DNA of 64,000 nt from a bacterium. GTDB taxonomy: Bacteria; Krumholzibacteriota; Krumholzibacteriia; LZORAL124-64-63. Below the pieces are notes generated by a model. That model was given only the letters and a program-made list of their open reading frames with translations, was not told the DNA's origin and made no database searches. The stretch is taken from assembly GCA_031441465.1 (NCBI GenBank), contig JANOEP010000066.1, forward strand, positions 64,001 through 128,000. The letters are read 5' to 3'. The position numbers and the translations under genes were made by a program. How positions within the stretch are numbered: position 1 is the stretch's first letter; each line of letters opens with the position of its first letter. Below, piece after piece: positions 1-64,000 of the stretch.

Positions 1-1698
1 TCCTTCACGGGCGACGCCAGCTTCTCGCGGCGGTTGAGCCTGGGCGACGAGCCCCGCACCCGCGAGTGGCAGTTCCAGTGGAACCACCGGCAGGACGCGC
101 TCTTCGACGCCTACCAGTTCCAGACGAGCCTGAACATGTCCAGCCGCACGATCAGCCGCGAGGATCTGCTGAACGACGTGGGCGCCATGGATCAGATCAG
201 CGGGCAGCAGACCTCCACCGCCCGTGTCAGCCGCAACTGGTCGCTCGTCAGCGCCTCGTTGAACTTCAAGCGCGACGAGTACGTCAACAAGGAGGACGGC
301 GATCTCGGCACCAACAACCTGGTCGCCTCCCAGGCGTTCCCGAATCTCTCGCTGAACTTCAAGAGCATGTCGCTGCTGCCCCAGTTGCGCCCGGGGCTCC
401 GGGGCAACTTCCTGGGAGACGTCCTGCGCAGCACGTATTTCCGCAACTCCTGGAGCTTCAACACGCAGACGCGGACCAACGAGACCACGGACAACGCGGT
501 CCACGCGGCCAGCGGCAGCGCGTCCCTCGACTTCAAGCAGCAGCGGCTGCTCTTCTTCACCGCCAGCACGGGCGTGAGCGCCACGCACCGGTGGAACCGC
601 GCCACGACCGACGGCACGCTCTACACCCTCGACCCCGTGGACTCGAACTACGTGGCGCGGGAGGTGCGCGAGCGCAGCGAGGAGACCTCGACCAACCTGT
701 CGATCAACAGCAGCCTGAACACGACCCTCTACGGCGTCGTGCGGCCCAACCTCGGCAGCCTGAGCGCCGTTCGCCACACGCTGCGCCTCGGGATCGGCCA
801 CCAGCTCACGCCGGCGATCTCCGGCCGCCAGGGCCGCAGCGAGTCCTTCAGCCTCAGCCTGGGCAACCGCTTCGACGTGAAGCTCCGCGGCGCCGCCGCC
901 GGCGATTCGATCGCCCCCGACCGCAAGCTCGACGGCGTCCTGGACTGGGGCCTGAGCAGCGGGTACACGCCGGGCGCCGCTCCCGGTCGGCGCTGGGGCG
1001 TCGTCAACAGTTCCCTGACGGTGAAGCCCGGCGAGGCGGCCGCGCTCAAGATCACGGTGAACCAGACCTTCGACCCTGCGGCGCGCCGCGTCACGGGCAC
1101 GCGGTTCTCCTACGGCTTCGGCTTCTCCGGCCGCGTCGATACCGGCGGCCGGGTTTCCGCCATCACCGCCGAGAAGAGCCGGGCGATCGACCGTCTCGGC
1201 GCCGCCGCGGACAGCGCCGTGGTCGAACTAGTCGGCGACGAGGGGGAGCCGGGGGCGGGGGTGCCGGCCGACGAGGGCGACTTCCCCGGATTCGGGCAAC
1301 TCGGCGGCGGGGAGAGGGGCGACGCGGGACGCGACCTGACCGAAGGCGGGCGTTTCCTGCCCTGGCGGGTCAACAGCAGCCTGTCCTACAGCCGCAACCA
1401 CCTGACCGACGACACGACCGCCCGGCTGGGGCTCAGCGCGAACCTGACCGTCACCCGCAACTGGGACCTGGCCTGGCGCGGCACCTACGACTTCGAGGAG
1501 GGCACCCTCACCAGCCAGTCCTGGAACCTGGTCCGCGACCTCCATTGCTGGCAGATGCGCTTCTCCCGCACGGTGAACGCCGTGGACTCCCAGTTCGGCT
1601 TCATCATCTCCCTGAAGGCCATCCCCGACGTCAAGGTGACCCGGGGCAAGTCGGACCTGGTCGGGGGTTACGGCCAGATGACCGGGGGTATCTTCTAA
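1..1698 (+). CDS. lptD: Putative LPS-assembly outer-membrane protein LptD, 3' part (5' end outside window)
   Basis: Frame open from base 1; amphipathic beta-strand pattern; C-terminal 'RDLHCWQMRF...SLKAIPDVK' resembles FCB-type putative LptD. Confidence 0.7.
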   Translation, partial: SFTGDASFSRRLSLGDEPRTREWQFQWNHRQDALFDAYQFQTSLNMSSRTISREDLLNDVGAMDQISGQQTSTARVSRNWSLVSASLNFKRDEYVNKEDGDLGTNNLVASQAFPNLSLNFKSMSLLPQLRPGLRGNFLGDVLRSTYFRNSWSFNTQTRTNETTDNAVHAASGSASLDFKQQRLLFFTASTGVSATHRWNRATTDGTLYTLDPVDSNYVAREVRERSEETSTNLSINSSLNTTLYGVVRPNLGSLSAVRHTLRLGIGHQLTPAISGRQGRSESFSLSLGNRFDVKLRGAAAGDSIAPDRKLDGVLDWGLSSGYTPGAAPGRRWGVVNSSLTVKPGEAAALKITVNQTFDPAARRVTGTRFSYGFGFSGRVDTGGRVSAITAEKSRAIDRLGAAADSAVVELVGDEGEPGAGVPADEGDFPGFGQLGGGERGDAGRDLTEGGRFLPWRVNSSLSYSRNHLTDDTTARLGLSANLTVTRNWDLAWRGTYDFEEGTLTSQSWNLVRDLHCWQMRFSRTVNAVDSQFGFIISLKAIPDVKVTRGKSDLVGGYGQMTGGIF

Positions 1699-1913
1699 GT
1701 TGTTCCGTCGCAAGCGTGTGCGATCCTGACCGGAACCGGCGGCGGCGCCCCGGCACGCCACCGGAGCGGGCGCTTGCCTGCTCGCGGCGGTCCTGGTATC
1801 ATGTTGCAGGAGTGAGGGAACCGGCCGGCCGGCCGGGTGTTCTCCCCGAATTCGGCGGAGCGGCGGCGGCGAGCTGCCGCGGTTTTCTGTACCACGGCAC
1901 GAAACGAGCCGAG

Positions 1914-3269
1914 ATGACCACTAACTCCCGAGCCGACCTGCGCGCCGTGACGACAGCGCTCGTCACCCTGCTGCTGTTGTCGTCCGTGCCCGTCGCGCTG
2001 AGCCAGCAGACGGATCCCAGCTGGCAGCCCGTGAACATCGTCTACCTCGGCGACGTCCACGGGAAATTCGAACCCTGTGGCTGACACGGCAACCCGCGCG
2101 GCGGCGTGGCCCGGCGGGCCACCTTCATCGACGAGACCTGGAACCTGGGCCAGCCCGTGCTGATGCTCGACGCCGGCGACCTGTTCGGCGTGCGTTCCCG
2201 CATGGAGCGCGAGCAGACGCGGTTCCTCTGCGAACTGACCCGGGAGTTCGGTTACGACGCCATCGGGCTGGGCGAGTACGACCTCAACTACGGTCTGGCG
2301 TTCCTGCGCGAGATGATCCAGACCTACGAGCTGCCCTTCACCAGCGCCAACGTCCGCGACGCGGCCGGCGGCAAGCTGATCCTGCCCGAGTACCTGCTGG
2401 TCGAGCGCGGTGGCGCGATGTTCGGCATCTGCTCGGTGATGGACCCCGCGCAATCCATCATGACCATGTCCGCGCAGGAGGAGAGCTTCCTCATCGACGA
2501 CCCGGCGACGGTCCTACGCGACCTGCTGCCGCGGATGCGCGCGGCGGGCGCCAAGACCATCGTCCTGCTGGCGCACCTCGGGGATACGGTGTCGGAGGAA
2601 CTCCTCAAACAGGTCCCCGGCATCGACGTCTGCGTCGTGGGCCACACCCAGCAGCCCTACCGGACCGAGCGCGTCGTGGACCAGACCGCGTTCCTGGCGT
2701 CCTCCTTCGAGGGCCGTTACGTCGGTCGGGCCGAGTGCTTCTTCGGCACTGCCGGCCGGCTCGAGGCCATCGACGTGACGATCGGGGATCTCGGCAAGGA
2801 AGTGGCCGACGACCCGGTGATGGTCGAGCGGGTCGAAGCCGTGAAGCAGAAGCTCGAACTGGCGCGGCTCGCCGCGCGCGGCCCCTACCAGCCCGTCCAG
2901 GGCTCGGCCGACGAGAAGTTCCTGACCGAGCGGGAGTGCCGCAAGTGCCACCAGGCGGTGTGGGAGCAGTTGCGCACCACGCCCCATTCCGCGGCCTTGG
3001 GCACGCTGGCCCGCAAGGGCCAGTCCGACAGCCCCGAGTGCCTGGTCTGCCACACCACCGGCTACGTGCACATCGGCGGCTACGACGACCGGCCGCCCGG
3101 CAACACGCTGGGCAACGTCCAGTGCGAGGCCTGCCACGGCTACGGCACCGAGCACAGCCGCGACGGGAAGTGGGCGGCCCGGGCGCGCAGTTCCTGCGTC
3201 ACCTGTCACGACCAGCAGAACAGCCCGAATTTCGACTATGAAACGTACTGGGCCAAGATCAAGCACTGA
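1914..3269 (+). CDS. Secreted UshA/5'-nucleotidase-like metallophosphoesterase-fold domain fused to a tetraheme cytochrome c; probable selenoprotein (TGA 2082-2084 = Sec57, motif C-G-U)
   Basis: ORFs 66..2084 and 2106..3269 share a frame. Read-through gives signal peptide + GDVHGKFEPCG-U-HGNPRGGVARRATF + DAGD + GEYD + GHT + four CxxCH (CRKCH, CLVCH, CEACH, CVTCH). Hairpin follows the TGA. Confidence 0.82.
2094..2109 (+). promoter_or_regulatory. Putative bacterial SECIS hairpin 1
   Basis: CCGCGC-GGCG-GCGTGG: 6-bp stem (one G-U), G-first loop starting 15 nt after the in-frame TGA. Confidence 0.65.
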
Positions 3270-4050
3270 CCCGCGGTGCGCCGCGGCGATCGCCGGTGCC
3301 GTCGCCCTGCTGGCGCTCTTCGCGCCGGCCGGGGCGACGGCCCTCGACGTGTTCACGCTATGGCGTCGCGCCGAAGCCCCGCTGTCGCTGGCCGTCGGGG
3401 ACCGGGTCGACTACAACCGCACCACGCTCGAAGCCGGCCGCCGCACGACGGAACTGATCCGCGTCCAGTGCGTGGCGGACGGGCCCGACGGCTGGCTGCT
3501 GGAGATCCTGCCCCTCGAAGCGACGTCGCGCGGACTCGCGCCGCGTCCGGGGGAGGGCCTGCGCCTGGTCCTGTCGCACGACGTCTCCCGCCGCGAGGGT
3601 GATCTCGCCGGGCTCGTGCGGCGCGTCGTGCAGTGGAACGAGGGACGCAGCCGCGCCCTGGACCCGGGGGAGTGGCGTGAGGACCCGCTGACGGCCTCGC
3701 TGCTGGATGTGGATTTTCAGCCCGACGACGTGACGGCGCAGGGAGCGACCACCCGGGTCGTCGGCGGTGTCGACCTGCTCTGCAGCCAGTTCACGCTGGT
3801 GGCCGCCGACACCGCACGAATCACGCTGCCCCGGGGCGAGATGATCCAGATCCATCGGCGGGAGATCAGCGCCGCGGTGCACCCCGGCGTGCCGTTCCTG
3901 GGCCTCGCCTTCGCGGCGGAGCGCTCCGAGACGAGCGCCCAGGTGATCCCGGCCGGCCGGCGCAGTCCGCCGCCGCCGACCCAGAAGGTCGAGACCATGG
4001 AACTCGTCGGCTACGGTCGCGATGCGGCGCCCGTGCTGGCCGGGAGTTGA
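3238..4050 (+). CDS. Hypothetical secreted protein
   Basis: Signal-peptide-like N-terminus, host codon usage, coupled to upstream gene; start uncertain. Confidence 0.6.
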   Translation: MKRTGPRSSTDPRCAAAIAGAVALLALFAPAGATALDVFTLWRRAEAPLSLAVGDRVDYNRTTLEAGRRTTELIRVQCVADGPDGWLLEILPLEATSRGLAPRPGEGLRLVLSHDVSRREGDLAGLVRRVVQWNEGRSRALDPGEWREDPLTASLLDVDFQPDDVTAQGATTRVVGGVDLLCSQFTLVAADTARITLPRGEMIQIHRREISAAVHPGVPFLGLAFAAERSETSAQVIPAGRRSPPPPTQKVETMELVGYGRDAAPVLAGS

Positions 4051-4080
4051 ACCGAGCGGTGCGATGTGTTATGATGAATC

Positions 4081-4926
4081 ATGTTGTCGCGTGAACTGAC
4101 CGAACTCCAGGAACAGGCCCGCCTCCACCTGTTGCGGCGCAACGCCCCCTGTCAGGCGCAGGAACTCGCACGCCATCTCTTCGGCCCCGAGCGTCACGAG
4201 ACTCCGGAGGCGGTGCTGGTGGTGCGCAAGCTGCTGGAGAGCCTGCCGGACGTCACGCGCTCTCACGACGGCCGCTGGATCGCCCTGGATGCCCCCTTCC
4301 TCGACGTGCCCCTCGGCGCCGCCCGGCTGGTGGCGGTCGATCTGGAAACGACCGGCAGCCTGATCGGGGTGGACTGCATCATCGAGGTCGGGCTCGCGGT
4401 CTGGGAGTCCGGTCAGGTGGTCCAGCAGTTCAGCAGCCTGGTCCACAACACGCGCCGGGTCTCGCCGCGCATCCGCAAGCTCACGGGCATCGAACCCAAC
4501 CAGCTGCACGAGGCGCCCCCCTTCGAGGAGGTGGCGCCGGTGGTGGCGGATCTGCTGCGCGGCGCCCACGCCTTCGTCGCCCACGACGTCCGCTTCGACC
4601 TGAATTTCCTGCGCTGGGAACTCGAGCGCCTGGGCCACGACCTGCCCGAGATGCCGGGCCTCTGCACGCTGCAGCTCGCGCAGCTGCTGTGGCCCAGCCA
4701 CGACGGCTGGCGCCTGCAGGACCTGGCCGGTTCCTTCTCCGTCACCCATCGTCATCCCCACCGAGCCGGGGAGGACGCCCTGGCGACCGCCGGCGTGCTC
4801 GCGCATGCCGTCGCCGACGCCGCCGCCATCGGTGCGGTCACCCTCGCCGACCTCTTCCGCCTGCCCGCGCTCGTCGCGGTCGACGACGGACGCGACGAGC
4901 TGTTCGCCGCCGACGCCGCCGGCTGA
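4081..4926 (+). CDS. DEDDh 3'-5' exonuclease (DNA pol III epsilon/DnaQ-like)
   Basis: VDLETTG, FVAHDVRFD and HRAGEDA motifs. Confidence 0.88.
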   Translation: MLSRELTELQEQARLHLLRRNAPCQAQELARHLFGPERHETPEAVLVVRKLLESLPDVTRSHDGRWIALDAPFLDVPLGAARLVAVDLETTGSLIGVDCIIEVGLAVWESGQVVQQFSSLVHNTRRVSPRIRKLTGIEPNQLHEAPPFEEVAPVVADLLRGAHAFVAHDVRFDLNFLRWELERLGHDLPEMPGLCTLQLAQLLWPSHDGWRLQDLAGSFSVTHRHPHRAGEDALATAGVLAHAVADAAAIGAVTLADLFRLPALVAVDDGRDELFAADAAG

Positions 4927-4966
4927 ACGGCCGGCCCCCCCGCGGAACTCTTCTCGCCCTCGGTGG

Positions 4967-4995
4967 TTGACGCGGACGCCGCGATGTCATAGGAT
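4967..4995 (+). promoter_or_regulatory. Putative sigma70 promoter
   Basis: TTGACG-17 bp-TAGGAT upstream of the small gene at 5071. Confidence 0.5.
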
Positions 4996-5070
4996 GCCCG
5001 ACGAGTTGCGATGAGACGCTGTGGGCCGGTGGTCTGCAGTCTGCGGATCGCCGGGATCAAGGAGGATACC

Positions 5071-5253
5071 GTGCAGCGACACAGGGAAGAAGCTGGCGTG
5101 CTGGTCCGGGACAAATCATTCGTGAAGTTCGAACGCCTGCTGGCCAAGGCCGAGGCCGAGGGCCGCATCGACGGCGACTACAAGTGCCTGGTGTGCGGCA
5201 TGCGGTATTCCCAGAAGGACGAGGCCGAGATCTGCTGCAAGATCCTTCCGTGA
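5071..5253 (+). CDS. Small zinc-finger-like protein (60 aa)
   Basis: AAGGAGG RBS before GTG 5071; YKCLVCG...EICC motif. Confidence 0.6.
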   Translation: MQRHREEAGVLVRDKSFVKFERLLAKAEAEGRIDGDYKCLVCGMRYSQKDEAEICCKILP

Positions 5254-5299
5254 CCTCAGCCTGGCTCCCCGGTCGGGCCGACGGGATCCGGTGCGCATC

Positions 5300-5824
5300 A
5301 TGACCATCCTGCAATACTGTTCCGTCTGCAAGACGGAATACGACATGGCTGTCGTCCCCACCGCCGACGGGGACGACGACGGCGTCGTCTGGCTGCAGTG
5401 CCCGAAATGCAAGGGATTCCTGCCGAAGGTGAGTTCGAGCCTGGCGCTGCGCGGCGGCGGTTCCGCGGCGGCGGCGCCCGCGAGCGCTGAGGGCGCCATC
5501 GACAGTTTCGACGACCACCACGCCGACGACGATCCTGATGACGACCTCGCCGGCGAGTCGCCGCGCGCGGCGTCGGCGCCGGCGGCTGTCGGCGCCCTGA
5601 CCGACGAGGCGGACCCGCTCGCCGACCTGGACCTCGAGACGGCGGTGCCCTACCGCCCGTGGCAGACCTACGCCGAGGGGGATGTGATCCATCACCTGGC
5701 CTGGGACGATTACGGTCTGGTGGTCGGGAAGGAAACGCTGCCGGGCAACCGGCGGGTCGTGATGGTCCGCTTCGCATCGGCCGGCATGGTGCGCTTGATC
5801 GAACAGGACGGCGTGGGGCCGTGA
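5300..5824 (+). CDS. Hypothetical protein: N-terminal zinc ribbon, acidic linker, C-terminal SH3/Tudor-like domain
   Basis: CSVC...CPKC; D-rich linker; 'YAEGDVIHHLAWDDYGLVVGK...VRF'. Confidence 0.65.
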   Translation: MTILQYCSVCKTEYDMAVVPTADGDDDGVVWLQCPKCKGFLPKVSSSLALRGGGSAAAAPASAEGAIDSFDDHHADDDPDDDLAGESPRAASAPAAVGALTDEADPLADLDLETAVPYRPWQTYAEGDVIHHLAWDDYGLVVGKETLPGNRRVVMVRFASAGMVRLIEQDGVGP

Positions 5825-6690
5825 GCGGAATGGTCGGGCGCTGCGCGCTGACTGCCGCCTTCTGCTCGCTGCTCGTGTCGGCCGCCGGGGCCGCGGCGCC
5901 CTGGGACGACGACCTGCCCTGGCCCTTCCTCGACGACGGCCGCGCCTTCCGCGTCGCCGCTTCCCGCTTCGACGATCCGGCCTCGGGCTGGAGCCTCGGC
6001 GTGCTGGAGATCGCGACCGTCCTGCGGCGCGACGCCGGCGGCGTCGCCTACCTGCGATGGCCCCACCTGAACTTCGCGAGCGGCGAACAACCGGTCCTGG
6101 TCCGCTGGCCGGACGTCGCCGGCGAGGGCGCGCCCGCGGGTTGGCCGGGGGAGACGCAGGTTTCCGGCTGGGGGCGGCCGGCGGCGGGTTACCTCGGCCG
6201 GACGAAGGCTCCCCTGCTGGGGCCGCTGGCGTGCGGGGCCGAACTCGCCCTGCCCTTCGCCGCCAATTCCCTGTATCCCTTCGCCGCGCGCAGCATCGCG
6301 CTGCGCCTGCAGGCGCGGCGCGCGTGGCGGCTCACCGAGCGGGTCGCTCTGGACGTCGGCGGCGGCCGCACGTGGAACCTGGGTGCGGCGGGTGATGTGC
6401 TCGCTCCGGCCGCGTTCCCCGAGCGGGGCGAGTGGTCGGCGGGGCTCGCCTGGCGGCCGGCGCCCTCGACGGTGGTCGGGCTGACCGCGGTGCGCGGCGG
6501 CGGCGGGCGCGACAGCCGCCGTTGGCGCCTGGCGCTCGAGTTGCCGCTCCATGGTGAAATCCGCCTGCAGGCCGGCTGGACCCGCGAGTTCGCCGGCGCC
6601 TCCGACCGCTTGTACCGCGACGGCTTCTCGCTGGGACTCGCCCTGCCCGCGCTCGCGACTCCCGACGGGAATGTCGACGGGGCGCCTTGA
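5821..6690 (+). CDS. Hypothetical exported, possibly outer-membrane, protein
   Basis: GTGA overlap with upstream stop; signal peptide; W/aromatic-rich beta-strand pattern. Confidence 0.55.
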   Translation: MSGMVGRCALTAAFCSLLVSAAGAAAPWDDDLPWPFLDDGRAFRVAASRFDDPASGWSLGVLEIATVLRRDAGGVAYLRWPHLNFASGEQPVLVRWPDVAGEGAPAGWPGETQVSGWGRPAAGYLGRTKAPLLGPLACGAELALPFAANSLYPFAARSIALRLQARRAWRLTERVALDVGGGRTWNLGAAGDVLAPAAFPERGEWSAGLAWRPAPSTVVGLTAVRGGGGRDSRRWRLALELPLHGEIRLQAGWTREFAGASDRLYRDGFSLGLALPALATPDGNVDGAP

Positions 6691-6770
6691 CAGCCGCGCG
6701 AACTCGCTGTATCAAATAGCGTGAACATGGATATCAGAATCACGTTACCCCCAGCGGGAGGTCCGAACAC

Positions 6771-7265
6771 GTGTCGATCCGTAAAGAAGTGGCGCCCGAA
6801 GCGGTCAAAGAGAAGGAACGGGGCTTCCAGAAGTTCATCCAGACGCGCGGGCTGAAGACCACCAAGCAGCGCAACACCATCGTCAGCGTCTTCTTCGGCC
6901 TGAAGGGGCACGTCTCGGTCGAAGAACTGCTGCGCGAGGTCAAGGCCGTCAACCCGCGGATCGGCTACGCGACCGTCTACCGCACCCTGCACCTGCTGGT
7001 CGAGAGCAGGTTGGTGGAGGAGCGCCGGTTCGGCGACGGCCTCGCCCGTTACGAGGGCCACTCGGAGGTCGAGCACCACGACCACATGATCTGCCAGAAC
7101 TGCGGCCTGATCTCCGAGTTCTACAACCCGCAGCTCGAGGCCCTGCAGGAGAAGCTCGCGGCCGAGCACGCGTTCACGATCCATCGCCACCGGCTGGAGC
7201 TTTACGGCACCTGTGCGGACTCCGAGTCCTGCAACAACCGCAAACGCGTCCAGGATGGCAACTAG
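6771..7265 (+). CDS. fur: Fur-family transcriptional regulator
   Basis: TKQR, ATVYRTL, HHDHMIC-x2-CG and ELYGTC motifs; TTGACA -35 element at 6687. Confidence 0.93.
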   Translation: MSIRKEVAPEAVKEKERGFQKFIQTRGLKTTKQRNTIVSVFFGLKGHVSVEELLREVKAVNPRIGYATVYRTLHLLVESRLVEERRFGDGLARYEGHSEVEHHDHMICQNCGLISEFYNPQLEALQEKLAAEHAFTIHRHRLELYGTCADSESCNNRKRVQDGN

Positions 7266-7328
7266 CTCCACCGTTCAACCAGGGTGTCCGGCGCGCGACG
7301 CACCACGCCCGAGTCCGGGGATGTCCAG

Positions 7329-8477
7329 ATGGAACCGACGGGCTGGCTCCGCGTCCTGGTCGATCACGCCGCCCTGCGCGACAACGCGCGGCGTTTCCGT
7401 GAACTGATCCCGCCGGCCTGCCGCCTGCTGACGGTCGTGAAGTCCGACGGTTATGGCCACGGGCTGCTGCCGGCGGCCGGCGCGTTCCTGGACGGCGGCG
7501 CCGACCTGCTCGGTGTGCACACGGTCGAGGAGGCCGCGGCCCTGCGCCGCGGCGGCGTCGCGGCGCCGGTGCTGATCCTCGGACCGGTGAACGCGGCAGG
7601 CGCCGCGCTCGCGGCCCGTCTCGGCGTCGAAGCGACCGTGGGTTCGCTGGCGGGCCTCGACGCCGCCCGATCCGCGGCCGATCCCGCGCACCCCCTGCGG
7701 ATCCATCTCAAGGTCGAGACCGGCGTCAACCGCCAGGGCATCGTCGAAGGCGAGTTGGACGCGGCGCTCGCCGTGCTGGACGGCACCCCCGGGTTGGAAC
7801 TCGTCGGCGTCTCCAGCCACTACGCGGACATCGAGGACACCACCGACCATACCTGGGCCCGCGTCCAGACCGCGCGGTACGAAGCATGGTTGGCCCGATT
7901 GGCCGCTCACGGCCGCGGCGAACTGCAGAGGCACATGTCGTGCAGCGCCGCGACGATCCTCTGGCCCCAGGACCGGCGCGACATCGTGCGCGTCGGCATC
8001 GCCGCGTACGGCGTCTGGCCCTCGCGCGAGACGCTGGTCTCGGCCCGCGCCGCCGGCACCTCCGGCCTGGACCTGCGCCCGGCGGCGACCTGGATCTGCG
8101 GCATCGCCCAGGTCCGCGACGTGCCCGCCGGCGAGACCGTGGGCTACGGGCGGACCTGGCGGGCGCCGGTCGCCTCGCGCATCGCCGTGCTGCCGCTGGG
8201 TTACGCGGACGGCTATCCGCGGCGCCTCTCCAACCGGGCCCACGTGCTGGTGCGCGGCCAACGCGCGCCGGTGCGCGGTCGGATCTGCATGAACCTGACC
8301 ATGATCGACGTGACGCACGTCGCGGGCGCGGCGGCGGGGGACGACGCGGTGCTGCTCGGATCCCAGGGCGACGACCGCATCGATGCCGAGCTGTTCGCCG
8401 ATTGGCTCGACACGATTCCCTACGAAGTGCTGACCCTGCCCGGCTCCAGTTGGGAGCGGGTCGTCGGCGGGAGGTGA
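7329..8477 (+). CDS. alr: Alanine racemase
   Basis: VVKSDGYGHG (PLP lysine), HLKVETG-x-NRQG, GYADGYPR, GRICMN, TIPYE. Confidence 0.95.
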   Translation: MEPTGWLRVLVDHAALRDNARRFRELIPPACRLLTVVKSDGYGHGLLPAAGAFLDGGADLLGVHTVEEAAALRRGGVAAPVLILGPVNAAGAALAARLGVEATVGSLAGLDAARSAADPAHPLRIHLKVETGVNRQGIVEGELDAALAVLDGTPGLELVGVSSHYADIEDTTDHTWARVQTARYEAWLARLAAHGRGELQRHMSCSAATILWPQDRRDIVRVGIAAYGVWPSRETLVSARAAGTSGLDLRPAATWICGIAQVRDVPAGETVGYGRTWRAPVASRIAVLPLGYADGYPRRLSNRAHVLVRGQRAPVRGRICMNLTMIDVTHVAGAAAGDDAVLLGSQGDDRIDAELFADWLDTIPYEVLTLPGSSWERVVGGR

Positions 8478-8479
8478 CC

Positions 8480-8935
8480 GTGTTCGAGACGTTGCGCAAG
8501 CTGATGACGCAGGACGTGACGGCCGTGGCGGGCGACGCCGCCAACGGCGACCACCGCCGCCGGCTGGCCACCGCCGCGCTGTTGCTGGAAGTCGCCTGGG
8601 CCGACGACACCGCCGACGGCGCCGAGAAGGCCTCGATCGCGGGCATCCTCCGCGACCGGTTCGAACTCGACGCGCAGGAGTCGTCCGCGCTCATGGACGC
8701 CGCCGAGGCGCACCGCCACGACGCGACGGACCTCTACAACACCACGGTCCTGCTGCGCGCCGCCCTGTCGCGCCACGAGCTGCGCGACGTGCTGGAAGTG
8801 CTGTGGCGCGTCGTGTATGCCGACGGCGTGCTCGACGCCCACGAGGACGCCCTGCTGCACCGCATCGCCCGCATGCTCGGCCTCGACCACGCCGAACTCA
8901 TCGCGCTGAAGCTCAAGGTGCGCGACGGCAGTTGA
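8480..8935 (+). CDS. TerB-family (tellurite resistance-like) protein
   Basis: LATAALLLEVAWAD ... LWRVVYADGVLDAHE; GGAGG RBS. Confidence 0.85.
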   Translation: MFETLRKLMTQDVTAVAGDAANGDHRRRLATAALLLEVAWADDTADGAEKASIAGILRDRFELDAQESSALMDAAEAHRHDATDLYNTTVLLRAALSRHELRDVLEVLWRVVYADGVLDAHEDALLHRIARMLGLDHAELIALKLKVRDGS

Positions 8936-9003
8936 CGATCCCCTGCGCTTCCTCATGCACCGGACCGAGCGATTCCTGGTATGTGGGAATCGGGCGGTTC
9001 GCT

Positions 9004-9042
9004 TGTGGGCAGATTCAAAGTTGGAGTTTGGATTTGCCCACA
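9004..9042. repeat. 16-bp imperfect inverted repeat (intergenic)
   Basis: TGTGGGCAGATTCAAA-7 nt-TTTGGATTTGCCCACA; both mismatches are G-U compatible. Confidence 0.75.
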
Positions 9043-9201
9043 GTGCGCGGCGACCGTGTACGGACGAGCTGCGCTTTCGTTCAGCCGAGGTACCGCGGCG
9101 GACGGCCGATGTACTCCCCGGTACGCAGCCGCGGCGGGACTCCCGGTCGTTCATGGTTGTAATATATTGCTAATTCATCAATTAAGGGCAATCCCCCTTC
9201 C

Positions 9202-9217
9202 TGGCATCCCCCGTGCA
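9202..9217 (+). promoter_or_regulatory. Putative sigma54 (-24/-12) promoter
   Basis: TGGCAT-CCCCC-GTGCA (GG-N10-GC) after an AT-rich tract at 9155-9186. Confidence 0.5.
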
Positions 9218-9301
9218 GTCGGAGCCATCCACACGCTAGTCATGTCCCGCCGCCCCTGTGAGCATCCAGGCGGGACCGGGGTCGGAACGAGGGAGGCGAA
9301 C

Positions 9302-10468
9302 ATGAACACCGCGACGCTGAGCCGAAAACTCTTCCTGCTGGGGCTGTTGGCTCTGGCCGGGCTGCTGACGCTGGGGCTGACCGGCTGCGGCGGCGAGCAG
9401 GGCGCGACCGTGCCCGCCGACGCGGCCGTCGTCGACGACGAGGCCATGGACCTGGACCAGGCCTACGGCGGCCTGACCTTCACCGACGAGGCGCCGGCTT
9501 TCGGCGACGAGTACTACGCCGCGGTGTCCCTCGAGGATCAGGCGTCGGCGAGCGACGATCCGCTGCAGTACGACGCCGAGGTCCGGGAACTCGAGGACGC
9601 CGCCCTGCAGCCCGCCGGAACCGGCGCGCCGCCGCCCCCGCGGATCATCGCGCTGCGCCTGACCTGGGGCCGGCTCGACGGCGCTCCCGAGGACATCCGC
9701 GAAGAGTTGCAGGGCCTCGACTGGAGCGGGCGGCTGCACGTGGACCGCGGTCTGGTCGTGGTGCGGCGCGTGATCCTGTTCGAGCGCCCGCGCGACCATC
9801 TCGTGCGGCCCCGCCCCGACCGGCGGACCGTGGCTTGGGTTTCCCACACCGGACCGCATTTCGACGGGCTGATCGTGGAGATCATCGAACCCGCCGCCCC
9901 GGCCGACTCCGCGAACGTCGGGACGGTCCCGCCCAACATGCTGCACCTGGTCACGCCGCAGATCACGTTGGACATCCCGGTGGCGGAACTCGCCGGACTG
10001 GACGCCACCCGACCCGTCGACGCGCTCGGCAACGCCCTGCGCCTGGAGGGCCACCGCGTCACCGACGAGGACCTGTGCCCAAAAGGCTTCCTGGGCGGCG
10101 TCTGGAAGGCCGACCGCGACTCCACGACCGTCGAGGGCGGTGTCTTCAAGGGGCGCTGGGTCGGTCTCTGGGGTCAGTTGCACGGTTTCATGCGCGGCCG
10201 CTACGGCCTCGACAGCAGCGGCGAGCGGGTCTTTTTCGGCAAGTACATCGACCAGCGGGGGCGCTGCCGCGGGATGCTGGCCGGCACCTGGGAGGTCGCG
10301 GACGAGAGCGGTCGCGGGCGGTTCCACGGCGAGTGGCACAACGCGGCCGGAACGATCGAGGGCGTCCTCGGGGGCGATTATGGCCAGGCCGCCGAGCGTC
10401 CGGGTGGCTTCTTCACGGGCCGCTGGACCACCCTCTGCGACCCGGAAACCGTGGAATCCTTGCGATGA
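9302..10468 (+). CDS. Hypothetical lipoprotein with C-terminal Gly/Trp-rich repeats (GxFxGxW)
   Basis: GGGAGG RBS; lipobox LTGC; repeated FKGRW/FHGEW/FTGRW. Confidence 0.8.
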   Translation: MNTATLSRKLFLLGLLALAGLLTLGLTGCGGEQGATVPADAAVVDDEAMDLDQAYGGLTFTDEAPAFGDEYYAAVSLEDQASASDDPLQYDAEVRELEDAALQPAGTGAPPPPRIIALRLTWGRLDGAPEDIREELQGLDWSGRLHVDRGLVVVRRVILFERPRDHLVRPRPDRRTVAWVSHTGPHFDGLIVEIIEPAAPADSANVGTVPPNMLHLVTPQITLDIPVAELAGLDATRPVDALGNALRLEGHRVTDEDLCPKGFLGGVWKADRDSTTVEGGVFKGRWVGLWGQLHGFMRGRYGLDSSGERVFFGKYIDQRGRCRGMLAGTWEVADESGRGRFHGEWHNAAGTIEGVLGGDYGQAAERPGGFFTGRWTTLCDPETVESLR

Positions 10469-10501
10469 CAAGCGGTTAGCCCGCGTCTTGTCAAGAAGAC
10501 G

Positions 10502-10532
10502 GCGGCGGTCCCCTGGGGGGCCGCCGCTTTTT
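10502..10532 (+). terminator. Rho-independent terminator
   Basis: GCGGCGGTCCC/GGGCCGCCGC stem followed by TTTTT. Confidence 0.75.
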
Positions 10533-10632
10533 ATCAGGTCTTCCTCGTTGTCAGTCATCATGTTCATGAGTTATAATCAAATACCCGCATAAGACTGCCG
10601 AATCTCGTAGGTCCTGAGCTTGAGGAGTCACG

Positions 10633-13600
10633 ATGATGCGCTCTTGGTGCAAGGCTGCCGTCCTGCTGCTGTCACTGCTGGTCCTGGGCTCGGTCGCCGG
10701 CGCGGCGTGGGTTCCGGCGGGCGGCGGTGCCGTCTCGCCGCCGCTGGTCATCGCGACCGGGTCCGGTGACGCGGTCACGCTCCAGATCGAGGTGCCCGGT
10801 TACCATCTCGACGGCGCGCTGGTCGACGGCCGCACCTACGCCAAGCTGGGGCTGCCCGGCGAGGCCTGGCTGATGGAGAAGGGCCTGCCCGAGTTGCCGA
10901 TGATCAGCCGCAGCGTCGCCATCGCCGGCACCGGCGAGCCGTTCCTGCGGGTCGTCGCCAGCGAGTGGACCGAGACCGCCGTCGATCCCGTCCTGCCCTC
11001 CAAGGGGCACCTGACCCGCGACCTCGATCCGGCGGGCATCGCCTTCACCTTCGACGCCCTCTACCGCGACGGTGGGGTCTACCCCCGCGAAGCGGCGAGC
11101 CTCGGCGACCCGTTCATCGTGCGCGACGAGCGCGGCGTCTCCCTGCGCGTGGTGCCCTTCCAGTACGACGCCGGCCGCGGCGTGCTGCGCGTGCTGCGCC
11201 GCATGACGATCGAGGTCCTCACCAAGGGGACCGGCGGCCTGAACGAGCTGCCGAGCGGCGCCACCGCCGCCGTCGACCCCGAGTTCGCCCGCATCTACCG
11301 CGGGATGTTCGCCAACTACGGCGCCGACAAGTACGTCGCCATCGGCACGACCGGCCGGATGCTCGTCGTCACGGCCGACGCCTACCAGGGCGCGCTGGCC
11401 CCGTTCATCGCCTGGAAGCAGCAGAAGGGCATCCCGGTCGAGATGATCACGATGTCCTCGGTGGGCGGGACCGCCACCGGCGTCCAGAGCGCCATCACCA
11501 GCCGCTACGGCTCGGCCGACGGCCTCACCTACGTGGTGCTCGTGGGCGACATCGCCGACGTGCCCACGCGCATCGGCACCTACGAGAGCGCGAAGTCGGA
11601 CCCGACCTACGCCATGGTCGCGGGCTCCGACCGCTACCCCGACCTGTTCGTCTCGCGCATCTCCGCTGCCAACGTCAACGAGGTCCAGCTCCAGGTCGCC
11701 AAGTTCGTACGCTACGAGCGCGATCCCGACACGGGCGCCGCCGCCGAGTGGTACCACAAGGCGACCGGCCTGGCCTCGAACGAGGGCTCGCCGACCGACT
11801 ACGAGCGCTGCAACCTGCTGCGCGCCGACCTGCTCGGCTACACCTTCACCTACGTCGACCAGATCTACCAGCCGACCGGGACCACGGCGATGATCTCGGC
11901 CGCCCTGAACGAGGGCCGCAGCCTGGTCAACTACATCGGCCACGGCAGCGGCACCAGCTGGGGCAACCCGCCGTTCGCCAACAGCAACGTCCTGGCCCTG
12001 ACCAACGGCTGGAAGCAGCCCTGGATCCTGGACGTGAGCTGCTCCAACGGCGACTTCTCCACTTCCGTCTGCTTCGCCGAGGCCTGGCTGCGCGCCGGCT
12101 CGGTCGCCCAGCCCAACGGCGCCGTCGCCACCTACTCGGCCTCGACCCTGGCCTCCTGGGTGCCGCCCTGCGAGATGCAGACCCACGCCGTGGACCTGCT
12201 CGTCGCCGAGCAGGCCAACATCCTGGGCGCCCTGTACTACTACGGCGGCATGAAGGTGCTCGACCTCTATCCCACGGGCGAGGGCCCGAAGCTCATCGAG
12301 CAGTACAACATCTTCGGCGACTGCTCGCTGATGGTGCGCACCGACGCGCCGACGGCGATCGCGCCGACGCACCTGCCCGTCGTCCACCTCGGCACGCCGA
12401 GCTTCCAGGTGAACACCGGCGCTCCGGGCGCCGTGGCCTGCCTCTACCGCGACGGCGTCATCCACGGCACGGCCGTCGCCGACGCGGGCGGCCTGGCGAA
12501 CATCGTGCTGGACGTGCCGGTGACCACCCCCGGCGACATGACCCTCACGGTGACCGGCTACAACCTCACCACCTACCAGGCGACCCTGCTCGCGATCAAC
12601 CCCTCGGTGGTCGTCCTGGATCCCGACACGATCGACGCCAACGTGGCGACGGACGTCACCGTGACGGTGTTCGGTCCCGACGGCACGACGCCGCTGCCCG
12701 GCATCGACGTCCGGGCCGAAGGCCTGGGCTACACCTCGGCCACCGTCGCGACGAATTCGTCGGGCGTGGCCGTGATCGGCGTCACCTACCCGTACGGCCC
12801 CTCGCTGGCCGTCGTCGGGCAGGATCCCGCCGAGACCTACGAGCTGTTCCGCGTGTCCCTGGCGGTCGACGCCCTGGCCCTGACGTCGCCGGACCTGACG
12901 GTGACCACGGACATCGGCATGACCGACCTGTTCCCGCTGAACCTGCCGGGCACCCTGCACGCGACGTCCGGCGAGGCCGGCGCCACGCTGCACGCGGTGC
13001 TGCCGGAAGGCGGCGAGCAGTCGACCGGCGCCTCGAGCCTGACGCTGACCGCGGCCCAGACGGGCGTGGTCACGGGCATCATTGCGCTCAGCGGCTACGA
13101 CCTGTACAGCGAGACGTTCGACGTGATCGAGGCCTACGGCCAGCTGACCGGTCACGTGGACCTGGCCGGCACGCCGGCGGTCGGCGCGGTCGTGCACGGC
13201 CTGGACGACCTCGGCGTCGAAGTGTTCTCGGCGACGACCAACGCGTCGGGCAACTACGACGTGGGTGAGGACGTCCTGGTCGACGACTACACCATCGCGG
13301 TGGACGTCTTCGGCTACCTGCACTTCGAGCAGGCGATGTTCCTGAACTACGGTCCCAACACGTTCGACGTCGCGATGGTCGCGGCCCCGTCGGGCGTGCT
13401 GTCGGGCCTGATCACCGACTCGGCGACGCTCCTGCCCCTGCAGGGGGTCGTGCGCGTGTACCGCAGCGACAACAACCTGCTGTACACCGAGACGACGAGC
13501 GACGCCGCGGGCGCGTTCACGACCGCGGCGCTGCCGTACTTCACGTACACGGTCGCGGTGCGCGCCTCGCACCACGTGCCGGTGAGCGTGGCGGTCGAGA

Positions 13601-15288
13601 TCGACGCGGCGACGGTCGTGAAGGACTTCGCGCTCGAGCCGACCAACGGCGACATCCTGATCGTCGACGACGACGCCGTCGCCCGCTGGGCCCCCGACAA
13701 GTTCGACGAGAAGGGCGAACTGGTCTCCGTCGGCTACGAGATCGGCGAGGAGCGCTCCACCGCCGCGCTGGCGGCGGAGTTGGAGGCGCTCGGCTACGGG
13801 GTGACCGTGCAGGCGGCGGCGGCCACCGTGCCGGCCGACTGGCCGCTCTACGACCTGGTCGTGGCGGCCTGCGGCGCCAACACCAACCCGCTGGGCAGCG
13901 CCGCCCTGCGCAGTGCGCTGATCTCTTACGTGCAGGCCGGCGGCCACCTGCTGCTCGAGGGCGGCGAACTCGTCTATGTGCACAACGCCTCCGGCGCCTT
14001 CGCCTCGACCGTGATGCACACCAACGACTGGAACCACGACACCAGCGGCGCGTTGACCGTCGCCGCGCCCACGCACCACGTGATGTCGGTGCCCAACGTG
14101 ATTTCCGGTCCGATCGCGATCACCTACACCGGGTACGGCGACCAGGACGCCGCGACGCCCCTGGCCGACGCCGTGAAGGTGGGCGCCTGGGCGTCCTACC
14201 CGACCGACGCCGGCGTGATCTGCTACGACCCGAACCCGTCGCCGACGGGTGGCCAGATCGCGTTCTTCACCTTCAAATACGCGGCCCTGAACGCCGCGGG
14301 CCGTGCGCCGCTGCTGGAGAACACCGTGCAGTGGCTGCTGGCGTCGGAGTTCGGCACCGGCAGCGTGAGCGGCCGCGTCGACCTGCAGGGCTCGGCCGAC
14401 GACTCGGGCGTGCTGGTCGAGGGCCTCCCCAGCGGCGGCTCGACGTACACCGACGCGGCGGGCAACTACACCCTGCCGGGCCTGTTCGCGGGCACCACCA
14501 TGATCCGCGCCAGCAAGTTGGCGTGGAGCATCGCCTCGACGTCGGTGACGCTGGCCGAGGGCCAGCAGCTGACGGGCGTGAACCTGACGCTGACGCCGGT
14601 CAGCGAACTCACGCAGTGCCTGCAGCCGGGTCTGTCGATCATCGACTACGGGACCGTGACCAGCCCGATGGCCCTGGCGATGGGAGCGGGCGTGACCGTG
14701 ACCAGCGTCGAGGTGTTCGTGGACATCGTGCACACGTACCAGGGCGACCTGACGGTGGACCTGACGTCGCCGGCGGGCACGACGGTGCGCCTGCACAACC
14801 GCACGGGTAGCGGCACGGACAACATCTACGGATGGTATCCGGACACGCTGACCCCGGCGGGCGACCTGGGCCTGTTCGCGGGCCAGGTTTTGGACGGCAA
14901 CTGGACGCTGACGGTCGCCGATCTGGCCGGCGGCGATGTCGGCACGTTGAGCGAGTGGTGCCTGAAGATCGTGTACGGCGGCGGCTCGACGGGCGCGGGA
15001 GACGCGCCGGCGGTGCTGTCGTTGGCGCAGAACTTCCCGAACCCGTTCAACCCGTCGACGACGATCACGTTCGCGGTGCCGCGCGCGGGCCGGGTGGACC
15101 TGCAGGTCTACGACCTGGCGGGCCGGCAGGTGCGGACGCTGGTCGGCGGCGAGCTGGCGGCCACGACGCACACGGTGGTCTGGGACGGTCGTGACGACAC
15201 GGGCCGCCAAGCGGCTAGCGGCACGTACTACTACCGCCTGCGCAGCGAGGGTCAGGAACTGACCCGCAAGATGACCTTGTTGAAGTAA
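10633..15288 (+). CDS. Gingipain-like C25 cysteine peptidase with propeptide, Ig/carboxypeptidase-regulatory-like domains, proprotein-convertase P domain and FlgD-Ig C-terminal domain
   Basis: Signal peptide; YVVLVGD; NYIGHG (His) and DVSCSNG (Cys); IFGD; HTYQGDL...GNWTL (P domain); QNFPNPFNPSTTI C-terminus. Confidence 0.9.
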   Translation: MMRSWCKAAVLLLSLLVLGSVAGAAWVPAGGGAVSPPLVIATGSGDAVTLQIEVPGYHLDGALVDGRTYAKLGLPGEAWLMEKGLPELPMISRSVAIAGTGEPFLRVVASEWTETAVDPVLPSKGHLTRDLDPAGIAFTFDALYRDGGVYPREAASLGDPFIVRDERGVSLRVVPFQYDAGRGVLRVLRRMTIEVLTKGTGGLNELPSGATAAVDPEFARIYRGMFANYGADKYVAIGTTGRMLVVTADAYQGALAPFIAWKQQKGIPVEMITMSSVGGTATGVQSAITSRYGSADGLTYVVLVGDIADVPTRIGTYESAKSDPTYAMVAGSDRYPDLFVSRISAANVNEVQLQVAKFVRYERDPDTGAAAEWYHKATGLASNEGSPTDYERCNLLRADLLGYTFTYVDQIYQPTGTTAMISAALNEGRSLVNYIGHGSGTSWGNPPFANSNVLALTNGWKQPWILDVSCSNGDFSTSVCFAEAWLRAGSVAQPNGAVATYSASTLASWVPPCEMQTHAVDLLVAEQANILGALYYYGGMKVLDLYPTGEGPKLIEQYNIFGDCSLMVRTDAPTAIAPTHLPVVHLGTPSFQVNTGAPGAVACLYRDGVIHGTAVADAGGLANIVLDVPVTTPGDMTLTVTGYNLTTYQATLLAINPSVVVLDPDTIDANVATDVTVTVFGPDGTTPLPGIDVRAEGLGYTSATVATNSSGVAVIGVTYPYGPSLAVVGQDPAETYELFRVSLAVDALALTSPDLTVTTDIGMTDLFPLNLPGTLHATSGEAGATLHAVLPEGGEQSTGASSLTLTAAQTGVVTGIIALSGYDLYSETFDVIEAYGQLTGHVDLAGTPAVGAVVHGLDDLGVEVFSATTNASGNYDVGEDVLVDDYTIAVDVFGYLHFEQAMFLNYGPNTFDVAMVAAPSGVLSGLITDSATLLPLQGVVRVYRSDNNLLYTETTSDAAGAFTTAALPYFTYTVAVRASHHVPVSVAVEIDAATVVKDFALEPTNGDILIVDDDAVARWAPDKFDEKGELVSVGYEIGEERSTAALAAELEALGYGVTVQAAAATVPADWPLYDLVVAACGANTNPLGSAALRSALISYVQAGGHLLLEGGELVYVHNASGAFASTVMHTNDWNHDTSGALTVAAPTHHVMSVPNVISGPIAITYTGYGDQDAATPLADAVKVGAWASYPTDAGVICYDPNPSPTGGQIAFFTFKYAALNAAGRAPLLENTVQWLLASEFGTGSVSGRVDLQGSADDSGVLVEGLPSGGSTYTDAAGNYTLPGLFAGTTMIRASKLAWSIASTSVTLAEGQQLTGVNLTLTPVSELTQCLQPGLSIIDYGTVTSPMALAMGAGVTVTSVEVFVDIVHTYQGDLTVDLTSPAGTTVRLHNRTGSGTDNIYGWYPDTLTPAGDLGLFAGQVLDGNWTLTVADLAGGDVGTLSEWCLKIVYGGGSTGAGDAPAVLSLAQNFPNPFNPSTTITFAVPRAGRVDLQVYDLAGRQVRTLVGGELAATTHTVVWDGRDDTGRQAASGTYYYRLRSEGQELTRKMTLLK

Positions 15289-15298
15289 ATCCTGCAGG

Positions 15299-15337
15299 AC
15301 GGAGCGGCGGGCCTTCGGGCCCGCCGTTTCCGTTTCA
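15299..15337 (+). terminator. Rho-independent terminator
   Basis: GCGGCGGGCC-TTCG-GGCCCGCCGT hairpin with T-rich tail. Confidence 0.7.
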
Positions 15338-15596
15338 GGAAGCCCGGCCATCGGCCTGTCTGCGCGTCTGCCGTTGATGGATCGTCGGGGACATCCCTGA
15401 TATCAGGGATCTACGAGATGATGTATCAAATCACCAAGACCAGGCGCCGACTCGATTCATGCCGTCATGCAGATTTCACACATGTGAACGCCGATCGAAA
15501 AGTGCGGTGGGGGCCGGTCCAATACTGCGGCACCCAGAACCAGTTTCATGGCCAGCCCCCTTCGTTTCCAGGCCGTCCGTCCAGCGGGAGCCGCGG

Positions 15597-16193
15597 CTAT
15601 CCCAGATCCAACTCGATCGGACCCGCATCGATCAGCGGGTGTGCGCTCAGCCGCCGTCGAGCCTCGGCCACGAGGTCGTAGCGGCCCACGACGGTGCCGC
15701 CGCCCTCGATCTCGTACTCGTGGGCGGGCGAGTAGACCTCCACCCCCCTGGCGCGCGGGTCGTGCTTTTCGGCGGCGCGACGGTCCGCGATCTTCAGCCC
15801 GGCCGGCAGCGCCGACAGCAGATCCTGAATCTCGATGCCGTACCGCACGGCGTAGGCTTGGAACCGGTATACGAAGGACGCGCGGCGGATCCGGGTGTCC
15901 GACAGGATCGCAAGACCGGTCTCGGCCGTCATGCGCTTGGCCGCACGCTTCAGCAGCCCGCGCAGCTCGCCGTCGAGGATCACGCGGCAGGCCTGGCGGT
16001 GCGCGCCGACCAGTTCCTTCAGCCGGGAGCCGAGGCCCGGTCCGGCGACGGACGCCTCGTGGGCGAACACCGGTGCGGCGCCGCTGCCGGCGCCGATGGA
16101 GAGCCCGGCGAGGAAGCCGTGGACCAGGTCGTGCGGACCCTCGATGGCTAGTTCGTGAAAGGTCGGCGCGGCGGCAGCCGGCTTTGTGGCCAT
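15597..16193 (-). CDS. Hypothetical protein
   Basis: AGGAGGG RBS directly after antiporter stop; host codon usage. Confidence 0.65.
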   Translation of the reverse strand: MATKPAAAAPTFHELAIEGPHDLVHGFLAGLSIGAGSGAAPVFAHEASVAGPGLGSRLKELVGAHRQACRVILDGELRGLLKRAAKRMTAETGLAILSDTRIRRASFVYRFQAYAVRYGIEIQDLLSALPAGLKIADRRAAEKHDPRARGVEVYSPAHEYEIEGGGTVVGRYDLVAEARRRLSAHPLIDAGPIELDLG

Positions 16194-16203
16194 GGTTCCC
16201 CTC

Positions 16204-17703
16204 CTAGGTGAAGAAGATGAACGTGATCACCACGAAGGTCGTCACCAGGATCGGCAGCGAGTACTTCAGCATGTAGCCGAAGAAGCTGGGCATCGGGACG
16301 CCGGCCTCCTCGGCGATGGACTTGACCATGAAGTTGGGCGCGTTGCCGATGTAGGTGTTGGCGCCCATGAAGACCGAGCCGGCGGAGATCGCCGTCAGGT
16401 CCCGGATGAAGTCCGGGTTCCGCAGGCTCGCGTCCAGGTAACCCAGCAGGCCGGGCACCGCGCTCTCGGGCATGCCGATGCTGCCCAACGCCGTGTTGAA
16501 GAAGGTCAGGTAGGTGGGCGCGTTGTCCAGGAAGCTGGACAGGACGCCGGTGACCCAGAAGTAGTGCGCGGGCGACTTCACGCAGGCGGCCACGCCGGCC
16601 AGGGCGCCTGCGGACCCGACCTGTAGGATCGCCAGGGCGGGGATGATGGTCATGAAGATCCCGGCGAAGAGGTACGCCACCTCCTGGATCGGGCCCCAGG
16701 AGAACTCGTTCTGCTTGCGGATCGCCTTGGTGGTGAAGCGCAGCGAGAGCGCGCCCATCAGGATCAGGATCGCGTCGCGCAGCCAGTTCTGCAGCTCGAC
16801 CTGCACGTGCCCATAGATGGGGACCGCCGGCAGCTTGAGCGAGCCCGAGAGCAGCACGCCGCCCATGATCCCCAGCAGGCACAGCAGGTTCTGCAGGCCC
16901 TCGATGCGGATGCCCTTGCTCTGGCCGTCGTGCCCGTCCTCGGGCGCCGCGGCGGGTTCCTTGCGGAACCAGTAGGTGTCCAGGGCGAAGAAGATCACCA
17001 GCAGGATCGCCACGGCCGTCAGCGCGTGCGGCAGCAGCGCCTTGGTGACCCAGAAGAACGGCACCCCGTGCAGGAAGCCCAGAAACAGCGGCGGGTCGCC
17101 CAGGGGGGTCAGTGAGCCGCCGATGTTGGCCACCAGGAAGATGAAGAACACCACGGTGTGGACGCGGTAGCGGCGCCAGGCGTTGGCCCGCAGCAGGGGG
17201 CGGATCAGGACCATCGCTGCGCCGGTCGTCCCGATCCACGAGGCCAGCAGCGTGCCGATCAGCAGCAGCAGCGTGTTGACCTTCGGCGAGCCGCGCAGGC
17301 TACCGCCGACGTAGATCCCGCCGGCCACGGTGAACAGGGCCCACAGCAGGATGATGAAGGGGAGGTAGTCGATCACGTAGATGTGGATGATCGACTGCAG
17401 CGCCTCGCCCCGGAAGGCGACCAGGAACGGCACCGCGAACACCAGCGACCAGAAGGCCGCGACCTTGGGGAAGTGGCGGTGCCAGAAGTGGGGCGCCAGC
17501 AGGGGAAAGACCGCGATCGAGAGCAGGATCCCGACGAACGGCAGGACGCTCCACAGGGGTAGTTGCGTGCCCAACGCGGCGGTGTCTGGACCGTGGCCGT
17601 CGAGCGCCGCCGCGATGCCGGGCAGCAGCATCGGGGCGAGGAACGCCGCCAGGACGACGGACGCCGCACGTCGACGGGAATGCAGGGTGCGACCGAAGCA
17701 CAT
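16204..17703 (-). CDS. IT-superfamily sodium:proton antiporter / putative citrate-transporter-like membrane protein
   Basis: Many TM helices; IGTTGA, NIGGSLTPLGDPPLFLGF, SSFLDNAPTY, GANTYIGNAPNFMVK; GGGAG RBS before ATG 17703. Confidence 0.85.
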   Translation of the reverse strand: MCFGRTLHSRRRAASVVLAAFLAPMLLPGIAAALDGHGPDTAALGTQLPLWSVLPFVGILLSIAVFPLLAPHFWHRHFPKVAAFWSLVFAVPFLVAFRGEALQSIIHIYVIDYLPFIILLWALFTVAGGIYVGGSLRGSPKVNTLLLLIGTLLASWIGTTGAAMVLIRPLLRANAWRRYRVHTVVFFIFLVANIGGSLTPLGDPPLFLGFLHGVPFFWVTKALLPHALTAVAILLVIFFALDTYWFRKEPAAAPEDGHDGQSKGIRIEGLQNLLCLLGIMGGVLLSGSLKLPAVPIYGHVQVELQNWLRDAILILMGALSLRFTTKAIRKQNEFSWGPIQEVAYLFAGIFMTIIPALAILQVGSAGALAGVAACVKSPAHYFWVTGVLSSFLDNAPTYLTFFNTALGSIGMPESAVPGLLGYLDASLRNPDFIRDLTAISAGSVFMGANTYIGNAPNFMVKSIAEEAGVPMPSFFGYMLKYSLPILVTTFVVITFIFFT

Positions 17704-17833
17704 GACTTCTCCCGTTCGAGGGTGAGGGGGAGGCGCGTCTCGACGGACGGTTTCCCCTGCAGGTGTCGGCGGGTGCGACATGGAGACTAGGGAGGCGGCA
17801 GGACGGTGTCAACGCAGGTGGTTGGCAGCACTC

Positions 17834-17852
17834 GCTAATGATAATCATTATT
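17834..17852. promoter_or_regulatory. Fur box
   Basis: GCTAATGATAATCATTATT matches 17/19 positions of canonical GATAATGATAATCATTATC. Confidence 0.85.
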
Positions 17853-17972
17853 CAATTATTCATTATTTACCTTGCCTCTCCGGAATCCCGGTGGCAACAT
17901 TCCGCAGGTTTGAGCCGCCGGACTGAACGGATCCACCGGTCGGCACCATGGTTTTGCCGGAAGGAGACCCCC

Positions 17973-19238
17973 TTGAAGACCTGGAAGTTGACCTCCCTGT
18001 TCGTGATCCTCGCGATGCTCATGAGTGTCGCCGCATATGCCGAATCTTGCACCGAGACTTGCGCCGAGACCTGCACCAGCGACATCAAGGTGACGGGCGA
18101 GTCCCGTTACCGGATCCAGATGGACGGAGCGGACCCCTACTTCTTCGACTTCGACGGGGACACCAACCCCACCTGGTTCAGCCAGCTGCGCACCCGCGTC
18201 GGCGTCAAGGCCATGGTCTCGGACAACATGGGCGTGTTCACCCAGTTCCAGGACAGCCGCTTCATCGGCGCCGTCAACGACTTCGGCATCGATCCCGTCC
18301 TGGAAATGCACCAGGGCTACATGTGGTACAAGCCCTGCGAGAAGAGCTGGCTCAAGATGGGCCGCTTCGAGATGAGCCTGCACAACGAGCGCCTCGTGGG
18401 CACCTCCGACTGGAGCATGTACGGCCAGGCGTTCGACGGCGTGATGATGGGCCGCCAGTTCGGTGAGAACATGAAAGCCACCTTCTGGGGCGTCAAGCTG
18501 TACGAGAGCTTCAACCAGTACACCGTGGTCGACGACACCGACGGCACGGATACCGCCGGCGACGACATGTTCTATGGCATCAACTTCTCGTTCCTGAACA
18601 AGGGCGTGGACGTGTTCGCCATGATGAACAGGTCCTTCGCCAACTTCCCCGGCTACGACGAGAACTACATCACTGTCGGCGCCTACAGCGAGCGGACCTT
18701 CGCCGAGAGCTTCGACTACAACGCCATGGTCGCGATGCAGACCGGCAAGGCCGACTTCGGCGCCACCGAGGTCGACGTCAGCGGCATGCTGCTGAACGCC
18801 GAGGTGGGATACACGATGGCCAACGGGATGCGCCTGGCCGGCCTCGTGGACTACACCACCGGCGACGATCCGACGACCACCGACAAGTGGGAAGGTTTCC
18901 ACAACCTGTTCTACAACTCCCACAAGTTCAACGGCATGATGGACATCGTCAACGCCGGCGACTTGGACGAGGGCCTCATGGACATCGGTCTGAAGCTCCT
19001 CTACCCGGTCAACGACAGCTGGTCGGCCATGGGCGAATTCCACAGCTTCGCGACGGTCGAGGAGTACGCGGCGGACAAGACCGCGCTGGGCTCCGAGATC
19101 GACCTGTCCGGCAAGTACGTCGACGGCGGCTTTGCCTGGCAGACCGGCCTCAGCATGTTCTCGCCCAGCGAGGACCGGGCCGGCCCGAACGCCGACAGCC
19201 AGAACTGGCTCTACACGCAGGCCACGATGAGCTTCTAG
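17973..19238 (+). CDS. Outer-membrane beta-barrel porin, alginate-export (AlgE-like) family
   Basis: AAGGAG RBS + TTG; signal peptide; QLRTR-x-G, FQDSR, GRFEM...ERLVG..W...QAFDG, DYTTGDD, GSEID; terminal Phe. Confidence 0.8.
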   Translation: MKTWKLTSLFVILAMLMSVAAYAESCTETCAETCTSDIKVTGESRYRIQMDGADPYFFDFDGDTNPTWFSQLRTRVGVKAMVSDNMGVFTQFQDSRFIGAVNDFGIDPVLEMHQGYMWYKPCEKSWLKMGRFEMSLHNERLVGTSDWSMYGQAFDGVMMGRQFGENMKATFWGVKLYESFNQYTVVDDTDGTDTAGDDMFYGINFSFLNKGVDVFAMMNRSFANFPGYDENYITVGAYSERTFAESFDYNAMVAMQTGKADFGATEVDVSGMLLNAEVGYTMANGMRLAGLVDYTTGDDPTTTDKWEGFHNLFYNSHKFNGMMDIVNAGDLDEGLMDIGLKLLYPVNDSWSAMGEFHSFATVEEYAADKTALGSEIDLSGKYVDGGFAWQTGLSMFSPSEDRAGPNADSQNWLYTQATMSF

Positions 19239-19259
19239 TCCTCTCCCGAGGGCAAGACC

Positions 19260-19300
19260 ACGCGCCCCCGGCGGCACCGGCCGCCGGGGGCGTGTCTTTT
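19260..19300 (+). terminator. Rho-independent terminator between convergent genes
   Basis: ACGCGCCCCCGGCGGC-ACCG-GCCGCCGGGGGCGTGT followed by CTTTT. Confidence 0.7.
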
Positions 19301-19322
19301 CGCGGCAGGGGGCGTGTGGGGA

Positions 19323-19994
19323 TCAGCGCCCGGCGGCGGCGATCAGGTCCCTCAGGAAGGGCGCGGCCCCGTTCATCACCAGCTGCACCGCGATGACGGT
19401 CACCAGCAGGCCCATCAGCTTCTCCACGATGCGCATGCCCGTGGGACCGAGGCGCCGCAGGACGGTGTCGGCGGTCAGCAGGATCACCCCGGTCAGCAGC
19501 AGGATCAGGGCGGCCGCGGCGCTGACGATCAGCGCGCCGGTCATGCCGGGGGTCTCGGCCCGCAGCACCATGACCGTGGTGATCGAGGCCGGGCCGGCGA
19601 TCATCGGGATCGCCAGCGGGGTCACCGAGGGGTCGTGGTCGGCGTTGTCGCTCGGATCGGGCCGCGGGCCGGCGCCGGTGGCCTGGTCCAGGCCGGTGTG
19701 CCAGCGCCGCGGCCGGCTCTGGAGCATGTCCAGTCCGACGCCGAAGAAGATCACGCCGCCGGCGATCCGGAAGGCGTCCACCGTGATCCCGAAGGTGCTC
19801 AGCACGGCGCTGCCGGCAAAAGTGAAAAGCAGCAGGACCAGCAGGGACACCAGCAGGGCCTTGACCAGGATACGCCGCTTACGGCCGCGGGACAGGCCCG
19901 CGGTCTGGCCGCTGAAGAAGGGGATGCAGCCCAGCGGGTCGATGACCGCGAACAGGGACGACAGCGAGAGCAGGGCGAATCCGGTCAGGTCCAT
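19323..19994 (-). CDS. MarC-family membrane protein
   Basis: LFAVIDPLG, AFRIAGG, TPLAIPMIAGPASIT, KLMGLL. Confidence 0.92.
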   Translation of the reverse strand: MDLTGFALLSLSSLFAVIDPLGCIPFFSGQTAGLSRGRKRRILVKALLVSLLVLLLFTFAGSAVLSTFGITVDAFRIAGGVIFFGVGLDMLQSRPRRWHTGLDQATGAGPRPDPSDNADHDPSVTPLAIPMIAGPASITTVMVLRAETPGMTGALIVSAAAALILLLTGVILLTADTVLRRLGPTGMRIVEKLMGLLVTVIAVQLVMNGAAPFLRDLIAAAGR

Positions 19995-20090
19995 GGGGGC
20001 TCCTCAGGAAGGGCGGCAAGGTCGCGGGCGGCAAAGTCGCGGGCGACGGAGGTCGTGTCAAGCGCCTGACAATCCGGTGACAACTATATC

Positions 20091-20119
20091 TTGTCTGGCC
20101 GCGTCGCGCCTTATATCCT
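20091..20119 (+). promoter_or_regulatory. Putative sigma70 promoter of the mtrAB-like genes
   Basis: TTGTCT-17 bp-TATCCT. Confidence 0.5.
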
Positions 20120-20130
20120 CGGTTCTATGA

Positions 20131-20144
20131 TCAACGTTCGTTGA
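20131..20144. promoter_or_regulatory. Palindromic operator copy 1 (putative TetR site)
   Basis: TCAACG-TT-CGTTGA perfect inverted repeat between promoter and start codon. Confidence 0.65.
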
Positions 20145-20169
20145 CTTCATCCTGCGCGGAGGGATCCCC

Positions 20170-21078
20170 ATGATGCGTCTGCTCCTCCTCATCGCCGGAC
20201 TGCTCACCCTGCTCGCCGTCGTCGCGGCCGCAGGCGGCGGTTTCGCCGAGCGCGTGGGCATGCCGACCGGCGCGGCCTACGTCGGTTCCCAGGCCTGCCT
20301 GGACTGCCACGACGACGCCGGCACCTTCTACCAGCACACCCCCCATTCCGTGGACCTGGCCCTGTCTGCGCCCGTCTCCGGCGCCAGCGCCTGCGAGGCC
20401 TGCCACGGGCCGGGCAGTCTCCACGTGGAGGCCGGCGGCGAAGGTCCCATCTTCGGCAAGGCCGTCCTGTCCGCTCTGGACGCCGAGGACCGCGCCGAGA
20501 TGTGCCTGCAGTGCCACCAGGACAAGCGCGCCACCTGGTCGGGTTCGCCGCACGCCGGCAGCCCGACCGACTGCGCCGCGTGCCACACCGACGTGGTCCA
20601 CGGCGGTGGCGAGGCCCTGGCGCCGTCCGCCTTCCGGATCGCCGGCGAGTTCTGCCTGCAGTGCCACGCGGCCCAGGCTGCCGACTTCCGCCTGCCGTTC
20701 CGCCATCGGGTGCTCGAGGGCGAGGTCTCCTGCCAGGACTGCCACGCCGTCCACGGCGCGGCGCCCGCCGCCGACCCCCTGGGCGACCTGAACGCGGCCT
20801 GTCTGAACTGCCACACGGAAATGGCCGGCCCCTTCCTCTTCGAGCACGAGGCCGTGTCGGCCGAGGACTGCACGGCCTGCCATCGGCCACACGGTTCGAT
20901 CAACGACAAGCTGCTGACCCAGGACGGCAATTCGCTCTGCCTGCAGTGCCACTACGAGCCGGGATATCCGACCATCGGCGACGTGGACCACGGCGGTTTC
21001 CTGAGCAGCGAAGCGCGCTGCTACGACTGCCATCACGAGATCCACGGTTCGAACCTGAACTCCACCTTCCTGGACTAG
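20170..21078 (+). CDS. Decaheme c-type cytochrome, MtrA/DmsE/PioA family
   Basis: Signal peptide; exactly 10 CxxCH; CEACHGPGSLH, GPFLFEH, CHRPHGS, IHGSN signatures. Confidence 0.92.
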   Translation: MMRLLLLIAGLLTLLAVVAAAGGGFAERVGMPTGAAYVGSQACLDCHDDAGTFYQHTPHSVDLALSAPVSGASACEACHGPGSLHVEAGGEGPIFGKAVLSALDAEDRAEMCLQCHQDKRATWSGSPHAGSPTDCAACHTDVVHGGGEALAPSAFRIAGEFCLQCHAAQAADFRLPFRHRVLEGEVSCQDCHAVHGAAPAADPLGDLNAACLNCHTEMAGPFLFEHEAVSAEDCTACHRPHGSINDKLLTQDGNSLCLQCHYEPGYPTIGDVDHGGFLSSEARCYDCHHEIHGSNLNSTFLD

Positions 21079-21088
21079 AAAGGAGCGC

Positions 21089-22987
21089 GTGATGAAGAAC
21101 CTGCACTTGTCGATGCTGACCGCCGCCGCCGTGGCGCTCCTGGCCGCCGGTGCCGCCGTCGCGGGCGAACTGCCGGCCCAGGCCGACCGGATCTGGTCGG
21201 TTCCCGGGGATCATGTGGGTCTGTTCAGCCACGCCACGCTGACGCTCGACGCTCTGGACAGTTACGGGTATTCGGCGAAAGCGGCCGAGGACTGGCAGCT
21301 GACCGAAAAGTTCCGTTTCTCGTCGGTCTTCGCCTGGAACCGCAACTGGGACTCCGGCCGATGGCTGACCCTGCGCGGCGCCGGCGAGGATGGCGGCCGT
21401 CCCGGCGGCGCCGGCTCGCTGGGCCTGTGGGGCGGTTCGCCCGGAAAGTTCCGGACCTCGGTGACCTACCGCAGCTTCGACCATTATTACGATGGGACCA
21501 GCGAGATGCGCTCGGCGGTGTTCGCCGCGCCGCCGTCGCCGCCGGCCCTCACGCCCACCCCGGTCATGAATTGGAACCGCTTCGAGGCGGCCAGCTCCCA
21601 CCGCGTCTGGAACGGGTTCGGTCTCGAGGGGGGCGTCGCCTTCACGCGGCGCGACGGGATCAAGGGCAGCCTGCTGCGCAGCGGCGCCGGCAGCGCCGTG
21701 CCCGCCCAGAAGCACTTCGGCACGCTGGACCGGCGCGTCTGGGCCGGCGGCGACTACGCCTACGGCAAGCTGGCCACGGATTGGGAAGTGTCCTACCAGA
21801 AGAGCGAAGGCGACCGCGCGCTCGGCACGCGGCACCTCACCACCGACGACCGCACCCTGTGGAGCGGGCGGGTCGGCGGCGCCCTCGAGGTGTCGCCGGC
21901 GTTGCGCCTGGTGGGCCAGGCGATCGGCAGCTACCTCGAGAGCAACCCGCACGAGACCCAGGGGCTGGCCGACCGCGACATCACCTCCGACGCCGTGTCG
22001 GGCACGGGACGCGTCGGCGCGTTGTGGACGCCGGCCCGCGGCACGCGGCTGGACCTGTCCGCGGCCGTCCGCAACCAGAACGTCGACGGCCAGGTCGGTC
22101 CCGACAACGCCGTCGTCCACGCCGTCGATCGCGACCGCACCAGCCAGGACTACCACGCGGCGTTGTCGACGACCCGGCTGCCCTCGACCCGATTGCAGAT
22201 GAGCTACCGCTACCGCACCAGCGACCTCGAGGAGACGACCGCGCAGGACGGCGTGCCCGGCAGCGGCACCGAGGGCGACCTCCAGTCCACCGACCAGCAG
22301 CGCACGAGCCAGGAGGCCTCGTTGCGCGCGCGCACGCGTCTCGGGCACAACGTGACGCTGAAGGCCAAGGCGCAGTGGCGGCAGGAGGAGATCGATTCGG
22401 CCGATACCTGGGACACCGCCGGCGGCGACGCCTGGTTCTACTGGATGGGCGACCGCAAGCGGGACAAGCTGGTCTGGGAGGTCTGCCTGAACACACGGCC
22501 GGTCCCGGGCGTCAGCCTCGACCTCGGCCACCAGACGATCGCGCAGACCTTCGAGCGCGAAGATATTCCCGGTGTCGAGACCACCTGGGACGCCGTGCGC
22601 GGCTTCGCCGTGGCCACCTGGGCCGTCGCGCCGCGCCTGACGCTGCTGGGATCGTTCTCGATGGGGCAGGAGCAGTACGGGATCGACGGCGCCCCGGCCG
22701 TCGCGTCCGACGTCAGCCCTCTGGTCTACGACGCCACGACCGTGCGCTACGCGCCCGGCGCGGTGCTGGACCTCGGCCGCGGTTGGAGTTGCGAGGGCCA
22801 CTACGAGGCCGTCCGTACCACCGACTCGGTCGAGAACGACCTGGACCGCTGGTCGGCCCGCACCAGCTGGCGCTTCGCGGAGAAGCTGACCATGACCGCG
22901 AGTTACCGTCGCTGCGAGTTCGACGAGAACCGCTGGGACGATTACATCTTCGACCTGTACTCGCTGTCGGTGGGCGGCGTTTTCTAG
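21089..22987 (+). CDS. Outer-membrane beta-barrel partner of the decaheme (MtrB/PioB-like)
   Basis: Directly follows MtrA-type gene; signal peptide; beta-strand pattern; C-terminal Phe. Confidence 0.78.
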   Translation: MMKNLHLSMLTAAAVALLAAGAAVAGELPAQADRIWSVPGDHVGLFSHATLTLDALDSYGYSAKAAEDWQLTEKFRFSSVFAWNRNWDSGRWLTLRGAGEDGGRPGGAGSLGLWGGSPGKFRTSVTYRSFDHYYDGTSEMRSAVFAAPPSPPALTPTPVMNWNRFEAASSHRVWNGFGLEGGVAFTRRDGIKGSLLRSGAGSAVPAQKHFGTLDRRVWAGGDYAYGKLATDWEVSYQKSEGDRALGTRHLTTDDRTLWSGRVGGALEVSPALRLVGQAIGSYLESNPHETQGLADRDITSDAVSGTGRVGALWTPARGTRLDLSAAVRNQNVDGQVGPDNAVVHAVDRDRTSQDYHAALSTTRLPSTRLQMSYRYRTSDLEETTAQDGVPGSGTEGDLQSTDQQRTSQEASLRARTRLGHNVTLKAKAQWRQEEIDSADTWDTAGGDAWFYWMGDRKRDKLVWEVCLNTRPVPGVSLDLGHQTIAQTFEREDIPGVETTWDAVRGFAVATWAVAPRLTLLGSFSMGQEQYGIDGAPAVASDVSPLVYDATTVRYAPGAVLDLGRGWSCEGHYEAVRTTDSVENDLDRWSARTSWRFAEKLTMTASYRRCEFDENRWDDYIFDLYSLSVGGVF

Positions 22988-23015
22988 ACGCCAACCCTCG
23001 GAGACGGCTGTTCCG

Positions 23016-23047
23016 GGAACCCCGCAAAGGCGGGGTTCCTTTTTTTT
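23016..23047 (+). terminator. Rho-independent terminator
   Basis: GGAACCCCGC-AAAG-GCGGGGTTCC + 8 T. Confidence 0.92.
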
Positions 23048-23079
23048 GGCCGCCACCGCGGGGACCCCGCCCGAGCGGG

Positions 23080-23093
23080 TGAACGATCGTTCT
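23080..23093. promoter_or_regulatory. Palindromic operator copy 2
   Basis: TGAACG-AT-CGTTCT (core GAACGATCGTTC is a perfect palindrome). Confidence 0.55.
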
Positions 23094-23234
23094 CGTATCT
23101 GCAAGCTATCGCTAATGTTATAACACCTAGTAAGGACATATGAGTTATCTTATTGCATGGCAATCAGTTTCATGGGTTATTTTCATAACATTCTGGATTG
23201 ACGGGCCGAATTGGATGGGTAGGTTGGAGCAGAG

Positions 23235-23248
23235 TCAACGTTCGCTCA
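23235..23248. promoter_or_regulatory. Palindromic operator copy 3
   Basis: TCAACG-TT-CGCTCA downstream of TTGACG-16-TAGGTT (23198-23225) and just upstream of tetR. Confidence 0.6.
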
Positions 23249-23267
23249 CCTCGTTCGAGGGAACGCC

Positions 23268-23903
23268 ATGGCCTCCGAAACCCGACACGCCAACCGCCGG
23301 GGCGAGATCCTCGACCACGCGTCGCGGCTCTTCTCGGCTCACGGCTACGACGGCACCGCCATCCGGCTGATCGCCCGCGCCAGCGGCGTGACCGAGGCCG
23401 CCATCTACCGTCACTTCGACGGCAAGGCCCAGCTCTACGACGAGGTCATCCGCGCCAAGGCGCGCGAGCACGACATCGCGGGCGACCTCGCGACCAGTCG
23501 GGGCCGCGGCAGCGTCGAGGACGTCCTGCGCGTGGTGGCCAACCACGTCCTGTCCCTGGCGGCGCGCGATCCCGAAATCGTGCGGCTGATGTCCAACAGC
23601 AGCCTCGAGAACGTCCAGGGCCGCGCGACGCTCTTCCGCGAAGTGCGCAGCCCCTACATCGACTTCCTGATCGAGGAGATCTCGCGGCGCATGGCGACGG
23701 GGGAGGTCCGCCGGATCGACCCCGTCATCACCAGCCGTTGCTTCGTGGGCATGGTCATGGACTGTGCCCTCAACGCCGGCATGTGGAGCCGGTTCGCGGG
23801 CACGGAGGTCGACGCGCAGACCGTGGTCTGCAACAACGTGCCGATCTTCGCCCGCGGCCTCACCAACGGCGGCGCCGGGTCGCCGTCCAACGACGGAGAG
23901 TGA
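23268..23903 (+). CDS. TetR/AcrR-family transcriptional regulator (copy 1)
   Basis: ILDHASRLF..GYDGT.IR.IA...GVTEAAIYRHF..K HTH. Confidence 0.93.
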   Translation: MASETRHANRRGEILDHASRLFSAHGYDGTAIRLIARASGVTEAAIYRHFDGKAQLYDEVIRAKAREHDIAGDLATSRGRGSVEDVLRVVANHVLSLAARDPEIVRLMSNSSLENVQGRATLFREVRSPYIDFLIEEISRRMATGEVRRIDPVITSRCFVGMVMDCALNAGMWSRFAGTEVDAQTVVCNNVPIFARGLTNGGAGSPSNDGE

Positions 23904-23905
23904 CC

Positions 23906-25327
23906 ATGCACAAGCACGCAGCGGTCGCGGTCCTCGCGTTCCTGGTCCTCGGCAGCCTGTGGGGGTGCGAGAACGACACCTCCAACGGCACCGGGGATCC
24001 GAACGTCGTGCTGACCGACAAGACCTGCCTCGGCTGCCACAGCAGCCGGGACATGCTCATCGCCAACCTGGGCGAGGAGGCGACATCCAAGGCCGAGCCC
24101 ACCGACAAGGCCGACGGCTGAGGCGGCTCCGTACCCGCGCTGGAGGCGTGGGAAAAGGTCATCATCACCGGCACCAACGGGCAGCGGTTCCTCGACAGCG
24201 TGCACGGTCAGCGCTCCTGCCAGAGCTGCCACGGCGGCCCGGCCGACCGCACCTTCGAGACGATGGCGGAGGCGCACACCGGCATGGTCGCCGATCCCAG
24301 CGCGCACGGCGCCTGCGACGGCTGCCACGCCGAGGAGGCGGCGGCCACCGCGAACAGCCTGCACTCGAACCAGTGGGGCTACATCGCGATCATCGAGCAG
24401 CGCGGGCGCTGCACTTTCGAAGGCTCCGGCTTCGAAACCTACTTCGACCAGAAGTGCGGCAGCTGCCACACGACCTGCGGGCAGTGCCACGTCAGCCGGC
24501 CCAACAGCGTGGGCGGCGGCTTCCCGCTGATCGGCACCTACTACTCGCACCGCTTCCGGGCGTCGCCGGACATGACCGAGCAGTGCACGGCCTGCCACGG
24601 TTCGCGCGTGGGCAACGACTTCCTGGGGCAGAGCGAGGGCAACGTGCCCGACGTCCACCGCCAGCCCTACGGCTGGCAGTGCAAGGACTGCCACACCAAG
24701 GAGGAGATCCACGGCGACGATCAGTACGAGGGCGACCATTACGAGCACCGCTACGAGGTCAAGACGATGCCCCGTTGCGAGGACTGCCACGGCGAAGGCC
24801 AGGACGACGGCTGGGACAACGCCTACCACGCCATGCACGTGGGCAACGACGGCCTGAACCTGCAGTGCCAGGTCTGCCACTCGCAGCCCTACAAGAACTG
24901 CACGAACTGCCACAACCTGCTCACGGGCGGGGACAAGTCGGACAAGTTCGACATCGATCCCAGCCGCCTGCAGCTCAAGATCGGCCGCAACCTGAATCCC
25001 AACCGCGATGAGTACGACTACGTCGTCGTGCGTCACGCGCCGACCGATCCCGGCACCTTCGCCGAGTGGGGCCTGGATCTGCCCGGTTACCTGGACGCGC
25101 CGACCTGGCTCTACGCCTCCCCGCACAACATCGTGCGGCGCACGGCGCAGACGACGGTCGGGGAGGGGCAGACCTGCAGCACGGCCTGCCACGAGTCGCC
25201 CGACGGGCTCGACGGCTTCCTGCTGCGCGAGTCCGACCTGTACGCCGAAGACGGGGTGACCCGCCTGCCCGACTACGAAGCGAACCTGGGCGTGGTGATC
25301 CCGCCGACGTTCCCCGACTCGAAGTGA
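23906..25327 (+). CDS. Multiheme cytochrome c lipoprotein (10 CxxCH + 1 CxxxCH); probable selenoprotein (TGA 24119-24121 = Sec72)
   Basis: Lipobox LWGC and first heme (CLGCH) lie upstream of the TGA; frame continues GGSVPALEAWEKV into ORF 24200..25327, which has no export signal of its own; SECIS-like hairpin follows the TGA. Confidence 0.85.
24134..24152 (+). promoter_or_regulatory. Putative bacterial SECIS hairpin 2
   Basis: CCCGCGC-TGGAG-GCGTGGG: 7-bp stem starting 12 nt after the TGA, G-containing loop. Confidence 0.72.
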
Positions 25328-25336
25328 CGTGAAAGA

Positions 25337-25364
25337 CCGCCCGGCGGCGTGTGCCGCCGGGCGG
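25337..25364 (+). other. Intercistronic GC hairpin without U-tract (possible mRNA stabiliser or processing site)
   Basis: CCGCCCGGCGGC-GTGT-GCCGCCGGGCGG perfect 12-bp stem. Confidence 0.6.
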
Positions 25365-25427
25365 CCGACCCGCGGCGCCCGGCGCCGCCAACCGAGGGGC
25401 CGCGAGGCCCGAACAAGGAGAGACGAC

Positions 25428-27308
25428 ATGATGAAACGCTGGACCCTGATGGCGTTGCTGCTGATCGCCATGGCGGCCATGTGGGGCTGCTCGAGCGACG
25501 ACGATCCCGTGGATCCGCCGGTCACGACCCCGTTCGAGACGATGGCCGCGGCGGTCGAGGCCTACCTCAACGACAACACGGACTGCCCGGGCGTGGTCTC
25601 GGCGCAGGCCCTGCATGACAACCTCGACGACTACACGGTTGTGGACATTCGCTCGGCGGCCGACTACTTGGCCGGCCACATCCCCGGCGCCTACAACTCG
25701 TCGCTCGCCACTATCCTGACGGACGTGGGCACGACGATCCCCACCGACAAGACCATCGTCGTCGCCTGCTACAGCGGCCAGACCGCCGGGCACGCGAAGA
25801 TCGCCCTGGAGCTCTCGGGCGTCGAGGACGTCAAGACCTTGGGCTTCGGCATGGCGTCCTGGAGCAGCACCCTGGCCGGGGTAATGAACACCAACATCGG
25901 CGACAACCTGCTGGCTCCCGAGACGACGAACAACAACGGTGGACTGACCGTGCATGAGTTCCCGACGCTGACCGGCACCAACGCGACGGTCGTCGCCGAG
26001 CGCGTGGCCGCCATGATCGCGGGCGGCTTCAAGTCGATCAACTACTCGGAGATCCGCGACAACCTGGACGACTACTACATTGTGAACTATTTCGGCGAGG
26101 CGGACTACCTCGGCACCGGCACTGCCGGCGTCCCCGGCCACATCCCCGGCGCTTACCAGTTCACGCCCTACGCCAGCCTCGGCCTCGAGCAGATGCTCGA
26201 CAAGCTGCCCAGCGACGGCACCACGATCGTCGTCTACTGCTGGTCCGGCCAGCACAGTAGCCAAGTCACCGCGGCCCTGAACATGTTGGGCTACAACGCC
26301 AAGTCGCTGAAGTTCGGCGCCAACCACCTGTTCCACAGCGCGCTGACGACCAACAACTGGTCCGCGGCCTCGACCCACGACTTCGAACTCGAAGTCGGCG
26401 GCGCGCAGACGCCCGAGTTCGCGGCCATGTACGCGGCCGTCGACGCCTACCTGAACGACAACACCGACAGCCCGGGCGTGATCACCGCCCAGGCGCTCTA
26501 CGACAACTTCGACGACTACACGGTCATCGACATCCGCTCGGCGACCGACTACGCGGCCGGACACATCACGGGTGCCTACAATTCGAGCCTGGCCACGCTG
26601 CTGAACGACCTGGTCGGGACGATCCCCGCCGACAAGCCCTACGTGGTCACCTGCTACACCGGCCAGAGCGCCGGCCACGCCAAGGTCGCGATGGAGCTGA
26701 TGGGCTACGAGGAAGTCAAGTCGCTGAAGTGGGGCATGTGCTCCTGGAACTCGACGCTCGCCGGCCGTTTGAACGACAACGTCGGCGACTACCTGCCCAT
26801 GGCCGAGACGACGAACAACAACGGATCGCTGACCGCCCGCGCCTACCCGACGCTGGCGGACGAGGATCCCGCGACCGTGGTCGAGGACCGCGTCGCCGCC
26901 ATGCTGGCGGCCGGGTTCCAGAGCGTCACCTGGACGGCGCCGACGCCGCCGGATCTGACTCCCTACTTCATCGTGAACTACTTCGGCGTGGCGGACTACG
27001 AGGGCACCGGCACCAACGGCGTTCCCGGCCACATCCCCGGCGCCTTCCAGTTCACGCCCTACACGAGCCTGAAGATCGGCGAGATGCTGCCTTACCTGCC
27101 CAGCGACGGCACGCCCATCCTGGTGTACTGCTGGACCGGTCAGACCAGCAGCCAGGTCGTGGCGGCCCTGAACATGCTGGGCTACAACGCCAAGTCGCTG
27201 AGCTACGGCTCCAACCGGCTGTTCCATACTTCGCTGCTGGCGAACAAGTGGACGGCGGCCGAGACGCACGATTTCCCGCTCTCGACGGCGGTCCCGGCCC
27301 TGTTCTGA
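25428..27308 (+). CDS. Lipoprotein with four rhodanese (sulfurtransferase) domains
   Basis: AAGGAG RBS; lipobox MWGC; repeated GHIPGA; active-site loops CYSGQT, CWSGQH, CYTGQS, CWTGQT; internal duplication. Confidence 0.9.
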   Translation: MMKRWTLMALLLIAMAAMWGCSSDDDPVDPPVTTPFETMAAAVEAYLNDNTDCPGVVSAQALHDNLDDYTVVDIRSAADYLAGHIPGAYNSSLATILTDVGTTIPTDKTIVVACYSGQTAGHAKIALELSGVEDVKTLGFGMASWSSTLAGVMNTNIGDNLLAPETTNNNGGLTVHEFPTLTGTNATVVAERVAAMIAGGFKSINYSEIRDNLDDYYIVNYFGEADYLGTGTAGVPGHIPGAYQFTPYASLGLEQMLDKLPSDGTTIVVYCWSGQHSSQVTAALNMLGYNAKSLKFGANHLFHSALTTNNWSAASTHDFELEVGGAQTPEFAAMYAAVDAYLNDNTDSPGVITAQALYDNFDDYTVIDIRSATDYAAGHITGAYNSSLATLLNDLVGTIPADKPYVVTCYTGQSAGHAKVAMELMGYEEVKSLKWGMCSWNSTLAGRLNDNVGDYLPMAETTNNNGSLTARAYPTLADEDPATVVEDRVAAMLAAGFQSVTWTAPTPPDLTPYFIVNYFGVADYEGTGTNGVPGHIPGAFQFTPYTSLKIGEMLPYLPSDGTPILVYCWTGQTSSQVVAALNMLGYNAKSLSYGSNRLFHTSLLANKWTAAETHDFPLSTAVPALF

Positions 27309-27485
27309 TCCGACTCGAAATCGGCGGGAAGTGGCGGGGGGCCGAGAGGCTCCCCGCTATCTGTAAGGACCGTTAACCAGCAGGACCGAGCGGGGCAATC
27401 CCATAGCGGGATTAAAGTTGACAAATTAATATCAATCGTTAACTTTGGGAGGCAGGGGGTCGCTGACCGCATCGGGAGGGTGGCC

Positions 27486-28094
27486 ATGTCCAGAACACGC
27501 AACCTGGAACGACGCGACGAAATCCTCGAGAACGCGTCCAGGCTCTTCGCCCAGCACGGCTTTGAAGGTGCCTCGATCCGCCTCATCGCCCGAGAGTGCG
27601 GGATCACCGAGGCGGCCATCTACCGCTACTTCGAAAGCAAGGAACACCTGTTCGAGTCGGTGGTGCGGGCCAAGGCCCGCGCGCACGACATCGAGGGGTA
27701 CCTCGTCGGGCAGCGCAAGCTCGGCGACGTGCTGCAGGTCCTGACGACGGTGGCCCACCACATCCACCAGCTGTCGCGCGATGATCCGCTGCTGCTGCCG
27801 CTGATGGTGATGAGTTCGCTGGGCACCCACCGCGGCAACGACGTGCTGTTCTGCGAGCTGCGCCTGCCCTACATCCGCTTCCTGGCGCGGGAGCTGGCCG
27901 AGCGGCGGGACGCCGGCGAGGTCAAGAACGTCGACCCCTACATCACGGCGCGCTGCTTCGTGGGGATGATCATGGCCTGCGCGCTGAACGCGGACCAGTG
28001 GCGCGACTTCGAACGTCTGGACCTGTCGGCCGCGACGGTGATCGACAACAACATCCCGATCTACGCCGACGGCCTGCGGGCCGTGCCCGCCTAG
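27486..28094 (+). CDS. TetR/AcrR-family transcriptional regulator (copy 2, paralog of 23268..23903)
   Basis: HTH GITEAAIYRYF; shared RCFVGM-x-M-x-CALNA and NN-x-PI; TTGACA at 27418. Confidence 0.93.
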   Translation: MSRTRNLERRDEILENASRLFAQHGFEGASIRLIARECGITEAAIYRYFESKEHLFESVVRAKARAHDIEGYLVGQRKLGDVLQVLTTVAHHIHQLSRDDPLLLPLMVMSSLGTHRGNDVLFCELRLPYIRFLARELAERRDAGEVKNVDPYITARCFVGMIMACALNADQWRDFERLDLSAATVIDNNIPIYADGLRAVPA

Positions 28095-29035
28095 CGCCGG
28101 CGAGAGCGCAACGCCGTCAGCAGGCTCCCCTTGATTCCCGCCCAGGTCGGGCGCACGGCGTTGCACTCCGCGTAGACGCGGCGCGCCTCGTCGTGGCGGC
28201 CGTCGCGGCCCAGGCCCCAGGCGTATCCCAGCTTCGCTTTCAGGATGATGTCCTCCAGGACCCGCCGCCGCGCGGGATCGGCGACGTACGGCCGCTGGCG
28301 CTCGCGCACCGCGATGACGGCCGGCAGGCGGCGCCAGCCGCGCGCCGTGACGCCGCCGTCGACCTTGCGGTAGGCGTGGCCGACGCGGTCCAGGAAGGCG
28401 AAGACCGCGCCCTCGCGGGCCAGGCGCAGCCAAAGGTCCAGGTCGTCGCCGTTGCGCAGCGTCTCGTCGAAGCCGCCGGCGGCCCGCAGCCGCGGTGCGC
28501 GCGCCACGACGCTCGAGGTGCCGACGAAGTTGGCGCGGATCAGGGCATAGTGCAGGTCGGGCCCCGAGAGCAGACCGACGTCCGGCAGGGGAGCGGGGCG
28601 CAGCAGCCGGCGGAATTCCCGGTACCCGTCCAGGAAGCGTTCCTGCAGGACGGCGCCGTCCGCGTCGATCACCTGGAAGTCGGTGAAGCAGAGGTCGACC
28701 TCGGGGCACGCGGCGAAGACCGCGGCCTGGGCCGCGAGCTTGCCGGGCCGCATGAGGTCATCGGCGTCGAACAGCGAAACCAGCTCGTCGCCGCAGTTCG
28801 CCAGGCCGATATTGCGGGGCCGTGAGGGGCCGCCGCTGTTGTCGATCCGCACCGCGGTCACGCGGTCCGCGCGGGCGGCGAGCACCGCGGCCGTGGCGTC
28901 GGTCGAGCCGTCGTCCACGACCACGACCGTGCGCGGCGGCGGCACTTGCGCGAGCACCGAGTCGAGGGTTGCCGGCAGGGTGGCCGCCGCCTGGTAGGCG
29001 GGCAGCACGACGCTGACGGGCGGCTGGTCGATCAT
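28091..29035 (-). CDS. Glycosyltransferase family 2
   Basis: VSVVLPAY, VVDDGSTD, RNIG, FDADD, DDLDLWLR. Confidence 0.92.
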   Translation of the reverse strand: MIDQPPVSVVLPAYQAAATLPATLDSVLAQVPPPRTVVVVDDGSTDATAAVLAARADRVTAVRIDNSGGPSRPRNIGLANCGDELVSLFDADDLMRPGKLAAQAAVFAACPEVDLCFTDFQVIDADGAVLQERFLDGYREFRRLLRPAPLPDVGLLSGPDLHYALIRANFVGTSSVVARAPRLRAAGGFDETLRNGDDLDLWLRLAREGAVFAFLDRVGHAYRKVDGGVTARGWRRLPAVIAVRERQRPYVADPARRRVLEDIILKAKLGYAWGLGRDGRHDEARRVYAECNAVRPTWAGIKGSLLTALRSRRR

Positions 29036-29159
29036 GGGGGCATCTCCTCCGCGGGCACCCTAGCACAGGGGCCGCGACCGGTCAGCAGGCACTTGATCCG
29101 AGCCGCGCGGTCCCCCACAATGGCGGGCGACGACACTGACCCGAACCTCCGGAGCACCG

Positions 29160-30140
29160 ATGGAAGCCCGTGACAAGCTCGACCGCATCGCCGCCGGCTA
29201 CCAGGACGCCTTCATCCTGCTGACCGGCCTGCGCGTCGGCGTCTTCGACGCCCTGGCCGACGGGCCGCGCACCCCGGCGGAACTCGCCGCCCGGCTCGAA
29301 CTCGACACGCGGGCCCTGGACCTCGTGCTCCACGCCCTGGCCGCGGTCGGGATTCTGGTCAAGGAGGGCGATCGCTTCCGGATCGAAGCGGACTGCGCCC
29401 CGCTGCTGGTCGCGGACTCGCCCGCCACCATGGCCAGCATCTACCGCCACCACGACCGCCTGAGCCATCGCTGGATCCGGCTGGAGGAGACGCTGCGCAC
29501 CGGCAAGCCGGTCCCGCGCGACGGCGCCGGCCGCGCGCCGCGCGAGCACCGCGACTACATCTGCGGCATGGAGAACATCTCGCGCGGCAGCAGCCGCGAC
29601 GCGGCCGCCGCCATCGACTTCTCCGCGGCGCGACGCCTGCTGGACGTGGGCGGCGGCCCCGGCACCGCGTCGCTCGTCTTCGCCGCGGCGAATCCCGCCC
29701 TGCGCTGCGTCGTCTTCGACCTGCCCGAGACCACGGCCATCGCGCGCGAGATGATCGCCGCCTCGGGGTTCGCCGACCGCGTCACGGCCGTCGACGGCGA
29801 CTTCCACGCCGACGACTTCGGCGAGGGCTTCGACGTGGTCTACGTTTCGAACATCATCCACATGCTGCCGCCCGAGGCCACGGCGATGATCGCACGCAAG
29901 GCCCGCGCCGCGCTGGTCCCGGGCGGGCGGCTGATGTTCAAGGACTTCTACCTCGACGACACGCGCACCGCGCCGGCCCACGCGGCCCGGTTCGGCGTCA
30001 ACATGCTGGTCGGGACCGAGGGCGGGAAGTCGTACACCCTGACCGAAACGAAGGCCATCATGGCCGAGGCCGGGTTCGGCGCCTTCACGGAAGTGCCGGT
30101 GGGCGGCCGCAGCCTGGTGGTGATCGGAACGCGGCGCTGA
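29160..30140 (+). CDS. SAM-dependent O-methyltransferase with N-terminal dimerisation domain
   Basis: LLDVGGGPG, FDLP, GDF, SNIIH, L-x-PGG. Confidence 0.88.
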   Translation: MEARDKLDRIAAGYQDAFILLTGLRVGVFDALADGPRTPAELAARLELDTRALDLVLHALAAVGILVKEGDRFRIEADCAPLLVADSPATMASIYRHHDRLSHRWIRLEETLRTGKPVPRDGAGRAPREHRDYICGMENISRGSSRDAAAAIDFSAARRLLDVGGGPGTASLVFAAANPALRCVVFDLPETTAIAREMIAASGFADRVTAVDGDFHADDFGEGFDVVYVSNIIHMLPPEATAMIARKARAALVPGGRLMFKDFYLDDTRTAPAHAARFGVNMLVGTEGGKSYTLTETKAIMAEAGFGAFTEVPVGGRSLVVIGTRR

Positions 30141-30200
30141 CCGGCGCGGACGGTGAAAATAAGTGGGCGCGCCTCCGGCCGAAGGTCTATCCTGGTAGCC

Positions 30201-32291
30201 ATGAACGAACCAGCCGACGCGGGCCGCGCCCGCCCCAGCGACAGCCGGTCCAACCGACTCGGCGACGAGGCGTCCGCCTACCTGCGGCAGCACGCCGGCA
30301 ACCCCATCCACTGGCAGCCCTGGGACCGCGACGCCCTGGCGCACGCCCGCGACCGGGATCTGCCGATCTTCCTGTCGATCGGCTACGCGTCCTGCCACTG
30401 GTGCCACGTCATGGCGCACGAGGTCTTCGAGGACGCGGAAGTGGCCGCGCTGCTGAACGAGCGGTTCGTCTGCATCAAGGTCGACCGCGAGGAACGCCCC
30501 GACCTGGACGAGGCCTACATGGCCGCCGTGACGGCGCAGTCCGGTCGCGGCGGCTGGCCGCTGTCGGTGTTCCTGACCTCGGACCTGCAGCCCTTCCACG
30601 GCGCCACCTACGTGCCTCGGGCGCGCTTCCTGGAACTCTGCCACCGGATCGACGAAGCCTACCGCTCGCACCGCGGCGAGCTGCAGATCCAGGCGGGGCA
30701 GCTGGCCGGCGCGATCGCCGCCGTCCCGTTCGACGACGACGGGCCGCCCATCACGACGGACGCGGTGGCGGCCGTGGCGCGGCAGGGCCTCGCCCACCAC
30801 GACCCCGAATGGGGCGGTTTTCTGCAGCACCAGAAGTTCCCCACGCCGTTGCGGTGGCAGTTCCTGCTGCACCACCACCGCCGCACCGGCGACCCGCTGG
30901 CCGCCACGGCGCTGCGACGCACGCTGGAGGCGATGGCCACGGGTGGGATCCGCGACCACCTGGGCGGCGGTTTCCACCGCTACACGGTCGAGGAGACCTG
31001 GCTGGTGCCCCACTTCGAGATCATGCTCTACGACAACGCCCAGCTCGCGAGTCTCTACCTGGAGGCGGGCGCCGCCCTGGGTCAGCCGTGGTACCTCGGG
31101 GTGGCCCGCGACGTCCTGGATTTCCTGCTGGGCGAGATGCGCGATGGCGAGGGCGGCTTCTGCGCCAGCTTTGACGCCGACAGCGGCGGGCAGGAGGGCA
31201 GCTACTACGTCTGGACCCCGCAGGAGATCCTCGCGGCCGCGGGCGCGCGCGACGGGCCGCTGCTGGCGACCCTGCTCGGGGTGGCGCCCGGAGGCAACTT
31301 CGAGGGCCGCAGCATCCTGACGCGGCGCGTGGACGCGCCCCACGCGGCCATGCGGCACGGCCGCGAGCCGGCCGAGGCGGCGGCCTTGTTCGACCGTTTG
31401 CGCCCTCGACTGCGCGAGATCCGCGCAGCACGCACCGCACCGGCGCGGGACCGCAAGATCGTGACCGCCTGGAACGGCCTGGCGTTGTCGGCGCTGGCGC
31501 GGGCCTCCGCACAACTCGACGAGCCCGCCTACGGCCTGGCCGCCCGGCAAATCGCCGAACACCTCTGGTCGGCGCATCGCGACGCCCGTGGGCGCCTCGT
31601 GCGTGCGGTGACCGACGGCCGGCCCGCGGGCGAGGGCGTGCTCGACGACTACGCCTGCTTCGCCGAGGGCCTGCTGGACCTTTACCAGGCGACCGGCGAC
31701 GCCGAACAGCTGCGGCGCGCCCACGAGTTGCTGGACACCGCCGTGACGCTCTTCGCCGACGACGAACTGGGGTTCGCCCTGACGGCCCGCGACGTCGACC
31801 TGCCTCTGGGCCGGCGCGCCGATTTCTTCGACAGCGTCGAGCCCTCGGGCGCGGCCTCCCTGCTGCACGGCCTCTGGCGCGCGGCGCTGCTGGCGGGCGA
31901 CCAGGCGGGGCAAGCGCGCGTGGTCGACCACCTGCGCCGCCGCGGCGCGCTGCTGGAACGCGCCGGTCTGGAGATGGCCTGGTGGGCCGACGCGGCGCTG
32001 CTGGCCGTGGCCCCGGGCTACGCGGCGGTCATCGCCGGTGATCCCGACGCCCGGGACACCCGCGCCTTGCGGGCCGCCTTCTGGAGCCTGGCGCCGCCCT
32101 GGGCGGTGCTGGCGACCGTGCCCGCGGCGGGCGCCGACGAATCCTTGCGTCCCCTGATTCCGGTGGCTGCCGGCCTGACGGCGCGCCACGGCCGCGCTGT
32201 CGCCCACGTCTGCCTTCCCGGCGCCTGCGGCGCCCCGACGTCGGACCCCGACGAGTTCGCGCGGCAGTTGCTCGGGGGCTGGAATTGCTGA
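30201..32291 (+). CDS. Thioredoxin-domain-containing protein, YyaL/SSP411 family
   Basis: NRL...YL.QH..NP.HW, SIGYASCHWCHVM, KVDREERPD, GGWP, GGFHRY, PHFE.MLYDNA. Confidence 0.92.
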   Translation: MNEPADAGRARPSDSRSNRLGDEASAYLRQHAGNPIHWQPWDRDALAHARDRDLPIFLSIGYASCHWCHVMAHEVFEDAEVAALLNERFVCIKVDREERPDLDEAYMAAVTAQSGRGGWPLSVFLTSDLQPFHGATYVPRARFLELCHRIDEAYRSHRGELQIQAGQLAGAIAAVPFDDDGPPITTDAVAAVARQGLAHHDPEWGGFLQHQKFPTPLRWQFLLHHHRRTGDPLAATALRRTLEAMATGGIRDHLGGGFHRYTVEETWLVPHFEIMLYDNAQLASLYLEAGAALGQPWYLGVARDVLDFLLGEMRDGEGGFCASFDADSGGQEGSYYVWTPQEILAAAGARDGPLLATLLGVAPGGNFEGRSILTRRVDAPHAAMRHGREPAEAAALFDRLRPRLREIRAARTAPARDRKIVTAWNGLALSALARASAQLDEPAYGLAARQIAEHLWSAHRDARGRLVRAVTDGRPAGEGVLDDYACFAEGLLDLYQATGDAEQLRRAHELLDTAVTLFADDELGFALTARDVDLPLGRRADFFDSVEPSGAASLLHGLWRAALLAGDQAGQARVVDHLRRRGALLERAGLEMAWWADAALLAVAPGYAAVIAGDPDARDTRALRAAFWSLAPPWAVLATVPAAGADESLRPLIPVAAGLTARHGRAVAHVCLPGACGAPTSDPDEFARQLLGGWNC

Positions 32292-32422
32292 GGCGCGCCG
32301 GCCCTGGTTGTGTGGGGTCTTGACGGCGACCATAAATAAGAGTAAGATCATCCACTGATCGCGGTCCAGCCGGCCGCTTGTTTCTTCAGAGTCCTCAGCT
32401 CAGGATCGGGAGTCCAGCACAG

Positions 32423-32530
32423 ATGTCCAGTCTCACCGCACGGACCGTCCACGCAGCCAACCGCCGATGGCGGTCGTGGCGTGGTCTGACGGGCGCGGAA
32501 GGTCGGCTGTGCGGAGGAACGGACCGGTAA
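32423..32530 (+). CDS. trpL: Putative trp leader peptide (35 aa, Trp16 and Trp19)
   Basis: MSSLTARTVHAANRRWRSWRGLTGAEGRLCGGTDR*; GGGAG upstream; precedes terminator and trpE. Confidence 0.62.
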   Translation: MSSLTARTVHAANRRWRSWRGLTGAEGRLCGGTDR

Positions 32531-32557
32531 CACCGGACCTACCCCGATCCCCTCAGT

Positions 32558-32585
32558 CCCACCATCCGCAGATGGTGGGTTTTTT
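32558..32585 (+). terminator. trp attenuator terminator
   Basis: CCCACCATC-CGCA-GATGGTGGG + 6 T, 24 nt before trpE start. Confidence 0.88.
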
Positions 32586-32609
32586 CATGTCCGTGACAAC
32601 GGAGGGACG

Positions 32610-34064
32610 ATGGGCACCACGACGCATCCCGGCTCGACGCGGCTCCGCACGCCCCGTCGGCGCCGTATCCCCGCCGACCTCGACACGCCGGTGTCGGCGT
32701 ACCTGAAGCTGGCGCCGCTGGGCGCGTGCTTCCTGCTCGAGAGCGTGGAGAAGGGAATCCAGCTGGGCCGGCACTCCTTCGTCGGCATCGGCCCCTGCAC
32801 CACGATCACGTTGCGCGACGGCACGGCGACCGTGGCGCGCGGCGGCGCCGAGCGCCGCGAGCCGGTCGATCCGGGCGACATCTTCGCCCCGGTCCGCCGC
32901 GAACTCGCGTCCCTGGACCTGCCGCCGGACCTGGACCTGCCGGCCCCGTTCGGCGGCGCGGTGGGCGCCATCGCCTACGATTGCGTGCGCCACTTCGAGC
33001 ACGTACCGCTGCCCGAGACCGGCTGGCTGGACGCGCCCGACTACCATTTCGTCATCCCGACGACCCTGGCGGTCTTCGACCACGTCAAGAGCGAGATCGA
33101 ACTGTGGACCCTGGCGTCGGACGAGGGAACACGGTCCGCCGACGAGCAGCTCGACCGGCTCTTGGCCGCGCTGGCCGCGCCCCTGCCGGCGCTACCGGCG
33201 GCGGCGCCGCCGGCGCCGCACGCCGCACCCGAGTTCTCGGTCACCCGCGAGGAGTTCGAGGCTTCCGTCCGCCGCGCCAAGGAACACATCCTGGCCGGCG
33301 ACTGCTTCCAGGTCGTGCTGTCGCAGGCCCTGCGCGGGACGACCGCCGCCCACCCCTTCCATATCTACCGGGCGCTGCGCATCCTGAACCCCTCGCCCTA
33401 CCTCTTCTACCTCGACCACGGCGACACGCAGGTGATCGGGTCTTCGCCCGAGGTGCTGGTGAAGCTCGAGCGCGGGCGCGTCACGCTGTGCCCGATCGCC
33501 GGCACCCGCCCGCGCGACGAGGACGTGGCCGCGGACCTCGCCCTGGAGCGGGATCTGCTGGCCGATCCGAAGGAACGCGCCGAGCACGTGATGCTCGTGG
33601 ACCTGGGCCGCAACGATCTCGGCCGGGTCTGTGTGACCGACAGCGTGCGCACCGAAGCCTTCATGACGATCGAGCGCTACTCGCACGTCATGCACATCGT
33701 GTCGCGGATCACCGGGACGCTGCGGCCCGAACACGACCAGTTCGACCTGCTGCGGGCGGCCTTTCCGGCCGGCACGGTGTCGGGCGCGCCGAAGATCCGG
33801 GCCATGGCGGTGATCTCCGAGCTGGAGGGACTGCGGCGGGGGGCCTACGCCGGCGCCGTGGGCTACTTCGGCCCGCGCGGCGACATGGACATGAGCATCG
33901 CCATCCGCACCCTGCACGTCCGGGACGGCCGGTTCTACGCGCAGGCGGGAGCCGGCATCGTGGCCGATTCGGACCCCGGGCGTGAATACCAGGAGACTCT
34001 CGACAAGATCGGCGCGCTGATCCGCGCGGTGGAGATCGCCCAGGAGGGATTCCGATGCACCTGA
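32610..34064 (+). CDS. trpE: Anthranilate synthase component I
   Basis: FLLESVE, NPSPY, SSPE, PIAGTRPR, AEHVMLVDLGRND, AGTVSGAPKIRAM. Confidence 0.96.
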   Translation: MGTTTHPGSTRLRTPRRRRIPADLDTPVSAYLKLAPLGACFLLESVEKGIQLGRHSFVGIGPCTTITLRDGTATVARGGAERREPVDPGDIFAPVRRELASLDLPPDLDLPAPFGGAVGAIAYDCVRHFEHVPLPETGWLDAPDYHFVIPTTLAVFDHVKSEIELWTLASDEGTRSADEQLDRLLAALAAPLPALPAAAPPAPHAAPEFSVTREEFEASVRRAKEHILAGDCFQVVLSQALRGTTAAHPFHIYRALRILNPSPYLFYLDHGDTQVIGSSPEVLVKLERGRVTLCPIAGTRPRDEDVAADLALERDLLADPKERAEHVMLVDLGRNDLGRVCVTDSVRTEAFMTIERYSHVMHIVSRITGTLRPEHDQFDLLRAAFPAGTVSGAPKIRAMAVISELEGLRRGAYAGAVGYFGPRGDMDMSIAIRTLHVRDGRFYAQAGAGIVADSDPGREYQETLDKIGALIRAVEIAQEGFRCT

Positions 34065-34636
34065 TGATCGACAACTACGACTCGTTCACCTTCAACGTGG
34101 TCCAGGCGCTCGCGACGCTGGGCGCCGAGGTGGAGGTCGTGCGCAACGACGCGCTCAGCGTCGCGCAGATCGCGGCGCGGCGCCCCGCGTCGCTGATCAT
34201 CTCGCCCGGGCCGGGCCGTCCCGTCGACGCGGGCGTCTCGCTCGCCGCGATCCGGGAATTCGCCGGGCGGATCCCGATCCTGGGTGTCTGCCTGGGTCAC
34301 CAGTGCATCGTCGAGGCTTTCGGCGGCGAGGTGGTGCGGGCGGAGCGGGTCATGCACGGCAAGACCTCGCGCATCTACAACGACGGCCGCACCCTGTACG
34401 AAGGGATGTCGAACCCCTTCGAGGCGACGCGCTACCACTCGCTGATCGCGCGCGAGGAGACCCTGCCCGGAGTTCTGGAAATCAGCGCCTTCACGTCCGA
34501 GGGCGAGATCATGGGCGTGCGCCATCGCGAGCACCCGATCGAGGGCGTGCAGTTCCATCCCGAATCGATCCTGACGCGGGAGGGGCCGGCCCTGTTCGCG
34601 AACTTCCTGCGCCTGGCCGCCGCCGCCGTGCGCTGA
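34055..34636 (+). CDS. trpG: Anthranilate synthase component II (glutamine amidotransferase)
   Basis: IDNYDSFT, SPGPG, GVCLGHQ, RYHSL, GVQFHPES. Confidence 0.96.
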   Translation: MHLMIDNYDSFTFNVVQALATLGAEVEVVRNDALSVAQIAARRPASLIISPGPGRPVDAGVSLAAIREFAGRIPILGVCLGHQCIVEAFGGEVVRAERVMHGKTSRIYNDGRTLYEGMSNPFEATRYHSLIAREETLPGVLEISAFTSEGEIMGVRHREHPIEGVQFHPESILTREGPALFANFLRLAAAAVR

Positions 34637-34647
34637 AAGGAGGAGCC

Positions 34648-35672
34648 ATGGATCCCCGACTGCTCGATCGCCTGCTCGACGGCCGCGATCTGGACGCCGA
34701 TCAGGCCGAAGCGCTCCTGGACGCGGTCATGGACGGAATCCTCGGCGAGGCGCGCCTCGCGGCCCTGCTGGCGGCCCTGCGCGCCAAGGGCGAGACCGAG
34801 GACGAGATCACCGGTTTCGCCCGGTCGCTGCGCCGGCACGCGGTGCGCGTCGAACCGGCGCCGAGCGGCGCGATCGACACCTGCGGCACCGGGGGCGACG
34901 GCTCCGGAAACTTCAACATCTCCACCGCGACCGCGCTGGTGGCCGCGGCGATGGGCATCCCGGTGGCCAAGCACGGCAACCGGGCCGTCTCGTCGCGCTG
35001 CGGCAGCGCCGACGTCCTGGAGGCGCTGGGGGTGGCGGTGGACCTACCGCCGGAACGGGCCGCGGTCCTGGTGGAGAGCGTCGGCATCGGTTTCCTGTTC
35101 GCGCCCCTGCACCATCCCGCCCTGCGGCAGGCCGCGACCGTGCGCCGCGAACTCGGCGTGCGCACCGTCTTCAACCTGCTGGGTCCCCTGGCGAACCCGG
35201 CCGGGGTGCGCCGCCAATTGTTGGGCGTCTACGCCCCCGCTCTGGTGCCGAAGATGGTCCGTGCGCTGCGCCGGCTCGGGACCGAGCGCGCCTTTGTGGT
35301 GCACGGCGACGACGGCTCCGACGAGGTCTCGCTGACCGGCCCGACGATGGTCGCCGAGCTGCGCGGCGGCGTGATCCGCACCACCGTGTTCGTGCCGGAG
35401 AAGGCGGGATTGCCGCGTTGTGCGGCGGCGGACCTGTCCGGCGGCGACGCGCAGCTCAACGCGGCGCTGGTGCGTGGGGTCCTGGCGGGCGAGCCCGGGC
35501 CGCGGCGCGACGCCGTGCTGCTGAACGCGGGCTTCTGCGCGGTGCTGGCCGACCTCGCCGCGAACCCGGCGCAGGGCGTGGCCCTGGCCCGCCGCGCCGT
35601 CGAGTCGGGCGAGGCGTCGGCCGTGCTCGAGCGTCTGGTCGACGCTTCGCAGAAGCTGGCGAGGGAGGCGTC

Positions 35673-35676
<4 letters not shown>
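34648..35676 (+). CDS. trpD: Anthranilate phosphoribosyltransferase
   Basis: DTCGTGGDG, NISTA, KHGNRAVSS, RTVFNLLGPL. Confidence 0.96.
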
Positions 35677-36448
<772 letters not shown>

Positions 36449-36452
<4 letters not shown>

Positions 36453-37087
36453 GCCGCGTCCACGTCAAGATCTGCGGCCTGACCACCCCCGACGACGTGC
36501 GGTTCTGCCACGCCGCGGGCGCCCGCTACCTCGGCGTGATCCTCGCGCCGAGCCCGCGCCGCGTCGCGCCCGACGACGTGAAGCTGCTGCGCGACGCCGC
36601 GCCCGAGGCGCTGCTGGTGGGCGTCTTCGTGGACGCGCCGCTGCCGACCATCGGCCTCGCCGCGGACCACGCGGGCTTCGACTTCGTGCAGCTGCACGGG
36701 CGCGAGGACGCCGCGACGGTGCTGGCGGTGCGCGAGCGCTGCGGCGTGCCGGTCATCAAGGCCGTGCGGCCCGGCGAACTGGCGGACCCCGCCGTCGCCG
36801 CCGCCGCCGCCGAAGCCGCGGACTTCGTGCTGTTCGATCTGCCGAAGGGGTTCCCACCCGACGCGGGACTACGCGAGCGCCTGTGGGAGGAGGCCGCCGC
36901 CGCCGTGCGGGCGGGCCGCCGGGTCCTGCTGGGCGGCGGCCTGACGCCGGCGGACGCCGCCGAGGCGGCGCACCGGGTCCGGCCGTACGCGCTGGACGTG
37001 GCCTCGGGCGTCGAATCGGCGCCGGGTCGCAAGGATCCCGCCGCCGTCCGCGCCTTCATGGAGGAGGTCGCCCGTGTCCGCGCCTGA
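36449..37087 (+). CDS. trpF: Phosphoribosylanthranilate isomerase
   Basis: [21 protein letters not shown]...GRKD. Confidence 0.93.
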
Positions 37088-38273
37088 ATTCTCCGCAACA
37101 GGTCGCTTCGGCCTTTATGGCGGCCGCTACGTCCCCGAGACCCTGATGCCCGGACTGATCGAGCTGGAGGCCGCCTTCCACGCGGCCTGGGTCGACCCGG
37201 CGTTCCGGTCCAAACTCGACGCGCTGCGCCGCGACTACGGCGGCCGCCCGACGCCCCTGTTCCGCGCCCGCCGCTTCGGCGCGGCCCACGGCGGCGGGGC
37301 CGAAGTCTGGCTGAAGCGCGAGGACCTCAACCACACCGGCGCCCACAAGATCAACAACAGCCTGGGCCAGGCGCTGCTCGCGCGGCGCATGGGCAAGCGG
37401 CGTGTGGTGGCCGAGACCGGCGCCGGCCAGCACGGCGTGGCCACCGCCGCGGCCTGCGCCCTGTTGGGACTGGAGTGCGTGGTGCACATGGGCGAGGCGG
37501 ACATGGCGCGCCAGGCGCCCAACGTCGCCCGCATGCGCCTGCTGGGAGCCCGCGTGGTCCCGGTCGGCGGCGGCAGCCGCACGCTCAAGGACGCCACCAG
37601 CGAGGCGATCCGCGACTGGGTCGCCAACGTCGCCACCACGCACTACATCCTGGGCTCGACCGTGGGTCCGCATCCCTACCCGACGATCGTGCGCGAACTG
37701 CAGGCGGTGATCGGCGGTGAGGCCCGCGCACAGTTCCTGGCCGCGACGGGCCGGTTGCCCGCGACGGTCGTGGCCTGCGTGGGCGGCGGCAGCAACGCCC
37801 TGGGCATCTTCAGCGCTTTCCTCGCGGACGACGGCGTCGCCCTAGTGGGCGTGGAGGCCGGCGGCTCGGCGGCCGGCCACTCGGCCGCTCTGGGACGCGG
37901 CACGCCCGGCGTCCTGCACGGCGCCTATTCCTACCTGCTCCAGGACGACGACGGCCAGGTCACCGCCGCCCATTCCATCGCCGCGGGCCTGGACTATCCC
38001 GGCGTGGGCCCCGAGCACGGGCACCTCAAGGACACCGGCCGCGCCGTCTACGAGGAAGTCGACGACCGCGAGGCGCTCGCGGCTTTCCACGCGCTGTGCC
38101 GACTGGAAGGGATCATCCCCGCGCTGGAGTCCAGCCACGCGCTGGCCTGGGTCGCGCGCCGGCAGACGCAGGCGCCCGCGCTGGCGGGGCCGATCCTGGT
38201 GAACCTCTCGGGCCGCGGGGACAAGGACCTCGCCGAATTCGTGACCGGGTCCGCGGGAGGCGGCCCGTCATGA
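37074..38273 (+). CDS. trpB: Tryptophan synthase beta chain
   Basis: [49 protein letters not shown]. Confidence 0.98.
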
Positions 38274-39081
38274 GGCTCGAGCAGACGACCCGCGCCGAGC
38301 GCGACGCCGGCCGCAAGGCCCTGGTGCCCTTCTTCACGGCGGGCTACCCGAGCGAGGCCGCGTTCCTCGACCTGGTGCGCGCGGCCGCGGACGCGGGCTG
38401 CCGCACCGTCGAGGTGGGTATCCCGTTCAGCGATCCGGTGGCCGACGGCCCGCTGATCCAGGCTTCGAGCCTGGCGGCGCTGCGCGGCGGCATGACCCTG
38501 CGCCGCGCCTTGGCGCTGACCGCACGGGCCACGGCGGCGACGGGCGTGGGCGCCGTCGTGATGAGCTACGTGAACCCCGTGCTGCGGCTCGGCGCGGTGG
38601 AGTTCGCGGCGCGCGCCCGGGACGCGGGCGTCGTGGGCGTCATCCTGCCGGACGTGCCGCACGAGGAGGGCGGCCCGTGGCGCGGGCCGCTGGCGGCGGC
38701 CGGGCTGCCCCTGATCGAGCTGATCGCGCCGACCACCGGCGCCGCGCGCGTCGCGGGCATCGCCGCGGACGCCCGCGGCTTCCTCTACCTGGTGGCCCTG
38801 ACCGGGGTGACCGGCGCCGCCGCCGACCCGGCGGCCCACGCCGCGGCCCTGGTCGCGCACGCCCGCGCCGTCACCGACCTGCCCTGCTACGTCGGCTTCG
38901 GCGTGGCCGATCCCGCCGGCGCGCGCCGGGTCGCCCGCTCGGCCGATGGCGTGATCGTCGGCAGCGCCCTGGTGCGCTTGCTGCAGGCGGCGCCGGATCC
39001 GTCGTCCGGCATCCGCCACGTCGCCGATTTCTTGCACGCGCTGCGGGCGGCCCTCGAGCCGCCCGCGCAGGAGGTAACGTC

Positions 39082-39085
<4 letters not shown>
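38270..39085 (+). CDS. trpA: Tryptophan synthase alpha chain
   Basis: [33 protein letters not shown]. Confidence 0.96.
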
Positions 39086-40104
<1,019 letters not shown>

Positions 40105-40188
40105 ACCTCGACCGCCTGGTTCTCCTCGGCTATGCTGCACGGCAGACCGGCCGTCGGGGCCGGCCGCGACGCGCGAAAGAGGACCTGC

Positions 40189-40692
40189 ATGCGCATCCCC
40201 GTCCTGATCCTGCTGTCGCTGTGCCTGCTGGGCGCCGCCCAGGCGGCCTGGTACGGGCCCGGACTGCCCGTGCGGCCGGCGTCGCACTTCGGCGGCGACG
40301 GCGTGGCGGACGGCTGGAGCGACAAGGAATCGTTCCTGACGATGCAGATCGCCTTGCTGGCCCTGACGGCCGGGCTGTTCCTGCTGATCGGCTGGTTGTT
40401 GCCCCGGACCCCCGTGCGATGGATCAACCTGCCGCATCCCGAGTACTGGCTGGACGAGTCGCGTCGTGCCGCCACCCTCGCCGCCGTGTCCCGGTCCCTG
40501 GCCTGGTTCGGTTGCGCCACCACGCTGTTCCTGCTGTGGACCTTCCAGCTCACGATCCTGGCCAACCTCACCGATCCGCCGCGCCTGCCGGCGGCGGTCT
40601 TCTGGTCCGGTTTCGTGGCCTACATGGCCTACAGCACGTGGTGGACGCTGCGGTTGATCCTGCGCTACCAGCGGTTGCCGGCACGGGGCTGA
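40189..40692 (+). CDS. DUF1648/SdpI-like membrane protein
   Basis: LP...ASHF..DG.ADGW, INLP...YW, about 4 TM helices. Confidence 0.7.
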   Translation: MRIPVLILLSLCLLGAAQAAWYGPGLPVRPASHFGGDGVADGWSDKESFLTMQIALLALTAGLFLLIGWLLPRTPVRWINLPHPEYWLDESRRAATLAAVSRSLAWFGCATTLFLLWTFQLTILANLTDPPRLPAAVFWSGFVAYMAYSTWWTLRLILRYQRLPARG

Positions 40693-40800
40693 CGGCGGCT
40701 CCGACGACTGCCCGGTTGCCCGCCGGGTCCGCGGACGCTAACCTGTGGCACGGCGCCGCCCGGCGGCGTTCCGGGAGCCACGACCGAACCGGGAGTCACG

Positions 40801-41652
40801 ATGCGACGAGGCGACTGGACCTTCCGAGCCTTCACCGACGGCACCTTCCGGCTGGACGGGGGCGCCATGTTCGGCGTCGTGCCGCGCACCATGTGGGCGC
40901 GCCATCACGAGCCCGACGACAAGAACCGCATCCGCATGACGGTGCGCTGCCTGCTCGCCGAGTGCGGCGACCGGCGTGTGCTGGTGGACACCGGGCTGGG
41001 CGACCGCTGGGAGCAGAAGCACAAGGACATCTACGTCATCGAGCGCAGCGCCGGCCACCTGGTGGGCCAGCTCGCCGCCGCGGGCGTCTCGGCCGACGCG
41101 ATCACCGACGTCGTGCTGACCCACCTGCACTTCGACCACACCGGCGGCACGGTGCGGCAGGGGCGCGACGGTCTGGAGCCGATGTTCCCGTCGGCGCGCC
41201 ACTGGGTCCAGGAGAAGCAGTGGCGCTGGGCGCACCAGCCGAGCGAGCGCGACCGCGCCAGCTTCCGCCCCGACGACTTCGAGCCGCTGCGGCAGGCGGG
41301 TCTGCTGGAACTGGTCGACGGGGCCGGCGAGATCCTGCCGGGCGTGCGCGTGCTGCCCGTCCACGGGCATACGCCGGGTCAGCAGATGGTGGAGTTCCGC
41401 ACCGAGGACGCCGTGGTCGTCTTCTGCGGCGACCTGGTCCCGCTGGCCAGCCAGGTGCGCGTGCCCTGGATCATGGGCTACGACCTCAACCCGCTGCTGA
41501 CCCTCGAGGAGAAGAAGTCCTACCTGAGCCGCGCCGCCGAGGAGGGGCACGTGCTGGTCTTCGAGCACGACGCCGACGTGGAGTGCGCGCAGGTGGCCTT
41601 CCGCGACGGGAACTTCGAGACCGTCGGCCCCTTCACCCTGGCTGAGCGCTAG
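40801..41652 (+). CDS. MBL-fold metallo-hydrolase (YtnP-like)
   Basis: LDGGAMFGVVP, THLHFDHTGG, GHTPG, FEHD. Confidence 0.92.
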   Translation: MRRGDWTFRAFTDGTFRLDGGAMFGVVPRTMWARHHEPDDKNRIRMTVRCLLAECGDRRVLVDTGLGDRWEQKHKDIYVIERSAGHLVGQLAAAGVSADAITDVVLTHLHFDHTGGTVRQGRDGLEPMFPSARHWVQEKQWRWAHQPSERDRASFRPDDFEPLRQAGLLELVDGAGEILPGVRVLPVHGHTPGQQMVEFRTEDAVVVFCGDLVPLASQVRVPWIMGYDLNPLLTLEEKKSYLSRAAEEGHVLVFEHDADVECAQVAFRDGNFETVGPFTLAER

Positions 41653-41659
41653 GAGCCGC

Positions 41660-42589
41660 GTGGGAACCGTCAAGAGCGTGCGCCGCCACCATCTCGAGAA
41701 GCCGGCGTGGGTCAAGGCGCCGCGCAAGGGCGGCGACGCCTACAACGAGATGAAGCAGCTGCTGCGCACCGCCCAGCTGAACACCATCTGCGAGAGCGGC
41801 AACTGCCCCAACCGCGGCGAGTGTTTCAGCAACCGGACCGCGACCTTCATGATCATGGGGCACGTCTGCTCGCGGAAATGCACCTTCTGCAACGTGCTGA
41901 CCGGCCCCGCCGATCCCCTGGACCGCGACGAGCCGCGCCGCGTGGCCGAGACGGTCCGCCACCTCGAGCTGAAATTCGCCGTCGTCACCTCCGTCAACCG
42001 CGACGAGCACCCCGACGGCGGTTCGGCCCAGTTCGCCGCGACGATCCGCTGGATCCGCCGGCTGAATCCCGGCTGCGGCGTCGAGGTGCTGGTGCCCGAC
42101 TTCCTCGGTGACCCGCGCCAGATCGGCAAGGTGCTCGACGCGCGCCCCGAGGTCCTGGCCCACAACCTCGAGACGGTGCCGCGGCTCTACGCCGAGGTGC
42201 GGCCCCAAGCCGTCTACCAGCGCTCGCTGACCCTGCTGAAGCACGTCCGCCAACAGGCCGACGCCGCCGGCGCGACGCTGCGGGTCAAGACGGGCATCAT
42301 GCTCGGGCTCGGCGAGGAACGCGACGAGGTCCTCGCGCTGATGCGCGACTGTGTGGACCACGGCGTGGACATCCTGACCGTCGGCCAGTACCTGCAGCCG
42401 ACGCCGCGCCACCACCCCGTGCTACGCTTCTATCCTCCCGAGGAGTTCGCCGACCTCGCCCGCGCGGGTCGCGAACTGGGGCTGGGCTGGGTCGAGGCGG
42501 GGCCGCTGGTGCGGTCCAGCTACCACGCGCGTGAGCAGGCTGCGGGCCGTGAGCAGGTCAAAGGGCACGGGCAGGACCATGACGCCTGA
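41660..42589 (+). CDS. lipA: Lipoyl synthase
   Basis: CX4CX5C (CESGNCPNRGEC), radical-SAM CSRKCTFC, HNLETV, GQYLQP, RSSY. Confidence 0.97.
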   Translation: MGTVKSVRRHHLEKPAWVKAPRKGGDAYNEMKQLLRTAQLNTICESGNCPNRGECFSNRTATFMIMGHVCSRKCTFCNVLTGPADPLDRDEPRRVAETVRHLELKFAVVTSVNRDEHPDGGSAQFAATIRWIRRLNPGCGVEVLVPDFLGDPRQIGKVLDARPEVLAHNLETVPRLYAEVRPQAVYQRSLTLLKHVRQQADAAGATLRVKTGIMLGLGEERDEVLALMRDCVDHGVDILTVGQYLQPTPRHHPVLRFYPPEEFADLARAGRELGLGWVEAGPLVRSSYHAREQAAGREQVKGHGQDHDA

Positions 42590-43981
42590 CCACCCCGAAC
42601 CCGGCGCGTCGCCCGTCGCTCGGCCCGCGGGGGCGCGGCGCCGGCTCGCGACGGGTGCCGCGATCTACCTGGCGGTGCTGGCGGCCGTCGGCCTCTCGCT
42701 GCTGCGGCTGCACGCCTCGGCGTCGGCGAGCCTCGAGCGGGCGCTGGGCGAGCGGCTGCTGGGCGTCGCGACGACAGCCGCCCACCTCGTCGACGGCGAC
42801 TCCCTGCAGGTCTGGGCCCTCGACCCCCAGGAGACGCTCGAGTTCGTCTGGATGCGCACGCGCCTGCAGGAAGTCCGCCGCGAGAATCGCCTGAGCGAGC
42901 TGACGCTCTGCGACCGCGAGGGCTTCGTGCTGGTCTCGGCGGCCGACCGGGTCGCCCGCGGCGACGTCGACTATTACTGGGAACTCGACCCCGCCGCCGT
43001 GGCCTCCGCGCTCGGGGGCGCGCCCGAGCCGGGGTCGCTGGTGAAGGTCGGGGACGAGTATCAGAAGAGCGCCTTCGCGCCGGTGTGGACCGCCGACGGC
43101 CGGGTCGCCGGCGTGCTGTCGGTCGACGCGGAGGCCAAGTACTTCCGCGCCCTGGGCGACCTGCGGCGCGTGGCCTGGCTCACCGTGGTCGCCGTGCTCG
43201 CCTTCCTGACGGCGATGGCCCTGGTCGTGGCGAGGCTCGAGCGCTCCCTGGCCCGCGCCCGCGCCGCCGCCCAGCGCCAAGAGACCCTGGCGGCGATGGG
43301 GCGGATGACCGCGGGGATCGCGCACGAGATCCGCAACCCCCTGGGCATCATCCGCGGGGCCGGCGAGATCCAGGCGGCCAAGCTGCGCGAGCTGGGCGTC
43401 GAACTGCCGACGGCCGATTTCATCCCCGAGGAGGTCGACCGCCTGGACCGCATCCTGACCCGCTACCTGACCTTCGGTCGCGGCGGCGCGCCGCGGCCCG
43501 AGCCGCTGGACCTCGAAGCCCTGGTGCGGCGCGTGGCCCGGTTGGCGACGGGCGAACTGGAGCGCGCGGGCGTGCGCATCGACATCGAGAACCGCGGCGT
43601 CGGCGGTCCGGTGGCGGGAGACAGTCCCGGCCTGCAGCAGGTCCTGCTGAACCTGCTGCTGAACGCGCGCGACGCGATGCCCGGCGGCGGCGTCGTCACC
43701 GTCGTGCTCGAGCCCCGCAGCGACGGCGTCGTCCTGCGCGTGCGGGACGAGGGGAGCGGCCTGGGCGGCCGCAGCCAGGACGAGCTGTTCACGCCCTTCT
43801 TCACCACGAGGCAACAGGGGAGCGGCCTCGGCCTGGCGGTGGTGCGCCAGCTCGTCCAGGAGCACGGCGGCACGATCGCCCTGCGCGACCGCGACGACGG
43901 CCCCGGCGCCGAAGCGGTCATCGTGCTGCCGCGCGGCGACACCACGGCGGACGCCGGGGGAAGCGAGCAACCGGAGGAACC

Positions 43982-43997
<16 letters not shown>
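42579..43997 (+). CDS. Membrane sensor histidine kinase
   Basis: Two TM helices; AHEIRNPL H-box; NLLLNA; DEG-x-G; FFTT; GSGLGL. Confidence 0.93.
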
Positions 43998-45340
<1,343 letters not shown>

Positions 45341-45455
45341 CCGGAGGCGGACGGGTTGTACCTGTCGGGACGATGCACAAGCCCTACGCGAAGGCGATCC
45401 AGGTTCAACTCATTGTATGACAATGCGATGGGCGCGCGATGGTCTGGTGCCGGCC

Positions 45456-45471
45456 TGGCCCAATGGTTGCA
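45456..45471 (+). promoter_or_regulatory. Sigma54 (-24/-12) promoter
   Basis: TGGCCC-AATGG-TTGCA (GG-N10-GC) directly downstream of an NtrC-family gene. Confidence 0.68.
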
Positions 45472-45511
45472 CCCGGACACTCGCCACCCGTCACCGACCA
45501 GGAGTGCCGCC

Positions 45512-46576
45512 ATGCCGACCGCCGCCCGTACCGCCGTTTCCCACTCCCTCGTGGCCCGCCTGCTGCTCCTGCTCGGGGCGGCCCTCGCCGTGACGATGCT
45601 CCCGGTCGGGTCCGCCCGCGCGCAGACCGTCGATCAGGAGCAGGCGGCCGAGATCCTGCAGGTCACGGCCGACGTGCTCCAGGAAGTGGCCCCCCTGGTC
45701 CAGGAATCGCAGAGCGAGCAGGCCCGCCGCATCTTCGCTGAGGCCCTGCAGAAGCAGCAGCAGGCCGGCGACCTGTATCGGGACGGGCGCTACGTGCTGG
45801 CCGCCCGCCTGTCGCTGCGCGCGCGGGAGATGGCGCGGCAGGCGGCGCGGGTGACCGGCGCTTCGCAGGGCTATCAGGAGCGCGTCCAGCCGCGGCTCGA
45901 GCGCGTGGGCGACCTCCTGGACTCCGTGCGCGACCGCGCCCGCGAAGCGGGCCACGTCCAGGCGATGCGCTTCGTCCGCGACGCCGAGGACCTCGTCGTG
46001 CGCGCGCGGGAGCAGGCGCGCCAAACGCACTACGAGCAGGCCTTCCGCCTGCTGGAGACCGCCGAGAAGATGCTCGGCCGCGCCGCCCGGTTGCTGTACG
46101 AGGAAGGCGACGGCGAACGCCTGCGCCTGGAGATGGAACGCACGGCCGACCTGATCGCCCAGGCCCGCGAACGCCTCGGCGACGACGGCGACCAGGCGTT
46201 GCGCCTGCAGCTCGACCGGGCCGCCGAGGAGCTGGAACGGGCCCACGCCGCTCTCGACCAGGGAGACCCCATGCGCGCGATGCGCGCGGCCCGCCACGCC
46301 CGCGAATTGGTGCGTCGGGCGCTGCGGCAGATCGGCGGCGGCCCCGGAGCCGAGGTCGTCGAGGCCCAGAGCGACCGCTTCGACGCGCAGCTGCCCGCGG
46401 TCGCCGACGCCGTGACCGCAGCGGGTTCGACCGAGGCGCGGCAGGCGCTCGAACAGGCCACCGAAGCGCGGCACCGCGCCGCTGTCGCCCTCGAGGCCGG
46501 CGACCGCGACCAGGCCCTGCGGCTGGTGCGCACCGCTCTGGACCACCTGCGCCGGGCCGAAGCGCTTTGCCGATGA
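45512..46576 (+). CDS. Secreted all-alpha-helical repeat protein
   Basis: AGGAG RBS; signal peptide (ARA-Q); A/R/E/Q-rich helical-hairpin repeats. Confidence 0.72.
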   Translation: MPTAARTAVSHSLVARLLLLLGAALAVTMLPVGSARAQTVDQEQAAEILQVTADVLQEVAPLVQESQSEQARRIFAEALQKQQQAGDLYRDGRYVLAARLSLRAREMARQAARVTGASQGYQERVQPRLERVGDLLDSVRDRAREAGHVQAMRFVRDAEDLVVRAREQARQTHYEQAFRLLETAEKMLGRAARLLYEEGDGERLRLEMERTADLIAQARERLGDDGDQALRLQLDRAAEELERAHAALDQGDPMRAMRAARHARELVRRALRQIGGGPGAEVVEAQSDRFDAQLPAVADAVTAAGSTEARQALEQATEARHRAAVALEAGDRDQALRLVRTALDHLRRAEALCR

Positions 46577-47826
46577 CCCCGGCGCGCAGGCGCCTCGCCG
46601 CAGCACTGGTGATCCTCGCCGCCGCCCCCGTTCACGCGGCGAGCCTGCAGTGGACCGCGGCGGCGTCGCCCGGCTACGACACCTTCGTGCAGCGTTACGC
46701 GCTCGCGCTCGAGGACACCGTCGAGTCGGTGAGCGAGTTCGACCTGACGCTCAGCGCCGAGGGCCGCACGCCCGCCGGCAGCCGTCACGGCTGGACGGTG
46801 CGGCCGCGGTTGTCGGCGGGATCGGAGCGCACGCGCGGCCGGCTCGACTGGGAATACGCGCTGCGGCCCGATGACCTCGCCCCCGTCCTGCGCGTCGCGG
46901 GTTCGGCCCAGGCCGTGCGCTACAACGACGCCACCACCTACAACCTCAGCAGCGATCACGCGGAGGGAACCCTGTCCGCCCGCTGGCAGTTCGCGCGCGG
47001 CGGGGCCGCGGCCTGGGAGGCGCGCGCGTCGGGGGCGGTGCTGCGCTACGCCGAGCCTTCGGAACTGGAGCCGCAACGCAGCGACTGGACCGCCGCGTTC
47101 GCGGCCGTCGCGGGCGCCGAGTCCGCCGACCACTGGCGGGCCGGCTTGAAGTACGGGCAGCGCGCGTACCCCGACACCACCGAGATCGACCGCGCCACCC
47201 TGGGCCTTGACGTCGCCTGGTCCCACGATCCCCTCGAGGGGCTCGCCTGGCGTCTGGACGGGCGCAGCGAGCGGCGCCGGGTGCGGGTCAGCGCCGTGCG
47301 GCCGTCCGCCTGGAGCCACGCCCTGGATGGCGAGGCGTCGGCGCCCGTCGGCGCTTGGCGGGCCGTCGTCGCGGCCTTGCTGGAAAGCTGGCGCTACGAC
47401 GACGAGTGGGGGGCCTACGCCGACCAGACGCGCCTGGAGACCCGGGCGGCGGTGCGCGCGGGCGGCGTGCTGGGGCCGCTCTGGGAGCTGGGAGCCGTCC
47501 GCGAGAGCCTGGCCTCCCACGCCGCGGGGGAGAGCTACCGGCAGTGGGGAGCCTGCGGCGCCGTGGAGAGCTTCGGCGAGGCCCTGACGCTCCTGCTGTC
47601 CCTGGAGGCGGGTCGCCGGGACTACGACGAGGCCGACGTGGACGACCTCCTGGGTGCCTTGTACACGGATTTCACCTACGTCGAGGTGGGGTTGAACCTG
47701 TCGTGGGCCCTCTCCGACCGCCTGCGGCTGGACGGCATGGCCCAGTACCTGCCCGAGAGCCACGCCGCCGACGAGGACGACCAGAGCCTCGGGTTCGGCA
47801 GTCTGCGGCTGGGCTACCGCTTCTAG
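46573..47826 (+). CDS. Putative outer-membrane beta-barrel protein
   Basis: ATGA overlap; signal peptide; C-terminal LRLGYRF beta-signal. Confidence 0.7.
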   Translation: MTPARRRLAAALVILAAAPVHAASLQWTAAASPGYDTFVQRYALALEDTVESVSEFDLTLSAEGRTPAGSRHGWTVRPRLSAGSERTRGRLDWEYALRPDDLAPVLRVAGSAQAVRYNDATTYNLSSDHAEGTLSARWQFARGGAAAWEARASGAVLRYAEPSELEPQRSDWTAAFAAVAGAESADHWRAGLKYGQRAYPDTTEIDRATLGLDVAWSHDPLEGLAWRLDGRSERRRVRVSAVRPSAWSHALDGEASAPVGAWRAVVAALLESWRYDDEWGAYADQTRLETRAAVRAGGVLGPLWELGAVRESLASHAAGESYRQWGACGAVESFGEALTLLLSLEAGRRDYDEADVDDLLGALYTDFTYVEVGLNLSWALSDRLRLDGMAQYLPESHAADEDDQSLGFGSLRLGYRF

Positions 47827-47934
47827 GGCGGTCGCGGCCCGGCTTTCCAGGACGGACTTCGGATGTTATCTTGCGGCGGTCGCGGGCAGCCGGCCTGCGC
47901 CGTGCCTACGCGTGAGGCCCCCGAAAGGACCCCC

Positions 47935-49413
47935 ATGGCCGACATCACCATGCGCAGCGAGGACTACTCGCGCTGGTACCAGGACGTCATCGCCGCCGCC
48001 GAGCTGGCCGAGAACAGCCCCGTGCGCGGCTGCATGGTCATCCGCCCCAACGGCTACGCCATCTGGGAGAGCATGCAGCGGCAGCTCGACGACCGCTTCA
48101 AGGAGCTGGGCCACGTCAACGCCTACTTCCCGCTGCTGATCCCCAAGAGCTTCCTGGCGAAGGAGGCGCAGCACGTCGAGGGGTTCGCCAAGGAGTGCGC
48201 CATCGTCACGCACTCGCGGCTGATGACCGTCGTGCGCGACGGCAAGATCACCGTCGAGCCGGATCCCGCCTCGAAGCTGGAGGAGGAGCTGATCATCCGC
48301 CCCACCAGCGAGACGGTCATCTGGAACCAGTACCGCAAGTGGATCATGAGCTACCGCGACCTGCCGCTGCTGATCAACCAGTGGGCCAACGTCATGCGGT
48401 GGGAGATGCGCACGCGCCTGTTCCTGCGCACCACCGAGTTCCTGTGGCAGGAGGGGCACACCGCCCACGCCACCGCCGAGGAGGCGCGCGCCGAGACCCT
48501 GCAGATGCTCGAGTGCTACCGCTGGTTCGCCGAGGACATCCTGGCGATGCCGGTGGTCTGCGGCGCCAAGACCCCGCGCGAGCGCTTCGCCGGCGCGGTG
48601 GAGACCTTTTCCATCGAGGCCATGATGCAGGACAACAAGGCGCTGCAGGCCGGCACCAGCCACGACCTCGGCCAGAACTTCGCCAAGGCCTTCGACGTGA
48701 AGTTCCAGGACGCCGCCGGCGGCCAGGACTACGTGTGGGCCACGAGCTGGGGCGCCTCGACCCGCCTGATCGGCGCGCTGATCATGTGCCACAGCGACGA
48801 CAACGGGCTGGTGCTGCCGCCGCGCATCGCGCACCGCAAGGTCGTGATCGTGCCGATCTGGCGCAACGACGACGAGCGTGCCCTGGTCATGGCCAAGGCC
48901 GCCGAGCTGCGCGAGAGCCTGCGGCCGGTCGCCGGTTTCGTGCACATCGACGACCGCGACAACATGCGGCCCGGCTGGAAGTACGGCGAGTGGGAGCGCC
49001 GGGGCATGCCGATCCGCCTGGAACTGGGCCCGCGCGACGTCGCCGAGGACAAGTGCGTCCTGGTCACCCGTCACGACGGGCAGAAGTTCCCGACGCCGCT
49101 GAGCGGTTTGGCCGAGGCGGTCGCCGGCCATCTGGAGCGCATGCAGAGCGAGCTGTACGCCGCCGCGGTGGCGCGGCGTACGGCCAACACGCACCGGCTG
49201 GAGACCTGGGAGGAGTTCCTGGCCCTCTACCAGGGGCCCGGCGGCTTCGCGTATTGCCACCACTGCGGGCAGGACGACTGCGAGGCGGCGATCCAGGACG
49301 AGACCAAGGTGACGATCCGCAACATCCCGCTCGGCACGCCGGACGAGGCGGGAGCCTGCATCCGCTGCGGAAAGCCCAGCGGACGGCGGGTGCTGTTCGC
49401 ACAGTCGTACTAG
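47935..49413 (+). CDS. proS: Proline--tRNA ligase (archaeal/eukaryote-like type)
   Basis: [41 protein letters not shown]-terminal Zn-binding Cys and terminal Tyr. Confidence 0.97.
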
Positions 49414-49505
49414 GCGGGCCGGGCGGGCGCTTTCAGACGCCGCCGGCATTGATTATCTTGTGTCCCGGAGCGGCTTCGCCGCGCACCCCAACAGGAGACG
49501 GTGCC

Positions 49506-50411
49506 ATGCAGACCCCGTGGACGGATCAGATGATCCAGGAGCGCATGCGGCTGAAGGTCGGCCTCGCCGAGATGCTCAAGGGCGGCGTCATCATGGACGT
49601 CACCAACGCCGAGCAGGCCAAGATCGCCGAGGAGGCCGGCGCGGTGGCCGTCATGGCGCTCGAGCGCATCCCCGCCGACATCCGCCGCGACGGCGGCATC
49701 GCGCGCATGAGCCAGCCCGCGATGATCAAGCAGATCCAGGACACGGTGTCGATCCCGGTCATGGCCAAGTGCCGCATCGGCCACTTCGCCGAGGCCCAGA
49801 TCCTCGAGGCCCTCGGCGTCGACTTCATCGACGAGTCGGAGGTCCTGACCCCCGCCGACGAGAAGAACCACGTCGACAAGTGGGCCTTCAAGGTGCCCTT
49901 CGTCTGCGGCTGCCGCGACCTGGGCGAAGCCCTGCGCCGCATCGGCGAAGGCGCCGCGATGATCCGCACCAAGGGCGAGGCCGGCAGCGGCAACATCGTC
50001 GAGGCCGTCCGCCACATGCGCCAGGTGCAGGAAGGCATCCGCCGCCTGACGGTGCTGCGCGAAGACGAGCTGATGCACGAGGCCAAGGAGCTGGGCGCCC
50101 CTTACCACATCGTGCTCCAGGTCGCCAAGACGGGCAAGCTGCCGGTGCCCAACTTCGCCGCCGGCGGCGTCGCCACCCCGGCCGACGCCAGCCTGATGAT
50201 GCAGCTGGGCGCCGAGACGGTCTTCGTCGGCTCGGGCATCTTCAAGAGCAAGGACCCGAAGCCCCGCGCCGAGGCCATCGTGCAGGCCGTCACCTTCTAC
50301 CAGGACCCCGCGAAGCTGCTGGCGATCAGCATGACCCTGGGCGAGCCGATGAGCGGCCTGGACATCGCGACCATGCCCGAGGACCAGAAGATGGCGGGGC
50401 GCGGCTGGTAG
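49506..50411 (+). CDS. pdxS: Pyridoxal 5'-phosphate synthase lyase subunit
   Basis: [49 protein letters not shown]. Confidence 0.97.
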
Positions 50412-50434
50412 CAGCGATCGGTGAAGACACGCGC

Positions 50435-50469
50435 GCCCGGCCTGGCGATCGCCGGGCCGGGCTTTATTT
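50435..50469 (+). terminator. Terminator-like hairpin between pdxS and pdxT
   Basis: GCCCGGCCTGGC-GATC-GCCGGGCCGGGC + TTTATTT. Confidence 0.65.
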
Positions 50470-50535
50470 GAAGGATCGTGCCGCACGTCCCTGATGTCAG
50501 GGACCGGCGGGATGATCGATCAAACCGGAGCATCC

Positions 50536-51099
50536 ATGACCGAGCAGCCCGTCGGCATCCTGGCCCTGCAGGGCGACTTCGAACTCCACGCCGCGGCTTT
50601 GGTCCGGCAGGGAACGCCCTATCTCTTCGTACGTCGGCCGACGGAACTGGCCGCGTGCCGTGGCCTCGTCATTCCCGGCGGCGAGAGCACGACGATGACC
50701 CGCCTGCTGGACATCGTGGGGCTGCGGCAGCCGATCCTGGACTTCGCCGCAGCCGGCAAGCCGATCCTGGGCACCTGCGCCGGGCTCATCATGTTGGCGG
50801 CGCGCGTCGACGAGGACGAGCGCAGGCACGGCGTGAAGCCATTGGGGTTGCTGGACGTGCTGGTGCGGCGCAACGGCTACGGGCGGCAGGTGGACTCGTT
50901 CGTGGACGAGGTCGTCGTCGCTGGGCGAGCCGACCCGGCGCAGGGCGTGTTCATTCGGGCGCCGAGGATTCTCGAGGTGGGGGCGGGGGTCGAGGTCGTG
51001 GCGACCTGGCGGGGGGAGACGGTGGGGGTGCGGAGCGGGAAGGTGACGGGGTTGGCGTTTCATCCGGAGGCGGGGGAGAGCGAAGCCTGGATTCAGTAA
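50536..51099 (+). CDS. pdxT: PLP synthase glutaminase subunit
   Basis: LALQGDF, PGGEST, GTCAG, RNGYGRQVDSF, FIRAP, FHPE. Confidence 0.95.
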   Translation: MTEQPVGILALQGDFELHAAALVRQGTPYLFVRRPTELAACRGLVIPGGESTTMTRLLDIVGLRQPILDFAAAGKPILGTCAGLIMLAARVDEDERRHGVKPLGLLDVLVRRNGYGRQVDSFVDEVVVAGRADPAQGVFIRAPRILEVGAGVEVVATWRGETVGVRSGKVTGLAFHPEAGESEAWIQ

Positions 51100-51292
51100 T
51101 TTCTCATCTCTGGCCAGCCGGGATTGATAATTCCGTATCGATCGCTTTCACTTATCTGCTACAATCATGCCATCACTCGTGTGACCCCTTGGTGGAGGAC
51201 GATTTACGTCATTTGATGAACGGCCACGGCTCGCATTACTGACCTGACTTGATATTTCGGATACGGGACCCTTAGCAACAAGGGGTGCATCC

Positions 51293-53908
51293 ATGTTGGG
51301 ACCATTTAGGCTCCTGTTCGCAATCGTTTGGGGAAACCGGTCCACCTGCCGCGAGATGCCGCGACGAGCATTGCCGGCACGATGGCGTGTGTGCGTGGTA
51401 TCCGTTGCGACGATCCTGGGGGTATCGACCTTGCCGGGATCGGCACTGTCGGGTTGTTTCGAGTATGGCGCCACACCTCGAAGGATCGGTGTCTTTGATG
51501 TTGACATGAATCAGCGCGACATCGCCGTAGGCGGCAACTATACATATGTGGCTGACTCACAGATCGGGATCAGGATCTACGATATCAGCGACGGCCATGC
51601 GCCTCAACTCGTCAATACCTGGAATATGGTGATGTCTCCTGAGACCATCTCGGTGGACGGTGGCTATCTATACATCGGTGGTTCGACATCCGATATTTAC
51701 ATTGCCAACATCGTGGATCCGGTCAACCCCAGTATAGTCGGTAGCATGGTCGGTCCAGGTGGCGGATTCACGGTATCGCAGGGGTATATGTTTTTTTACG
51801 CAGGGGATGGAGGTCTATTGATCATCGACGCAACAGATCCCACAAACCCCAAGATAGCAAGCCGTGTGGACCTGTCGTACGGCTGTATGGGCATTGCTGC
51901 TGATTACCCGTATGTCTGTGTCATGGACGGTTTCTGGTACATTAATGTCATCGATATTCATGATCCCTATAATCCAGTCACCACTTCATCTGTTGACTTG
52001 TATCAAACATGCCTCAGCTTTGATGTTCTAGGTGATCATTTATTCATAATGGAGGATAGAATCCTCAAGCGTTACAATATTTCCGATCCGTACCACCCGA
52101 GCTACAGTGGCAATGTCGATTTGTCTGTGCGAGCAAACAATGTATTGGCATACAGTTACGATAGGGCAATAGTATCTTATGGCGCGAGTTTTGGCACGTA
52201 TGGCAGTATCTGGTCGATCAATTTTTCCAATGCCGCGCCATTCATGGTCGATTGGAAGATCCCCATGGCCATGCCGGCTCTTGTCGTGCAGGCTGATAGC
52301 TCGCGAGCGGTTGTACAGGAATATTCGTCGCACATGGCGGCGGATAGATGGAGGTCGCAAATCGCCATCGTCGACATCGACGATGATGTTGTCTCGCCGC
52401 GCCCGGGAACCGACTACATCTCGTGGACGATACGTGCAGACTTGGCGGTGAATGGATCTTCTGCATATGTAAATCTCGGATTTGGAATCGGATTAGTCGA
52501 TGTGACTGATGCCCTCGCTCCTTTCTACGTCAGCTATATCGGCATGCCGGAGTTGTCTGCACTGGCCGTGGATGGGGCGCTGATTTATGCCGCGTGCGCA
52601 GACAGTCGGTTGTATGCGATCGATGCAGGCAGTTTCCAGGAGCCAGTAGTATTGGGCAGCATCGACCTCCCTGGCGTGCCGACTGGATTGTCAGCCGAGT
52701 GCGGTGCCGTTTATGTCGCATGTGGCGGCGACGTCACCGTCGTGGATGTTGCAGATCCGGGGGCGATGGCGGTGACTGGTACTGTGGTGACGCCCGGTGT
52801 GGCGGCCACTCTTGTAGCAGTCGGTAGTTATGCATATGTGGCGGACGGTGCGGCGGGCTTGCAAATCATTGATGCGTCCGTACCTCAACATCCAGAAATC
52901 ATCGGCCAGGTGGCGGCCCTTGGTATTGCGAACAAAGTCGCAGTAGCGGATTCTTGCGCGTATGTTGCAAACGGCAGAGATGGGTTGCAGATCATCAATA
53001 TCGCCGACCCGCTCGATCCGTATCAAACTGGAGTGTTTGTCGAATTTACAAATGTCGCCGATATTGCTGTTTCTGATGAATATGCATACTTGGCGTGTGG
53101 CGAACATGGAGTGTACGTAGTCGACGTAACGGACCCATTGGAGCCCAAGTTCACGGGAAGAGCATGGACGCAGGGCGATGCAGTGGGGATTGTGGTTGCC
53201 AATGACGTCGTGTATTACATCGATTCTGGCGGATATATCAATATTATACCGAGGCAATGCAGCGGCAGCGTGCCGGTGATGATGGCGGCATTCATGGCTG
53301 AAGAGATCGACGGCGGATGCGGCCTAGACGACGGGTATGCGGGCGATGCTGCACAGACAAGACAGATCCGTGTGACTTGGCGGTTCGAGGAGCCTCTGGC
53401 AAGTAGCCGCCTCAGGCTCGAGGCTGAAGCAGATGACGCAACGTGGAGCATTGCACTGGGTGCGCCATCTGATAACAGTTTACTGTGCGAGTTCTTTGTT
53501 GATGACTGTGTGCCCATGACAATGAGTGGAAGATCAATTGTCTATCGTCTCCAATACTTCCGGAATGCCGGCGGTTGGGAGGAATTGGGAGAGACGTCGG
53601 TCGAATTGCTTGATCTGGCCATGCCCGGCGCCAGGGTGCCTGCATTGTCTGTCTGTCCGAACCCCTTCAACCCGAGCACGCAGGTGTCGTACGAGATGGC
53701 GCGCCCCGGGACTGCGCGGGTGACGGTCCACGCACTGACCGGCGCGCTGGTGCGGGTGCTGGCGGACGGGCCGCAGACCGCGGGAGCGCACTTCGCGACG
53801 TGGGACGGCCGGGATGGGCGGGGGCGCGAGATGCCGGCAGGCGGGTACGTGGTGCGGATCGCGACGGAGGCGGGGACCGGGGCGGTCAAGGCGGTGCTGG
53901 TGAGGTAA
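51293..53908 (+). CDS. LVIVD-repeat beta-propeller surface protein with FlgD-Ig C-terminal domain (AT-richer body)
   Basis: YAYVADG..GLQII-D repeats; PNPFNP C-terminal domain; start uncertain. Confidence 0.82.
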   Translation: MLGPFRLLFAIVWGNRSTCREMPRRALPARWRVCVVSVATILGVSTLPGSALSGCFEYGATPRRIGVFDVDMNQRDIAVGGNYTYVADSQIGIRIYDISDGHAPQLVNTWNMVMSPETISVDGGYLYIGGSTSDIYIANIVDPVNPSIVGSMVGPGGGFTVSQGYMFFYAGDGGLLIIDATDPTNPKIASRVDLSYGCMGIAADYPYVCVMDGFWYINVIDIHDPYNPVTTSSVDLYQTCLSFDVLGDHLFIMEDRILKRYNISDPYHPSYSGNVDLSVRANNVLAYSYDRAIVSYGASFGTYGSIWSINFSNAAPFMVDWKIPMAMPALVVQADSSRAVVQEYSSHMAADRWRSQIAIVDIDDDVVSPRPGTDYISWTIRADLAVNGSSAYVNLGFGIGLVDVTDALAPFYVSYIGMPELSALAVDGALIYAACADSRLYAIDAGSFQEPVVLGSIDLPGVPTGLSAECGAVYVACGGDVTVVDVADPGAMAVTGTVVTPGVAATLVAVGSYAYVADGAAGLQIIDASVPQHPEIIGQVAALGIANKVAVADSCAYVANGRDGLQIINIADPLDPYQTGVFVEFTNVADIAVSDEYAYLACGEHGVYVVDVTDPLEPKFTGRAWTQGDAVGIVVANDVVYYIDSGGYINIIPRQCSGSVPVMMAAFMAEEIDGGCGLDDGYAGDAAQTRQIRVTWRFEEPLASSRLRLEAEADDATWSIALGAPSDNSLLCEFFVDDCVPMTMSGRSIVYRLQYFRNAGGWEELGETSVELLDLAMPGARVPALSVCPNPFNPSTQVSYEMARPGTARVTVHALTGALVRVLADGPQTAGAHFATWDGRDGRGREMPAGGYVVRIATEAGTGAVKAVLVR
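53657..53908 (+). repeat. 252-bp C-terminal cassette, copy 1 (others at 56441-56692 and 59104-59355)
   Basis: Near-identical DNA encoding PNPFNPSTQVSYE...AVK-x-VLVR. Confidence 0.9.
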
Positions 53909-54100
53909 CGGTACCTCCATCGCGCTGATTCCAGATCATTCTCTTTCGCACCGACTCCCGCTCTGCTAGAATGTCGCCATCTCTCGTGCACAAACCCGAC
54001 GGAGGGTGAGCCTCATCATCTGGCTATCGACCGGGGATCCTATCCCAAGTCAAATGTGATGTGCCGATGACCGTGACCCTTTGCACGAGGGGGCCGGACC

Positions 54101-56692
54101 ATGCCGAAGACTCGCCACCGTTCCGACTCGGAGCATGCCAGCCCGAGGACCTCCGCCACCAAAACACCGCTGCGGGAGACGACGCTGCGGCGACGCGCCG
54201 GGCTGGCCGCCGCGTCCCTCGCCTTGGCGTGCGTGTGCGCGTCCGGATCGGCGGCGACCGCCTGCACCGATTACCGGGACCACATCCGCGGCGTCAGCAG
54301 AGTCGACACGCCGGGACTGGCCTACGACGTGGCGGTCTCCGGCCTCTACGTCTACGTCGCGGACTGGTTGGCCGGCTTGCAGGTGATCGATGTCTCGTTC
54401 CCGTACTACGCCCAGATCGTGGGCGGCATCGACACGCCGGGTCACGCCATGGACGTCGTCATCGTGGGGGATCTCGCCTACGTCGCGAATTACGAGCTCG
54501 GCCTGCAGGTGATCGACGTCTCGGATCCGCGACACCCCTGGCTCAAGGGCAGCGTGGACACGCCGGGGCACGCCTGGCAGACGGCCGTGTCGGGCGACCG
54601 CGCCTATGTCGCGGACGATCTGTTCGGCCTCCACGTGATCGACATCACGGACCCGGCGCACCCGCAGCTCCTGGGCAGCGTGGACACGCCGGGGCACGCC
54701 TGGGGGGTGGCCGTCGCGGGGCCTTACGCCTACGTCGCGGACGAGAATTTCGGTGTGCAGGTGGTCGACGTCACGGACCCCGCGAGTCCGCAGATCGTCG
54801 CCTGCCTGGACACGCCCGGCCAAGCCCGAGAAGTGGTCATCGCGGGCGCCAAGGCCTACGTCGCGGACGGCGACGCGGGCCTGCAGGTGTGCGACCTCTC
54901 GGACCCCGCCGACCCGCAGATCGTCAGCGGCGTCGACCGCTTCGGCTACTGCCACGGCGTCGTCTTGACGGGAACCACGGCTCACGTCGTGTTCGATTCC
55001 TACGTGTGCACGATCGACCTGTCCGACCCCCTGGCACCCGTCGTCGAGGACGGCCAGGGGATCGCCAGCGGCGCCACCAGCATCGCTGTTTCCTGGCCCT
55101 ACGCCTTCGTGGCGAACGGCAGTTCCGGGGTGTTGGCGTTGGACGTTTCGGTCCCCGGGATCATCGGGAGCGTCGAGGCGCCGGGAGAGGCCGCAGCCGT
55201 CGCGGTATCGGGCGTCCACGCCTACGTGGCGGCCAGGGATGCCGGACTGCAGGTGTTCGATGTCGCGGATCCCTACCATCCCTTGGTCGTGACCGGTCTG
55301 GACACCCCGGGATACGCGGGCGACGTGGCGATCTCGGGCACCTGCCTGCTCGTCGCGGACGGGGATGCGGGGCTGCAGGTGGTCGACATCGCGGATCCGG
55401 GTAACCCCGTGATCGTCGGCACGCTGGAGACGCCCGGATTCGTCGGCGGCGTGGCGGTCGAGGGGACGATCGGCTACGTCGCGGCCGGGACGATCGGGTT
55501 GCTGGTGGTCGATCTCGCCGACCGCGAGCACCCGGCGGTCCTGGGCAGCGTGAACACGCCCGGTTTCGCCCTGGACGTCTGCGTCGGGCGGGGCTGCGCC
55601 TACGTCGCGGACAGGAATACGGGCGTGCAGATCGTCGATGTCGCGAACCCGTCGCAACCCGTCCTGCACGGCAACCTCGACACGCTCGGCGACGCCGAGG
55701 GCCTCGCGCTGGACGCGCGCTACTGGTACGGCCGCCTCTTCATCGCCGAAGGGGATTCCGGTCTCCAGGTCTACGACGTGTCGTCCCCGCTCTATCCCTG
55801 GCTCGTCGACAGCGGCACGACTCCCGGCCCCGCCCGCCGGATCGCGATCACGTACAACCACGCCTACGTCGCTCTCGAAGACCATGGTCTCTACGTCATG
55901 GAACGATCCTCGGGCGGCCCGTTCGCGGTCGAGCAGGTCAACGTGCCGGGACTGGTCCGCGGCGTCGCGGTCTCGGGATCCTTCGTCCTGATCGCTGCCG
56001 GGCCCGCCGGGTTGGCCGTGATGCCGGTCCAGTGCGACCTGAGCGTCCCTAACCTGCTCGCTTCGTTCAACGCGGCGGTGGCCGCGGCGTCGCCGCCATC
56101 GCCTGCGGCGCCCGGGCTGCCGGGCGCGCCGCTGCAGCGGCCGCGGGCCGTCGATCTGACCTGGTCGCTCACCGCCCCCCCGGCGCCCGGGTCCCTGCGC
56201 CTCGCCGCCGAATGCGCCGGCGCGGGTTGGGACATCCCCTTCCTGCCGGACCCCCAGGGCGCCGCCGGGATGAGCTACGTGGCCCGCGATGACTCCCCCC
56301 TGCTCGCAGGCGTGCCGCGGGCACGCTACACGCTGCTGCACGCCGTGACCCCCGGCGCCTGGACGGCGCTGGGCGACGTGACGGTCGTGTTCGGGACTTC
56401 CGAGACGCCCGGCGCGGCCGTGCCGCAACTCCACGTGTACCCGAATCCCTTCAACCCGAGCACGCAGGTGTCGTACGAGCTGACGCGGCCCGGCGTGGCG
56501 CGGGTGACGGTCCACGCGCTGACCGGCGCGTTGGTGCGGGTGCTGGCGGACGGGCCGCAGGCCGCGGGAGCGCACTTCGCGACGTGGGACGGCCGGGACG
56601 GGCGGGGGCGCGAGATGCCGGCCGGCGGGTACGTGGTGCGGATCGCGACGGAGGCGGGGACGGGGGCGGTGAAGGCAGTGCTGGTGCGTTGA
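54101..56692 (+). CDS. LVIVD-repeat beta-propeller surface protein with FlgD-Ig C-terminal domain
   Basis: About 42-aa repeats DTPG-x-A...AYVAD...GLQVID; PNPFNP domain. Confidence 0.88.
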   Translation: MPKTRHRSDSEHASPRTSATKTPLRETTLRRRAGLAAASLALACVCASGSAATACTDYRDHIRGVSRVDTPGLAYDVAVSGLYVYVADWLAGLQVIDVSFPYYAQIVGGIDTPGHAMDVVIVGDLAYVANYELGLQVIDVSDPRHPWLKGSVDTPGHAWQTAVSGDRAYVADDLFGLHVIDITDPAHPQLLGSVDTPGHAWGVAVAGPYAYVADENFGVQVVDVTDPASPQIVACLDTPGQAREVVIAGAKAYVADGDAGLQVCDLSDPADPQIVSGVDRFGYCHGVVLTGTTAHVVFDSYVCTIDLSDPLAPVVEDGQGIASGATSIAVSWPYAFVANGSSGVLALDVSVPGIIGSVEAPGEAAAVAVSGVHAYVAARDAGLQVFDVADPYHPLVVTGLDTPGYAGDVAISGTCLLVADGDAGLQVVDIADPGNPVIVGTLETPGFVGGVAVEGTIGYVAAGTIGLLVVDLADREHPAVLGSVNTPGFALDVCVGRGCAYVADRNTGVQIVDVANPSQPVLHGNLDTLGDAEGLALDARYWYGRLFIAEGDSGLQVYDVSSPLYPWLVDSGTTPGPARRIAITYNHAYVALEDHGLYVMERSSGGPFAVEQVNVPGLVRGVAVSGSFVLIAAGPAGLAVMPVQCDLSVPNLLASFNAAVAAASPPSPAAPGLPGAPLQRPRAVDLTWSLTAPPAPGSLRLAAECAGAGWDIPFLPDPQGAAGMSYVARDDSPLLAGVPRARYTLLHAVTPGAWTALGDVTVVFGTSETPGAAVPQLHVYPNPFNPSTQVSYELTRPGVARVTVHALTGALVRVLADGPQAAGAHFATWDGRDGRGREMPAGGYVVRIATEAGTGAVKAVLVR
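56441..56692 (+). repeat. 252-bp C-terminal cassette, copy 2
   Basis: Near-identical to copies 1 and 3; similarity to copy 3 extends about 300 bp further upstream. Confidence 0.9.
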
Positions 56693-56760
56693 ACGACGTC
56701 GCATTGCAGGTATGACGACGCGTGGTGCAGATCGTTGTCACGAATCGAGGAGGCCCGGCC

Positions 56761-59355
56761 ATGACAGGATGCCCGTCGAGTCCGTTTCATTGGCACGTCC
56801 TGGCGCGGGCCAGGCGCCCGATCGCGCCGCTGCGCGGGAGGCCGGTGTGTGGCCTCGGTCTGGTGGTCGTGATCCTCTCGCTGGCCTCCAGCCTGTACGG
56901 GGTCGATTGGTGGTACTGTTTCAACTACTACGGTTACTTGAAATGGGTGGGTAGGCTCGACACGCCTGGCAACGCCAGCGACATCGAAATCGCCGGCGGT
57001 CACGCCTACGTCGCCGATTTGTTTTCGGGACTGCAGATCGTCGATATCACCGGACCGGAGCCGCCCCAGATCGTCAGCAGCATTCCGATCACCAACGGCG
57101 CGATGGGCGTCGCCGTCGAGGGCGACCACGCCTTCGTCGTGGACGCCGCCGCACGTCTGCATGTCGTCGACGTTACGGACCCCGCGGAACCTGAGGTCGT
57201 CAGCAGCGTGGACGTGGAGGGATCTGCGTACGGCGTGGTCATCGCCGGTCACTACGCCTACATGGCCGCCGGTTACGCCGGAGTCCAGATCATCGACATC
57301 ACGGACGTGAGCGACCCGCGGCTGGTCGCGACCGTCAACACCCCCGTCTCCGCGATGGGCGTGACCATCTCGGGATCGTACATCTACGTTGCTGACGGCA
57401 CTTCCGGCCTGCAGGTGATCGACATCACGGATCCGGCCACGGCGCAGATCGTGGGCGGGCTGAACACGCCGGGAGAAGCTCTCAACACGGAGATCGTCGG
57501 CGCTTATGCCTACATCGCGGATTCCGGTACCGGATTGGTGGTGGCGGACATCACGATCCCCCAATCGCCGGTGATCGTCGCTGTGGTGCCCATGCCGGGG
57601 AATGCCCGGGATATGGTGTTGTCGCCAGCATTCCTCTACGTCGGGGACTCGACGGGCCTGCATCTGGTCGACGTCACGGCACCCGGGTCTCCCGAACTCG
57701 TCGACAGCTACGGGCTCACTGATGACGTCACGAGCGTGGCCGTGGTGGGCGATCTCGTCTTCGCCGCCGTCGATGTGCGTGGGATCGAGATCATCGAGAC
57801 GACGGATCCGGTCCCCTCGGCCAGCTTGGACCTGCCGGGAACCGCCGCTGGCGTATCCGTCCAGGGCGATTACACATACCTCGCGTGCGGCGATGCCGGA
57901 TTGTGCGTGGTCGATGTCTCGAACTATCTGGATCCCCGGTTGGTAGGCACCGGGATCGTGCCGGGGAATGCCGTCGATGTGGCAGTCGTGGGGCCGTACG
58001 CCTACGTCGCCGCCAGCGAGTCCGGCCTCCAGGTGGTCGATGTCTCCGACCCCGCGAGTCCACAGCACGTCGGCGGTGTGGACACGCCGGGTTCGGCGTG
58101 TGCGGTCGCGATCGCCGGCACCATCGCCCATGTCGCGGACGGCGTCGGCGGTCTGCTTCTGGTCGACGTTGCGGACCCTGTTCATCCCGCCATCGTCGGC
58201 GGCGTGGACACGCCGGGCAGCGCCCAAGGTGTATACGTGTTGAATTCCCGAAACAAGACTTACGTCGCCGATGGTGTGTCGGGCGTGCAGGTCGTCGATA
58301 TCGTGGATCCCGGAAACCCCGTGATCGTGGATGTCATCGAGACGCTGGACGACGCCGTCGGCATCACCTTCACGTCGACTCACGGCATCCTCGGCTATCT
58401 CTACGTGGCTGAAGGCGTCGGCGGCATCCAGGTATTCCGCGTCATGGCCGACGGCCAGGTGACACCTCAGGCCATCGGTGGACTGGCCTCGCCGGGCGGT
58501 GCCCGGAACCTGTGCATCTCCGGACCCTACGGCTACATCGCCGAGGGTCCGGCCGGGATCCAGGTGTGCCAGTATTACCAGCAAGGTCTGCAATCCGTTC
58601 GCCTCGTCGATGAAATCGCCGAAGCGCTGGATGTGATCGCGAACAATAGGAACGTCTATGTCGCGTGCGGCACCGCCGGATTGACTGTTCTGCCGCAACA
58701 ATGCTCTGGAGAGGGAGTGCCGGTCGTGCTGTCCACATTCACCGCCGCCGTGAGCGAACCCGATGCGGGGGACTCCGAGGTCCAGGGCGCACCGCCACGA
58801 CGGCCCCGGGCCGTCGATCTGGCGTGGTCGCTAGCGGAGCCGATCGATGCGATATCCTTGCGGCTGAGCGCCGAGTCGGCCGGCGATAGCTGGGACGTCT
58901 CCTTCCTGCCGGGCCCCCTCGGCGCACCCGACATGAGCTATGTCGCCCGTGACGATTCCCCCTTGCTGGCGGGGGCGCCTTCGGTCCGCTACACGCTGCT
59001 GCACGCCGCGTCTCCCGGCGCCTGGGCGGCGCTGGGCGACGTGACGGTCGTGTTCGGGTCCTCGTCGACGCCCGGCGCGCTCGTGCCGCAGCTCCACGTG
59101 TACCCGAACCCCTTCAACCCGAGCACGCAGGTGTCGTACGAGATGGCGCGGCCCGGGACGGCGCGGGTGACAGTCCACGCGCTGACCGGCGCGCTGGTGC
59201 GGGTGCTGGCGGACGGGCCGCAGGCCGCGGGGGTTCACTACGCGGTGTGGGATGGCCGGGACGAGCGCGGGCGCGAGATGTCGGCCGGCGGGTACGTGGT
59301 GCGGATCGCGACGGAGGCGGGGACGGGGGCGGTCAAGGTGGTGCTGGTGCGCTGA
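56761..59355 (+). CDS. LVIVD-repeat beta-propeller surface protein with FlgD-Ig C-terminal domain
   Basis: GAGGAGG RBS before ATG 56761; same repeats and C-terminal domain. Confidence 0.86.
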   Translation: MTGCPSSPFHWHVLARARRPIAPLRGRPVCGLGLVVVILSLASSLYGVDWWYCFNYYGYLKWVGRLDTPGNASDIEIAGGHAYVADLFSGLQIVDITGPEPPQIVSSIPITNGAMGVAVEGDHAFVVDAAARLHVVDVTDPAEPEVVSSVDVEGSAYGVVIAGHYAYMAAGYAGVQIIDITDVSDPRLVATVNTPVSAMGVTISGSYIYVADGTSGLQVIDITDPATAQIVGGLNTPGEALNTEIVGAYAYIADSGTGLVVADITIPQSPVIVAVVPMPGNARDMVLSPAFLYVGDSTGLHLVDVTAPGSPELVDSYGLTDDVTSVAVVGDLVFAAVDVRGIEIIETTDPVPSASLDLPGTAAGVSVQGDYTYLACGDAGLCVVDVSNYLDPRLVGTGIVPGNAVDVAVVGPYAYVAASESGLQVVDVSDPASPQHVGGVDTPGSACAVAIAGTIAHVADGVGGLLLVDVADPVHPAIVGGVDTPGSAQGVYVLNSRNKTYVADGVSGVQVVDIVDPGNPVIVDVIETLDDAVGITFTSTHGILGYLYVAEGVGGIQVFRVMADGQVTPQAIGGLASPGGARNLCISGPYGYIAEGPAGIQVCQYYQQGLQSVRLVDEIAEALDVIANNRNVYVACGTAGLTVLPQQCSGEGVPVVLSTFTAAVSEPDAGDSEVQGAPPRRPRAVDLAWSLAEPIDAISLRLSAESAGDSWDVSFLPGPLGAPDMSYVARDDSPLLAGAPSVRYTLLHAASPGAWAALGDVTVVFGSSSTPGALVPQLHVYPNPFNPSTQVSYEMARPGTARVTVHALTGALVRVLADGPQAAGVHYAVWDGRDERGREMSAGGYVVRIATEAGTGAVKVVLVR
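59104..59355 (+). repeat. 252-bp C-terminal cassette, copy 3
   Basis: Near-identical to copies 1 and 2. Confidence 0.9.
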
Positions 59356-59589
59356 AGCGGTCCGGTCCTGTTCCCAGCTCGTCTGGCTCGCCAGGCCTCC
59401 GATTCCGGGCGAAGTCTTTCGCCGGTGGTGACGTTTCCGTATCATTTCTATGATTATGACAGTCGAGTATCGATCCGATATGCAGTTCCAGGGTATCGCC
59501 CGCCAGGGTGCGGCATCACGAAGGGAGCGTCGACGTCCTGACGGATCCGCTCCGGCAGTTCGTCGGCGACACGGACACATCCACCTTCA

Positions 59590-61956
59590 ATGCCAAGGAT
59601 GATCACGATGAAGACCCGATCGGCACCAGGGAAAGTTCCGGAGATCCGGCTGCTGCTCGTGCTCGCGACTGCGCTGGTCGCCGCGCTCGCCGGCTTCACG
59701 ACCAGCGCCGGAGCCACCGGCGAGATCCTCAGTTGGGGCGGGACGGTCGTCGTCGCCCAGGATGCCTTGACTAACCTGTCGGCGGTGTCGGCGGGCGAGG
59801 GGCATAGCCTGGGTCTGAAGACCGACGGGTCGATCGTCGCCTGGGGACGCAACAACTTCGGCCAATGCACCGTGCCGGCGCCCAACGCGGGGTTCGCGGC
59901 GGTGGCGGCCGGCGGCGAGTACAGCCTGGGCCTGAAAGCCGACGGCTCCGTCGTGGTGTGGGGATCCAGCCAGGACGGTCTTCATGACGTGCCCGCGCCG
60001 AACCTGGGATTCACGGCCGTGTCGGCCGGGATCTACCATGCGCTGGGCCTGAAGGCCGATCAGACCGTCGTGGCGTGGGGCTACAACCTTGCGCCGGGCG
60101 GCGATCCCGGCGGCCAGTGCGACGTGCCGTCTCCGAATCAGGATTTCACGGCGGTCGCCGCCGGCGGATTCCACAGCGTGGGCCTGAAGTCCGACGGGTC
60201 CGTCGTCTGTTGGGGTAACAACCGGAGCGGCCAGTGCGACGTGCCTGCGCCGAACACGGGCTTCACGGCGATCGCGGCGGGCATGGACCACAGCATGGGT
60301 CTGAAGGCCAACGGTTCCATCGTCGTGTGGGGCGACAACAGTATGGGCCAGTGGAACGTGCCGGCGCCGAACTCCGGGTTCATGGCCCTGGCGGCGAGCA
60401 GGTACGGCAGCACGGGTCTGCGGCCCAACGGCACGATCGTCGCCTGGGGCGACGACTGGGGGATGGGCCCCGCCGTGCCGTACCCGAATGCGGACTTCAC
60501 GATGATCGCGACGGGATCCATGCACAAGCTGGCCCTGAAGTCCGACGGGACCGCCGTCGCCTGGGGCTCGAACGTGTTCGCCCAGTGCAACCTGCGCCCG
60601 GCGAGCCTCGGCTGCACGGAACTGGCTGCGGGGACGATGCACTGGCTGGGCCTCAAATCGAACGGATCCATCGTCGGCTGGGGTGCGAATTCCAGCGGCC
60701 AGGCCACGGCGCCCACGGTGAACACGGGTTTCACGGCGCTAGGGGCGGGACGATACCACAGCCTGGCTCTGAAGACCGATGGTTCGATCGTCGCCTGGGG
60801 TGGCAACTTCAACGACGATCTCGAATACACCGGCCAGTGCAACGTGCCGGCGCCGAACGCGGGGTTCGTGGCGATCGCCGGGGGCGGCTATTTCAGTTTG
60901 GGCGTGAAGGACGACGGCTCCGTCGTCGCATGGGGTGACAACCGGCTCGGCCAGTGCGACGTGCCGGCGCCGAACGCCGGGTTCGCGGCGGTCGCGGCGA
61001 GCGACCGTCACAGCCTAGGCCTGATGCTCGACGGCTCCGTCGTCGCCTGGGGGGACAACCTGCACGAACAGTGCAACGTCCCCGGATCGAACTCGGGCTT
61101 CACGGCGATCGCGGCGGGCGGCGACCACAGCCTGGGGTTGAAGGTCGACGGCTCCATCGTCGCTTGGGGAGACAACCAGTTCGGCCAGTGCGAGGTCCCC
61201 GCGCCGAACGCGGACTTCATCGCGGTGGCGGCGGGCGACATCCACAGCCTGGGCCTGAAATCCGACGGGTCGATCTTCGCGTGGGGGAGCCACGGATCCG
61301 GTCGGTGCGACGTGCCCGCGCCTAACGCGGGTTTCACGGCGATCGCGGCGCGTGGCGACGTCAGCCTGGGGATCCGCAGCCTCGTGCCGCAATCCGTCCA
61401 GCTGACCCGGTTTGACGTCGAGCGCCGCGGCGGCCGGGCGACGGTCCGCTGGGCGATGTCCCGGCCGCTCGACCACGCCGGCTTCCATCTCTGGCGGCAG
61501 GAGCCCGGCAGCGACCGTGTTCGTCTGAGCCAGATGCTGTTGATCGGTGAGAACACCTACGACTTCATCGACCGGTCACCGCCGAGGGGAAAGGCGGAAT
61601 ATTGGCTGCAGGAAGTGACGACCGACGGTTCGGAGAACTGGTACGGCCCCGCGCTCCTGGAGGCAGCCCCGATTCCGACTTCCTTGCATTTGGCCCAGAA
61701 TCGTCCCAACCCTTTCAATCCAAGCACATCGTTCAACTTCGAGCTCCCAAAACCTGGCCGCGCCGTACTGGTGATCTACGACGTGCGGGGCGCACGTGTC
61801 GCAACATTGGTCGATGCCGGCGTGTCCGCCGGTGAGCAAAGCATGGAATGGGGCGGCCTCGATGACGGCGGTGTCCCGATGCCTTCGGGGATCTACTTCG
61901 CGCGGCTGGAGGCGGAGGATGGTATTCGGACGATCAAGGTGACTCTGGCGCGATAA
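59590..61956 (+). CDS. RCC1/BLIP-II-like repeat protein with FlgD-Ig C-terminal domain
   Basis: 13 full HS-x-GLK-x-DGS-x-V-x-WG repeats plus a split 14th; signal peptide; QNRPNPFNP C-terminus. Confidence 0.88.
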   Translation: MPRMITMKTRSAPGKVPEIRLLLVLATALVAALAGFTTSAGATGEILSWGGTVVVAQDALTNLSAVSAGEGHSLGLKTDGSIVAWGRNNFGQCTVPAPNAGFAAVAAGGEYSLGLKADGSVVVWGSSQDGLHDVPAPNLGFTAVSAGIYHALGLKADQTVVAWGYNLAPGGDPGGQCDVPSPNQDFTAVAAGGFHSVGLKSDGSVVCWGNNRSGQCDVPAPNTGFTAIAAGMDHSMGLKANGSIVVWGDNSMGQWNVPAPNSGFMALAASRYGSTGLRPNGTIVAWGDDWGMGPAVPYPNADFTMIATGSMHKLALKSDGTAVAWGSNVFAQCNLRPASLGCTELAAGTMHWLGLKSNGSIVGWGANSSGQATAPTVNTGFTALGAGRYHSLALKTDGSIVAWGGNFNDDLEYTGQCNVPAPNAGFVAIAGGGYFSLGVKDDGSVVAWGDNRLGQCDVPAPNAGFAAVAASDRHSLGLMLDGSVVAWGDNLHEQCNVPGSNSGFTAIAAGGDHSLGLKVDGSIVAWGDNQFGQCEVPAPNADFIAVAAGDIHSLGLKSDGSIFAWGSHGSGRCDVPAPNAGFTAIAARGDVSLGIRSLVPQSVQLTRFDVERRGGRATVRWAMSRPLDHAGFHLWRQEPGSDRVRLSQMLLIGENTYDFIDRSPPRGKAEYWLQEVTTDGSENWYGPALLEAAPIPTSLHLAQNRPNPFNPSTSFNFELPKPGRAVLVIYDVRGARVATLVDAGVSAGEQSMEWGGLDDGGVPMPSGIYFARLEAEDGIRTIKVTLAR

Positions 61957-61989
61957 ACGGCTTGTCGTTCCAGCTGGATGCACCCACGT

Positions 61990-62322
61990 TCACCCGGCGA
62001 TCTGCGCGGCCCTGCGTCGGATCACCGCTCCCGCAATGGCGCCAGCGAACGACATCGCGAGTACCAGGAGCATGCCGACGTTCAACTGACGCCATTCAGC
62101 AACGATCAGCGGTCCAGCAATCAGGATGGCCGCCACCCACGGGAGCACGCCGGCGAGTGCGGCCAGCCCCGCTGTCAGCAACAGCGCACCCGCCGTGATG
62201 CCCGTATCGTCCCAGTTCGGGCGGGTGTCCATCCAGGCGATGGCCAGCCCCGCGGCCAGCGTCAGGACGAGGCCCACGGCGGCCACCGCCGCGGACCGCG
62301 GCCCTTTCGATGTCTTCGGCAT
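61990..62322 (-). CDS. Small hypothetical membrane protein
   Basis: GGGAGG RBS; about 4 TM helices; DTRPNWDDTGITAG loop. Confidence 0.65.
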   Translation of the reverse strand: MPKTSKGPRSAAVAAVGLVLTLAAGLAIAWMDTRPNWDDTGITAGALLLTAGLAALAGVLPWVAAILIAGPLIVAEWRQLNVGMLLVLAMSFAGAIAGAVIRRRAAQIAG

Positions 62323-62489
62323 GGGAGCCTCCCGTCTCGCTCCGGATCCGGGGCGTGACTGCCAGCGAACCTGGTCACGGTAACGGAATCCTCGAACACG
62401 CGCCAAGCCTCTTCGTTCCGGCCCGGCAGCAGGAGAATCGCGCTGGCGCCCCCCGCCCCCCTCCGCTAGGATCCCCCCGGAGGTACCCC

Positions 62490-62708
62490 ATGTTCCTGAA
62501 ACTCCTGCTCTGGCTGCTGCTGTTCGTGCTGTGCTGGCCGCTGGCCATCCTGGCGCTGATCTTCTTCCCGCTGATCTGGTTGCTGCTGCTGCCGTTCAAG
62601 ATCCTGGGCATCGCGGTCACCGGCGTGCTGGAACTGTTCAAGGCGATCATCATGCTGCCGGCCAGGGTGCTGGGCGGACGTCCCGGCGCCAAGCCGAAGC
62701 GCCCCTGA
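62490..62708 (+). CDS. Small hydrophobic membrane protein
   Basis: GGAGG RBS; Leu-rich, CWPLA...LLPF...LPARVL. Confidence 0.7.
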   Translation: MFLKLLLWLLLFVLCWPLAILALIFFPLIWLLLLPFKILGIAVTGVLELFKAIIMLPARVLGGRPGAKPKRP

Positions 62709-62741
62709 GGCGCCGCCCACCGCTCCCGACGAAGGACCACC

Positions 62742-63926
62742 ATGCCGACCCGTCGCGGCTGCCAGAGAGCGATCCGCGCGAGCGCGTTGTGCGTGTTCGC
62801 GCTGTTCGGTTGTGCGGCGGCGGCGGCCCAGGGCCTCGACGGTCTGCTGTCGGCCGGCTATTGGGTCCCGCAGCCCGGTGAGCGGGTCCAGCTCGCCTTG
62901 GACCTCGACGGGCACGGCACCGAATTCCACCTGCTGCGCCACCACGAGGGCACCTCGATCCTCTTCGCGGTGCGCGACCGCGCCACCGGCCGCGACGTGG
63001 CCGTGGTCAAGACCAACTCCCTGAGCACAAACGTGAGCGCGGAGATCTACGCCTGGCGGCTGGCGGTCGTGCTGGGCTTTCCCGAGGTGGTCGCGCCCGT
63101 CTCGCCCGTCACCCTCTCGGGCCGCTCCCTGGCCAAGCTGCGCGACCTGCTGGCGGGCGTGTCTTACGGCGCGTCGCGCAAGGAGGACGCGCGGCGCGAG
63201 GTCCTGGCCGAACTCGACCGCGTGCTCGCCGCCGGTCGCGGCCTGCCCGGCGCGATCAAGCCCTGGCTCGACTGCTTCGTCCAGAACCGGCGGCTGGGCT
63301 CGCGCGAATCGCTCGCCGATACGGACGCGGCCGCCTGGCTGCGTGCCGGCGGGCCGCATCCCGACGACGGGATCGTTGCCCTGTCGCAGGCGAGCGACCT
63401 GCAGGAGCCGCACGGCATCCACCTCGGGCGCATCCCGGCGCGCCGGCTCGCCGCCGACCTCGCGGACATCATGCTGCTGGACGCGCTGATGGGGCAGGAC
63501 GACCGCTTCGCCGGCGGCAACCTGCACGTCTGGCGCGACGGCGGCGAGCGCAGGCGAACGGGCGGCGGGCAGGAGATGCCCCTGTGGGATCTGGGTGAGG
63601 TGCGGCTGCTGGCGCTGGACAACGGGGCGGCCCTGCGCCCGGGCCTCAACACGGGGCTGCGGGACCTGCGCGGCGAGATCCACCCGGGCGTGCGCGCCGA
63701 GCGCTTCGACCGCGGCGTCGTGGAGCGGTTGCGGGAGCTGAAGCGTCAGACGGCGGTCGCGGACTCCGCACAGGTCTGGGAGATCCTGGGTCTGGCCGGC
63801 AAACGCGCCGACCTGGCGGCGATCCGGCTCGCCGACGTCCTCGACTACCTCGACGGCCTCGAAGCCGTGCGCGGCGTGGATATCTGGTTGCCGGACGCCG
63901 CGGTCAGGGACCGTCGCTGGCCGTGA
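62742..63926 (+). CDS. Secreted atypical kinase-fold protein (Fam20/Four-jointed/CotH/HipA-like motifs)
   Basis: Signal peptide; VAVVK, AEIYAWRLA, LLDALMGQDDRF..GN, LLALDNG. Confidence 0.55.
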   Translation: MPTRRGCQRAIRASALCVFALFGCAAAAAQGLDGLLSAGYWVPQPGERVQLALDLDGHGTEFHLLRHHEGTSILFAVRDRATGRDVAVVKTNSLSTNVSAEIYAWRLAVVLGFPEVVAPVSPVTLSGRSLAKLRDLLAGVSYGASRKEDARREVLAELDRVLAAGRGLPGAIKPWLDCFVQNRRLGSRESLADTDAAAWLRAGGPHPDDGIVALSQASDLQEPHGIHLGRIPARRLAADLADIMLLDALMGQDDRFAGGNLHVWRDGGERRRTGGGQEMPLWDLGEVRLLALDNGAALRPGLNTGLRDLRGEIHPGVRAERFDRGVVERLRELKRQTAVADSAQVWEILGLAGKRADLAAIRLADVLDYLDGLEAVRGVDIWLPDAAVRDRRWP

Positions 63927-64000
63927 CCTTGATCACGACCGACGGCAGCACGACTCCGGGATGATCCGCGCCGAAGTTCCAGACGACCGACCGCGAGTCG

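Follow-up and report, generated by a model that had tools for sequence, protein, structure and literature searches.

Two genes in the window analysed here, a 64,000-nucleotide stretch of a Krumholzibacteriota genome, contain an in-frame TGA, and we put at about 0.88 the probability that both TGAs are selenocysteine (Sec) codons and that each gene has its own ordinary bacterial hairpin, at 24134-24152 in gene 2 and at 2106-2122 in gene 1 (positions are those of the window; all features are on the + strand). Conservation, covariation and the Sec machinery are seen in the sequences themselves, and from these we infer SelB binding and the actual insertion of Sec. A sequence-only reading of the window had proposed that both TGAs are recoded to Sec, which is borne out by the retention of TGA across homologues and by the Sec machinery of the genome, and that the same hairpin follows both as a shared, possibly lineage-specific SECIS. 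This hairpin appears to be a true SECIS in gene 2, where compensatory changes go beyond protein constraint, but not in gene 1, where another hairpin (2106-2122) overlaps it.

The sequence identity between the two sites is real and uncommon. At the first site the TGA (2082-2084) is followed after 7 nt by ACCCGCGC (2092-2099), GGCG and GCGTGG (2104-2109); at the second, the TGA (24119-24121) is followed after 11 nt by ACCCGCGC (24133-24140), TGGAG and GCGTGG (24146-24151). These letters and positions are exactly those of the sequence-only reading, and translation confirmed that the motif is read in different frames at the two sites. The arms are identical as described, and the identity is in fact longer, at 8+7 letters. 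On both strands of the genome (3.49 Mb, 70% GC), ACCCGCGC-N3-4-GGCGTGG occurred twice, at these two sites. The looser pattern, CCGCGC-N4-5-GCGTGG, occurred 18 times, 4 of them 5-15 nt past a TGA, and the 2 of these that lie at other sites were out of frame. The hairpin as originally described was present in 12 of 30000 random 45-nt coding windows, and the chance of a common hairpin with both 6-nt arms identical was about 2e-4 per pair of such windows. An identity of 8+7 letters is improbable by chance, and codon usage is the sole positive explanation offered for it.

The product of gene 1 (1914-3269) is an exported fusion of a UshA-like metallophosphoesterase with a cytochrome domain that lies at the C-terminus and has four haems; it has Pfam matches to Metallophos and Cytochrome_C554 and four CxxCH motifs. 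The UGA (2082-2084) would specify Sec as residue 57, within the PCGU motif of the metallophosphoesterase domain (residues 53-59 are translated as EPCGUHG). The top match by a wide margin was to NCBIfam NF041198 UshA_like_PCGU (248.6 bits, E 1.1e-73), a (seleno)protein family with which gene 1 shares the PCGU motif, the metallophosphoesterase N-domain and, matching profile positions 356-519, a C-terminus resembling a cytochrome. The whole-protein score is, however, under the curated cut-off (248.6 vs 275 bits), and on its sequence we take gene 1 to be closely related to the family, if not a divergent member of it; the literature consulted lists the family among selenoprotein families with a CxU motif (PMC13188914). 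Homologues were found in 89 of the 91 genomes surveyed across the order. The aligned site is TGA in 63 of 67 sampled loci, and these Sec forms all retain PCGU; the remaining four loci are paralogues with TGC (Cys).

Gene 2 (23906-25327) encodes a probable lipoprotein multihaem cytochrome with 10 CxxCH motifs and 1 CxxxCH motif (eleven haems), in which the UGA (24119-24121) would specify Sec as residue 72 of 473, in the motif DGUGG. Pfam identified Cytochrome_C7 and a weak MtrC/MtrF domain, while no NCBIfam family matched at E<=0.01. Homologues are present in 56 of the 91 genomes of the order and in other phyla. Of 53 loci sampled in the order, 51 have TGA at this codon, one has TGG and one has CAA, and TGA is likewise present in 78 of 80 loci of a named-genome scan covering several phyla; for both gene 1 and gene 2, frames are open on both sides of the TGA in homologues. 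At this site the full-length annotated homologues of gene 2 that lack Sec carry W, Q or P and in no case Cys, an unusual set of replacements if the Sec is catalytic. The gene context includes a DmsE-family periplasmic decahaem cytochrome (20170-21078; TIGR03508 at 206.4 bits, above the cut-off of 192.2; Pfam Paired_CXXCH_1) and, outside the SECIS, a four-rhodanese-domain protein (25428-27308; four stretches matching Pfam Rhodanese, E 1e-48, as well as NCBIfam rhodanese-type matches).

The genome holds a complete Sec machinery: selA (437 bits against a profile cut-off of 268), selB (359 against 242), selD (348 against 125), which itself has an in-frame TGA, and a tRNA-Sec with the anticodon TCA. 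The tRNA-Sec would be charged through SelA and SelD and delivered by SelB, which would bind a small GC-rich hairpin whose apical loop starts with G, situated in the coding sequence shortly past the UGA. In gene 2 the SelB hairpin would be that at 24134-24152, with the loop GGA, 20 nt past the UGA, and in gene 1 that at 2106-2122, 28 nt past the UGA. In this 70% GC genome, 37% of coding windows drawn at random contain some 6-bp hairpin, and both 60-nt regions fold no better than their own shuffles (z +1.15 and -0.01). Candidate hairpins were scored across homologues as the percentage of paired cells, with 500 shuffles and slid controls; since related sequences are not independent of one another, significance against the shuffles is overstated. 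Rfam models gave no match to the hairpins at E<=10, presumably because Rfam lacks models for such short coding-region hairpins.

The gene-2 hairpin, CCCGCGCU-GGA-GGCGUGGG (24134-24152), consists of the hairpin first described plus one pair at each end, giving an 8-bp stem and a 3-nt loop. It is found in both the MFE and centroid folds (-13.6 kcal/mol; pair probability 0.81-0.998) and by RNAalifold unaided, and 97.3% of cells are paired, a value that none of the 500 shuffles equalled and that slid controls (<=49%) did not approach. At pair 20-30, 25 distinct sequences have C-G and 21 have A-U, with both states occurring within one genus (g28); the switch joins a codon change from Ala to Glu to a synonymous one from GCG to GCU. 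Pair 19-31 is G-U in 37 and A-U in 5. Of the loops in 51 sequences of the family, 49 are GGA and 2 are GUU. In the two non-Sec homologues, only 6 of 8 positions (the TGG form) and 5 of 8 (the CAA form) pair. Homologues from other phyla have the hairpin in a rebuilt form, NCCUCC-G[U/G]U-GGAGGN, that lies 2 nt further upstream and whose outer pairs covary. Together, this comparative evidence indicates that the hairpin is the true SECIS of gene 2.

In gene 1, the comparison of homologues points to a different conclusion about the hairpin first described (CCGCGC-GGCG-GCGUGG, 2094-2109): the functional element is the one at 2106-2122, GUGGCCC-GGC-GGGCCAC, which lies within the V-A-R-R-A-T codons and has a 7-bp stem and a 3-nt loop (-13.3 kcal/mol; pair probability ~0.51). 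Here 91.5% of cells are paired and 17 are changed on both sides; none of the 500 shuffles did as well, slid controls reached at most 50%, and RNAalifold again found the hairpin unaided. Pair 27-39 is represented by GC (44), GU (6), AU (4), UG (3) and CG (1), and pair 25-41 by GC (22), CG (7) and UA (2), while the loops of 63 sequences are GGA (44), GGC (17) and GAC (2). In the four Cys paralogues just 2-5 of 7 positions pair, despite the retention of GGLARRAT-like residues. Two family members from one genus (g3) are without the canonical hairpin, and g3 has CGGGGC-GGUCU-GYCCCG at columns 16-32, so the gene-1 SECIS can move.

Four further selenoprotein genes were found in the genome, namely selD and genes for SelW-like, Omp28-related and AhpC/TSA proteins, the hairpins of the last two being candidates. 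The selD hairpin, GGCCC-GGN-GGGCC, has 86.9% of cells paired and 14 double changes, with none of 500 shuffles equal to it, and its core is common to selD and gene 1. Five of the six hairpins, including both in the window and three of the other four, have a small G-first loop and a GC stem and lie 17-28 nt past the UGA; the AhpC/TSA candidate lies at 14 nt. Half of the loops (3/6) are GGN triloops, with C-G or U-G(A) as the closing pair. The bacterial SECIS has been treated previously (PMC1088965), and the consensus set out in the part of a further source consulted comprises an upper stem of 4-16 bp capped by an apical loop of 3-9 nt, G at the first two positions of the loop (mostly G[G|U]), a spacing of 16-37 nt and an MFE <= -7.5 kcal/mol (PMC13188914). 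By this partial account, loop and stem size, spacing (20 nt in gene 2, 28 nt in gene 1) and energy all agree for both window hairpins, and G-first loops are found in both gene families as well as in selD (GGN). Both window hairpins are also conserved with compensatory changes in Sec homologues and relaxed in non-Sec ones, a pattern that the 2094-2109 hairpin does not show. Like the elements in that description, they are stem-loops inside the coding sequence just past the Sec UGA with a small G[G/U]-first apical loop, and nothing essential differs. The suggestion of a lineage-specific SECIS is therefore not upheld, since five of six candidate hairpins fit this general consensus. The SECIS elements of the genome do have features in common, as had been supposed; these would be the generic ones, a GC stem topped by a loop of GGA, GGC or GGUC(U), rather than a 15-letter string.

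It is highly improbable that CCGCGC-loop-GCGUGG is a lineage-specific sequence motif serving as the SelB-binding SECIS of both genes. In its support, the exact 8+7 identity occurs only at these two sites, against a chance of ~2e-4 per window pair, and the version in gene 1, at -10.5 kcal/mol, has a loop (GGCG) that starts with G. However, that version, although formable on paper, is in neither the MFE nor the centroid fold (pair probability <=0.013), and as a candidate SECIS for gene 1 it was rejected: 51.7% of cells were paired over 59 distinct homologues, 456 of 500 shuffles did as well and slid controls were not beaten. All six pairs occur in 6 of 63 sequences, every one from the same genus. 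Its 3' arm doubles as the 5' arm of the better-conserved 2106-2122 hairpin, the two competing for 4 bases, and its loop lies 15 nt past the UGA, outside the 16-37 nt of the consensus as available to us. The claim that the same hairpin follows both TGAs thus fails on structural grounds, and the shared letters are absent from the selD, SelW-like, Omp28-related and AhpC/TSA genes, the very finding that had been named in advance as counting against a common SECIS sequence. It is also quite improbable that, in this genus only, gene 1 has two alternative SelB hairpins, with that at 2094-2109 a second or auxiliary SECIS that arose with an Arg-to-Pro change. This hairpin is intact in 6 of the 7 genomes of the genus, its loop starts with GG as do other SECIS loops of the genome, and the position of the SECIS does shift within the gene-1 family (genus g3). 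Against this, the sole genus member that varies (L051) loses a pair without compensation, the canonical 2106-2122 hairpin dominates thermodynamically and has kept every pair in the genus, and the default codons for NPRGGV in a 70% GC genome would give the same sequence. Variation within the genus is too small to exclude an auxiliary role.

The reading preferred here, in which each gene has its own ordinary hairpin, would make the 2094-2109 hairpin a genus-specific by-product of the commonest GC-rich codons for N-P-R-G-G-V; the 15-letter identity is coincidental in gene 1. There is a very slight chance, smaller than for either of the above, that one or both TGAs do not encode Sec and reflect instead a sequencing error, a break in a pseudogene, or a stop codon read through as some other residue, for example Trp. 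TGG is one base from TGA, and the W, Q or P of non-Sec gene-2 homologues, never Cys, would suit such an explanation. It is opposed by the retention of TGA (51/53 and 63/67 sampled loci, and 78/80 loci drawn from several phyla) with the frame open before and after it, by covarying hairpins at SECIS distance, by the full Sec machinery, and by the place of gene 1 beside a curated family of (seleno)proteins that bear PCGU.

Gene 2 invites comparison with MccSep/ExtKL of Geobacter sulfurreducens, a pentahaem selenoprotein polysulfide reductase (NCBIfam NF040886) which, in the part of its description consulted, has five conserved haem-binding motifs and a Sec (U325) in a C-terminal Ig-like domain beside a His/Cys-ligated haem (PMC13510729). 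As far as that description extends, both are multihaem c-type cytochromes with one Sec in a D-G-U loop, both gene clusters include a rhodanese-domain protein, and both have annotations split or truncated at the UGA; gene 2 differs in having 10 CxxCH motifs and 1 CxxxCH motif rather than five haems, and in the position of its Sec near the N-terminus (72/473). NF040886 gave no match at E<=1 to the gene-2 locus, its sole match in the window being a weak one to the neighbouring decahaem gene (E 0.15). Coordinates of MccSep are available (9WT8 and four other entries), and gene 2 is set apart from it by profile, haem count and Sec position. No solved chain matched gene 2 by sequence at E<=1. The best fold match of its predicted model (mean pLDDT 72; below 50 in the Sec loop, residues 63-75) was to the octahaem tetrathionate reductase of Shewanella (PDB 1sp3; Z 7.2, rmsd 4.3 Å over 240 residues, model 99-473), with the next match at Z 3.2. 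The model suggests a resemblance in fold only: the Foldseek E-value was 1.3, and the NCBIfam profile of that reductase family, TIGR04315, scored 13.3 bits on gene 2 against a cut-off of 375. The genome does have a true family-level match to TIGR04315, at another locus (C36, 327 bits).

The gene-2 family looks uncatalogued. We give even odds to the fuller proposal that it is a widespread selenoprotein family of octahaem tetrathionate reductase-like lipoprotein cytochromes with ten to twelve haems and an N-terminal [D/E]-G-U-G-G loop, encoded beside multi-rhodanese and DmsE-type decahaem proteins in a probable outer-membrane electron conduit. Members would occur in Krumholzibacteriota and, with phyla as titled in the records, in Latescibacterota, KSB1, Ignavibacteria and Calditrichaceae, with the SECIS rebuilt in different registers and non-Sec relatives carrying W, Q or P. 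By analogy with MccSep, such proteins would reduce a sulfur or selenium compound.

In summary, these results are cautionary. An exact hairpin shared after two recoded stops in 70% GC DNA seemed strong evidence, but one copy is probably a by-product of codon usage, and the real signals were identified only through covariation across relatives and the contrast with Cys paralogues. Searching by a pattern of fixed sequence would have passed over the four other selenoprotein genes of this genome. What emerges is a pair of SECIS elements, well supported and showing clean compensatory changes, a set of at least six selenoprotein genes from a candidate phylum that has been little studied (the Omp28-related and AhpC/TSA hairpins being candidates), and further support for a multihaem cytochrome selenoprotein family whose members are truncated at the UGA in public databases. 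By analogy, selenium-dependent sulfur respiration, which was recently shown for MccSep, may extend to the gene-2 family.

The genome encodes a tRNA-Sec with anticodon TCA together with selA (437 bits, cut-off 268), selB (359 bits, cut-off 242) and selD (348 bits, cut-off 125), the last of which itself carries an in-frame TGA. Together with the retention of TGA across homologous loci, this bears out an earlier proposal that the in-frame TGAs of two genes in the window are recoded as selenocysteine (Sec). Gene 1 (1914-3269) codes for a metallophosphoesterase that is exported and has a four-haem domain at its C-terminus. The closest family is NCBIfam NF041198, 'UshA-like (seleno)protein' (248.6 bits, just below the cut-off of 275), which is named for a PCGU motif that gene 1 carries, with Sec as residue 57. 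Homologues occur in 89 of the 91 genomes of the order, and among 67 loci from which the Sec site was cut (the 30 best rows and 37 rows chosen for diversity, some without a stop), 63 have TGA, the other four being TGC paralogues. Gene 2 (23906-25327) encodes a multihaem cytochrome, probably a lipoprotein, with ten CxxCH motifs, one CxxxCH motif and Sec as residue 72 in DGUGG. It has homologues in 56 of the 91 genomes, with TGA in 51 of the 53 loci cut out, one TGG and one CAA. A scan of named genomes returned 80 loci of this family, 78 of them with TGA; the close relatives appear to belong to Candidatus Krumholzibacteriota and the distant ones to Latescibacterota, KSB1, Ignavibacteria, Calditrichaceae and others.

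A sequence-only reading of this DNA had proposed that one hairpin, CCGCGC-loop-GCGUGG, follows both TGAs as a shared, possibly lineage-specific SECIS. The letters and positions on which it relied match the window exactly. At the first site, TGA (2082-2084) is followed by CACGGCA, ACCCGCGC (2092-2099), GGCG and GCGTGG (2104-2109); at the second, TGA (24119-24121) is followed by GGCGGCTCCGT, ACCCGCGC (24133-24140), TGGAG and GCGTGG (24146-24151). Because the G preceding GCGTGG is also common to both, the shared identity amounts to 8+7 letters. The motif is indeed translated in different frames, as N-P-R-G-G-V-A in gene 1 and V-P-A-L-E-A-W in gene 2. Within the 3.49 Mb draft genome (70% GC, 74 contigs), ACCCGCGC-N3-4-GGCGTGG occurs twice, at these two sites only. 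The relaxed pattern CCGCGC-N4-5-GCGTGG, suggested as a means of finding further selenoproteins, was useless in that role: it has 18 matches, four of them 5-15 nt past a TGA, and the two post-TGA matches besides sites 1 and 2 are out of frame. When 30000 windows of 45 nt were sampled from the high-confidence coding sequence of the genome, some 6-bp hairpin was present in 37% and this particular hairpin in 12 windows, and the probability of two random windows having in common a hairpin identical in both arms was ~2e-4; the 8+7 identity is thus genuine and uncommon.

The idea of one hairpin serving both genes holds for gene 2, where it is the SECIS, and fails for gene 1, where it is a look-alike overlapping the real element. 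At the gene-2 site, CCCGCGCU-GGA-GGCGUGGG (24134-24152) is both the minimum free energy (MFE) and the centroid structure (-13.6 kcal/mol; pair probabilities 0.81-0.998). Among 50 Sec-bearing sequences, 46 of them distinct, 97.3% of cells (sequence-by-pair entries of the alignment) can pair, with compensatory changes: pair 20-30, numbered by alignment column, is C-G in 25 sequences and A-U in 21, while at pair 19-31 G-U is present in 37 sequences and A-U in 5. None of 500 shuffles reaches the observed covariation, the structure slid by 1-3 columns pairs in at most 49% of cells, and RNAalifold finds the same helix unaided. The switch from C-G to A-U couples an Ala-to-Glu substitution (GCG to GAG) to a silent GCG to GCU change eight bases downstream, and both states are present within a single genus (g28); judged from these codons, the coupling cannot come from protein constraint. 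Two non-Sec homologues pair at 6/8 and 5/8 positions. In other phyla (loci L227-L254), the SECIS lies ~12-34 nt past the TGA and reads NCCUCC-G[U/G]U-GGAGGN, two bases upstream and with a different loop, and its outer pairs covary (GCCUCC/GGAGGC, ACCUCC/GGAGGU, CCCUCC/GGAGGG, GGCUCC/GGAGCC). On this alignment, the SECIS of the family is rebuilt at a shifted position outside Krumholzibacteriota.

The counterpart in gene 1, CCGCGC-GGCG-GCGUGG (2094-2109; -10.5 kcal/mol, pair probability at most 0.013), appears in neither the MFE nor the centroid fold of the site and, at 15 nt from the UGA, lies just outside a 16-37 nt spacing rule. It pairs in only 51.7% of cells across 63 Sec-bearing homologues (59 distinct), on a par with shuffles, 456 of 500 of which do equally well, and slid structures reach up to 64%. 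All six pairs form in 6/63 sequences, all of the window's own genus; in a seventh member of the genus the G-U pair is broken without compensation. Conserved instead is an overlapping hairpin, GUGGCCC-GGC-GGGCCAC (2106-2122; -13.3 kcal/mol, pair probability ~0.51), which pairs in 91.5% of cells. Its pair 27-39 is GC in 44 sequences, GU in 6, AU in 4, UG in 3 and CG in 1, and pair 25-41 is GC in 22, CG in 7 and UA in 2. In 17 cells both partners have changed, a level reached by 0/500 shuffles; slid controls stay at or below 50%, and RNAalifold again predicts the hairpin unaided. The loop is GGA in 44/63, GGC in 17/63 and GAC in 2/63. By this comparative evidence, the conserved SECIS of gene 1 is the hairpin at 2106-2122, and the one at 2094-2109 is a look-alike overlapping it. 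In the four Cys paralogues, GGL[AP]R[RM][AV]T-like residues persist, but in other codons and with only 2-5 of 7 positions paired. The GCGUGG taken for a 3' arm is thus where the 5' arm of the true SECIS begins, and the two genes use the shared string differently.

That two genes share these letters may in part reflect codon usage: AAC-CCG-CGC-GGC-GGC-GUG comprises the commonest codons for N-P-R-G-G-V in a high-GC genome, and the codons for R/P-R-G-G (CGN/CCN CGN GGN GGN) are inherently self-complementary. The GUGG part of the gene-1 match belongs to the real gene-1 SECIS; for the rest, chance is the one explanation that we can offer, at ~2e-4 for the 6+6 core. An auxiliary role for the hairpin at 2094-2109 within its own genus was also weighed. 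The two outliers with a GAC loop (genus g3; L055:2628-2682 and L058:2628-2682) bear Sec and lack the canonical GGCCC-GGA-GGGCC hairpin; on our reading of the alignment, they have another, CGGGGC-GGUCU-GYCCCG, ~9 nt upstream. The SECIS thus appears to have been replaced within the gene-1 protein family in genus g3, so that its position is not fixed across the family; because of this, the auxiliary role keeps a small probability.

A genome-wide screen for in-frame TGAs, based on coding (GC3) periodicity on both sides, gave 74, 138 and 549 candidates at three settings and was followed by family scans. Most candidates are real stop codons lying ahead of the next gene; among those rejected were C30:1010, a stop with a terminator, and C13:68245, which is out of frame (C numbers denote contigs). 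The screen is leaky, with gene 1 itself lost at the middle setting, and the six selenoprotein genes found are therefore a minimum count. Besides genes 1 and 2 these are selD (C25:35253-36311, site 35304), with the hairpin GGCCC-GGA-GGGCC 17 nt past the UGA; a SelT/W/H (Rdx) protein (C11:91116-91310, site 91310), with CGCCGCC-GGUCU-GGCGGCG 21 nt past the UGA; an Omp28-related UxxC selenoprotein with FG-GAP/ASPIC repeats (C64:50135-52729, site 50267; a weak family match of 32.5 bits), with the candidate hairpin UUCCGC-GGUC-GCGGGA; and an AhpC/TSA redoxin with a UxxC motif (C64:59314-60132, site 59934). The candidate SECIS elements of the last two come from a simple stem search and are not in the MFE folds. 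Both of these proteins have a FlgD_ig domain and a T9SS-type sorting tail. The window itself holds a gingipain-like Peptidase_C25 protein of 1551 aa (10633-15288), which combines carboxypeptidase-regulatory domains with a proprotein-convertase P domain and has a type IX secretion-type FlgD_ig tail. No SECIS family was returned at E<=10 when five selenoprotein loci were scanned against Rfam. The selD gene is present in 89 of the 91 genomes, with exactly one TGA in 85/92 match rows, and its hairpin pairs in 86.9% of cells over 30 sequences, with 14 double changes (GGCCC/GGGCC to AGUCC/GGACU) and 0/500 shuffles reaching this level. The CCGCGC/GCGUGG motif is absent from the selD, Rdx, Omp28-related and AhpC/TSA genes, and its absence from known selenoprotein genes was one of the observations that the proposal of a shared SECIS motif had itself named as decisive against it.

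The suggestion of lineage specificity does not survive either. As set out in a 2026 review, bacterial SECIS elements have a loop of 3-9 nt whose first two positions contain G (mostly G[G|U]), lie 16-37 nt from the UGA and have an MFE <= -7.5 kcal/mol (PMC13188914). Both window hairpins (24134-24152 and 2106-2122) satisfy this general model and show nothing lineage-specific. Compared with one another, the SECIS hairpins of the genome thus have as their common denominator a GC stem capped by a GGN or GGUC(U) loop. The core GGCCC-GGN-GGGCC is common to selD and gene 1; its exact form, GGCCCGGNGGGCC, was tried as a Sec marker and rejected, since of eight copies in the genome five lie within 30 nt past a TGA and only those of selD and gene 1 mark an in-frame Sec. 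Neither window site is more stable than its own shuffles, so thermodynamic z-scores are not informative.

Gene 2 matches no NCBIfam family at E<=0.01, no solved structure by sequence search at E<=1, and the ExtKL/MccSep profile NF040886 likewise not at E<=1. Its AlphaFold model, based on 66 sequences, has a mean pLDDT of 72 and a pTM of 0.73, with the Sec loop (63-75) below 50. VIA-align placed the Shewanella octahaem tetrathionate reductase 1sp3 first (Z 7.2, rmsd 4.3 A, 240 residues; next Z 3.2) and was the only method to yield a usable structural match, Foldseek giving nothing at E<=0.001 and the same reductase at E 1.3 only. The likeness is one of the fold of the model, the corresponding profile TIGR04315 scoring just 13.3 bits on gene 2. 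Elsewhere in the genome, C36:32474-33751 is a separate, family-level homologue of this reductase (TIGR04315 327 bits, cut-off 375) with no in-frame stop.

Around gene 2 are encoded a DmsE-family decahaem cytochrome (20170-21078), a TetR regulator (23268-23903), a protein with four rhodanese domains (25428-27308) and a 632-aa protein (21089-22987) that belongs to no family. This last protein is possibly an outer-membrane barrel; its match to NF041027 (GSU2204 barrel), at 8.3 bits and E 0.4, is not evidence. By analogy, the layout of 20170-27308 resembles a porin-cytochrome conduit with a sulfur carrier, like Geobacter extHIJKL. In one study, the pentahaem selenoprotein MccSep (ExtKL) of that cluster is described as reducing polysulfide, with its Sec, U325, in a C-terminal domain (PMC13510729). 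The gene-2 cluster recalls this arrangement, but differs in haem number and in carrying Sec at residue 72.

Most database entries of the gene-2 family (P0003-P0122) begin past the UGA, covering 72-84% of the query, and several bear the JGI name 'thiosulfate/3-mercaptopyruvate sulfurtransferase' despite having only cytochrome domains on record. In an alignment of seven sequences (A3), six of them full-length database proteins, the Sec position is W, Q, W, P and P in P0014, P0062, P0054, P0082 and P0083, respectively, and gapped in the sixth; none of the six has Cys, and the flanking DG..GG decays too in these non-Sec homologues. Replacement of Sec by W, Q or P, and never by Cys, would be unusual for a catalytic selenocysteine. 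Literature searches on multihaem selenoproteins and on selenocysteine multihaem cytochromes with SECIS returned no description of the family, and neither 'cytochrome' nor 'heme' occurs in the main texts of BSepDB and deep-Sep, whose supplements could list it; the family table of the 2026 review names ExtKL, GSU2204, the OTR family and UshA-like families (PMC13188914). What remains of wider interest is gene 2 itself, as a member of an apparently uncatalogued family of multihaem cytochrome selenoproteins.

Follow-up and report, generated by a model that had tools for sequence, protein, structure and literature searches.

The window analysed here, a stretch of 64,000 nucleotides, carries on its forward strand a gene for a putative selenocysteine (Sec)-containing multiheme cytochrome c, preceded by genes for a decaheme cytochrome, a possible porin and a TetR-family regulator, and followed by a rhodanese gene (Table 1). 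The in-frame TGA at 24119-24121 is the sole internal stop of the cytochrome gene, the frame then staying open until the TGA at 25325-25327, and homolog matches extend over residues 1-473 of the predicted product. The peptide predicted across Sec72 is ADG-U-GGSVPALEAWEK. The stop codon of the TetR gene, TGA 23901-23903, sits between the GGAGAG element and the ATG at 23906.

Table 1. Coordinates of the genes and sequence features at the cytochrome locus.
Feature	Position in window	Strand	Basis and remarks
DmsE/MtrA-like periplasmic decaheme cytochrome	20170..21078	+	TIGR03508, 206.4 bits vs cut-off 192.2
Possible MtrB/PioB-like outer-membrane porin (weak assignment)	21089..22987	+	PF11854 E 0.0014 (below cut-off); NF041027 E 0.0049
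TetR-family regulator	23268..23903	+	Pfam TetR_N E 8.7e-17; stop 2 nt before cytochrome start
Shine-Dalgarno-like GGAGAG	23895..23900	+	5 nt 5' of ATG 23906; read from sequence
Putative Sec-containing 11-heme lipoprotein cytochrome c gene	23906..25327	+	473 codons plus TGA stop; single frame if TGA 24119 is read through
Signal peptide MHKHAAVAVLAFLVLGSLWGC with lipobox L-W-G-C	23906..23968	+	predicted lipidation site Cys21 (codon 23966-23968)
Heme motif 1, C41-L-G-C-H45	24026..24040	+	5' of the Sec codon; invariant in 85/85 relatives
UGA predicted to be read as Sec, residue 72	24119..24121	+	context ADG-TGA-GGSVPALEAWEKV; within G71-U72-G73-G74
SECIS-like hairpin CCCGCGCU-GGA-GGCGUGGG	24134..24152	+	begins 12 nt past the UGA; overlaps the P-A-L-E-A-W-E codons
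Body with heme motifs 2-11 (C105 to H429)	24218..25192	+	translation and conservation among relatives
Rhodanese lipoprotein, four domains	25428..27308	+	Pfam PF00581 E 1e-48, 4 stretches

The lipobox was assigned by eye from the translation, and its Cys21 is retained in 85/85 full-length Sec-type relatives; with a leader ending in a lipobox and an invariant Cys, the 11-heme cytochrome has the appearance of a bacterial lipoprotein. As the preliminary description had stated, the lipoprotein leader and the first CxxCH precede the TGA, and nine CxxCH motifs (first Cys at C105, C137, C184, C191, C227, C259, C291, C321 and C332) and a single CSTACH motif (C424-H429), together ten heme motifs, follow it. 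The part after the TGA indeed has no export signal of its own, the earliest start codon 3' of the TGA being GTG 24200, which would give a 375-aa product without a leader.

Analysis of the homologs revealed that the position of the TGA is under strong constraint. A single TGA lies within the match in 67 of the 69 genomes of this phylum whose match spans residue 72, and a script-based search found the pattern [D/E/G]G-TGA-[G/A]G-x-[V/I]-P in 30/30, 18/20 and 76/80 loci of three sets that overlap and jointly comprise 90 distinct proteins. The set of 80 loci was drawn from many phyla, and the TGA stands at the [D/E]G-U-GG motif in 76 of them; its position is constant down to 42% identity. Among 85 full-length members, G71, U72, G74 and W82 are invariant, and residue 73 is Gly in 83. 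A sequencing slip is ruled out as the origin of the TGA. Six further genomes of the same genus have a TGA at the identical place; a contig from a run that may have supplied this DNA matches the entire stretch with 0 differences but is no independent evidence. Independent contigs from the DNA run X3 and the RNA-library runs X15 and X16 match portions of the gene with some 90-95% identity, which is no measure of transcription; only that of X3 crosses the TGA with both flanks (codon identity not given), and that of X15 stops 6 nt past it.

Cysteine takes the place of Sec in some relatives, being aligned to U72 in P0123 and P0124 and encoded by TGC in six metagenome loci (L144-L149), which include two near-identical pairs. 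The preliminary description had expected TGA or Cys codons at this site between conserved flanks; both flanks are conserved and TGA or Cys is aligned there, but four of the 80 loci depart from the expectation with W (TGG), Q (CAA), R (CGG) and G (GGC). Likewise, 6 of the 120 database proteins among the matches listed have W, Q, P or a gap at the Sec site. Sec is dispensable in some lineages, and the W/Q/R/G variants retain every heme motif visible in their alignments. Loss of the Sec machinery was ruled out as the origin of the W and Q variants, for SelA and tRNA-Sec are still present in G161 and G110, the two genomes tested of those with W, Q, R or G. Furthermore, query coverage was only 61-84% in 114 of the 120 database proteins among the matches listed, and all nine aligned proteins with 81-84% coverage begin at [M/V]-P-x-L-x-A-W; most relatives are thus truncated by gene callers, which counts toward the UGA being read through.

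The genome has what Sec insertion calls for: a tRNA-Sec (67.8 bits, anticodon TCA), SelA, the SelB wing and a SelD gene that carries its own in-frame TGA, so that absence of the Sec machinery, named beforehand as an objection, does not apply. TGA is also an ordinary stop here, ending both the cytochrome and the TetR genes, and because of this and of the Sec machinery an alternative code with TGA as Trp or Gly was ruled out. Nor are the two halves separate out-of-frame genes, since they are in frame in all relatives examined, and in the Cys-type relatives both form one uninterrupted ORF.

The preliminary description had also pointed to a 7-bp hairpin 12 nt after the TGA, which is present, with 8 pairs when G-U is counted. 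On the window sequence alone it is at the chance level, with a z of -0.94 (31 of 200 shuffles fold equally well) and a z of -0.77 under synonymous-codon resampling. The support comes from the relatives: in 87 distinct sequences, 86.2% of cells were paired, vs 27.7-52.2% when the partner was slid, and in 500 shuffles neither the share of paired cells nor the covariation score was attained once. At the middle pair, 36 sequences have C-G and 28 have A-U, with no one-sided changes. The mean folding energy was -15.0 kcal/mol, vs -12.0 kcal/mol for synonymous resamples, with 77 of the 87 sequences below their own resample mean, and 19/87 fell within the lowest 5% of resamples at the hairpin vs 7/87 at a control stretch. 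A search of Rfam with 24050-24250 returned chance-level matches only, with no family for the hairpin. A stem-loop just 3' of the UGA, as in bacterial SECIS elements, is therefore predicted at this locus on the strength of comparative data.

Codon conservation, in-frame halves and the Sec machinery together bear out the view of one exported 473-aa multiheme lipoprotein whose Sec72 is set in a DG-U-GG segment, and we consider it highly probable that Sec is inserted at UGA 24119-24121 to yield one polypeptide. The rival reading of the TGA as a real stop (a pseudogene, two genes, a sequencing error or non-Sec read-through) can draw on the splitting of the gene by gene callers, on the chance-level hairpin of the window and on the few relatives with W, R or G, residues that read-through may insert too, but it is very improbable and already largely refuted by the exact placement of the TGA across many phyla, strong purifying selection on either side of it, the lack of a start codon with a leader in the downstream part, the single ORFs of the Cys-type relatives, the complete Sec machinery and the covariation of the hairpin.

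To characterize the protein itself, conserved residues and the predicted fold were analysed. Against the 11 invariant heme motifs shared by the 85 full-length members stand only 10 invariant His outside such motifs, with no conserved Met; Y329 never varies, and K330 shows 98% conservation. Invariant Cys are the lipobox Cys, the Sec position and the heme-motif Cys only, so no invariant free Cys that could partner Sec was found among these members. The AF2 model (pLDDT 82.3) is weakest near Sec (residues 66-69 with pLDDT <50; block 71-80 with a mean of 69), and its residues 97-473 resemble octaheme tetrathionate reductase (OTR). In VIA-align, the best match was chain 1sp3_A (Z 8.9, rmsd 4.1, 275 residues, model 97-473 vs chain 1-435), a middling score; a Z under 8 may mean only a common arrangement, and the next-best chain had a Z of 3.7. 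According to the available part of PMC9250108, 1SP3 is OTR. The model thus suggests that the 11-heme cytochrome shares the OTR fold, its only clear structural match.

Foldseek against the PDB gave no match at E <= 0.001, the PDB sequence search with the protein gave 0 matches at E <= 1, and the PDB search with the family profile gave short heme-motif matches only (best E 0.0022, to 6qvm). TIGR04315 (curated cut-off 375 bits) had no match to the window protein at E <= 1 and weak matches in 9 of 64 family members (best E 5.1e-5). An hhalign match to OTR (97.5%, 175 columns, seven heme motifs in order) was rejected as evidence of kinship, because other multiheme pairs score the same or higher: this family vs decaheme, 98.4% over 137 columns; OTR vs decaheme, 97.3% over 231; OTR vs MccSep, 98.3% over 176. 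OTR of Shewanella oneidensis (SO4144) has 8 hemes vs 11 here, where an extra N-terminal arm bears heme 1 and Sec. Both are multiheme proteins for which action on S-S compounds is known or proposed, and in each a single heme has no His as sixth ligand. In OTR the ligand of heme II is Lys56, as given in the available part of PMC3769277, and relatives of OTR share a conserved G-K...N-N-F-C loop that precedes heme II, whereas no invariant Lys/Cys counterpart of that loop is found here, in a mapping taken from an alignment no better than the controls. True OTR genes are separate in the phylum and lack an internal TGA; they scored above the cut-off in 62 of 208 genomes, and G000 carries a 327-bit OTR paralogue on contig C36.

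The nearest published precedent is MccSep/ExtKL of Geobacter sulfurreducens (GSU2937-2936; NF040886), a multiheme polysulfide reductase that contains Sec and has a mobile D-G-U-P loop next to an unusually ligated heme (PMC13510729, Mihara et al., Sci Adv 2026). Both are exported multiheme cytochromes c with a single Sec whose UGA is annotated as a stop, with a SECIS-like hairpin within about 30 nt and with Cys-type relatives; Sec is preceded by D-G within a flexible turn of either protein, as D-G-U-P in MccSep and as [D/E]-G-U-G-G here. However, MccSep has 5 hemes (5 CxxCH in all 113 sequences parsed from Data S1 of PMC13510729) vs 11 here, and its Sec is U325 in a C-terminal Ig-like domain, whereas Sec here is N-terminal (residue 72 of the 473) and flanked by hemes 1 and 2. 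MccSep has a heme-ligating free Cys (C239), of which no invariant counterpart exists here, and is soluble and periplasmic, whereas the 11-heme cytochrome is predicted to be a lipoprotein. The taxa differ as well, with Krumholzibacteriota and MAGs labelled Eisenbacteria, KSB1, Phycisphaerae, Ignavibacteria and others here and mainly Desulfobacterota and Nitrospirota for MccSep. NF040886 did not match the window protein at E <= 1, and hhalign against the 113 MccSep sequences aligned 21 columns round one heme motif, vs at least 130 columns with unrelated multiheme families. By its sequence, the 11-heme cytochrome does not belong to the MccSep/ExtKL family as published.

No NCBIfam model names an 11-heme Sec cytochrome family, and our literature search, which covered papers other than subscription-only ones, found no description of it. 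It was not found in the available portions of the selenoprotein tables of PMC13188914 (2026) and PMC9312934 (2022), whose heme-related entries there are three only: ExtKL or 'cytochrome c family protein', a GSU2204/MtrB-PioB protein and an OTR-family octaheme, the last listed in the 2026 table (PMC13188914) only.

The gene order offers a further lead. Of 74 Sec-type loci that could be assessed, 72 have the rhodanese gene next to the cytochrome gene: it lies downstream in 69 and upstream in 2, and in 1 both are fused into a single ORF. The rhodanese gene is also kept in 6/6 Cys-type loci and is absent at two of the three assessable loci where the chalcogen was lost. Each of the four rhodanese domains retains the active-site Cys loop C-[YW]-[ST]-G-Q; the carriers of this genus have four such domains, those of most phyla two. 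A link between cytochrome and rhodanese is strongly supported by gene order and the one natural fusion. Complex prediction for the Cys-type pair of L147 (cytochrome 21-446 and rhodanese 28-338, with alignments given) returned a score of 0.02, which speaks neither for nor against binding. Rhodanese sulfur carriers are known to feed reductases, such as Sud with polysulfide reductase Psr in Wolinella and ExtH with ExtKL, and the Geobacter ext cluster with the ExtKL gene also includes the rhodanese ExtH. As in Sud/Psr and ExtH/ExtKL, an exported rhodanese with intact Cys loops is encoded here beside a candidate terminal reductase; unlike in those systems, the carrier is a lipoprotein and is fused to the cytochrome in one lineage, and unlike the Psr-type partner, the candidate reductase is a heme-Sec protein and no molybdoenzyme.

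The remaining neighbours are less constant: of the 74 loci, 39 have the TetR gene upstream and in the orientation of the cytochrome gene, 27 have the decaheme gene upstream and 31 a porin-like gene. The order of decaheme, porin-like ORF and lipoprotein cytochrome resembles that of porin-cytochrome conduits (MtrCAB of Shewanella and the GSU2203/2204 type of Geobacter), but the minor share of loci with decaheme and porin, against a nearly universal rhodanese, does not. The MtrC/MtrF domain II/IV model PF22113 scored 23.6 bits on the cytochrome, below its gathering cut-off of 30, and no MtrC-type chain was among the fold matches, MtrA having a Z of 3.6. Supply of electrons by the DmsE/MtrA-like decaheme is possible, as is the assignment of 21089..22987 as an MtrB/PioB-like porin.

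Based on these data, we propose the following working model. The UGA would be decoded as Sec by SelA, SelB, SelD and tRNA-Sec, aided by the hairpin, and the product, after export via the Sec pathway, would receive a lipid on Cys21 and 11 c-type hemes. Sec72 would lie in the invariant G-U-G-G turn at the junction of a flexible N-terminal tether with heme 1 and the OTR-shaped core, and would act as the catalytic nucleophile on S-S or Se-O bonds of sulfane sulfur, polysulfide, polythionate or selenite, substrates that are probably offered as persulfides on the active-site Cys of the adjacent rhodanese lipoprotein. The Se-S adduct might then be cleaved by electrons of the heme chain at the one heme without a conserved His sixth ligand, and in this genome the electrons would come via the neighbouring decaheme and porin-like genes. 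Taken whole, a Sec-decoded, 11-heme lipoprotein whose nucleophilic Sec72 is served by the rhodanese is the explanation that we favour, with modest confidence. As to its parts, the cytochrome is probably a redox enzyme of sulfur or selenium compounds working with the rhodanese, and a reductive direction is adopted tentatively; substrate and direction were inferred from neighbours and analogy only.

The preliminary description had offered two roles for Sec, that of a heme axial ligand and that of a mobile arm taking up sulfur from the rhodanese. An alternative that overlaps in part with a nucleophilic Sec is that Sec72 mainly occupies the distal (sixth) position on one heme iron and is no free nucleophilic arm; the resulting natural His/selenolate-ligated heme c would adjust the redox potential or constitute the active site. 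The excess of heme motifs over invariant His with no Met conserved, the Gly flanks that would permit close approach, the Cys of natural relatives and the catalytic His/Cys ligation of related sulfur enzymes (TsdA, SoxAX, MccSep; PMC13510729) agree with it, but the odd ligand may as well be K330 or Y329, a five-coordinate heme is conceivable too, the W/Q/R/G variants retain their visible heme motifs, and the Sec loop is modelled with low confidence; we regard it as unlikely. A more specific version, in which Sec72 would be the sixth ligand of, tentatively, heme 4 (C184-H188), the counterpart of OTR heme II, with Se cycling on and off the iron while taking sulfane sulfur from the rhodanese, is doubtful. 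If true, it would be the first natural selenolate-ligated heme c, and the catalytic Lys/Cys loop of OTR would have been replaced in evolution by Sec on a new N-terminal arm.

The same anatomy of rhodanese, decaheme, neighbourhood and heme motifs also fits an oxidative enzyme, which would draw electrons from thiosulfate, sulfide or rhodanese persulfide, as do TsdA and SoxAX, and deliver them via its 11 hemes to an outside acceptor or the respiratory chain. Porin-cytochrome conduits are able to carry electrons in either direction, and this counts for oxidation as well. The authors of PMC13510729 likened the MccSep reaction to the reverse of TsdA/SoxAX chemistry, but the window holds no indication of direction and the nearest characterised analogues, MccSep (PMC13510729) and OTR (available part of PMC9250108), are described as reductases, so oxidation seems an unlikely direction.

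Selenite or tellurite, in detoxification or respiration, might instead of sulfur compounds be the physiological substrate, considering that MccSep reduces selenite too (PMC13510729), that the Geobacter ext cluster is linked to selenite and tellurite reduction in the available part of PMC5877670, and that 30 of 64 family members have weak matches to ExtM, 'selenite/tellurite reduction operon'. Such matches are typical of short multiheme similarity, however, MccSep prefers polysulfide (PMC13510729), and a partner as strictly coupled as the rhodanese speaks for sulfane sulfur; selenite or tellurite as the substrate is accordingly rated improbable. The favoured reading remains that of a rhodanese-served Sec nucleophile acting on sulfur or selenium compounds.

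The family is widespread, being carried by 70 of 208 genomes of this phylum and confirmed by tblastn in at least 553 stretches among species-representative genomes, and it is missing from the selenoprotein catalogues consulted. Sec-containing multiheme cytochromes have been an experimentally established class only since 2026, with MccSep as polysulfide reductase, and the 11-heme gene would represent a second such family, one in which Sec is N-terminal, the protein is lipid-anchored, the core resembles OTR and a rhodanese partner is obligatory. As gene callers cut the gene at the UGA almost everywhere, it is absent from the metabolic reconstructions of many uncultured lineages of sediment, groundwater and soil. 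Corrected annotation would give those genomes a probable sulfur- or selenium-respiring module, and the family would offer biochemists another independent example through which to ask what makes heme-based S-S chemistry recruit selenium.

The features on which a hidden selenoprotein had been proposed, namely an in-frame TGA in an otherwise open 473-codon frame, a lipoprotein leader and first heme motif ahead of it, and further heme motifs and a hairpin behind it, were all found in place (see the table). The claim that the part after the TGA has no export signal was also borne out, as the earliest restart 3′ of the TGA, GTG 24200, would give a 375-residue multiheme product lacking one. We consider it very probable that UGA 24119-24121 encodes selenocysteine.

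Features of the Sec cytochrome gene and its surroundings (window coordinates)
Feature	Position	Strand	Description
Outer-membrane barrel ORF	17763-19238	+	Alginate_exp domain, E 5.7e-13; upstream of the cytochrome cluster
Porin-like ORF	21089-22987	+	632 codons; between the decaheme and TetR genes
Sec cytochrome gene	23906-25327	+	one frame, 473 codons; sole interruption TGA at 24119-24121
Start codon	23906	+	ATG; 5 bases past GGAGAG, 2 bases past the TetR-gene stop
Leader			ends in lipobox L-W-G-C21 (translation)
Heme motif 1			C41-H45, between lipobox and Sec codon
Linker			about 25 residues, variable, from heme motif 1 to the Sec region
Sec context			ADG-[TGA]-GGSVPALEAWEKV, after the variable linker
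Heme motifs 3′ of TGA			nine CxxCH and one CxxxCH
SECIS-like hairpin	24134-24152	+	CCCGCGCU-GGA-GGCGUGGG; begins 12 nt past the TGA
Intergenic hairpin	25337-25364		perfect 12-bp G+C stem, 4-nt loop (CCGCCCGGCGGC / GCCGCCGGGCGG); 10 nt past the cytochrome stop, within the 100 nt that separate it from the rhodanese gene
Rhodanese lipoprotein (next gene)	25428-27308		four rhodanese domains, each with a C-[YW]-[ST]-G-Q active-site loop

Of 7999 candidates scored in a search of 5.8 billion proteins, 2235 were relatives at E ≤ 0.001. Among the matches listed, 114 of 120 relatives covered just 61-84% of the query, and all nine aligned relatives of 81-84% coverage start at [M/V]-P-x-L-x-A-W, immediately 3′ of the TGA position, because gene callers stop at the shared in-frame stop. 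The TGA state was checked by six-frame reading of whole genomes, the codon being located by script. The gene is present in 70 of the 208 genomes of the phylum; the match extends across residue 72 in 69 of them, and in 67 of these it contains one TGA. Across the located loci the motif is [D/E/G]G-TGA-[G/A]G-x-[V/I]-P-x-L-E-x-W-E-K-V, and the codon was found in it in 30/30 loci of a first set, in 18/20 further loci (the two exceptions were chosen on purpose, having been flagged as without the stop in the phylum scan) and in 76/80 loci found by scanning species-representative genomes; the three sets overlap and, pooled, contain 90 distinct proteins and 87 different 75-nt TGA segments. The records of the 80 loci are labelled Krumholzibacteriota, Eisenbacteria, KSB1, Calditrichota, Phycisphaerae, Ignavibacteria, Gemmatimonadota and others, with a lowest identity to the window protein of about 40%.

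Cysteine replaces selenocysteine in some relatives: TGC occupies the U72 position in six metagenome loci (two pairs of which are near-identical), the Cys-type locus L147 is a single uninterrupted ORF of 446 codons, and the database proteins P0123 and P0124 read GEGG-C-GG-TLPEMEAW, their Cys aligned to U72. Homologs carry TGA or a Cys codon, the alignment that the preliminary description had proposed as a check; Trp, Arg or Gly, which it had named as counter-evidence, appear in few, the four exceptions among the 80 loci having TGG (W), CAA (Q), CGG (R) and GGC (G). The Sec machinery looked for in the window's own genome (G000) is present, comprising a tRNA-Sec (67.8 bits, anticodon TCA), SelA, a SelB winged-helix domain and SelD (contig C25:35277-36200, locus L141; 342.7 bits). 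This selD has one in-frame TGA and is probably a second selenoprotein gene, liable to truncation by annotation. The W-type and Q-type genomes retain the machinery. TGA is otherwise an ordinary stop in this DNA.

Taken alone in G+C-rich DNA, the window hairpin is unremarkable (z -0.94 against shuffles, z -0.77 against synonymous resamples). Across the 87 distinct sequences, 86.2% of cells are paired versus 27.7-52.2% with the 3′ partner slid by 1-3 columns, and none of 500 shuffles matched the paired share or the covariation score. At the middle pair 36 sequences have C-G and 28 have A-U, and one-sided changes are absent; on the 5′ side the base stands second in a variable Ala/Glu codon, and on the 3′ side it is the silent third base of an Ala codon, so the correlation is not explained by protein coding. 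In distant clades the hairpin register is shifted (UACCUCC-GUU-GGAGGUA) at an unchanged distance from the TGA. Mean folding energy was -15.0 kcal/mol versus -12.0 for synonymous-codon resamples; 77/87 sequences fold more stably than their own resample mean, and 19/87 hairpin segments reached the lowest 5% of resamples versus 7/87 control stretches from the same genes.

The gene is predicted to specify one exported polypeptide with selenocysteine at an invariant turn and eleven hemes, one without a canonical sixth ligand. Among 85 full-length Sec-type members, every one of the 11 heme motifs is retained (C424 in 96%, the remaining motif residues invariant) and G71, U72, G74 and W82 are invariant. 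Exactly 10 non-motif histidines are invariant (H100, H124, H153, H215, H251, H269, H308, H311, H377 and H407) and no methionine is conserved, which leaves one heme short of a canonical sixth ligand. The sixth position of that heme could be filled by Sec72, by K330 (98% conserved) or by Y329, or could stay open.

Pfam gave generic multiheme matches and an MtrC/MtrF domain below threshold, and NCBIfam at E ≤ 1 gave nothing except a 9.8-bit decaheme match. At that limit the window protein matched none of NF040886 (ExtKL), NF041027 (GSU2204 family) and TIGR04315 (OTR family), the three heme-related selenoprotein entries in excerpts of a 2026 review table (PMC13188914). The AlphaFold2 model (pLDDT 82.3, pTM 0.79) is poorest in the linker leading to Sec (below 50 at residues 66-69; block 71-80 averaging 69). 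Foldseek of the model against the PDB found no match; exhaustive VIA-align placed 1sp3_A clearly first (Z 8.9, rmsd 4.1, 275 residues aligned, model 97-473 on chain 1-435; next chain Z 3.7), indicating an OTR-like fold for the core. According to excerpts of the respective papers, 1SP3 is the octaheme tetrathionate reductase (OTR) of Shewanella (PMC9250108), whose heme II has Lys56 as ligand (PMC3769277). Profile alignment (hhalign) put hemes 3-9 of our family on OTR hemes 1-7, a mapping that is a lead only since any multiheme families tried scored equally high; under this control-level mapping, the conserved G-K...N-N-F-C loop of OTR has no invariant Lys/Cys counterpart. The hhalign "probability" was 95-98% for every multiheme family pair tried, including pairs unrelated according to print, and kinship between multiheme cytochromes should not be asserted on profile-profile scores alone. 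Genuine OTR-family genes with no internal stop occur separately in this phylum, above the cut-off in 62/208 genomes, and G000 holds an OTR-like octaheme paralogue (contig C36:32474-33751) that also lacks an internal stop and scores 327 bits against TIGR04315, short of the 375 cut-off.

Membership of the MccSep/ExtKL family was ruled out. MccSep is a periplasmic, five-heme Sec enzyme that reduces polysulfide, with Sec325 in a D-G-U-P loop (C-terminal Ig-like domain) adjoining a His/Cys-ligated heme (PMC13510729), and each of 113 MccSep sequences parsed from Data S1 has five CxxCH. Besides the missing NF040886 match, just 21 columns aligned between the families, heme count (11 versus five) and Sec position (72 versus 325) differ, and the 85 members share no invariant free Cys. 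In outline the window protein probably works like MccSep, with Sec in a flexible D/E-G-U turn beside an odd heme.

The Sec cytochrome gene is nearly always linked to a rhodanese gene. Over the 76 Sec-type loci of the species-representative scan, the rhodanese lies directly downstream on the same strand in 69, upstream in 2 and fused in 1, is not assessable for want of flank in 2 and was not found in 2. The fusion, L136:2912-5209 (a MAG labelled Dehalococcoidaceae), joins, in this order and in one ORF, a lipoprotein leader, two rhodanese domains and the Sec cytochrome, whose Sec is residue 401. In lineages outside the window's genus, a two-domain lipoprotein of some 320-360 residues serves as the partner, mostly with both active-site loops retained (loci L098-L149), and the four-domain form of the window's genus apparently arose by internal duplication of this unit. 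All six Cys-type loci keep the partner; of the three assessable loci that have lost the chalcogen at the Sec position, two lack it (Q and R types) and the G type has a single weak domain. A gap of about 100-120 nt between the cytochrome and rhodanese genes is seen again in relatives; the hairpin that it contains in the window lacks the T-run of a classic terminator and may serve in mRNA stabilisation or processing. Contigs from metatranscriptome-type libraries (biofilm, aquifer; X15, X16) cover gene parts at about 90-95% identity, placing relatives in RNA libraries, which is distinct from proof of transcription.

The pair is accompanied by a TetR gene in 39/74 loci, a DmsE/MtrA-like decaheme in 27/74 and a porin-like ORF in 31/74, mainly within Krumholzibacteriota. 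The window's porin-like ORF weakly matches MtrB_PioB (E 0.0014) and the NF041027 GSU2204 family "CXXCH-containing (seleno)protein" (E 0.0049), and could encode a divergent porin belonging to a porin-cytochrome conduit. The overlapping ORFs 21361-23082 (+) and 20900-23104 (-) are probably spurious in this G+C-rich DNA.

No published description of the family was found in full-text literature outside subscription journals, it is absent from the portions seen of the selenoprotein tables of the 2026 (PMC13188914) and 2022 (PMC9312934) reviews, and none of the NCBIfam 20.0 models attains its own cut-off on it. Selenium-containing multiheme cytochromes are an already known class, to which the 11-heme family belongs, outside the MccSep/ExtKL family. 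In the proposed mechanism, Sec72 would attack sulfane sulfur, polysulfide, polythionate or selenite, probably delivered as a rhodanese persulfide, and the Se-S adduct would then be reduced by the heme chain.
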